From a virus, in IMG/VR virus record IMGVR_UViG_3300045988_032442, positions 1-14,324 of that record: a stretch of 14,324 bases of DNA, one strand, 5' to 3'. The notes under the pieces are model-generated. The model made no database searches and was not told the DNA's origin. It worked only from the letters and a program-made list of their open reading frames with translations. Position 1 is the stretch's first letter, and each line of letters begins with the position of its first letter. A program made the position numbers and the translations under genes. Below, in pieces: positions 1 to 14,324 of the stretch.

Positions 1-75
1 CACGTAATAGCAGATTGCACAAAATTTTCTTCCCCAACGCACCAATCTTTGTGCAAAATGTCAATAGACACAAAA
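1..75. repeat. Left inverted terminal repeat, 75 bp, perfect reverse complement of 14250-14324
   Basis: Base-by-base comparison: the reverse complement of 14250-14324 equals 1-75. The first mismatch or indel is at position 76. Contains an internal 9-bp inverted repeat, TTGCACAAA (15-23) and TTTGTGCAA (49-57). Confidence 0.95.
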
Positions 76-112
76 ATATAGTGCCCACGCCCCTGGGTAG
101 GGGAGTGGGCAC
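71..112 (-). terminator. Rho-independent terminator ending the leftward late operon
   Basis: GC-rich hairpin at 81-112: GTGCCCAC-G-CCCCT, loop GGGT, AGGGG-A-GTGGGCAC. On the minus strand it is followed by UAUAUUUUUGU (71-80) and lies 13 nt after the tailspike stop codon (125-127). Confidence 0.75.
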
Positions 113-124
113 AAGATACGATAA

Positions 125-2446
125 TTATGCGTTGGTTGTTGCCATTTTCTGCAAGTTGGCTTCACTGTTGCTCAACTCTAGGCCCGCTACGGTATTAGCT
201 CCAAAGAGGTTTCGGGAGCCCGACGAATCGAACGAAAGACCGGCAGTGTAGAAACAGGCCTCTACAGGAAGAATCGTATTAAAAAAGATTCTGTTGTCGG
301 TGCAGCCATTGACGGCAGATATGGCTGCGGCCTCGGTGTATTTAGTAGTGCGCTTAATTATGTTTTTTGAGATTTGACATCCTCTGGACTGTGTTAGTAC
401 TATGCAATTGTCCACATTGATGAATTGGCAGTTATCAACAACGCCCCCTTGTGTATTAGTCAGTTTAACGCCTCTACATGATTGTGTGCCAATAAATTGG
501 CAGTTGCTCACCACACCGGAAGAATTCAGAAATTCTACCATTATATCTTTTGCATTAAAATAGCACCTTTCAACTGTGACCAAACTGTTAGGGGAATTAA
601 CCACATAAACACACCTATTACACTGGTCTGCAATATAATCATTAATCCAGATATTCCACACCGGATCTCCGGAAGGGGCCGGATAGATTTGTATTGCCGT
701 ACTGGCATTCACACACTCGCAACTATCAATATACACATCTCTAATATCGCTCGAGTTGTACAAATTAAATTGTTGGCTGTCGCCCGTTGTATTGCCAAGA
801 CTGCTAATGCAGTTATAGAATCTAATAGAAGCGTTGCCGCTAATTCCAGAGGCTCCGCCGCTTGATTCGTCCAGAAGATACGACGAATAGGGGTTAGACG
901 ATTTATAAAAAGCGTCATGAATAATATTAGAGGTGTATATATTAATTGTGTTCGCATATTGCGCTATTCTACGACCGCCAATACACTGGAAATTATCAAT
1001 AGTTACACGCTCTGCATACTGCACATTGAAAAACTGCTGCACATTTTCAGCGGTTGCCACAAAAGTGGCGTTACGAATAGAGAGGCGTTCCACATGAGCG
1101 GTTGGGCTATCGCCCGTAATATTGATACAGCCATTAGGGCCAAAGCTCACAACATTATTACAGAAGTCATAAGATGTGTGGTTGTTAACTCTTACAGGTG
1201 CATCAATTTTATAAATTGTATCGGCTGTAAGGGTGTTGTTTGCAGCTCCCCAAGTACCATGTGACAGAAATTTAATAGTACCTGTAAAAGGTTGAATAGA
1301 ACCGCCATGGAAGACATCGGCGATACCGGTGTCGATAAACCAGTCCGCAATTGTCTCGCCTGCTTTGATTAAGAATGCTCCGCTATTTTTCCGCCTGAAA
1401 TGAAGGGTGCAGGGGGCTACGGGTTCTTTGATAGTCAGCGTAACACCCGATGCTACAACGATTGCACCGCTTGTCATGAGCGGAGACCCGATGTCAATTG
1501 CTCCGGTTATGATATATTCGCCGTTAGGAATGAACAAATCGCGGCCGGACGCAATGGCAGACGAGAATGCGTTAGTATCGTCGGCAGTTCCGTCACCTTT
1601 AGCGCCGTAGCTCTTAACGTTTGCGTAGTCAAGAACATTTTTTACATCCTGCTTCAACTGATTGATGCTATTTTGCAGGTTGCTGTCCGCATTCTTCCGG
1701 TCCTGTTTCTCGTTGTTGATGGCTGTCTGGAGGTCGTTGTCTGCGTTCTCCCGGGCCGTTTTCTCCGCGTCAATAGCCGTCTGGAGTTGCGTGTCGGCGT
1801 TCTCCCGGGCCGTTTTCTCCGCGTCAATAGCCGTCTGGAGTTGCGTGTCGGCGTTCTCCCGGGCCGTTTTCTCCGCGTCAATAGCCGTCTGGAGTTGCGT
1901 GTCGGCCTCCTGCCGGGCCGTTTGCTCTGCGTTCAATCGCTCATTAAACGTAGTAAGCAGGTAGTGCAGCACTTCATTTGTGGAGCTGCTCACGCAGTTA
2001 GAGCCGGGCACATAGGCGTCACCGGCGATCATTGCTCTAGTGACACGCACCAGCGCCCCATTGACCCAGACAAGATCGTTGACAGCTCTATTCGCTGTGG
2101 CGGTGGGGCTGTGCCCCTCATCGTAGGGGGTGATGGCTTTTTTCACATCGGCCCAAAGTTCATCGAAATTACCGATTTTTGTCCAAAACTCGGTACGGTC
2201 CAGAGACACACCGGAGGGGACAGGCCGCACGGACAGGTATGCGTTGCCGTTGCTGTCCACGACAACGGTGTTAGATTCATACTGGCTCGTAATGTTCCAC
2301 TGGATGGGGTTAGCATACTTAATTGTGGCCAAGCTGACGAAGTCTGTCAGTTTGGTATTAAACTCATTTAGCACCTCTATAATCCAATCCAGATTGAGGT
2401 CATGGAAATTGGTGTAGGGTGCTCTGTGAATAGGATTAATATTCAT
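125..2446 (-). CDS. Tailspike / appendage protein with pectate-lyase-fold beta-helix (putative depolymerase), phi29 gp12 position
   Basis: 773-aa ORF with AAGGAG 8 nt upstream of the ATG at 2446. The motif VKSYGAKGDGTADDTNAF...IPNGEY is typical of pectate-lyase-superfamily tailspikes, and N/S/G-rich beta-helix-like rungs follow it. Contains an 18-aa coiled-coil repeat stalk. It is the last gene of the structural block. Confidence 0.8.
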   Translation of the reverse strand: MNINPIHRAPYTNFHDLNLDWIIEVLNEFNTKLTDFVSLATIKYANPIQWNITSQYESNTVVVDSNGNAYLSVRPVPSGVSLDRTEFWTKIGNFDELWADVKKAITPYDEGHSPTATANRAVNDLVWVNGALVRVTRAMIAGDAYVPGSNCVSSSTNEVLHYLLTTFNERLNAEQTARQEADTQLQTAIDAEKTARENADTQLQTAIDAEKTARENADTQLQTAIDAEKTARENADNDLQTAINNEKQDRKNADSNLQNSINQLKQDVKNVLDYANVKSYGAKGDGTADDTNAFSSAIASGRDLFIPNGEYIITGAIDIGSPLMTSGAIVVASGVTLTIKEPVAPCTLHFRRKNSGAFLIKAGETIADWFIDTGIADVFHGGSIQPFTGTIKFLSHGTWGAANNTLTADTIYKIDAPVRVNNHTSYDFCNNVVSFGPNGCINITGDSPTAHVERLSIRNATFVATAENVQQFFNVQYAERVTIDNFQCIGGRRIAQYANTINIYTSNIIHDAFYKSSNPYSSYLLDESSGGASGISGNASIRFYNCISSLGNTTGDSQQFNLYNSSDIRDVYIDSCECVNASTAIQIYPAPSGDPVWNIWINDYIADQCNRCVYVVNSPNSLVTVERCYFNAKDIMVEFLNSSGVVSNCQFIGTQSCRGVKLTNTQGGVVDNCQFINVDNCIVLTQSRGCQISKNIIKRTTKYTEAAAISAVNGCTDNRIFFNTILPVEACFYTAGLSFDSSGSRNLFGANTVAGLELSNSEANLQKMATTNA
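1743..1904 (-). repeat. Three perfect tandem 54-bp repeats inside the tailspike gene, flanked by diverged copies (about 1689-1958)
   Basis: The unit GCGTTCTCCCGGGCCGTTTTCTCCGCGTCAATAGCCGTCTGGAGTTGCGTGTCG occurs at 1743-1796, 1797-1850 and 1851-1904. It is in frame and encodes DTQLQTAIDAEKTARENA three times. Degenerate copies lie on both sides. Confidence 0.95.
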
Positions 2447-2458
2447 AATTTCGACTCC

Positions 2459-3148
2459 TTAGTAAACCAGCAAACAAAAGTTTGCCCGGATGTCCGTAAC
2501 GATTTTATGAACGGCATTTTCCATTGCGAGGGTCAGCTCTTTGGCAATGAGGTCTTGCGGGTCCCGCCCTGCCCGGCCCTTCTCGGTTATGGTGTCTTCA
2601 TAGGCGTTTTGTGACTTTGTGGCGCTGTTATCGGCAGCGGTTTGATTGGCGGTGGTCGTGTCCGTGCCGCTGCTGGTAATGGTGTTCCCCGTACCGAGGG
2701 CCGTTGTGCTCCTCTCCGCGGTTTGCAAGGTCCCACTGTCGAACCCCGTAACATCCCGCGTAGTGCTGTCACTGCCTGTATTATGGCCGGTAGTGGTTAA
2801 GTTGGGTGTTCGTGTAGTTGTGCCGGTTGTGCTATTTGTGCGGTTATTAGTGCCGGAGCTAGTCTCGGTATGGTCGGCGGCTTTGGTTCGGTCATCCGTT
2901 GCCAATACATCATAGTCAAGACCTAGGGCCGTTGCGTACCGCGACCAGCTCGGAATCATGGTTTCAGAATAGACTCCAAGCGCCCGGCGCATTGTGGGGC
3001 CATCCGCATATAATACCTCCAATTCCAGCGTATCAAAAAGCAAATTATTGCATACAGTTTCTTTAGATACACTGTCGGGGACTTTCAAGTCCTCAAACAG
3101 TTCCGGGTATCCTGCCAACAACCCGTTAAAGCTCAAGGTTGAGTGCAT
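2459..3148 (-). CDS. Lower collar / tail tube adaptor candidate (phi29 gp11 position)
   Basis: 229-aa ORF with GGAGGTG 7 nt upstream of the ATG at 3148. It sits between the connector and tailspike genes, as gp11 does in phi29. The long T/S/N/G-rich alternating central segment is compatible with a beta-barrel tube. No motif was recognised with certainty. Confidence 0.45.
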   Translation of the reverse strand: MHSTLSFNGLLAGYPELFEDLKVPDSVSKETVCNNLLFDTLELEVLYADGPTMRRALGVYSETMIPSWSRYATALGLDYDVLATDDRTKAADHTETSSGTNNRTNSTTGTTTRTPNLTTTGHNTGSDSTTRDVTGFDSGTLQTAERSTTALGTGNTITSSGTDTTTANQTAADNSATKSQNAYEDTITEKGRAGRDPQDLIAKELTLAMENAVHKIVTDIRANFCLLVY

Positions 3149-4067
3149 CGTTGTTCACCTCCTGCGTATTAGTATCGGGCGGGAACCTCCAATCGACCCA
3201 CAAATTAGACTTGTCAATTCCAAACAGTTTGTGAACCCGTTCGCAGCCACGCTGCAAGCTGTCCAACCAGAGCGACGCTTTGGCAGCTGTCTCGACGTTG
3301 TTAGAGTTGACTTCGTCGGTCAACATCCGCTCTTTCTTGCTGGTATTAGTGTTCGGAATGCCCACTTCCGTGTCAAACAGCGCTTTAATGGTTTTAAGAG
3401 CGGTTAGCAGTTCGTTGGTGATGAAGTTCCCTTTGAGGTCTGTTGCAAAATACATCCACGGGGCTTGCCCGGATGCCCCATTCTTGGGCGCTTTGAGCAA
3501 AGAAGAATCAACAAAAACAGCCGGGTCGCCTTGCATGATGGAATCAAACATCTTTTTGAAAGATTCCGCACCAGCTTTGTTGCCTGCCGCAAACACGTAG
3601 GCAAGGCGGCTATTGATTAAATTGCTCTGGATGGTCTGGGCGGCAAGGGCCATCATGTCCCCATAATAGGCCACAATATCCACCATACCACGGTAATCGG
3701 GCTGCAAATTGATGATCTCACATTGTTTCCCGATCTGCAAATAGGGGGACCCTTTAATAAATGGGTTGGCAATGATGGAGTGCGTGGGATTGTAGAAGAT
3801 GTTAATGCCGGTTAGTCCCATTCGGTCATAAACTAGGCCATAACGGTCAGTGTTGAACACCGTGACGCCACCGGAACCGAAAACAAGATACTGCAAGCGG
3901 TTACAGGGCCATGTTTCGGGCAAGGTCCACCGGACCATAGACACGGCCTCAAGGAACAGATATTTTCGGAAATAATAGGACAGGCTGTTACCCTTTGTGT
4001 GCATCACGGAGGGAGTCACCGGTGACACATGTGTGTTAATTTGTTCGTAACTATAGGGAGCACTCAC
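3126..4067 (-). CDS. Head-tail connector (portal, upper collar), phi29 gp10-like
   Basis: 313-aa ORF whose GTG start overlaps the upstream stop (GTGA), with GGGAGG 9 nt upstream. The C-terminal segment KKERMLTDEVNSN...LQRGCERVHKLFGI resembles phi29 gp10 KKERMVTDEVSSN...EEACEKINELYGL as recalled from memory. Its size matches gp10 (about 309 aa). Confidence 0.85.
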   Translation of the reverse strand: MSAPYSYEQINTHVSPVTPSVMHTKGNSLSYYFRKYLFLEAVSMVRWTLPETWPCNRLQYLVFGSGGVTVFNTDRYGLVYDRMGLTGINIFYNPTHSIIANPFIKGSPYLQIGKQCEIINLQPDYRGMVDIVAYYGDMMALAAQTIQSNLINSRLAYVFAAGNKAGAESFKKMFDSIMQGDPAVFVDSSLLKAPKNGASGQAPWMYFATDLKGNFITNELLTALKTIKALFDTEVGIPNTNTSKKERMLTDEVNSNNVETAAKASLWLDSLQRGCERVHKLFGIDKSNLWVDWRFPPDTNTQEVNNDALNLEL

Positions 4068-4645
4068 AACAGACGACCTCCCTTCGCCATCTTAAACAGC
4101 AGCCATACCGGCAATTTGCCAGTAGGCCACGGCCCAGGGCCAGGGCCTGGCCCTGGGCCTGGCCCTGGGCCTGGCCCTGGGTCAGGGCCGGGGCCTGGGC
4201 CCGAGTCCCATTCAACGTCCCATGTGCCGACCTGATTCGGGATTCTGATAATGCTGGACGGGTCCCTCAGGTTTCCAGCGGCATCGGCGTACTCCCAATG
4301 CGTGTGAATGCCTGTTACGTAACCGGTCTGGCCCTGTGTGCCGATAAATTGCCCCTTAGAGATTGTGTCGCCCACGTTCCAAATTTGCGAGGCAAAGTGT
4401 GCGGCCCGCCATGTTGTGCCGTCGGCCATCCGTACCTTGATCATGTTTCCCCACGACTGATCGCCCGAGGTGCTGCCGTTCCAATGCTGGGCCGCGACCA
4501 CCACGCCCGCTTCGGGCGCATAGGCTTTATGGTTGCCGTGCACCGTGTCAATGCCCCGGTGGGGGCTGCCGTCAGAGTAAGCCGGGTAGCCCGCGGTGAC
4601 TCTGATCGGTGACACGTCAGTAATGCACTGTTTGTATACTGCCAT
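4064..4645 (-). CDS. M23-family (LytM-type) metallopeptidase, tail-associated peptidoglycan hydrolase candidate
   Basis: 193-aa ORF with GGAGGCGC upstream of the ATG at 4645. It carries HRGID (HxxxD) and GIHTHWE (HxH) zinc-ligand motifs. The C-terminus has a Gly-Pro linker and a short hydrophobic/basic tail. phi29 gp13 carries an M23 domain in its tail. Confidence 0.85.
   Translation of the reverse strand: MAVYKQCITDVSPIRVTAGYPAYSDGSPHRGIDTVHGNHKAYAPEAGVVVAAQHWNGSTSGDQSWGNMIKVRMADGTTWRAAHFASQIWNVGDTISKGQFIGTQGQTGYVTGIHTHWEYADAAGNLRDPSSIIRIPNQVGTWDVEWDSGPGPGPDPGPGPGPGPGPGPGPGPWPTGKLPVWLLFKMAKGGRLL
4129..4206 (-). repeat. GGCCCT/GGGCCT microsatellite encoding a (Gly-Pro) linker of about 12 units
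   Basis: Visible repeat ggcccagggccagggcctggccctgggcctggccctgggcctggccctgggtcagggccggggcctgggccc. It translates on the minus strand as SGPGPGPDPGPGPGPGPGPGPGPGPWP. Confidence 0.95.
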
Positions 4646-4657
4646 TGTTTGCGCCTC

Positions 4658-6073
4658 CTACTCTAAAAAGAATCCATTTTTCATATAACTTTTAACGCTG
4701 TCAATCTCGGCGGCTGTTGCGGGCAGCGCAATATCTGGGTCGTCTACCATAATGAAACCCGGTATACTGAACAGTTGCACCTTTTGACACAGGGGCCGCC
4801 CGTGGTGCTCGTTGTTGTCGTCCGCAAGATCGTAAAAGGCCCCTGTCAAATACGGCGTAATACCATATTTTGCGACGCTGGCCCCTCCGCCTTTTGATTG
4901 ACTTGCAACGGTCATTTGCTGGGCACCGGAGGCAATACCGTTGGTAATATCGCCACCGCCGAAAAAGGATCCAATACCTCCGGCAATAGCACCGACGGCG
5001 GTTTGAATTAGTCCGCCAAAACTTGCCAATTCATCTATATTAGTTGCAATCTGCGCCAGCTGCACAGGTACCGAAACGTTGCCCGACGTGGAGAAGAAAA
5101 TAGTGTTAAAATCTTTATTAAATGACAAGTCCAGTATTGCGTCACCCGTGCGGTAATCAACAGTTAATCTGCAATACAAGGTACTTTGCAGCACGAACAA
5201 GTTGGCATTTAATTTAATCTCCCCAAATGGAGGACAATATAACGTGTACTCGGAATAAGGTGCTCCGTCTGTATAAACGCCCCTCGTAATGTGCTGCGGA
5301 TGATGAGGGGTGGAGATATTGAACGTGAATACCTGCTTATCATTGTTGTTTTGTATTACATAAGCGTTCCCGATATTCTTCATTTTCCACCACCCAACAG
5401 GAACCTCGTTAATGGGAGTTCCGATGGCCGTGTTTCCGCAAGGTATCCAGAACGCTTTTGAAATATACTGAATAGGATTGAAAAGTGCTTTAGTTAAGTT
5501 ACTGCTGATCTCGTCAGCGCTGATATTCAAGTAATCAGTATTCTGCAAAAGAGCAGCCATTAACTTTTGAAATGCGGTCCCGCTCATTGCAAGATAAATT
5601 GCACCGCCGAACGATACATAGCCGGGGGCATTGACGACCACAACAAAAAATCCTTGACTGCCGCTTTCCGGGTCATCCGTGAAGGGCGTATAATTTGCAT
5701 AGAGGGTTTTCGTGGTAATCGTTGCTTTTGTAGGGTACAAATTATCTACGATTTTAGGGTCGTACTTGGCCGAGGACCTCACCACATATTCAGTAGAGTA
5801 TCCGATCTGGTCGCGGTAGCTTGCGAGAGTGTCAACAGTCAGTGACGCATTCCAGAGCCTGTCAGAATATGTCCAGTTCTTCACCCAGTAATACCGGCTA
5901 AAGGTGGGCATATAACAATAATTGTACCTGGTGGGGTCACCCTCTGTTGCAATCTTAATTTCCGGGTTAATGATGTTACAGGGGGCTTTAAGGTCAATAA
6001 CCTTTTTAAGACCGTCACTGGGCCGTTTTGTGCTGTTTGTGCGCTTCGCGAACTGATAAAATGTAGCTTGCAT
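4658..6073 (-). CDS. Tail knob / distal tail tube protein candidate (phi29 gp9-like)
   Basis: 471-aa ORF with GGAGG 6 nt upstream of the ATG at 6073. The N-terminal layout (YNYCYMPTFSRYYWVKNW...LTVDTLASY) recalls the gp9 N-terminus (SYIMFQN...KWFYAFV...EIDVLQTW). A Gly-rich hydrophobic segment at residues 349-404 resembles the gp9 membrane-active loop. It lies directly after the capsid gene. Confidence 0.5.
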   Translation of the reverse strand: MQATFYQFAKRTNSTKRPSDGLKKVIDLKAPCNIINPEIKIATEGDPTRYNYCYMPTFSRYYWVKNWTYSDRLWNASLTVDTLASYRDQIGYSTEYVVRSSAKYDPKIVDNLYPTKATITTKTLYANYTPFTDDPESGSQGFFVVVVNAPGYVSFGGAIYLAMSGTAFQKLMAALLQNTDYLNISADEISSNLTKALFNPIQYISKAFWIPCGNTAIGTPINEVPVGWWKMKNIGNAYVIQNNNDKQVFTFNISTPHHPQHITRGVYTDGAPYSEYTLYCPPFGEIKLNANLFVLQSTLYCRLTVDYRTGDAILDLSFNKDFNTIFFSTSGNVSVPVQLAQIATNIDELASFGGLIQTAVGAIAGGIGSFFGGGDITNGIASGAQQMTVASQSKGGGASVAKYGITPYLTGAFYDLADDNNEHHGRPLCQKVQLFSIPGFIMVDDPDIALPATAAEIDSVKSYMKNGFFLE

Positions 6074-6085
6074 TTTGTGCCTCCT

Positions 6086-6117
6086 ACAAAATAACCGGAG
6101 GGCATAGGCCCTCCGGT
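6086..6117 (-). terminator. Intrinsic terminator / attenuator immediately after the major capsid gene
   Basis: Perfect 10-bp stem ACCGGAGGGC (6094-6103) and GCCCTCCGGT (6108-6117) with a 4-nt loop. On the minus strand it is followed by UAUUUUGU and sits 5 nt after the capsid gene stop. Confidence 0.7.
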
Positions 6118-6122
6118 GCAGG

Positions 6123-7397
6123 TCAAGACTTCGAGGGGTCCGCGTCCTTGTGCGTGGTGGTTTTAAGGATGGAGGCTCTAGCTGCTCTGCCCGCGTCGGG
6201 CGCGGTGACGTCGCCGGAGGTCATCAGGAACAGAACGGCGTTCTCGGTGAAATCGTCGTACCACGACCATCCGTAGTGATACCAGAAGTTTGTATAAAGG
6301 CCGCGGGCGTTCATGGGGGTCGGGACCACGCGGGACAGCTTCGGAGTGTAACCGATTGCATCCCAGTCCAGCAGACACCCGAACACATTGGACAGCTGCA
6401 CCGCAGCATTATTGGTTGCCACACCGGCGGTGCTGGTTACGACAGGCGTTGCGGAGATGGTCTCACGCTCGTCGATGTTCTGCCAGAACGTGACCTGCTC
6501 GGCGTCGCGGTATTTCAGCATGTTATCATGGAAAACCTCGGGAATCACGCGGGCATCGATCTGGCTCTGCGTGCCGCTGTACAGATAAAGGTGCTGCCGG
6601 TCATACGGCGTGTGTCGCATGATGTTGTACGTCGTGCCGCCGATCTCCCAATTCTGATGCCAGTTGATGGTCCGTTCCTTCATCAGGCGGGATATATCGT
6701 TGATACGGCCATAGGCGTATTTTGCGAATCCAGGGAAATTCGCTTCCTTGTACACGTCCTGCACCGTCAGTTGGGTGCCCTGCTGGGCGTTGTACTCATC
6801 GAGCAGATACACAACGCTGTGGGGGCTGGTCACAGTCATGCCGGTCAGATGGTTGGCCATCAGGTTGTTGGCGAGGTTGCGTCGGTCAGCCTCGATCTGG
6901 TTAGAAAGGTGCAGCACGAAAGACGACCAGAACTGTGCCAGTTCCTCGGGCCCCTTGAATGCTGCCTCCATCTGGGTGTCAGCCTGCGTGTACACGCGGC
7001 TGTAATTGGTCTGGCCGTAGTAGTTTGTCTGTAGGACTTTAGGCTTGTGGACTTCGTACATGTCCACGCTCTTGCCGTCCTCCAGCGCCCACGCCTTATC
7101 GGTGACGGGGTCGCTGTCGCAAAAATTGATCTTCCGAACATGGTTCGACCAGTCGTCGCCCGTCACCTGCAAGCGCTTGAGCGGTGCGTCGTAGGGGCGC
7201 ACAGCAAAAATGGTACGGCCCAACACCTGACTAATAGCTTTGGTGTAGTTGTCGGTACCGGTCAGCAACGTGGCCTGTGCTACCGACACAAAGCTAGATG
7301 TGTCCACAATGGACGTTGTCGACTCCTGGCCGGTGGCCATTTTGTTGATCTCGGTCAGAATTGCGGCAATGTCCTTAAAATCCATGCCAAGGGGCAT
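6123..7397 (-). CDS. Major capsid protein, phi29 gp8-like (HK97 fold), without a C-terminal Ig-like domain
   Basis: 424-aa ORF following the scaffold gene. The C-terminal segment NARGLYTNFWYHYGW...ENAVLFLMTSGDV resembles phi29 gp8 NPRGLYWNYYYHVW...ANAVAFVSGDV as recalled from memory. The ORF ends shortly after this point, where gp8 continues into its BIG2 domain. Confidence 0.85.
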   Translation of the reverse strand: MPLGMDFKDIAAILTEINKMATGQESTTSIVDTSSFVSVAQATLLTGTDNYTKAISQVLGRTIFAVRPYDAPLKRLQVTGDDWSNHVRKINFCDSDPVTDKAWALEDGKSVDMYEVHKPKVLQTNYYGQTNYSRVYTQADTQMEAAFKGPEELAQFWSSFVLHLSNQIEADRRNLANNLMANHLTGMTVTSPHSVVYLLDEYNAQQGTQLTVQDVYKEANFPGFAKYAYGRINDISRLMKERTINWHQNWEIGGTTYNIMRHTPYDRQHLYLYSGTQSQIDARVIPEVFHDNMLKYRDAEQVTFWQNIDERETISATPVVTSTAGVATNNAAVQLSNVFGCLLDWDAIGYTPKLSRVVPTPMNARGLYTNFWYHYGWSWYDDFTENAVLFLMTSGDVTAPDAGRAARASILKTTTHKDADPSKS

Positions 7398-7398
7398 A

Positions 7399-7782
7399 TT
7401 ACTTCACTTCCTTTCCATAGGTCGGGTCGATAATACGGGCCGTCACTGTATCGGCGTTGGCCGTAGGCTGCTGCTGGATGCCCAGGCCCAGCGCGTTGGC
7501 CTGCAGTGTCTGTGTCATAGCCTGCATGGCCTGGGCGCTGGTCTGCTGGCCCTGCAAAATCTGCTGCAACAGGGTCTCGAGGCCGTCATACTGCGGCGCG
7601 GGCTGCGGTGCGGGCTGCGGCACGGGCTGCGGAGCGGGCTGCGGCGTGGGCTGCGGAGCGGGCTGCGGAGCGGGCTGCGGAGCGGGCTGCGGAGCGGGCT
7701 GCGGCGTGGGCCTCTCCATCGCTTCAATTTCTGCTTTGGTGTATCCGGCCATTGCGAGGGCCGCCTTTTCACTGATTTTCAA
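7399..7782 (-). CDS. Scaffolding protein candidate
   Basis: 127-aa ORF immediately upstream of the capsid gene, the phi29 gp7 position. TTG start with GGAGG 9 nt upstream; an alternative ATG lies 10 codons downstream. Has a helical Q/A/L-rich C-terminal half and a (PQPx) linker. Confidence 0.55.
   Translation of the reverse strand: MKISEKAALAMAGYTKAEIEAMERPTPQPAPQPAPQPAPQPAPQPTPQPAPQPVPQPAPQPAPQYDGLETLLQQILQGQQTSAQAMQAMTQTLQANALGLGIQQQPTANADTVTARIIDPTYGKEVK
7591..7712 (-). repeat. 12-bp tandem repeat (GGGCTGCGGNGC, about 10 units) encoding (Pro-Gln-Pro-Ala/Thr/Val) repeats
   Basis: Visible periodic gggctgcgg units. It translates on the minus strand as TPQPAPQPAPQPAPQPAPQPTPQPAPQPVPQPAPQPAPQ. 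Confidence 0.95.
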
Positions 7783-8002
7783 CTTTAGTTGCCTCCATTA
7801 CAACGTACGTGTCATGTGCCAAACACTCAACGATCTTGTCTTTGTCTCCTTTGGAAAGTGGCCCCACCGCGCAGCACTGCCGCGTATGGGTGGCGTTTGC
7901 CCAGTCGCTATAATAGGTAACATTTAAACGAGTGCACCGGTCAGCCAGCAGAAACGCACGCTCGTTTGTGATCGACTGGGCAAAAATGATATAACAACCC
8001 AT
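7769..8002 (-). CDS. Hypothetical 77-aa protein (five Cys)
   Basis: ORF with AAGGAGAG 6 nt upstream of the ATG at 8002. It is tightly packed between two minus-strand genes and overlaps the scaffold start by 14 nt. No motif recognised. Confidence 0.55.
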   Translation of the reverse strand: MGCYIIFAQSITNERAFLLADRCTRLNVTYYSDWANATHTRQCCAVGPLSKGDKDKIVECLAHDTYVVMEATKVENQ

Positions 8003-8004
8003 GG

Positions 8005-8163
8005 TTAACTCTCCTTCTTGATGTCGTCCAGAGCAAGTCGCATCTCGGTAATAGCCGCCGTGTTCTCCTTAACGACGGTGTTGCACTGATACCACATCAG
8101 CAGAAACGCTGCAATCGGAAATCCCACGTTAGAAATAGTCTGAATCACAGTATTAGCGTCCAT
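8005..8163 (-). CDS. Small membrane protein, YvrJ-family-like (holin candidate); below the ORF-track size cutoff
   Basis: Hand translation gives MDANTVIQTISNVGFPIAAFLLMWYQCNTVVKENTAAITEMRLALDDIKKES (52 aa). AAGGAGG lies 9 nt upstream of the ATG at 8161-8163, and the stop TAA at 8005-8007 lies 2 nt before the next start. ISNVGFPIA plus a hydrophobic helix and a charged helix matches my memory of the YvrJ family. Confidence 0.6.
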   Translation of the reverse strand: MDANTVIQTISNVGFPIAAFLLMWYQCNTVVKENTAAITEMRLALDDIKKES

Positions 8164-8177
8164 TTTGTGCACCTCCT

Positions 8178-8260
8178 TACAAATACAAGTAAATCCCCGG
8201 TTCTTGCGCTGGCTGACGCATGCCCACCCCTTCTGGGGGCTGCCTAGGGCGCCGGGGATT
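8178..8260 (-). promoter_or_regulatory. Structured RNA (putative three-way junction closed by a 9-bp stem) with a 3' U-rich tract, between the late promoter and the first late RBS
   Basis: On the minus-strand RNA, AAUCCCCGG (8260-8252) pairs with CCGGGGAUU (8200-8192). The enclosed 51 nt can form a CCCC/GGGG plus GCCC/GGGC hairpin and a short GCG/CGC hairpin. UUACUUGUAUUUGU follows the closing stem. The plus strand also has a T-run (ATTATTTTT) after the stem. Confidence 0.45.
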
Positions 8261-8266
8261 ATTTTT

Positions 8267-8295
8267 AGTATATACTACTCTTTAAAAAAAGTCAA
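8267..8295 (-). promoter_or_regulatory. Sigma-70/SigA-type promoter for the late (morphogenesis/lysis) block
   Basis: On the minus strand: TTGACT (8295-8290), a 17-nt spacer, then TATACT (8272-8267). The -35 element overlaps the ATPase stop codon. Confidence 0.55.
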
Positions 8296-9353
8296 GTACC
8301 GCAATACTCACGAAAGAAAATTTCATCCGAGTAACGCTCAAATTCAAGTTGCCGCTGCAAGTAAGCGGGCCAGATGTACCCATATGCGGCCCTGAATCGC
8401 TTTCGCTCATATTCGCCGGTGCCGTACATGGGCATATCACCCGACCGGTGCCGACACACATAGTACAGTGGTTTGCTTTTGTGCTCATAGATGCAACAGC
8501 GCCCAATCTGAACAAGCGGATAATATTCACGGAGCGGCCGAGACACCACTAGACTTTTCTCTTCGGCGCTGTATTGGTTTTCAATAGCAGACCTGTAAAA
8601 GTCGGTGCCGCTCATAGACCTATAGAGAGCTGTATCTGCTTTCTCTTTGGCTATGGGGCTGTCAACTAAATCGATCAATAGAACACCTTTATCTGCCAAC
8701 AGCTTGACGCGCTCTTTCTTGCCTATCATCTTCTCTACAATATCTGTAATCTCCCATTGCATATAATAGGGGTTGGCCATGCCGACGGCATTGGACATAC
8801 ATAACAACGTCAAGGGCTTTTTCCCTTGCAACTCGCGGTTACGGTTGACCGTTTCATAGATATTAGCAAGGCCCACGCCCTCCCCGCGCCGATAATAGTC
8901 CGACTCTTCTTTTTGGTACTCGTCCAAAATGATGATGTTAGTGTGGGGACTTGAAAAACCACGGGTTCGGGCCAGGGTGACGACGCTCCCCACAACTCCG
9001 GCCATCTGCGCAGGCTTAATGGGTGCCCCTGTATCAGTGTAGGCCCCTGCGTTGCCCACTTCATAGAGACCCGCAATTTTAGGCAATTTAAAAGGGGCGT
9101 AATGGGTTTGCAAATCATCATTCAACGGAGACCACGGCCACATACTGGGTGACGCGCAGATAAGTTCCGCTTGCTGCGGCGTGCGGCGCAGATACAAAAA
9201 TTCGTCCCCGGTCTGGTGGACGTGCTTTAGCGCTCCATAGGTCTTTCCGGTACCACGTCCGCCCCATATAAAAATGATCGGGGCCCCGGTTGACAAGATG
9301 CCATCCTTTTCGGAGAAATTAGGCCATCCATCATCTGTGTATAGTTTAATCAT
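8292..9353 (-). CDS. DNA encapsidation (packaging) ATPase, phi29 gp16-like
   Basis: The ATG at 9351-9353 overlaps the upstream stop (ATGATTAA); the ORF-track start at 9389 is a TTG without an RBS. Walker A is WGGRGTGKTYG and Walker B is IIILDEYQKEE. LCMSNAVGMANPYY resembles gp16 CLSNAVSVVNPYF, and FLYLRRT resembles FIYVRRY (phi29 sequences recalled from memory). Confidence 0.88.
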   Translation of the reverse strand: MIKLYTDDGWPNFSEKDGILSTGAPIIFIWGGRGTGKTYGALKHVHQTGDEFLYLRRTPQQAELICASPSMWPWSPLNDDLQTHYAPFKLPKIAGLYEVGNAGAYTDTGAPIKPAQMAGVVGSVVTLARTRGFSSPHTNIIILDEYQKEESDYYRRGEGVGLANIYETVNRNRELQGKKPLTLLCMSNAVGMANPYYMQWEITDIVEKMIGKKERVKLLADKGVLLIDLVDSPIAKEKADTALYRSMSGTDFYRSAIENQYSAEEKSLVVSRPLREYYPLVQIGRCCIYEHKSKPLYYVCRHRSGDMPMYGTGEYERKRFRAAYGYIWPAYLQRQLEFERYSDEIFFREYCGT

Positions 9354-10014
9354 ACAAACACCCCCACTGTTCGGCCATAGCTGCGGCAATACCTGAAAAC
9401 GTTTTGCTTCTTATTTTTGGGTCTCTTTCTTTTCTGCCTTGAAATTTTCTGTATTTTCCGTGCGCATCTTTGCAACCGCCATTTACATATGGTTCGTGCT
9501 TTTTAATAATTGCTGTTGGTTTAAGGGGACTAATGCCTTTCAACCACAAACAAGTTCGCTTACTGAATGGATGCCCGAATTGGTAAGGCTGTATTGCTTG
9601 TGTATATTCTGGCAATCCAATAATTTTCATTGGCGTCGGATTTTCAATAGCAATTCTACTACATTTTGCGTTATAAAATCGCATAAAAAACGCTTTAGCC
9701 TCCAGGGCTTTATTGTACCGCTCTTGCACTATCTGGCCCTTAACCCTCATCCGTACAGCACCGGCATTTGTCATGTACGTGCAGGGAGGAAACGCAATAA
9801 TCATATCCCATTCGCCAATTATTATATGTAACATGCCATCAATTGTAGTAAACGTACAATTTCCGTTAATCAGAGGCAAAACGTCCCCCAATATATGCCA
9901 TTCAGGACGCCCCCCGGATGGCTCTTTAATATCTGCACTATATGCTTCATGCCCACGTTCCCGGAACGCTTTACACACAGTCTGTGATTCTTCGCAAGCT
10001 ACTAAAACTTTCAT
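9346..10014 (-). CDS. DNA cytosine-C5-methyltransferase-like protein (tentative)
   Basis: 222-aa ORF whose ATG lies 1 nt after the polymerase stop, with GGAGG 9 nt upstream. AFPPCTY (Pro-Cys, motif IV-like) and IAIENP (ENV-like motif VI) are present. The N-terminus MKVLVACEESQ...GHEAYS.D resembles a phage family often annotated as a cytosine methylase. There is no canonical FxGxG motif. Confidence 0.5.
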   Translation of the reverse strand: MKVLVACEESQTVCKAFRERGHEAYSADIKEPSGGRPEWHILGDVLPLINGNCTFTTIDGMLHIIIGEWDMIIAFPPCTYMTNAGAVRMRVKGQIVQERYNKALEAKAFFMRFYNAKCSRIAIENPTPMKIIGLPEYTQAIQPYQFGHPFSKRTCLWLKGISPLKPTAIIKKHEPYVNGGCKDAHGKYRKFQGRKERDPKIRSKTFSGIAAAMAEQWGCLYD

Positions 10015-10015
10015 A

Positions 10016-12106
10016 TCATAATACCTCCATAATCTTGTACCCGAGTATCTTTGCGTATTCGTCGGTTATTCCCAACGTGTAGGTATTATCACAAATACAC
10101 AGGTTTCTTGTTATATGAACCGTATGCCCGTCAACCACAAAATCCGGCACACGGGGCCTGTCATTATAAATAACCTGGTTTCCTGCGGCAAGACAAAACG
10201 TAAAGCCGGGCTTGAATGCTTCAAAACCACCCCAGAGGGCCAGCTCCAAACCTCCCTTCCGCTTGCTAACTCCTGCTATAGTGGTAGTGATCGGCCCGCC
10301 TTTTTTATAGGTAGTTGCGTATTTTTTAGCGCCCCAAGTCATAAACTCCGCGTAGCAGCGCTCCTGCTCGTACACGCCCATGTAATGGGTATTGCCTTTT
10401 GGGTCTGCAGCGCAAGCACCGGTATCTTTTGCAAGCTGCTTTACGGCTTTGTTAAAGTCCGACAAATCAATATTGCCCATGTACTTAACAGAATCAGTAT
10501 CGCAATACACGCCATTTCTGCCCGCGGCCCATTGCGCTATTTTTAGGCGCTTGCGAGTGTGAGCCGTTGTCCATACGCCCCATTGGTACGGCAGGAACAA
10601 ATGCGGGCGGTGGTCGTTATAACTGCCCTCCGGGTCGTCGGTGCATTCGCTCCAGAGATTGTCGAGGTCGTCCTCATCAAAAAGTGTGTCCAGCTGCAAG
10701 GGGTCCTGTGCTGTCATACCGTAGTAGCTGTTAAGGTCGCCCTTAGCTTTGACATAATACAAATCTTGACCGGCTACACCTTTAAGGGATGTCTTGCCGG
10801 TGTAGCTCTCTTTGACGCAATCCGTCAGGGGCTTTGGCAGTTTGCCATAATCGGACGTATACAGGTCCAGAACGTTAAGGGCATCCCAGTCATACTCTTT
10901 TGCAATGATTCTAAAATCTATATCTGTTATGGTGATCTCGAAATGTTCAGCAGACAGCAAACGGCCATTGTCGTTTATGTATCCTTCACAATGCCGAACT
11001 TTTGCAAGCGGGATATAGGGGAATCCCCACCACTTAAAACGCTGGCGCAAACCTTTTACTTGCAAGCGCATCAAACACGCCTTGCCGTGTTTCATACATT
11101 GCATCAGCCGCTCGACGGTGGCCGGTTCCTGCCTAAATGGAGTCATCGGAAAGTAACATTCACATTGCACGGCGGGGTACGCGCTCGACATATCCACGGA
11201 ACCGACGTCTTCCAGATGGAGCCCCACATAATACCGATTGGCGTGGGTGTCACCGCCTCGGAATGCCTCGCGCAGCATTTGATACAATTCCCACGACGGC
11301 AAAAGGCGCTTGACCCGTTTAATGCCCCATTTATACATAGCTTCACGGGCCATCCGTCTGACATAGCCGGTGCGCGTCAGGGGTAATGTATACAGGTCGT
11401 CCCCGTCTCGCTTCATCTCGATTAACAGGCACTCCACAATGCACCGAACATCGTTGATGCAATACGCTAATTCTGTAGACGTTAAGGGCGTCCAGGGATA
11501 CCGGACCTTTGAGTAATCGAGTGTGCCGGTTAATTTGGCATGAGGGGCCCCCAGCTGCTTGCCCCAAGCATCAAGGGACATGTTGCTGTGTCTCATACTG
11601 CACCGGTATTCAATAGCTCGGTTGTCACATTTTAAAACCCTGCGGGGCTTGCTGGCGAACACATCGCCCGGGCCGAAATCCAAAACGCCCGACAGATATT
11701 GGAATTCATGGGCAAGATTATGGACGTACATACACAGATACCAGTCACCCGATGGCCCGCTGATGGCTTGCAAGTAGTCGCTGATCGCACCTGTAAAATT
11801 CAACCACTCATCCCACGTCCTGCCGATAATGGTAATATCTAAACCCAGCTGACATTGCCAGATATACATAATGGTGTGGGGGTTGTCGTCGGCGTCAATA
11901 CATACTCGGCTCGTCTCAATATCAAACGCGCAAGGCATATCCACATACAATCGTTTTTTGTTTGTTTTGCGCTTCTTGCCTTTTGTGTGCTTGCGGTCCA
12001 GGTGCTCCATAAGCCAGGGGACAGGATTGTAATTACAAGCCTCCTCCAAAACCTCCGCGCAGGTCGGCAGAGCTGCTCCCCTCGCTGTAGTCCCATTCTG
12101 TGCCAT
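10016..12106 (-). CDS. Protein-primed family-B DNA polymerase
   Basis: Exo I is FDIETS, Exo II-like is HNLAHEF, and Exo III is YCINDV. Motif A is DMSSAYPA, motif B is KGDLNSYYG, motif C is YCDTDSV, and KxY is GAKKYA. The preferred start is the ATG at 12106 (GGTGAGG 6 nt upstream); the GTG at 12118 is an alternative. It overlaps the upstream gene by about 74 nt. Confidence 0.93.
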   Translation of the reverse strand: MAQNGTTARGAALPTCAEVLEEACNYNPVPWLMEHLDRKHTKGKKRKTNKKRLYVDMPCAFDIETSRVCIDADDNPHTIMYIWQCQLGLDITIIGRTWDEWLNFTGAISDYLQAISGPSGDWYLCMYVHNLAHEFQYLSGVLDFGPGDVFASKPRRVLKCDNRAIEYRCSMRHSNMSLDAWGKQLGAPHAKLTGTLDYSKVRYPWTPLTSTELAYCINDVRCIVECLLIEMKRDGDDLYTLPLTRTGYVRRMAREAMYKWGIKRVKRLLPSWELYQMLREAFRGGDTHANRYYVGLHLEDVGSVDMSSAYPAVQCECYFPMTPFRQEPATVERLMQCMKHGKACLMRLQVKGLRQRFKWWGFPYIPLAKVRHCEGYINDNGRLLSAEHFEITITDIDFRIIAKEYDWDALNVLDLYTSDYGKLPKPLTDCVKESYTGKTSLKGVAGQDLYYVKAKGDLNSYYGMTAQDPLQLDTLFDEDDLDNLWSECTDDPEGSYNDHRPHLFLPYQWGVWTTAHTRKRLKIAQWAAGRNGVYCDTDSVKYMGNIDLSDFNKAVKQLAKDTGACAADPKGNTHYMGVYEQERCYAEFMTWGAKKYATTYKKGGPITTTIAGVSKRKGGLELALWGGFEAFKPGFTFCLAAGNQVIYNDRPRVPDFVVDGHTVHITRNLCICDNTYTLGITDEYAKILGYKIMEVL

Positions 12107-12632
12107 AGTTGACCTCACCTTGCTGCCACTTTACAAAATCGTCGATACTGACGTTATAGCCGCCTTTCTCGCGCCAATACATGACCGGTTGGTCAGACGG
12201 ATAGTAATACACGCCCGACGCCTTCACGATCTCCCACCATTCAGACAGGGCCGTGTATTGTTCCTCGGGCACGTCGGCAATGTCAATACCACCGACTTTC
12301 ATTTTTCGCTCAAATTCTGCACGCGCCCCTCCAACGGTGGAACCCTTTGAACGAACAAACCGCGCAACATCCGCAAGGGCCTGTTCCAATGCTTTTCGGT
12401 CTCCTCGCATTGCTTTTAATGTCGGGAATCCCCCGGCAAACTCTTTATAAACGTCGCTTGTGCCGCTGATGGGGTCTTTTGATAGGCGCTTAATACGTTT
12501 CTGCGCAATGTCGCGCAGTCGAGTGTATTCTTTTCGCATCTGATTATCAGGCCAAGACTCCAAAGCGTAGGGGGTGTACAGCTCTGGACTGTATTTGAGG
12601 GTTGCGCTTGCTTTAGCTGCGCCTACTGCCAT
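12033..12632 (-). CDS. Terminal protein candidate (replication primer)
   Basis: 199-aa ORF immediately upstream of, and overlapping, the polymerase gene, as in phi29 (gene 3-gene 2) and PRD1 (VIII-I). The genome has ITR ends. AAAGGAG lies upstream of the ATG at 12632. The C-terminus is acidic and Ser/Gly/Tyr-rich. No sequence motif recognised. Confidence 0.5.
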   Translation of the reverse strand: MAVGAAKASATLKYSPELYTPYALESWPDNQMRKEYTRLRDIAQKRIKRLSKDPISGTSDVYKEFAGGFPTLKAMRGDRKALEQALADVARFVRSKGSTVGGARAEFERKMKVGGIDIADVPEEQYTALSEWWEIVKASGVYYYPSDQPVMYWREKGGYNVSIDDFVKWQQGEVNYGTEWDYSEGSSSADLRGGFGGGL

Positions 12633-12843
12633 GCTTCTTCCGCTCCTTTCTATTCATAATCATATAATACCAGTTGAGGGGGTCTGCTTCAATGCCTAGG
12701 ACGTTAAAAATGATTTTAGCCCATTCAGATCGGAAAAATTCAACATCTTTGTTTGTGACTCCACTGTATACAATAGCAGAGGCAAGATATACCATGGAGT
12801 CATCGCAGTTCAGCAAGGTTAGTCGGTTATCTGTAATTTTCAT
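12613..12843 (-). CDS. Hypothetical 76-aa protein (phi29 gene 4 position)
   Basis: GGAGG lies 4 nt upstream of the ATG at 12843. The ORF overlaps the next gene by 20 nt and has a basic C-terminus, NRKERKKHGSRRS. Function unknown. Confidence 0.6.
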   Translation of the reverse strand: MKITDNRLTLLNCDDSMVYLASAIVYSGVTNKDVEFFRSEWAKIIFNVLGIEADPLNWYYMIMNRKERKKHGSRRS

Positions 12844-12850
12844 GGGGCCT

Positions 12851-12887
12851 CCTATAATAAATAAGGCCGCCGCATTGCGGCGGCCTT
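12851..12887 (-). terminator. Perfect 11-bp GC-rich hairpin with a modest U-tract (partial terminator or mRNA-stabilising hairpin) after the SSB-like gene
   Basis: AAGGCCGCCGC (12863-12873), loop ATT, GCGGCGGCCTT (12877-12887). On the minus strand it is followed by AUUUAUUAUAGG, which runs into the next RBS. Confidence 0.55.
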
Positions 12888-12895
12888 TGGTTAGA

Positions 12896-13330
12896 TTAAA
12901 CCAGATTCAAAGACAAAACCTGCCCTTTTTTGGTGCTGATAAGAACAGGTTTGATTTTCACCGGCTCCGTCCACGTGTCAGGGGTCCCTAGCAGCGTAAA
13001 CATACGCTTCAAAGACTGATACACGCCGACGGAGACGCAGGCGTACGACTGCCCGTCATCGGTAATGAGGACGACACGCGGGGCAATCGTTTTGCCCTCG
13101 GGAACGTCGTCCTTGCTGACCTCCACACACTCCACGGAGACATGAACCAGCGACAGAACCTCGTTGACGTGCTCCTTAAGCTTGTTGGCGGGGTTGCTGG
13201 TCGCGTTGTAGAAGGCAACCGCGACAGCACGGTCAGAAAGATTCATGTCGGTGTACCCGACCCCGGTGTTCATCACGTCGGACACCATCATAGCACCAGT
13301 GTTTTCGGACTTCATCATTGCTTCGGACAT
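12896..13330 (-). CDS. Single-stranded DNA-binding protein candidate (phi29 gene 5 position)
   Basis: 144-aa ORF with AAGGAG 9 nt upstream of the ATG at 13330. The sequence is beta-rich (VSVECVEV..., RVVLITDDGQSYACVSVGVYQSL, PVKIKPVLISTKKGQVLSLNLV), compatible with an OB-like fold. Its position is upstream of the TP/pol genes. The assignment rests on synteny and composition only. Confidence 0.35.
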   Translation of the reverse strand: MSEAMMKSENTGAMMVSDVMNTGVGYTDMNLSDRAVAVAFYNATSNPANKLKEHVNEVLSLVHVSVECVEVSKDDVPEGKTIAPRVVLITDDGQSYACVSVGVYQSLKRMFTLLGTPDTWTEPVKIKPVLISTKKGQVLSLNLV

Positions 13331-13353
13331 AATACAAAACTCCTTTCAATATG

Positions 13354-13408
13354 TGCCCTGTCTCATCAGTACCGGGCGGGCAGTCCCGGTAGACGGCCCG
13401 GAGGCCGT
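13354..13408 (-). promoter_or_regulatory. Two adjacent GC-rich hairpins in the leader of the SSB-like gene, with possible loop-to-downstream pairing
   Basis: H1 is ACGGCC/GGCCGT (13393-13408). H2 is TACCGGG/CCCGGTA (13370-13391). The H2 loop UGCCC is complementary to GGGCA at 13354-13358. There is no U-tract on the minus strand, but the plus strand has TTCGACTTTTATTTTT (13409-13424) after H1. Confidence 0.4.
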
Positions 13409-13416
13409 TTCGACTT

Positions 13417-13683
13417 TTATTTTTGGAGATACTCACGGTAGCAGGATTCAACCGCATCGCGGACCTTGGCAGCACTCTGGTACATGAGCTGGGACGACAG
13501 GCAGGTGTTCTTGTTTGCCTCCAGGGTTCTCACTTGCTCATTGCAATGTATGAGAGCTTGCTTGAATCCGGCCAACCATGCACGATCATTGGAGGTCCTG
13601 TATCTGTCGTCGGGCTCCTCATATTCGCAACAAATCAGCGTGCCATCGGGGCGTACCTCGATGATGAATTTACGCATCTCCAT
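13417..13683 (-). CDS. Hypothetical 88-aa protein (phi29 gene 6 position); start revised from the ORF track
   Basis: GAAAGGAG (13700-13693) lies 9 nt upstream of the ATG at 13681-13683 (MEMRKFIIEV...). The ORF-track start at 13761 has no RBS and would run through the better-supported 59-aa ORF. Confidence 0.55.
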   Translation of the reverse strand: MEMRKFIIEVRPDGTLICCEYEEPDDRYRTSNDRAWLAGFKQALIHCNEQVRTLEANKNTCLSSQLMYQSAAKVRDAVESCYREYLQK

Positions 13684-13849
13684 CTTCCTGGGCTCCTTTC
13701 TGCCAACCAAACATGACCTTCGCAAGACTGACAATGACCTTGATACTGTCGATAATATCATTCTCGGTCAGTTCTTGCAGGTTCTTACCATCAAAAGTAA
13801 TGTTATCATCGGTTATAGTGATTATAATCTTAATTTCGTTACTTGTCAT
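13670..13849 (-). CDS. Hypothetical 59-aa protein, not in the ORF track (below cutoff)
   Basis: Hand translation gives MTSNEIKIIITITDDNITFDGKNLQELTENDIIDSIKVIVSLAKVMFGWQKGAQEDGDA. GGAGG lies 6 nt upstream of the ATG at 13847-13849. It overlaps the upstream stop by 11 nt and the downstream start by 14 nt. Confidence 0.5.
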   Translation of the reverse strand: MTSNEIKIIITITDDNITFDGKNLQELTENDIIDSIKVIVSLAKVMFGWQKGAQEDGDA

Positions 13850-14129
13850 AGGCTGCCTCCGTATGATACTTATTGTATTTTTTATTTACTTCAACAAGAA
13901 GCTTCTCCACTGGGATATTTGCACAAATTATAAATGCGAAACAGGATATAAGAACATGAGCTAATTCCTCTAATATCTCATTAAAAGACCCCTTTCTATT
14001 TCTTTCAAAATGCGACAAAGCTACAATGAGTTCTGCGCATTCCTCTCTTAATATTACACTTTGCAAATATCCATCACTGTTTCTAAACAATGTAGCAGTT
14101 TCTAATACAGAATTTAATAAACTTTTCAT
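13839..14129 (-). CDS. MazG-like all-alpha NTP pyrophosphohydrolase-fold protein (tentative)
   Basis: First gene after the early promoters. REECAELIVA...NEILEELAHVLISCFAFII...VEKLLVEVNKKYNKY fits the two-helix MazG pattern (ExxE...EExxD), with His where Asp is usual. The preferred start is the ATG at 14129; the ORF-track start at 14141 is a TTG abutting the GAAAGG RBS. Confidence 0.4.
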   Translation of the reverse strand: MKSLLNSVLETATLFRNSDGYLQSVILREECAELIVALSHFERNRKGSFNEILEELAHVLISCFAFIICANIPVEKLLVEVNKKYNKYHTEAAYDK

Positions 14130-14162
14130 TTCGTCAACCAACCTTTCTGTTTCGTTGTCTAT

Positions 14163-14208
14163 ATTATATCACACATCATATTGTATATGTTGCTGTGTAC
14201 ATTGTAAA
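14163..14208 (-). promoter_or_regulatory. Tandem early promoters reading leftward from the right end
   Basis: P1 on the minus strand is TTTACA (14208-14203), a 17-nt spacer, then TACAAT (14185-14180). P2 is an extended -10, TGATATAAT (14171-14163). Both lie just inside the right ITR and upstream of the first gene. Confidence 0.55.
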
Positions 14209-14249
14209 AATTGCGATACTCCCCTGCCCAGGTGATGCGGTACAACATA

Positions 14250-14324
14250 TTTTGTGTCTATTGACATTTTGCACAAAGATTGGTGCGTTGGGGAAGAAAA
14301 TTTTGTGCAATCTGCTATTACGTG
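14250..14324. repeat. Right inverted terminal repeat (75 bp)
   Basis: Exact reverse complement of 1-75. Imperfect homology continues inward: 14218-14234 matches 90-106 at 15 of 17 positions. Confidence 0.95.

What the first reader, a model, noticed from the sequence alone, without database searches (positions are those of the whole stretch)
1..14324. Complete 14.3-kb ITR-bounded, protein-primed mini-podovirus genome with strictly unidirectional gene order
The window begins and ends with a perfect 75-bp inverted repeat. It encodes a family-B polymerase carrying the protein-primed subgroup motifs, plus gp16-like ATPase, gp10-like connector, gp8-like capsid and gp9-like tail knob genes. It therefore looks like a full phi29-type replicon and virion gene set. 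By established knowledge phi29 is about 19.3 kb and transcribes early and late genes divergently. Here the genome is about 5 kb shorter and every gene is on one strand. The packaging ATPase sits at the end of the replication block, upstream of the late promoter, rather than at the end of the late operon. No integrase or repressor is visible.
Basis: partly seen in the sequence, partly recalled or inferred. Interest (0 to 1): 0.75.

Follow-up and report, generated by a model that had tools for sequence, protein, structure and literature searches.

The report
Small gut phi29-like phage genome
This is a nearly complete genome of a small phi29-type phage from the human gut; the genome type is already known, but it carries a previously undescribed small RNA that looks like a miniature of the packaging RNA known so far only from Bacillus phi29 phages.

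Summary
The window starts and ends with a perfect 75-bp inverted repeat. All credible genes lie on the minus strand. Pfam and PHROG confirm a phi29-type polymerase, SSB, gp16 ATPase, capsid protein, gp10 connector, M23 peptidase and gp12-like tailspike. The tail knob has indirect support only. The terminal protein is assigned by position only.

The genome type is not new. GenBank MT836263.1 is 86% identical, and 28 IMG/VR contigs carry the same terminal repeat. The cultured Amedibacillus phages AD70P2 and AD70P3 (Guelinviridae, 12.2 kb) have the same order of polymerase, ATPase and late genes on essentially one strand. Related contigs end 3-4 nt further out (GGGA-CACG...), and one has Illumina adapter fused to both ends. 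The ends are therefore real, and the window is slightly trimmed.

- **Hammerhead ribozyme:** a type II hammerhead at 13352-13415.
- **Three-way-junction RNA:** a 69-nt RNA at 8192-8260, at the start of the late transcript. It occurs once per genome across divergent relatives and shows strong covariation. It has the helix order of phi29 prohead RNA, including complementary loops that change together between clades. I read it as a probable miniature pRNA (about 0.55).

The parts
1..75 (.). Terminal inverted repeat at the tailspike end. The true end probably lies about 4 nt further out (GGGA).
   Evidence: 100% complementary to 14250-14324; relatives end GGGACACG..., and L004 has Illumina adapter fused at both ends; the repeat is 73-153 bp in relatives.
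14250..14324 (.). Terminal inverted repeat at the early-gene end.
14180..14208 (-). Promoter-like site for the early genes (TTTACA-17-TACAAT).
   Evidence: This is a consensus match only.
13839..14141 (-). Small early ORF (100 aa) with weak MazG-like similarity. This region varies among relatives.
   Evidence: phrog_2245, 1.3e-6. (MazG-like, below the cut-off). (few relatives share it).
13417..13761 (-). Early ORF of 114 aa, function unknown.
   Evidence: no family; the region is shared by about 20 relatives.
13352..13415 (-). Type II hammerhead self-cleaving ribozyme between orf114 and the SSB gene. The predicted cut follows GUC at about 13387.
   Evidence: RF02276, 48.5 bits against gathering score 37, E 1.5e-7; present at the same place in 23 relatives, with stems 99-100% paired.
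12896..13330 (-). phi29-type single-stranded DNA-binding protein.
   Evidence: PF17427, 34.8 bits against cut-off 25. (phrog_6243).
12863..12887 (-). Terminator-like hairpin after the SSB gene.
   Evidence: 11-bp stem, 9 G-C pairs, T-rich tail.
12613..12843 (-). ORF of 76 aa, function unknown.
12033..12632 (-). Candidate terminal protein (199 aa). It lies directly upstream of and overlaps the polymerase ORF. It is predicted helical, with a basic N-terminal helix and an acidic, Ser-rich C-terminal tail (invariant S186 and S188).
   Evidence: Assigned by position and conservation only. No similarity to the phi29 terminal protein by sequence, profile or fold.
10016..12118 (-). Family-B DNA polymerase of the protein-primed type. 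The real start is probably the ATG at 12010.
9346..10014 (-). Cytosine-methyltransferase-like gene. It is an insertion absent from the 29 close relatives in hand.
   Evidence: phrog_757, 1.8e-52. (no relative covers 9401-10000). (widespread family in small and large phage contigs).
8292..9389 (-). gp16-type DNA packaging ATPase. The start is probably the ATG at 9353.
8267..8295 (-). Late promoter TTGACT-17-TATACT, conserved in all relatives.
8192..8260 (-). Three-way-junction RNA at the 5' end of the late transcript; a candidate miniature prohead RNA. It has an outer stem, a first hairpin with a one-sided internal loop and a CAGAA apical loop, and a second hairpin whose loop (GCC) is complementary to the internal loop (GGC).
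8005..8172 (-). Holin-like small protein, the first late gene.
   Evidence: phrog_4898, 1.8e-6.
7769..8002 (-). ORF of 77 aa, function unknown.
   Evidence: conserved in L033.
7399..7782 (-). Probable scaffolding protein with a (PQPA)n repeat. It is assigned by its position before the capsid gene.
   Evidence: This is an inference from the phi29 gene order.
6123..7397 (-). phi29-type major capsid protein.
   Evidence: PF25622, 63.5 bits..
6094..6117 (-). Terminator-like hairpin after the capsid gene.
4658..6073 (-). Probable tail knob protein (gp9 position).
   Evidence: Searches support it. Searches found nothing.
4064..4645 (-). M23 peptidase with a Gly-Pro repeat, comparable to the peptidase domain of phi29 gp13.
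   Evidence: (matches phi29 gene 13).
3126..4067 (-). gp10-type head-tail connector.
   Evidence: PF05352, 59.5 bits. (phrog_2038, 1.1e-26).
2459..3148 (-). Candidate lower collar (gp11 position).
   Evidence: phrog_3225, 'adaptor Ad4', E 0.0098, weak. Position as in phi29.
125..2446 (-). Tailspike or pre-neck appendage (gp12-like) with a coiled-coil repeat and a pectate-lyase-like domain. The C-terminal two-thirds varies between relatives.

Best explanation
The window is the genome of a virulent phi29-like podovirus from the human gut, lacking about 4 nt at each end. It belongs to an abundant, uncultured, roughly genus-level clade of 13-14 kb genomes.

**Shown**
- The DNA is linear, with real physical ends and a 75-bp (or longer) inverted terminal repeat.
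- One strand carries first an early block: small ORFs, hammerhead ribozyme, phi29-type SSB, candidate terminal protein, protein-primed-type PolB, an acquired methyltransferase-like gene and the gp16 ATPase.
- A conserved sigma70 promoter follows, then a late block: structured RNA, holin-like protein, scaffold-like protein, capsid, knob-like protein, M23 peptidase, connector, collar candidate and tailspike.

**Inferred from phi29**
- Replication starts at both ends from a terminal protein that primes the polymerase. The terminal GGG would allow sliding-back.
- The ATPase and connector package unit-length DNA.
- The hammerhead cuts the early transcript upstream of the SSB message.

**Probable (about 0.55)**
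- The 69-nt three-way-junction RNA at 8192-8260 is a miniature counterpart of phi29 prohead RNA. It would form a ring on the connector through loop-loop pairing and dock the ATPase.

The confidence of 0.9 given for this explanation refers to the identity of the genome, not to the RNA reading.
For: **Ends**
- Perfect ITR.
- 28 independent IMG/VR contigs carry the same terminal sequence within 0-17 nt of a contig end, and 6 of them at both ends.
- Contigs stop at GGGA-CACG..., and one has adapter fused at both ends.

**Gene set**
-. The phi29 polymerase is the only PDB hit.

**Relatives**
- MT836263.1: 86% identity over 90% of the window.
- 28 IMG/VR contigs: 82.5-87% identity over the aligned parts (63-86% of the window for the near-full-length contigs).
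- 771 clusters for the knob-like protein.
- The same gene order in AD70P3 and AD70P2.
- In the nearest outgroup, MT835998, the block of terminal-protein candidate, polymerase and ATPase is inverted as a unit relative to the late block. This supports two separate modules.

**RNA**
- Within the clade, 99.6% of cells are paired and 4 pairs show compensatory changes.
- A sequence-only MAFFT alignment of divergent clades gives 13 of 13 predicted pairs with compensatory changes.
- Model R2 finds one hit per genome in 80 of the 100 sources searched (99 loci plus the window), with E from 1e-16 to 0.39, all but two at or below 4.5e-6, and no second hit at E <= 1. It also finds hits in contigs from horse and cattle guts.
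- The covariation score is 0.651, against 0.18 for shuffles and at most 0.185 for slid controls.
- The internal loop and the second hairpin loop are complementary by a mean of 3.95 Watson-Crick pairs, with different sequences in different clades. Permuted loops give 2.44 +/- 0.17, and 0 of 10,000 permutations reach the observed value.
- 21 of 27 elements lie 2-13 nt downstream of a promoter matching 10 or more of 12 consensus positions; the background rate is 0.4%.
- In one clade a tRNA-Gln starts 1 nt after the element, so RNase P would release it as a discrete RNA.
- The helix order and the one-sided internal loop match the Rfam pRNA consensus.
Against: **Genome**
- No terminal protein could be recognised by sequence, profile or fold.
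- The knob assignment is indirect.
- No reads are available, so a covalent protein at the ends is untested.

**RNA**
- It does not match Rfam Phage_pRNA.
- It is 62-83 nt long, against at least 120 nt for phi29 pRNA.
- Its outer helix is only 6-16 bp and lacks the bulged region that phi29 needs for gp16 binding.
- It sits at the head of the late mRNA rather than near a genome end.
- The junction nucleotides are distributed differently: 4-5 nt after the second hairpin, against 0 in phi29.
- The loop-loop pairing could form within one molecule.
- No element was found in phi29, Astrithrvirus, Clostridium phage HM2 or two other gut contigs.
Confidence: 0.9

Rival explanations
1. The structured RNA at 8192-8260 is a cis-acting leader of the late mRNA and not a packaging RNA. 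It could be a 5' stabiliser, a processive antitermination element like HK022 put, or a ligand- or protein-sensing switch. The loop-loop pairing would then be a tertiary contact within one molecule.
For: - It starts at the predicted +1 of the late promoter and is followed after 20-40 nt by the ribosome-binding site of the first late gene.
- A strong hairpin follows the capsid gene and could need read-through.
- No consistent terminator follows the element.
- There is no match to the Rfam pRNA model.
Against: - In the L034 clade a tRNA begins 1 nt after the element. Processing would therefore detach it from the mRNA.
- The topology, with a one-sided internal loop complementary to the other arm's apical loop, is the specific signature of pRNA.
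- The phage has the gp16 and gp10 motor, which in phi29 depends on pRNA.
Confidence: 0.35
2. The inverted terminal repeat is an assembly artefact, and the molecule is circular or circularly permuted.
For: Only the general fact that assemblers can create terminal repeats.
Against: - 28 independent contigs from several metagenomes carry the same sequence at their ends, 6 of them at both ends, and all stop within a few nucleotides of the same base.
- Sequencing adapter is fused to the same terminal base at both ends of L004.
- Repeat length varies from 73 to 153 bp between relatives, as expected for real evolving repeats.
Confidence: 0.03
3. The element is a satellite-like phage that, like Acinetobacter phage Phanie, needs the tail of a helper phage to be infectious.
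For: - The polymerase is about 31-34% identical to those of the Astrithrvirus and Phanie group.
- Phanie depends on a helper myophage (PMC11476376, section 2.6).
Against: - The Gram-negative group splits the knob into two genes and has no recognisable tail fibre or spike.
- This genome has a single 471-aa knob-like gene, a gp12-like tailspike and an M23 peptidase.
- Its closest cultured relatives, the Amedibacillus phages, are deposited as isolates with a named host and complete genomes.
Confidence: 0.05

Closest known systems
GenBank MT836263.1 (UNVERIFIED Bacteriophage sp., human faeces, Mexico) and IMG/VR contigs L004-L031
   Same: - 82.5-87% nucleotide identity; the near-full-length contigs cover 63-92% of the window.
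- The same ITR sequence and gene order.
- The same hammerhead position and the same 3WJ RNA.
   Different: - The window is the longest, at 14.3 kb against 12.8-13.9 kb.
- It alone carries the methyltransferase-like insertion at 9346-10014.
- It has a different tailspike C-terminal part and a different first early gene.
- The public records are unannotated.
Amedibacillus phages AD70P2 and AD70P3 (Guelinviridae, 12.2-12.3 kb, cultured)
   Same: - The order is polymerase, small genes, packaging ATPase, a gap of about 120 nt with promoter, scaffold, capsid, knob-like gene, portal and spike, almost all on one strand.
- A 3WJ element with the same topology sits in that gap.
   Different: - Protein identity is only 22-35%.
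- GC content is 26.7% for AD70P2 (PMC11476376), against about 50% here.
- Three small genes lie on the opposite strand at one end.
- No hammerhead was found in AD70P3.
- Their RNA element scores at the edge of background in my search (dG -16.7).
Bacillus phage phi29 (Salasmaviridae)
   Same: - Protein-primed-type PolB, SSB, gp16 ATPase, gp10 connector, capsid fold family, gp12-like appendage and gp13-like M23 domain.
- The late genes run in the order 7-8-9-10-11-12.
   Different: - phi29 is 19.3 kb with a 6-bp ITR, divergent operons, gene 16 last in the late operon and a 174-nt pRNA near the left end.
- Here the genome is 14.3 kb with a 75-bp or longer ITR and one strand.
- The ATPase precedes the late promoter, and the M23 gene lies between the knob and connector genes.
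phi29 prohead RNA (Rfam RF00044)
   Same: - A three-way junction.
- The order is 5' strand of the closing helix, then a hairpin with a basal stem, a one-sided 5' internal loop, an inner stem and an apical loop, then a second hairpin, then the 3' strand of the closing helix.
- The internal loop is complementary to the loop of the second hairpin, and that pair differs between lineages.
   Different: - 62-83 nt against 118-174 nt.
- The basal stem is 4-5 bp against 9 bp, and the closing helix 6-16 bp against about 25 bp with bulges.
- The junction spacing differs.
- The apical pentaloop CNGAA is conserved.
- It is encoded at the 5' end of the late operon.
- The Rfam model gives no score.
Type II hammerhead ribozymes of phages and prophages (RF02276; Perreault et al. 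2011, PMC3088659)
   Same: - The score is above gathering, with a full catalytic core (CUGAUGA, GAAA, GUC).
- The stem I loop can pair with the 3' tail (UGCCC with GGGCA), like the pseudoknot described for this type.
- It lies between genes in a phage transcript.
   Different: Most relatives carry changes at core positions 3 and 8 (U3 with A8 plus an extra U, U3 with G8, or C3 with A8). Whether these variants still cleave is unknown.

Membership tests
phi29-like protein-primed podoviruses (Salasmaviridae, Guelinviridae, Rountreeviridae and unclassified relatives) | Linear dsDNA with inverted terminal repeats at real molecular ends | tested here: met
phi29-like protein-primed podoviruses (Salasmaviridae, Guelinviridae, Rountreeviridae and unclassified relatives) | Family-B polymerase of the protein-primed subgroup (Exo I-III, motifs A, B and C, TPR1 and TPR2 regions) | tested here: met
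   PF03175 above its cut-off. The phi29 polymerase is the only PDB hit, and the alignment is continuous from Exo III (YCINDV) through DMSSAYP, KGDLNSYYG and YCDTDS, including the two inserted regions. FDIET and HNLAHEF are visible.
phi29-like protein-primed podoviruses (Salasmaviridae, Guelinviridae, Rountreeviridae and unclassified relatives) | Terminal protein gene next to the polymerase gene, with the protein covalently bound to the 5' ends | tested here: inconclusive
   A conserved 199-aa helical protein is encoded directly upstream. It has no detectable similarity to the phi29 terminal protein. Covalent linkage cannot be tested here.
phi29-like protein-primed podoviruses (Salasmaviridae, Guelinviridae, Rountreeviridae and unclassified relatives) | gp16-type ATPase, gp10-type connector and phi29-type capsid protein | tested here: met
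   (all three above the Pfam cut-offs)..
phi29-like protein-primed podoviruses (Salasmaviridae, Guelinviridae, Rountreeviridae and unclassified relatives) | gp9-type tail knob | tested here: inconclusive
   No sequence, profile or PDB fold match. BFVD fold matches to 'major tail protein' entries and to the 568-aa uncharacterized protein of Salmonella phage Astrid. Homologous to AD70P3 gp5 at the same position. Model pLDDT is only 63.
Guelinviridae (ICTV family of the nearest cultured relatives) | Placement inside the family by genome-wide proteomic or intergenomic similarity | not tested
   VIRIDIC, vConTACT and phylogeny were not run. Polymerase identity to the Amedibacillus phages is 35%. 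The review notes that Guelinviridae members split into separate clusters.
Prohead RNA (pRNA, Rfam RF00044) | Match to the curated covariance model | tested here: not met
   No hit at E <= 1 anywhere in the window. The model does find phi29's own pRNA at 145 bits.
Prohead RNA (pRNA, Rfam RF00044) | Three-way junction with a closing helix, a C/E arm carrying a one-sided internal loop, and a D arm | tested here: met
   compared with the consensus structure.
Prohead RNA (pRNA, Rfam RF00044) | Complementary CE-loop and D-loop sequences that covary between phages | tested here: met
   (0 of 10,000 permutations reach the observed value). Out-of-sample cases are L149, L158, L159 and L160. Whether the pairing is between molecules was not testable.
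Prohead RNA (pRNA, Rfam RF00044) | Bound to proheads and required for DNA packaging | not testable with these tools
   This needs biochemistry or cryo-EM.
Hammerhead ribozyme type II (RF02276) | Score above gathering, conserved core, three stems with stem II open | tested here: met
   (48.5 bits against 37). (stems 99-100% paired, with one compensatory pair U-A to C-G).
Hammerhead ribozyme type II (RF02276) | Self-cleavage | not testable with these tools
   An in vitro transcription and cleavage assay is needed.

The most novel reading that the evidence does not exclude
Prohead RNA is not confined to Bacillus phi29 phages. A large group of 11-14 kb phi29-like phages from human, horse and cattle guts encodes a miniature pRNA of 62-83 nt. 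The cultured Amedibacillus phages may belong to this group too. The RNA is transcribed from the late promoter as the first element of the late operon. In one clade it is released by tRNA processing.
Probability: 0.55. Interest if true: 0.78.

Novelty: new member of a known kind. Interest (0 to 1): 0.55.

Why it matters
As a genome, it adds one more member to a well-populated but uncultured clade of very small tailed phages of the gut, and that is ordinary.

The RNA matters more. The papers I could search describe pRNA as unique to phi29 and its Bacillus relatives (PMC5066667, PMC11476376). Its role in the packaging motor is still debated. A natural minimal version with many covarying sequences would show which parts of pRNA are essential. 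It would test whether a gp16-type ATPase always needs an RNA adaptor. It would also give new self-assembling three-way-junction scaffolds for RNA nanotechnology. A candidate element in the cultured Amedibacillus phages would make this directly testable.

Tried and rejected
- **Knob-like protein:** the PDB sequence search, the hhalign comparison with phi29 gp9 and Foldseek against PDB gave nothing usable. Only BFVD gave matches.
- **Terminal-protein candidate:** no family in PHROG, Pfam or NCBIfam. No PDB sequence or profile match. The hhalign comparison with phi29 gp3 gave only an insignificant 20-residue match. The predicted fold matched nothing. There was no similarity to the AD70P3 protein at the same position.
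- **Host:** a scan of bacterial genomes found the phage only as whole-contig members of metagenome bins labelled Collinsella, Prevotella, Butyricicoccus, Treponema, Lachnospiraceae and Bacteroidales. These labels contradict each other and are most likely binning errors. Canonical TTGACA/TATAAT promoters and GGAGG ribosome sites suggest a Bacillota host, but that is inference only.
- **First RNA model (R1):** it was built from the close clade only and was too narrow. It gave E of 0.19-2 for the true distant elements.
- **Hand-written structure descriptor:** it gives several weak chance hits per genome, with dG above -18. I therefore used energy, position and a second model.
- **Pseudoknot counting by column:** this was unreliable on the model-fitted alignment because two clades are shifted by one or two columns. 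The permutation test replaces it.
- **Rfam hits to sX13 and mir-8993 at about 4100-4210:** these are artefacts of the GGCCCn repeat that encodes the Gly-Pro linker.
- **Other intergenic regions:** 13762-13838 and 14142-14260 show no stable structure.

Full report
**1. The observation**

The window begins and ends with a perfect 75-bp inverted repeat, 1-75 against 14250-14324 (read directly). All ORFs with family support are on the minus strand. The long plus-strand ORFs lie antisense within them.

Pfam hits above the curated cut-off are DNA_pol_B_2, Podovirus_Gp16, Phage_connector (GP10), Phi29_MCP, Phi29_Phage_SSB and Peptidase_M23. PHROGs agree. They add a pre-neck-appendage or tailspike match for the 773-aa protein, a holin-like match for the 55-aa ORF and a 'DNA methyltransferase' match for the 222-aa ORF.

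The only solved structure the polymerase matches is the phi29 polymerase. The alignment runs from Exo III through motif A, the TPR1 region, motif B, the TPR2 region and motif C. No tRNA gene is present. No integrase or repressor family was hit.

**2. Are the ends real?**

The first 33 bases of the repeat occur in 28 IMG/VR contigs, always within 0-17 nt of a contig end, and at both ends in six of them. Many of these contigs run 2-4 nt further and read GGGA-CACGTAATAG. In L004 the Illumina adapter GCTCTTCCGATCT is fused directly to GGACACG at both ends.

These are therefore physical DNA ends, and the window lacks about four terminal nucleotides. Repeat length in relatives is 73-153 bp. A terminal GGG would permit the sliding-back step of protein-primed initiation. 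That is an inference from phi29 and PRD1 biology and is not shown here.

**3. What is unproven in the gene set**

*Terminal-protein candidate.* The 199-aa ORF directly upstream of the polymerase is conserved down to 41% identity. It is predicted to be helical with a disordered, acidic, Ser-rich C-terminus. It shows no detectable relation to the phi29 terminal protein by sequence, profile or fold, nor to the protein at that position in AD70P3. It is a terminal-protein candidate by position only.

*Tail knob.* The 471-aa protein has no Pfam, PHROG or PDB match. It sits between the capsid and connector genes, as gene 9 does in phi29, apart from the M23 peptidase gene (4064-4645) that lies between it and the connector here. 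It is homologous to the AD70P3 protein in that slot. Its model (pLDDT 63) matches predicted structures of podovirus 'major tail proteins' and the 568-aa uncharacterized protein of Salmonella phage Astrid. That protein has the length of the gp10 homologue in astrithr, which the 2024 review relates to the C-terminal part of the phi29 knob.

**4. Is the genome type new?**

No.
- GenBank MT836263.1 (unverified, unannotated, human faeces) is 86% identical over 90% of the window.
- The 28 IMG/VR contigs are 82.5-87% identical over the aligned parts. These cover 63-86% of the window for the near-full-length contigs and less for the 5-8 kb fragments.
- The knob-like protein alone has 771 clusters in the large protein collection, on contigs of up to about 14.1 kb.
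- The cultured Amedibacillus phages AD70P2 and AD70P3 (Guelinviridae, 12.2-12.3 kb) have the same order of polymerase, ATPase, capsid, knob-like gene, portal and spike, on one strand apart from a few small genes.
- Astrithrvirus also places the ATPase right after the polymerase.
- The review PMC11476376 surveys more than 2000 phi29-related entries, including many 12-16 kb genomes from human metagenomes.

Three regions distinguish the window from its close relatives:
- the methyltransferase-like gene at 9346-10014, absent from all 29 relatives in hand and belonging to a very widespread phage gene family;
- the tailspike C-terminal part;
- the first early gene.

In the nearest outgroup, MT835998, the block of terminal-protein candidate, polymerase and ATPase lies on the opposite strand and converges on the late block.

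**5. A hammerhead ribozyme**

Rfam finds a type II hammerhead at 13352-13415 on the coding strand, between orf114 and the SSB gene (48.5 bits, gathering score 37). The element is present at the same place in 23 relatives. Its stems are 99-100% paired, and there is one compensatory change at the pair that closes stem I. The stem I loop can pair with the 3' tail, like the pseudoknot described for this type (PMC3088659).

Only 4 of 24 sequences, including the window, have the canonical CUGAUGA core. The others have U3/G8, C3/A8, U3/A8, or U3/A8 plus an extra U. From published hammerhead work, which I recall and did not test here, positions 3 and 8 form a pair, so U3/A8 may preserve activity.

The likely role is to cut the early transcript so that the SSB message starts with a 5'-OH and a hairpin. 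This is inference.

**6. A conserved RNA at the head of the late operon**

*In the window's clade.* The 119-nt gap between the ATPase and holin-like genes holds a conserved promoter (TTGACT-17-TATACT). About 6 nt downstream of it lies a 69-nt three-way junction at 8192-8260. Among 25 close relatives, 99.6% of cells are paired and four pairs show compensatory changes. Slid controls give 18-51% paired. An invariant U-G pair, together with a score of 94.9 bits on the coding strand against 12.9 on the other, points to RNA and to this strand.

*In distant relatives.* The same architecture appears with unrelated sequence at the same syntenic place in MT836587, MT835998 and AD70P3. A structure descriptor I wrote finds one outstanding candidate per genome in divergent IMG/VR contigs, with dG of -22 to -47. 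Other hits reach at best -18, and shuffled genomes give 0 to -16.7.

*Covariation.* A sequence-only MAFFT alignment of 26 divergent elements lets RNAalifold recover the closing helix and both hairpins, with compensatory changes in 13 of 13 predicted pairs. A covariance model built from that alignment finds one hit in each of 80 of the 100 sources searched (99 loci plus the window). E-values run from 1e-16 to 0.39, and all but two are at or below 4.5e-6. It finds no second hit at E <= 1. It also finds hits in contigs binned into MAGs from human, horse and cattle guts. On the model alignment the covariation score is 0.651, against 0.18 for shuffles and at most 0.185 for slid controls. That alignment is fitted to the structure, so the sequence-only result is the less biased one.

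*Transcript position.* 21 of 27 elements lie 2-13 nt downstream of a promoter matching 10 or more of 12 consensus positions. At random positions the rate is 0.4%.

**7. Why I think it is a miniature pRNA**

The order of parts is the same as in the Rfam consensus for phi29 pRNA:
- the 5' strand of the closing helix;
- a hairpin with a basal stem, an internal loop on the 5' side only, an inner stem and an apical loop;
- a second hairpin;
- the 3' strand of the closing helix.

In pRNA the one-sided internal loop (CE loop, AACC) pairs with the loop of the second hairpin (D loop, GGUU) of the neighbouring molecule. Here the two corresponding loops are complementary in nearly every clade, with different sequences:
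- GGC/GCC (the window)
- GCUA/UAGC
- GCACA/UGUGC
- UUGCA/UGCAA
- GCAUA/UAUGC
- UGCAC/GUGCA
- GACCA/UGGUC
- UCAGC/GCUGA
- UGACC/GGUCA
- UCC/GGA

The mean is 3.95 Watson-Crick pairs, against 2.44 +/- 0.17 when the loops are permuted among elements, and 0 of 10,000 permutations reach the observed value. This feature was not part of the descriptor. It also holds in elements found later: L149, L158, L159 and L160.

The apical pentaloop is CNGAA in almost all clades, which suggests a conserved protein contact. In the MT836587 clade a tRNA-Gln begins one nucleotide after the element. RNase P processing would therefore release it as a discrete RNA.

The phage also has the gp16 and gp10 motor that depends on pRNA in phi29.

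Against this reading:
- it has no Rfam match;
- it is about half the length of phi29 pRNA;
- it has a short closing helix without the bulges that phi29 needs for gp16;
- its junction spacing differs;
- it sits at the start of the late mRNA;
- the loop pairing could form within one molecule.

The searchable literature describes pRNA as unique to phi29 and its Bacillus relatives. Two full-text searches found no report of it elsewhere. The library lacks most subscription journals, so this is not proof that no one has described it.

**8. Host**

The host is unresolved. The MAG labels are contradictory. Promoter and ribosome-site types suggest Bacillota, by inference only.

**9. Verdict**

As a genome it is a new member of a known kind and of modest interest.

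Noticed in passing
window 13352-13415 (-): A type II hammerhead ribozyme lies between orf114 and the SSB gene. The window has the canonical core. Most relatives carry U3/A8 plus an extra U, U3/G8 or C3/A8, so positions 3 and 8 appear to change together.
   Followed up: partly
window 9346-10014 (-): A cytosine-methyltransferase-like gene (PHROG 757) is inserted between the polymerase and ATPase genes. It is absent from all 29 close relatives in hand. Copies 84-85% identical occur on contigs of about 12-14.5 kb, possibly other small phages, and more distant copies occur on much larger contigs.
   Followed up: partly
L034 8489-8564 (-); also L036, L070 and L110: In the MT836587 clade a tRNA-Gln(UUG) gene starts 1 nt after the three-way-junction RNA, so tRNA processing would define that RNA's 3' end. 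The window has no tRNA gene.
   Followed up: partly
L033 (MT835998.1), 9375-13665 against 1183-7898: In the nearest outgroup the early block (terminal-protein candidate, polymerase, ATPase) is on the opposite strand from the late block and converges on it. The structured RNA stays with the late promoter at 1044-1126.
   Followed up: partly
L129-L134 and L033, 10-20 nt downstream of the RNA element: Several clades have UUCCG or UCCG just downstream of the element. This is complementary to the conserved apical loop CGGAA. It is absent in the window's clade. It could be an extra pseudoknot or a regulatory pairing.
   Followed up: no
L004 1-17 and its last 17 nt: A public IMG/VR contig retains untrimmed Illumina adapter at both ends. 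This was useful as evidence for physical ends, but it is a contaminant in the database record.
   Followed up: yes
L155-L160: Whole phage genomes of this group are binned into MAGs labelled Collinsella, Prevotella, Butyricicoccus, Treponema caballi, Lachnospiraceae and Bacteroidales. The labels contradict each other and are probably mis-binning.
   Followed up: partly
window 1654-1881, 4100-4190 and 7590-7700 (-): There are three in-frame repeat tracts: an 18-aa coiled-coil repeat (EKTARENADTQLQTAIDA, 3-4 copies) in the tailspike, a (GP)n linker in the M23 peptidase, and a (PQPA)n tract in the scaffold-like protein. The (GP)n tract causes the spurious Rfam hits (sX13, mir-8993) and the local inverted repeats I2, I6 and I11.
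   Followed up: partly
window 76-112 and 14213-14249: Just inside the perfect repeat, both ends keep a similar motif (CCTGGGNAGGGGAGT). At the tailspike end it forms a strong hairpin (GTGCCCAC...GTGGGCAC; the fold of 1-124 has z = -3.3), which may be the late terminator.
   Followed up: no

Follow-up and report, generated by a model that had tools for sequence, protein, structure and literature searches.

A conserved 69-nt three-way-junction RNA beside the packaging ATPase gene of a small phi29-like gut phage, a possible miniature counterpart of the packaging RNA

The stretch of DNA analysed here over its whole length of 14,324 nt (the window) comes from a small gut phage that is genuinely phi29-like, with a gene set comprising a gp16-family ATPase, a connector of the phi29 gp10 type (PF05352), a phi29 SSB and a polymerase B of the protein-primed type; a Phi29_MCP-type capsid protein is present in its relatives. 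The element under study lies on the minus strand in the 128-nt gap between the DNA-packaging ATPase gene and the next ATG (8163), which in genomes of the window type is the boundary between early and late genes. An earlier note on this DNA had singled out this gap as the largest non-coding one in the interior of the genome, in agreement with the list of open reading frames, where the remaining interior gaps are smaller (~86 nt at 13331-13416, 52 nt at 12844-12895 and 49 nt at 6074-6122). The features of the locus are collected in Table 1. The product of the first late gene gives a weak PF12841 match in one relative (L210). Elsewhere in the window, at 13415-13352, there is a type II hammerhead ribozyme.

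Table 1. Features of the element and of its flanking genes, with positions as numbered in the window.
Feature	Position	Strand	Remarks
gp16-family DNA packaging ATPase gene	8292..9389	(-)	directly upstream of the element; phrog_2150 (terminase phrog), PF05894, PDB 7JQQ E = 8e-11
-35 hexamer TTGACT	8290..8295	(-)	contains the ATPase stop codon TGA (8294-8292); TTGAC(A/T) kept in 37/39 lineages
-10 hexamer TATACT	8267..8272	(-)	17-nt spacer behind the -35 hexamer
Predicted transcription start	8260..8261	(-)	6-7 nt past the -10 hexamer; would be the first nucleotide of helix A
Helix A, 5' strand AAUCCCCGG	8252..8260	(-)	RNAfold; compensatory changes in 7/7 modelled pairs
Helix C, 5' strand GCCC	8247..8250	(-)	helix C 100% paired; 3/4 pairs compensatory
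5'-side bulge UAGGCA	8241..8246	(-)	GGC (8244-8242) complementary to GCC of the D loop; counterpart of the pRNA CE loop
Hairpin E GCCCC-CAGAA-GGGGU	8226..8240	(-)	loop consensus CNGAA
Helix C, 3' strand GGGC	8222..8225	(-)	RNAfold and alignment
Hairpin D UGCGU-CAGCCA-GCGCA	8205..8220	(-)	loop GCC (8213-8211) pairs with GGC of the bulge; counterpart of the pRNA D loop
Junction strand AGAA between D and A	8201..8204	(-)	conserved core GA(A)
Helix A, 3' strand CCGGGGAUU	8192..8200	(-)	RNAfold and alignment
U-rich tail UACUUGUAUUUGU	8179..8191	(-)	putative weak or leaky terminator tract; has the recurrent UUGUAU motif
SD AAGGAGG (8178-8172) and first late gene (ATG 8163)	8005..8178	(-)	phrog_4898; YvrJ/holin-like small membrane protein

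The anatomy that the earlier note had read from the letters, with a promoter, a closing stem, a three-way junction, a U-rich tail and the first late RBS in succession, proved correct. Every coordinate of the promoter TTGACT-17-TATACT (8295-8267, minus strand), which agrees with the consensus at 10 of 12 positions, was confirmed in the gap after the ATPase gene. In relatives the -10 hexamer reads TATAAT, TATATT or TATTAT, the sequence of the spacer is free to vary, and a sigma-A promoter scoring at least 10/12 is kept in 37 of 39 distinct lineages. The start of transcription had been predicted at the base of the closing stem, a position that fits the median distance of 6 nt between the -10 hexamer and the beginning of helix A over the 39 lineages. 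With such a promoter in nearly all lineages and a predicted +1 at the base of the helix, the element looks like an independent transcription unit. As for the fold, RNAfold gives for 8260-8192 the 69-nt three-way junction already described, in which a 9-bp closing stem (AAUCCCCGG/CCGGGGAUU) encloses two hairpins, with a free energy of -33.8 kcal/mol. Taken alone, the promoter and the fold of the window are weak evidence, because the z-score of the fold is just -2.2, with 4 of 200 shuffles folding equally well, and because a promoter scan of the window returns 31 promoter-like sites against 17.6 expected.

The comparative data lift the element far above chance. Relatives were gathered by searching for contigs that encode the proteins and by an alignment-based scan of metagenomes, and the element is common to every adequately covered one of them, that is, to ~300 contigs from gut and rumen, whose ATPases may be as little as ~28% identical, as well as to the cultured phages Amedibacillus AD70P3, Clostridium CI461P1 and Eggerthella LE1-1. 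It was found at 291 of the 295 loci that include the end of the ATPase gene, the four exceptions being a contig that ends 25 nt past this gene, a locus missed by the parser where the covariance model recovered the element, and two genomes that have it elsewhere. Locus searches with single proteins (P0009, P0036) returned nothing or just close relatives, and a degenerate DNA pattern for relatives not of the window type gave in IMG/VR chance matches only, in large unrelated contigs. The leader of Streptococcus phage Cp-1, from PL1 to the first late gene, shows no three-way junction.

Covariation in related genomes, which the earlier note had named as a check, was found. In an alignment of 68 distinct sequences (A5), 98% of the cells are paired and 17 of the 19 nested pairs have changed on both sides; none of 500 shuffles reached the observed pairing, and controls in which the 3' partner was slid by 1-3 columns had 15-59% of cells paired. 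In a further alignment (A4), compensatory changes occur in 18 of 24 pairs. A clean 14-sequence seed and a covariance model (R1) were used because a MAFFT alignment of all the diverse elements mis-registered hairpin E and the loops. The RNAs of CI461P1 and CI55P1 are nearly identical, so this pair yields no covariation. The R1 model finds one strong match per genome, that of the window having 40.5 bits and E = 1.5e-11; a second match in the window at 4121-4178 (17.7 bits) was judged spurious because it lies in a GC-rich repetitive coding stretch. The near-invariant unpaired parts are the CNGAA loop, the ...GCA of the bulge and the GA joiner, and the lengths of C, E and D are fixed. Helix A is a short perfect duplex that varies among lineages, as parsed, from 6 to 16 bp, and the junction strands measure 0-1, 1-2 and 3-5 nt. 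The element is best read as a small RNA gene of a previously undescribed and widely conserved family, found in small phi29-like phages of anaerobic Firmicutes and Actinobacteria.

Besides the nested helices, a fifth helix is formed by the 5'-side bulge of the first arm and the loop of the second, and it also covaries. There are 18 types of pairing between the bulge and the D loop, such as GGC:GCC, GAGC:GCUC, GUGC:GCAC, UAGCA:UGCUA, GGUCA:UGACC and AAGGG:CCCUU, and distant relatives have AAUCA:UGAUU, GUCG:CGAC and an 8-bp AAAAGGAA:UUCCUUUU; on the bulge side, the pairing takes up the 3'-terminal 3-8 nt. The mean duplex score of bulges with their own loops is 4.11, against 2.72 +/- 0.17 when these are permuted, with the observed value reached in 0 of 100,000 permutations, and compensatory changes are seen in 3 of the 5 pairs of this helix in alignment A4. 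Identical covariation would be expected from an intramolecular pseudoknot, pairing in cis and in trans being inseparable by covariation. The lengths of the junction strands would suggest, by the rule of thumb of Lescoute and Westhof, that hairpin D points away from the bulge.

The U-rich tract described in the earlier note behind the closing stem is indeed present, but in the window it is only moderately rich, with 4 U in 8 nt. A run of at least 4 U follows helix A in 46% of the lineages and one of at least 3 U in 74%, so that about a quarter to half of them have no convincing U-tract; where it is weak or absent, a discrete RNA would therefore need processing. Moreover, the element falls outside the canonical definition of an intrinsic terminator, a short-looped, GC-rich hairpin running straight into a stretch of U, as it is absent from the terminator scan and its stem holds a 51-nt structured insert. 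An early-operon terminator with an overlapping late promoter, the simplest of the three readings offered earlier, was rejected as a sufficient explanation because the invariant loops, the covarying tertiary helix and the lineages devoid of a U-tract go unexplained. A related proposal is that of a purely mechanical boundary, in which helix A and the U-tract would end early transcripts of the ATPase gene while the same helix, in the manner of the 5' stabiliser stem-loops of Firmicutes, would shield the late mRNA from decay that depends on its 5' end, the inner hairpins having no specific function. This would fit with helix A beginning at the predicted +1, with the short U runs of most lineages and with the position at the early/late boundary in the window type. 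Nevertheless, it has to be regarded as very improbable: it accounts neither for the near-invariant loops and the fixed lengths of C, E and D, nor for a fifth helix that covaries down to ~28% ATPase identity, several lineages have no U-tract at all, and ordinary hairpin terminators serve elsewhere in the same genomes, at 12887-12863 and, as a strong one behind the capsid gene, at 6117-6094 in the window, and also in two relatives (L206 and L318).

A different line of evidence comes from the comparison with the packaging RNA (pRNA) of phi29. According to reviews up to 2024, pRNAs occur solely in phi29 and its relatives among Bacillus phages (PMC5066667, PMC11476376). They have only ~12% sequence similarity with a conserved structure, and their CE and D loops pair intermolecularly (PMC5066667). 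The element resembles them in being carried by phages with a gp16-family ATPase, a gp10-type connector and a protein-primed polymerase B, in having its own strong promoter with a +1 (predicted here) at the start of the helix that closes the 5' and 3' ends, and in showing little conservation of sequence and strong conservation of structure. The order of strands in R1 is identical to that of the RF00044 consensus (A, C, 5'-side bulge, E hairpin, C', D hairpin, A'). In both cases the 5'-side bulge measures 6-10 nt and borders on an E hairpin of 4-5 bp. The nucleotides that pair are its 3'-most ones, next to this hairpin, and they form 3-8 covarying base pairs with the D loop, a pairing that is intermolecular in pRNA.

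As already indicated by the earlier note, the window RNA is, with its 69 nt, much shorter than the 117-174 nt of pRNAs. Its helix C has 4 bp instead of 9 and its D 4-5 bp instead of 6, helix A is a 9-bp perfect duplex whereas that of phi29 comprises ~25 bp with bulges, and the gp16-binding CCA bulge has no counterpart. The long unpaired junction strand is located between D and A in the element and between C and D in phi29, and the pRNA gene sits at the genome end, whereas the element heads an operon (the late one in the window) or adjoins the ATPase gene. Larger relatives of the LE1-1 type bridge the size gap: the LE1-1 RNA has a C of 10 bp, an E of 4 bp with a 6-nt loop, a D of 6 bp and junction strands of 3, 1 and 0 nt, compared with 9 bp, 4 bp with a 6-nt loop, 6 bp and strands of 1, 3 and 0 nt in phi29. 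Relatives whose ATPase is 66% identical show covariation in both this fold and its kissing pair (GGGC:GCCC replaced by GUGCA:UGCAC), and LE1-1 and the mini form share a signature of '...GCA' in the bulge and '(U)GC' in the loop. A pRNA-topology descriptor based on RNALfold recovers phi29 pRNA, LE1-1 and L315 and was used for dimensions only; it misses the window element, which Lfold merges into other local folds.

A scan with the Rfam pRNA covariance model, another check named in the earlier note, did not match the element. RF00044 gave no hit at its gathering score, at E <= 5 in the whole window or at E <= 10 in the region, nor at E <= 10 in the corresponding regions of LE1-1 and CI461P1, the positive control with phi29 reaching 145 bits; conversely, R1 does not match phi29. 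That neither a RF00044 pRNA nor any other candidate RNA turned up anywhere in the window at E <= 5 counts in favour of the element as a pRNA analogue. The gp10 connector of phi29 has an RKR-like basic patch at its N-terminus, and inspection of the N-terminus of the window connector found no such basic, RNA-binding patch, which is weak negative evidence. Altogether, among the readings of the earlier note that of a pRNA analogue is the best supported, by the helix order, the covarying bulge-loop pairing and the dimensions of LE1-1, although it lacks an Rfam match and adjacency to the ATPase gene is not universal.

In this regard, the element adjoins the ATPase gene in four of the five types of genome arrangement. 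It lies directly downstream in the window type, directly upstream in CI461P1, and as a divergent neighbour in L311. In LE1-1 it is again upstream but separated from the gene by one small ORF, and the capsid operon of this phage is devoid of such an RNA. In L315/L316 and MT835998 it is found 3.7 and 8.3 kb away, still leading the late operon, which is inverted there. The element and its promoter stay together in the rearranged genomes and always head an operon, as would be expected of a leader acting in cis. The argument from adjacency to gp16 is thus weakened, since some genomes keep the element 3.7-8 kb from the ATPase gene.

These rearrangements bear on the main rival of the packaging-RNA reading, a leader acting in cis on the late operon, that of lysis and morphogenesis, in which the three-way junction with an intramolecular bulge-loop pseudoknot would control elongation on the nascent transcript. 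It might do so by direct modification of RNA polymerase, like the put RNA of HK022, or by binding a phage protein that decides on read-through of helix A with its U-tract and of later terminators (N/nut-like or lambda PR'-tR'-like), and late genes would be expressed only after anti-termination. In three rearranged genomes, of two arrangement types, the element has moved with the late promoter and the YvrJ/holin-like gene and not with the ATPase gene, and it is always placed directly behind a consensus promoter and before a polycistronic operon, with no second promoter between it and the first late RBS. Terminator-like structures on which a leader could act are the strong hairpin behind the capsid gene of the window and, in L315, a second terminator-like hairpin between the element, with its U6 tail, and the holin RBS. 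The putL and putR RNAs of HK022 are likewise ~70 nt long and two-armed, with arms that touch each other, and they act where a long operon with terminators begins, immediately behind its promoter (PMC9378689). The element fits them in size and in its position just past the promoter, and terminator-like hairpins lie downstream of it. However, put RNAs, which work in cis on the beta' zinc-binding domain of RNA polymerase with no protein factors and occur in lambdoid phages of E. coli, have no closing helix, no U-tract or terminator of their own and no Watson-Crick bulge-loop helix, whereas the element has a closing helix and often a U-tract; put is apparently absent from Rfam and bears no sequence or covariance-model relationship to the element.

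Further points speak against a leader. The genes downstream change with the arrangement, the ATPase remaining outside in the window type and capsid and portal in LE1-1, where the capsid operon has no leader of this kind; no common regulated target exists; helix A, as a long perfect duplex, should form regardless of any effector, unlike a switch; and the exact match with pRNA in helix order and bulge-loop pairing would be a coincidence. A cis-acting leader is considered rather unlikely, though it is the foremost competitor. In lambda, the constitutive late promoter PR' is followed within ~70-200 nt by the terminator tR', and a short abortive transcript (6S RNA) results unless it is read through. 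Many lineages show a similar arrangement of promoter and terminator-like structure, but at least a third of them have no clear U-tract, the 6S RNA of lambda is not known to have a function or a complex fold that is conserved, and Q works via DNA and sigma, not RNA. The PR'-tR'-like arrangement proposed in the earlier note remains a live rival in the modified form of a leader acting in cis.

A trans-acting RNA with another role, such as that of a decoy, of a sponge for proteins, of an anti-defence RNA or of a new RNA with self-cleaving or other catalytic activity, would agree with a compact, pseudoknotted molecule with few invariant unpaired nucleotides, in a phage that already has a hammerhead ribozyme. 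Such a role appears improbable: anti-defence cargo is normally variable and patchy, whereas no adequately covered genome of this deep clade lacks the element, there is no evident cleavage-site signature, and none of the ribozyme and sRNA families of Rfam matches at E <= 10. Scans of the window and the region with Rfam 15, at gathering and permissive scores, returned the unrelated hammerhead and chance-level matches only (GNAS-AS1 at E = 0.35, SpR10 at E = 1.7), those of the LE1-1 and CI461P1 regions gave no pRNA, riboswitch or ribozyme family, and ARAGORN found no tRNA-like gene. A riboswitch was rejected in view of the long perfect duplex that closes the element, and a translational switch, in which the 5' strand of helix A would pair as an anti-SD with the RBS, because the sequence of helix A is unconstrained across lineages.

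The chances appear evenly balanced that the element is a miniature counterpart of the packaging RNA, produced from a strong promoter and a leaky closing-helix terminator. According to this packaging-RNA reading, a host sigma-A-type promoter would start the transcript at the first nucleotide of helix A, and the RNA would fold in the order A 5', C 5', 5'-side bulge, hairpin E, C 3', hairpin D, GA-rich joiner and A 3'. Closure of helix A, with the U-rich tract behind it, would work as a leaky terminator, so that a single strong promoter would supply two products, a plentiful discrete RNA of ~70-80 nt whose ends are paired and an mRNA reading through into the genes downstream. The 3'-terminal 3-8 nt of the bulge would pair with the D loop, most likely between molecules as in phi29 pRNA, and the RNA would self-assemble on the prohead/connector to serve the gp16-type packaging ATPase. 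Of all this, the promoter, the fold with its five helices, their conservation and the genomic contexts are observed, whereas the start and end of the transcript, pairing in trans and a part in packaging are inferred.

Under either reading, in cis or as a packaging RNA, the RNA family is absent from Rfam. If it acted in cis, it would represent a new and also undescribed class of late-operon leader RNA in phages of Gram-positive hosts. As for the packaging-RNA reading, it is testable at once because three cultured phage-host pairs have the element. It may well be that RNA-dependent DNA packaging is not peculiar to the phi29-like phages of Bacillus, and that small phi29-like phages of the human and animal gut, which form a large, abundant clade including cultured Guelinviridae and related phages of Amedibacillus, Clostridium and Eggerthella, have a pRNA of their own, mostly miniaturised, as in the window, to a 65-85-nt three-way junction that still self-assembles by kissing of bulge and loop. 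In that case, this would be the smallest natural packaging-motor RNA. To our knowledge, pRNA is the only RNA that a viral DNA-packaging motor requires as one of its components, and RNA nanotechnology has made it a workhorse. A second and far more diverse family with the same topology would tell whether RNA is ancestral to gp16-type motors, its natural minimal version (~65 nt) would reveal which parts of pRNA are dispensable, and designers would gain kissing-loop pairs by the dozen, orthogonal to one another, along with compact three-way junctions.

The window is the genome of a small phi29-like podovirus from the human gut (14.3 kb, complete or near-complete); the record MT836263, which is unannotated, shares 86% identity with it. 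All its genes lie on the minus strand and comprise a phi29-type SSB, polymerase B, a DNA methyltransferase, a gp16-family packaging ATPase (E = 8e-11 against phi29 gp16, PDB 7JQQ; Pfam PF05894 also present), a holin/YvrJ-like small protein, the major capsid protein, an M23 peptidase, a gp10-type connector and a tail spike. The methyltransferase gene (phrog_757) is found between the polymerase and ATPase genes, overlapping the start of the latter; in three relatives (contigs L207, L210 and L230) polymerase and ATPase genes abut directly, which makes the methyltransferase look like an insertion peculiar to the window's sub-clade. An 86-nt gap between an early ORF and the SSB gene holds a hammerhead ribozyme of type II (RF02276; 48.5 bits, E = 1.5e-7); 5 of the 7 window-type full-length contigs searched keep it, and a search of more distant relatives did not find it. 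The genome also has two strong terminator-like hairpins of canonical form, one before the SSB gene in the early region and one right after the major capsid gene (ACCGGAGGGC…GCCCUCCGGU UAUUUUGUAG), so placed that the genes 3' of the latter need read-through or an internal promoter. Inside the peptidase gene, a GC-rich, imperfectly repetitive stretch (GGCCCAGGGC…GGCCCUGGCCCUGGGCC) gave weak matches to several Rfam models (sX13, 32.5 bits, E = 0.005; several miRNA models) and to our covariance model of the element (17.7 bits), and probably encodes a Gly/Pro-rich linker rather than an RNA element.

Coordinates of the element, of neighbouring features in the window and of related features in other contigs
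Feature	Contig	Coordinates	Strand
GC-rich stretch in peptidase gene	window	4096-4212	
Hairpin after major capsid gene	window	6094-6117	-
Motif before first late RBS	window	8181-8188	
Helix A, 3' strand	window	8200-8192	-
Three-way-junction RNA	window	8260-8192	-
-10 hexamer	window	8272-8267	-
-35 hexamer	window	8295-8290	-
Packaging ATPase gene	window	8292-9389	-
Methyltransferase gene	window	9346-10014	-
Hairpin before SSB gene	window	12863-12887	-
SSB gene	window	12896-13330	-
Hammerhead ribozyme	window	13352-13415	-
Early ORF	window	13417-13761	-
Element, first copy	L089	165-203	+
Element, second copy	L089	8160-8198	-
Four-way-junction variant	L311	1043-1120	-
Second terminator-like hairpin	L315	6105-6215	-
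Locus listed with the L315 hairpin	L206	3560-3600	
Hairpin 3' of large RNA	L324	12640-12700	

All the features of the element described in an earlier note were confirmed at their positions, among them the promoter TTGACT-17 nt-TATACT, whose -35 hexamer holds the stop TGA of the ATPase gene. The segment AAUCCCCGG begins 6 nt past the -10 hexamer and, with its complement CCGGGGAUU, encloses two hairpins; the three-way junction that had been claimed is the minimum-free-energy fold of the 69-nt RNA (-33.8 kcal/mol). From the window sequence alone the case for the element would be weak, since the z-score of this fold is -2.2 and promoter-like sites occur throughout the window at about twice the shuffled rate.

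Comparison with relatives raised the element far above chance. An ATPase protein query retrieved 179 IMG/VR relatives, and the element was present in all 80 that were fetched. Further relatives came from a protein search for encoding contigs and an alignment-based metagenome scan (ATPase identity from 77% down to ~33%), and a descriptor search located the element in 291 of 295 loci containing the ATPase gene end, the exceptions being a contig that ends 25 nt past the gene, a parser miss that the covariance model does find, and two rearranged genomes. A clean alignment of 14 sequences had 95.8% of cells paired and both-side changes in 18 of 24 pairs, against 30-40% pairing when the 3' partners were slid. 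The covariance model derived from it gave exactly one strong match per genome (window, 40.5 bits, E = 1.5e-11), and the resulting 68-sequence alignment, with 98% of cells paired and compensatory changes in 17 of 19 pairs, supplied the covariation that the earlier note had proposed to look for. The closing helix A is free in sequence and variable in length (6-16 bp as parsed), and the inner parts are fixed in size: helix C of 4-5 bp, its hairpin E of 3-5 bp with a CNGAA loop, and the second hairpin D of 4-5 bp, with loops near-invariant inside sub-clades. Two copies on opposite strands were observed in L089 (IMGVR_UViG_3300045988_033841), which at 18 kb exceeds the genome length and so is probably a head-to-head assembly artefact or concatemer. 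Another contig, L311, carries a variant with an extra GNRA hairpin (CGG-GAAA-CCG) in the A-C strand, forming a four-way junction, and its promoter stands back-to-back with that of the ATPase gene.

A fifth helix was revealed by the same comparison. In every lineage the bulge on the 5' side between C and E is complementary, in its 3' part, to the loop of hairpin D, and the two partners co-vary: GGC:GCC in the window, and elsewhere AGGC:GCCU, GAGC:GCUC, GUGC:GCAC, UAGCA:UGCUA, GGGCA:UGCCC, GGUCA:UGACC, GCACA:UGUGC and AAGGG:CCCUU, with AAUCA:UGAUU, GUCG:CGAC and the 8-bp AAAAGGAA:UUCCUUUU in more distant relatives. When partners were permuted among one representative of each of 18 pairing types, the mean duplex score of the own bulge and loop (4.11) was reached in none of 100,000 permutations (2.72 +/- 0.17), and other single-stranded segments of the same molecules scored ~1.4-1.8. 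In the 14-sequence alignment this helix is 92.9% paired, with compensatory changes in 3 of 5 pairs. The junction strands measure 0-1, 1-2 and 3-5 nt, lengths that on the Lescoute-Westhof rule of thumb would incline hairpin D to the helix A side, away from the bulge, which would favour pairing in trans.

The promoter is conserved as well: 37 of 39 distinct lineages match TTGACA-16/18-TATAAT at 10 or more of 12 positions, with a freely variable spacer sequence and a median of 6 nt from the end of the -10 hexamer to the first nucleotide of helix A, at whose base the RNA therefore probably begins. The ATPase stop lies within TTGAC(A/T) in several lineages (the window, L207, L210, L230), and in an AT-rich sub-clade the hexamer falls within the final ATPase codons (…TTTGACAAATATTTC…); gene end and promoter are thus co-constrained. 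On the 3' side, at least 4 U follow helix A in 46% of lineages and at least 3 U in 74%, the tails being strong in some (UUUUGUAUAU, AUUUUUUGAG) and absent in others, and thus the closing helix looks terminator-like in many lineages, not all; a simple terminator scan of the window did not report it. The suggestion that the element is simply the early-operon terminator with an overlapping promoter fails, as it leaves unexplained the conserved core, the fifth helix and the lineages lacking a U-tract, and a purely mechanical role as terminator or stabiliser is very improbable. Between helix A and the first late RBS there is also a short conserved motif: UUGUAU(A/U/C)U in window-type genomes, in L207 and L230 and in MT835998 (L322 is listed with these), the perfect palindrome TTGTATACAA in the AT-rich sub-clade (L233, L290, L293, L295, L297 and L298 are listed), where GTATACA often comes next, and TTTGTGCACAAA in L285. 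This motif could belong to the terminator, serve as a processing site or be an operator bound by a dimeric regulator.

The analogy with phi29 pRNA also raised in the earlier note held for the architecture and not for the sequence model. The Rfam model RF00044, which scores phi29's own pRNA at 145 bits, matched neither the window nor its relatives, whatever threshold was set, nor did our model match phi29; by model the element is therefore no member of RF00044, and the resemblance is architectural. Reports of pRNA are confined to phi29 and related phages of Bacillus; sequence similarity among the known pRNAs is only ~12%, yet their secondary structure is conserved, and the ring on the prohead forms by intermolecular pairing of CE with D loops (PMC5066667, PMC11476376). 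In the RF00044 consensus the 5' strand of A is followed by a 9-bp C, a 5'-side bulge of 9 nt, a 4-bp E with a loop of 6 nt, the 3' strand of C, UUU, a 6-bp D with a loop of 5 nt and the 3' strand of A. The consensus of our model has the identical strand order, and in both RNAs the nucleotides pairing with the D loop stand at the 3' end of the bulge beside helix E.

Related elements were found in three cultured phages, each behind a sigma-A-like promoter: a mini form after the packaging gene of Amedibacillus phage AD70P3 (Guelinviridae; pairing UAUCC:GGAUA), a ~105-nt form in Clostridium phage CI461P1 (pairing ACCA:UGGU), whose helix A is long and bulged and whose U-tract is strong, and a ~103-nt form in Eggerthella phage LE1-1. 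A generic topology parser gave LE1-1 and phi29 pRNA equal values for E (4, loop 6) and D (6), and respectively 10 and 9 for C and 3/1/0 and 1/3/0 for the junction strands. LE1-1 relatives with 66% ATPase identity keep the fold by compensatory changes, the kissing pair passing from GGGC:GCCC to GUGCA:UGCAC. A '...GCA' bulge end and a '(U)GC' loop are common to large and mini forms, so on this sequence signature we regard them as one family. In L324 and its relatives L326-L360 a second hairpin is conserved about 10 nt 3' of the LE1-1-type large RNA; its stems covary (GCCGCCCUCC/GGAGGGCGGC, AGCCCCUGUC/GGCAGGGGCU, GGCGCACC/GGUGCGCC), its loop is conserved (GCUU…AUGAUGG), and the layout is reminiscent of the two-domain 174-nt phi29 pRNA.

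Five genomic arrangements were seen, in all of which the RNA keeps its own promoter and occupies an operon head. In the window and most relatives it lies between ATPase and late genes; in CI461P1, between polymerase and ATPase, with the late genes following; in LE1-1, between lysozyme and a small ORF preceding the encapsidation ATPase, the capsid operon after the polymerase gene being without such RNA; and in L311 it directly adjoins the ATPase gene, divergently. In the fifth the late module is inverted, a plain hairpin follows the ATPase gene, and the RNA, at the head of the late operon, is 3.7 kb (L315/L316) or 8.3 kb (MT835998) away from that gene. The ATPase gene is a neighbour of the RNA in 4 of the 5, and the genes downstream have no constant member. 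L315 belongs to the rearranged P0007 lineage; its RNA is separated from the holin RBS by a second terminator-like hairpin (CCCGGGCCCUCGUGACCCGGG CAAUUCUUUU), which resembles the one after the ATPase gene of the same genome (…GGGCCUGGG CAAUCUUUGG) and may be either a second terminator under regulation or a trace left by the inversion.

Two readings remain. A leader acting in cis on the operon would explain the constant place behind a promoter at the operon head, the tandem terminator-like hairpins of L315 and, in inverted genomes, the joint movement of RNA and late promoter. It is the less probable of the two and rather unlikely; under it the pRNA match must be a coincidence, and a variable set of regulated genes must be accepted. 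Other trans-acting roles are improbable. A pRNA-like function, to which we give an even chance, would account for the phage family, for no other pRNA having been found, for the recurrent ATPase neighbourhood, for an RNA that is transcribed as a unit of its own and has its 5' and 3' ends paired, for the exact topology including the self-complementary bulge and loop, and for large forms of pRNA dimensions. The pRNA-like and leader roles are compatible, since a leaky terminator would yield both the small RNA and the late mRNA from one unit. No Rfam family was found for the element, and a literature search found no description of it or of a pRNA-like RNA outside Bacillus phages. The element constitutes a new family of RNAs, which most probably are packaging RNAs of a new, miniaturised variant, and direct tests are possible in three cultured phage-host systems.
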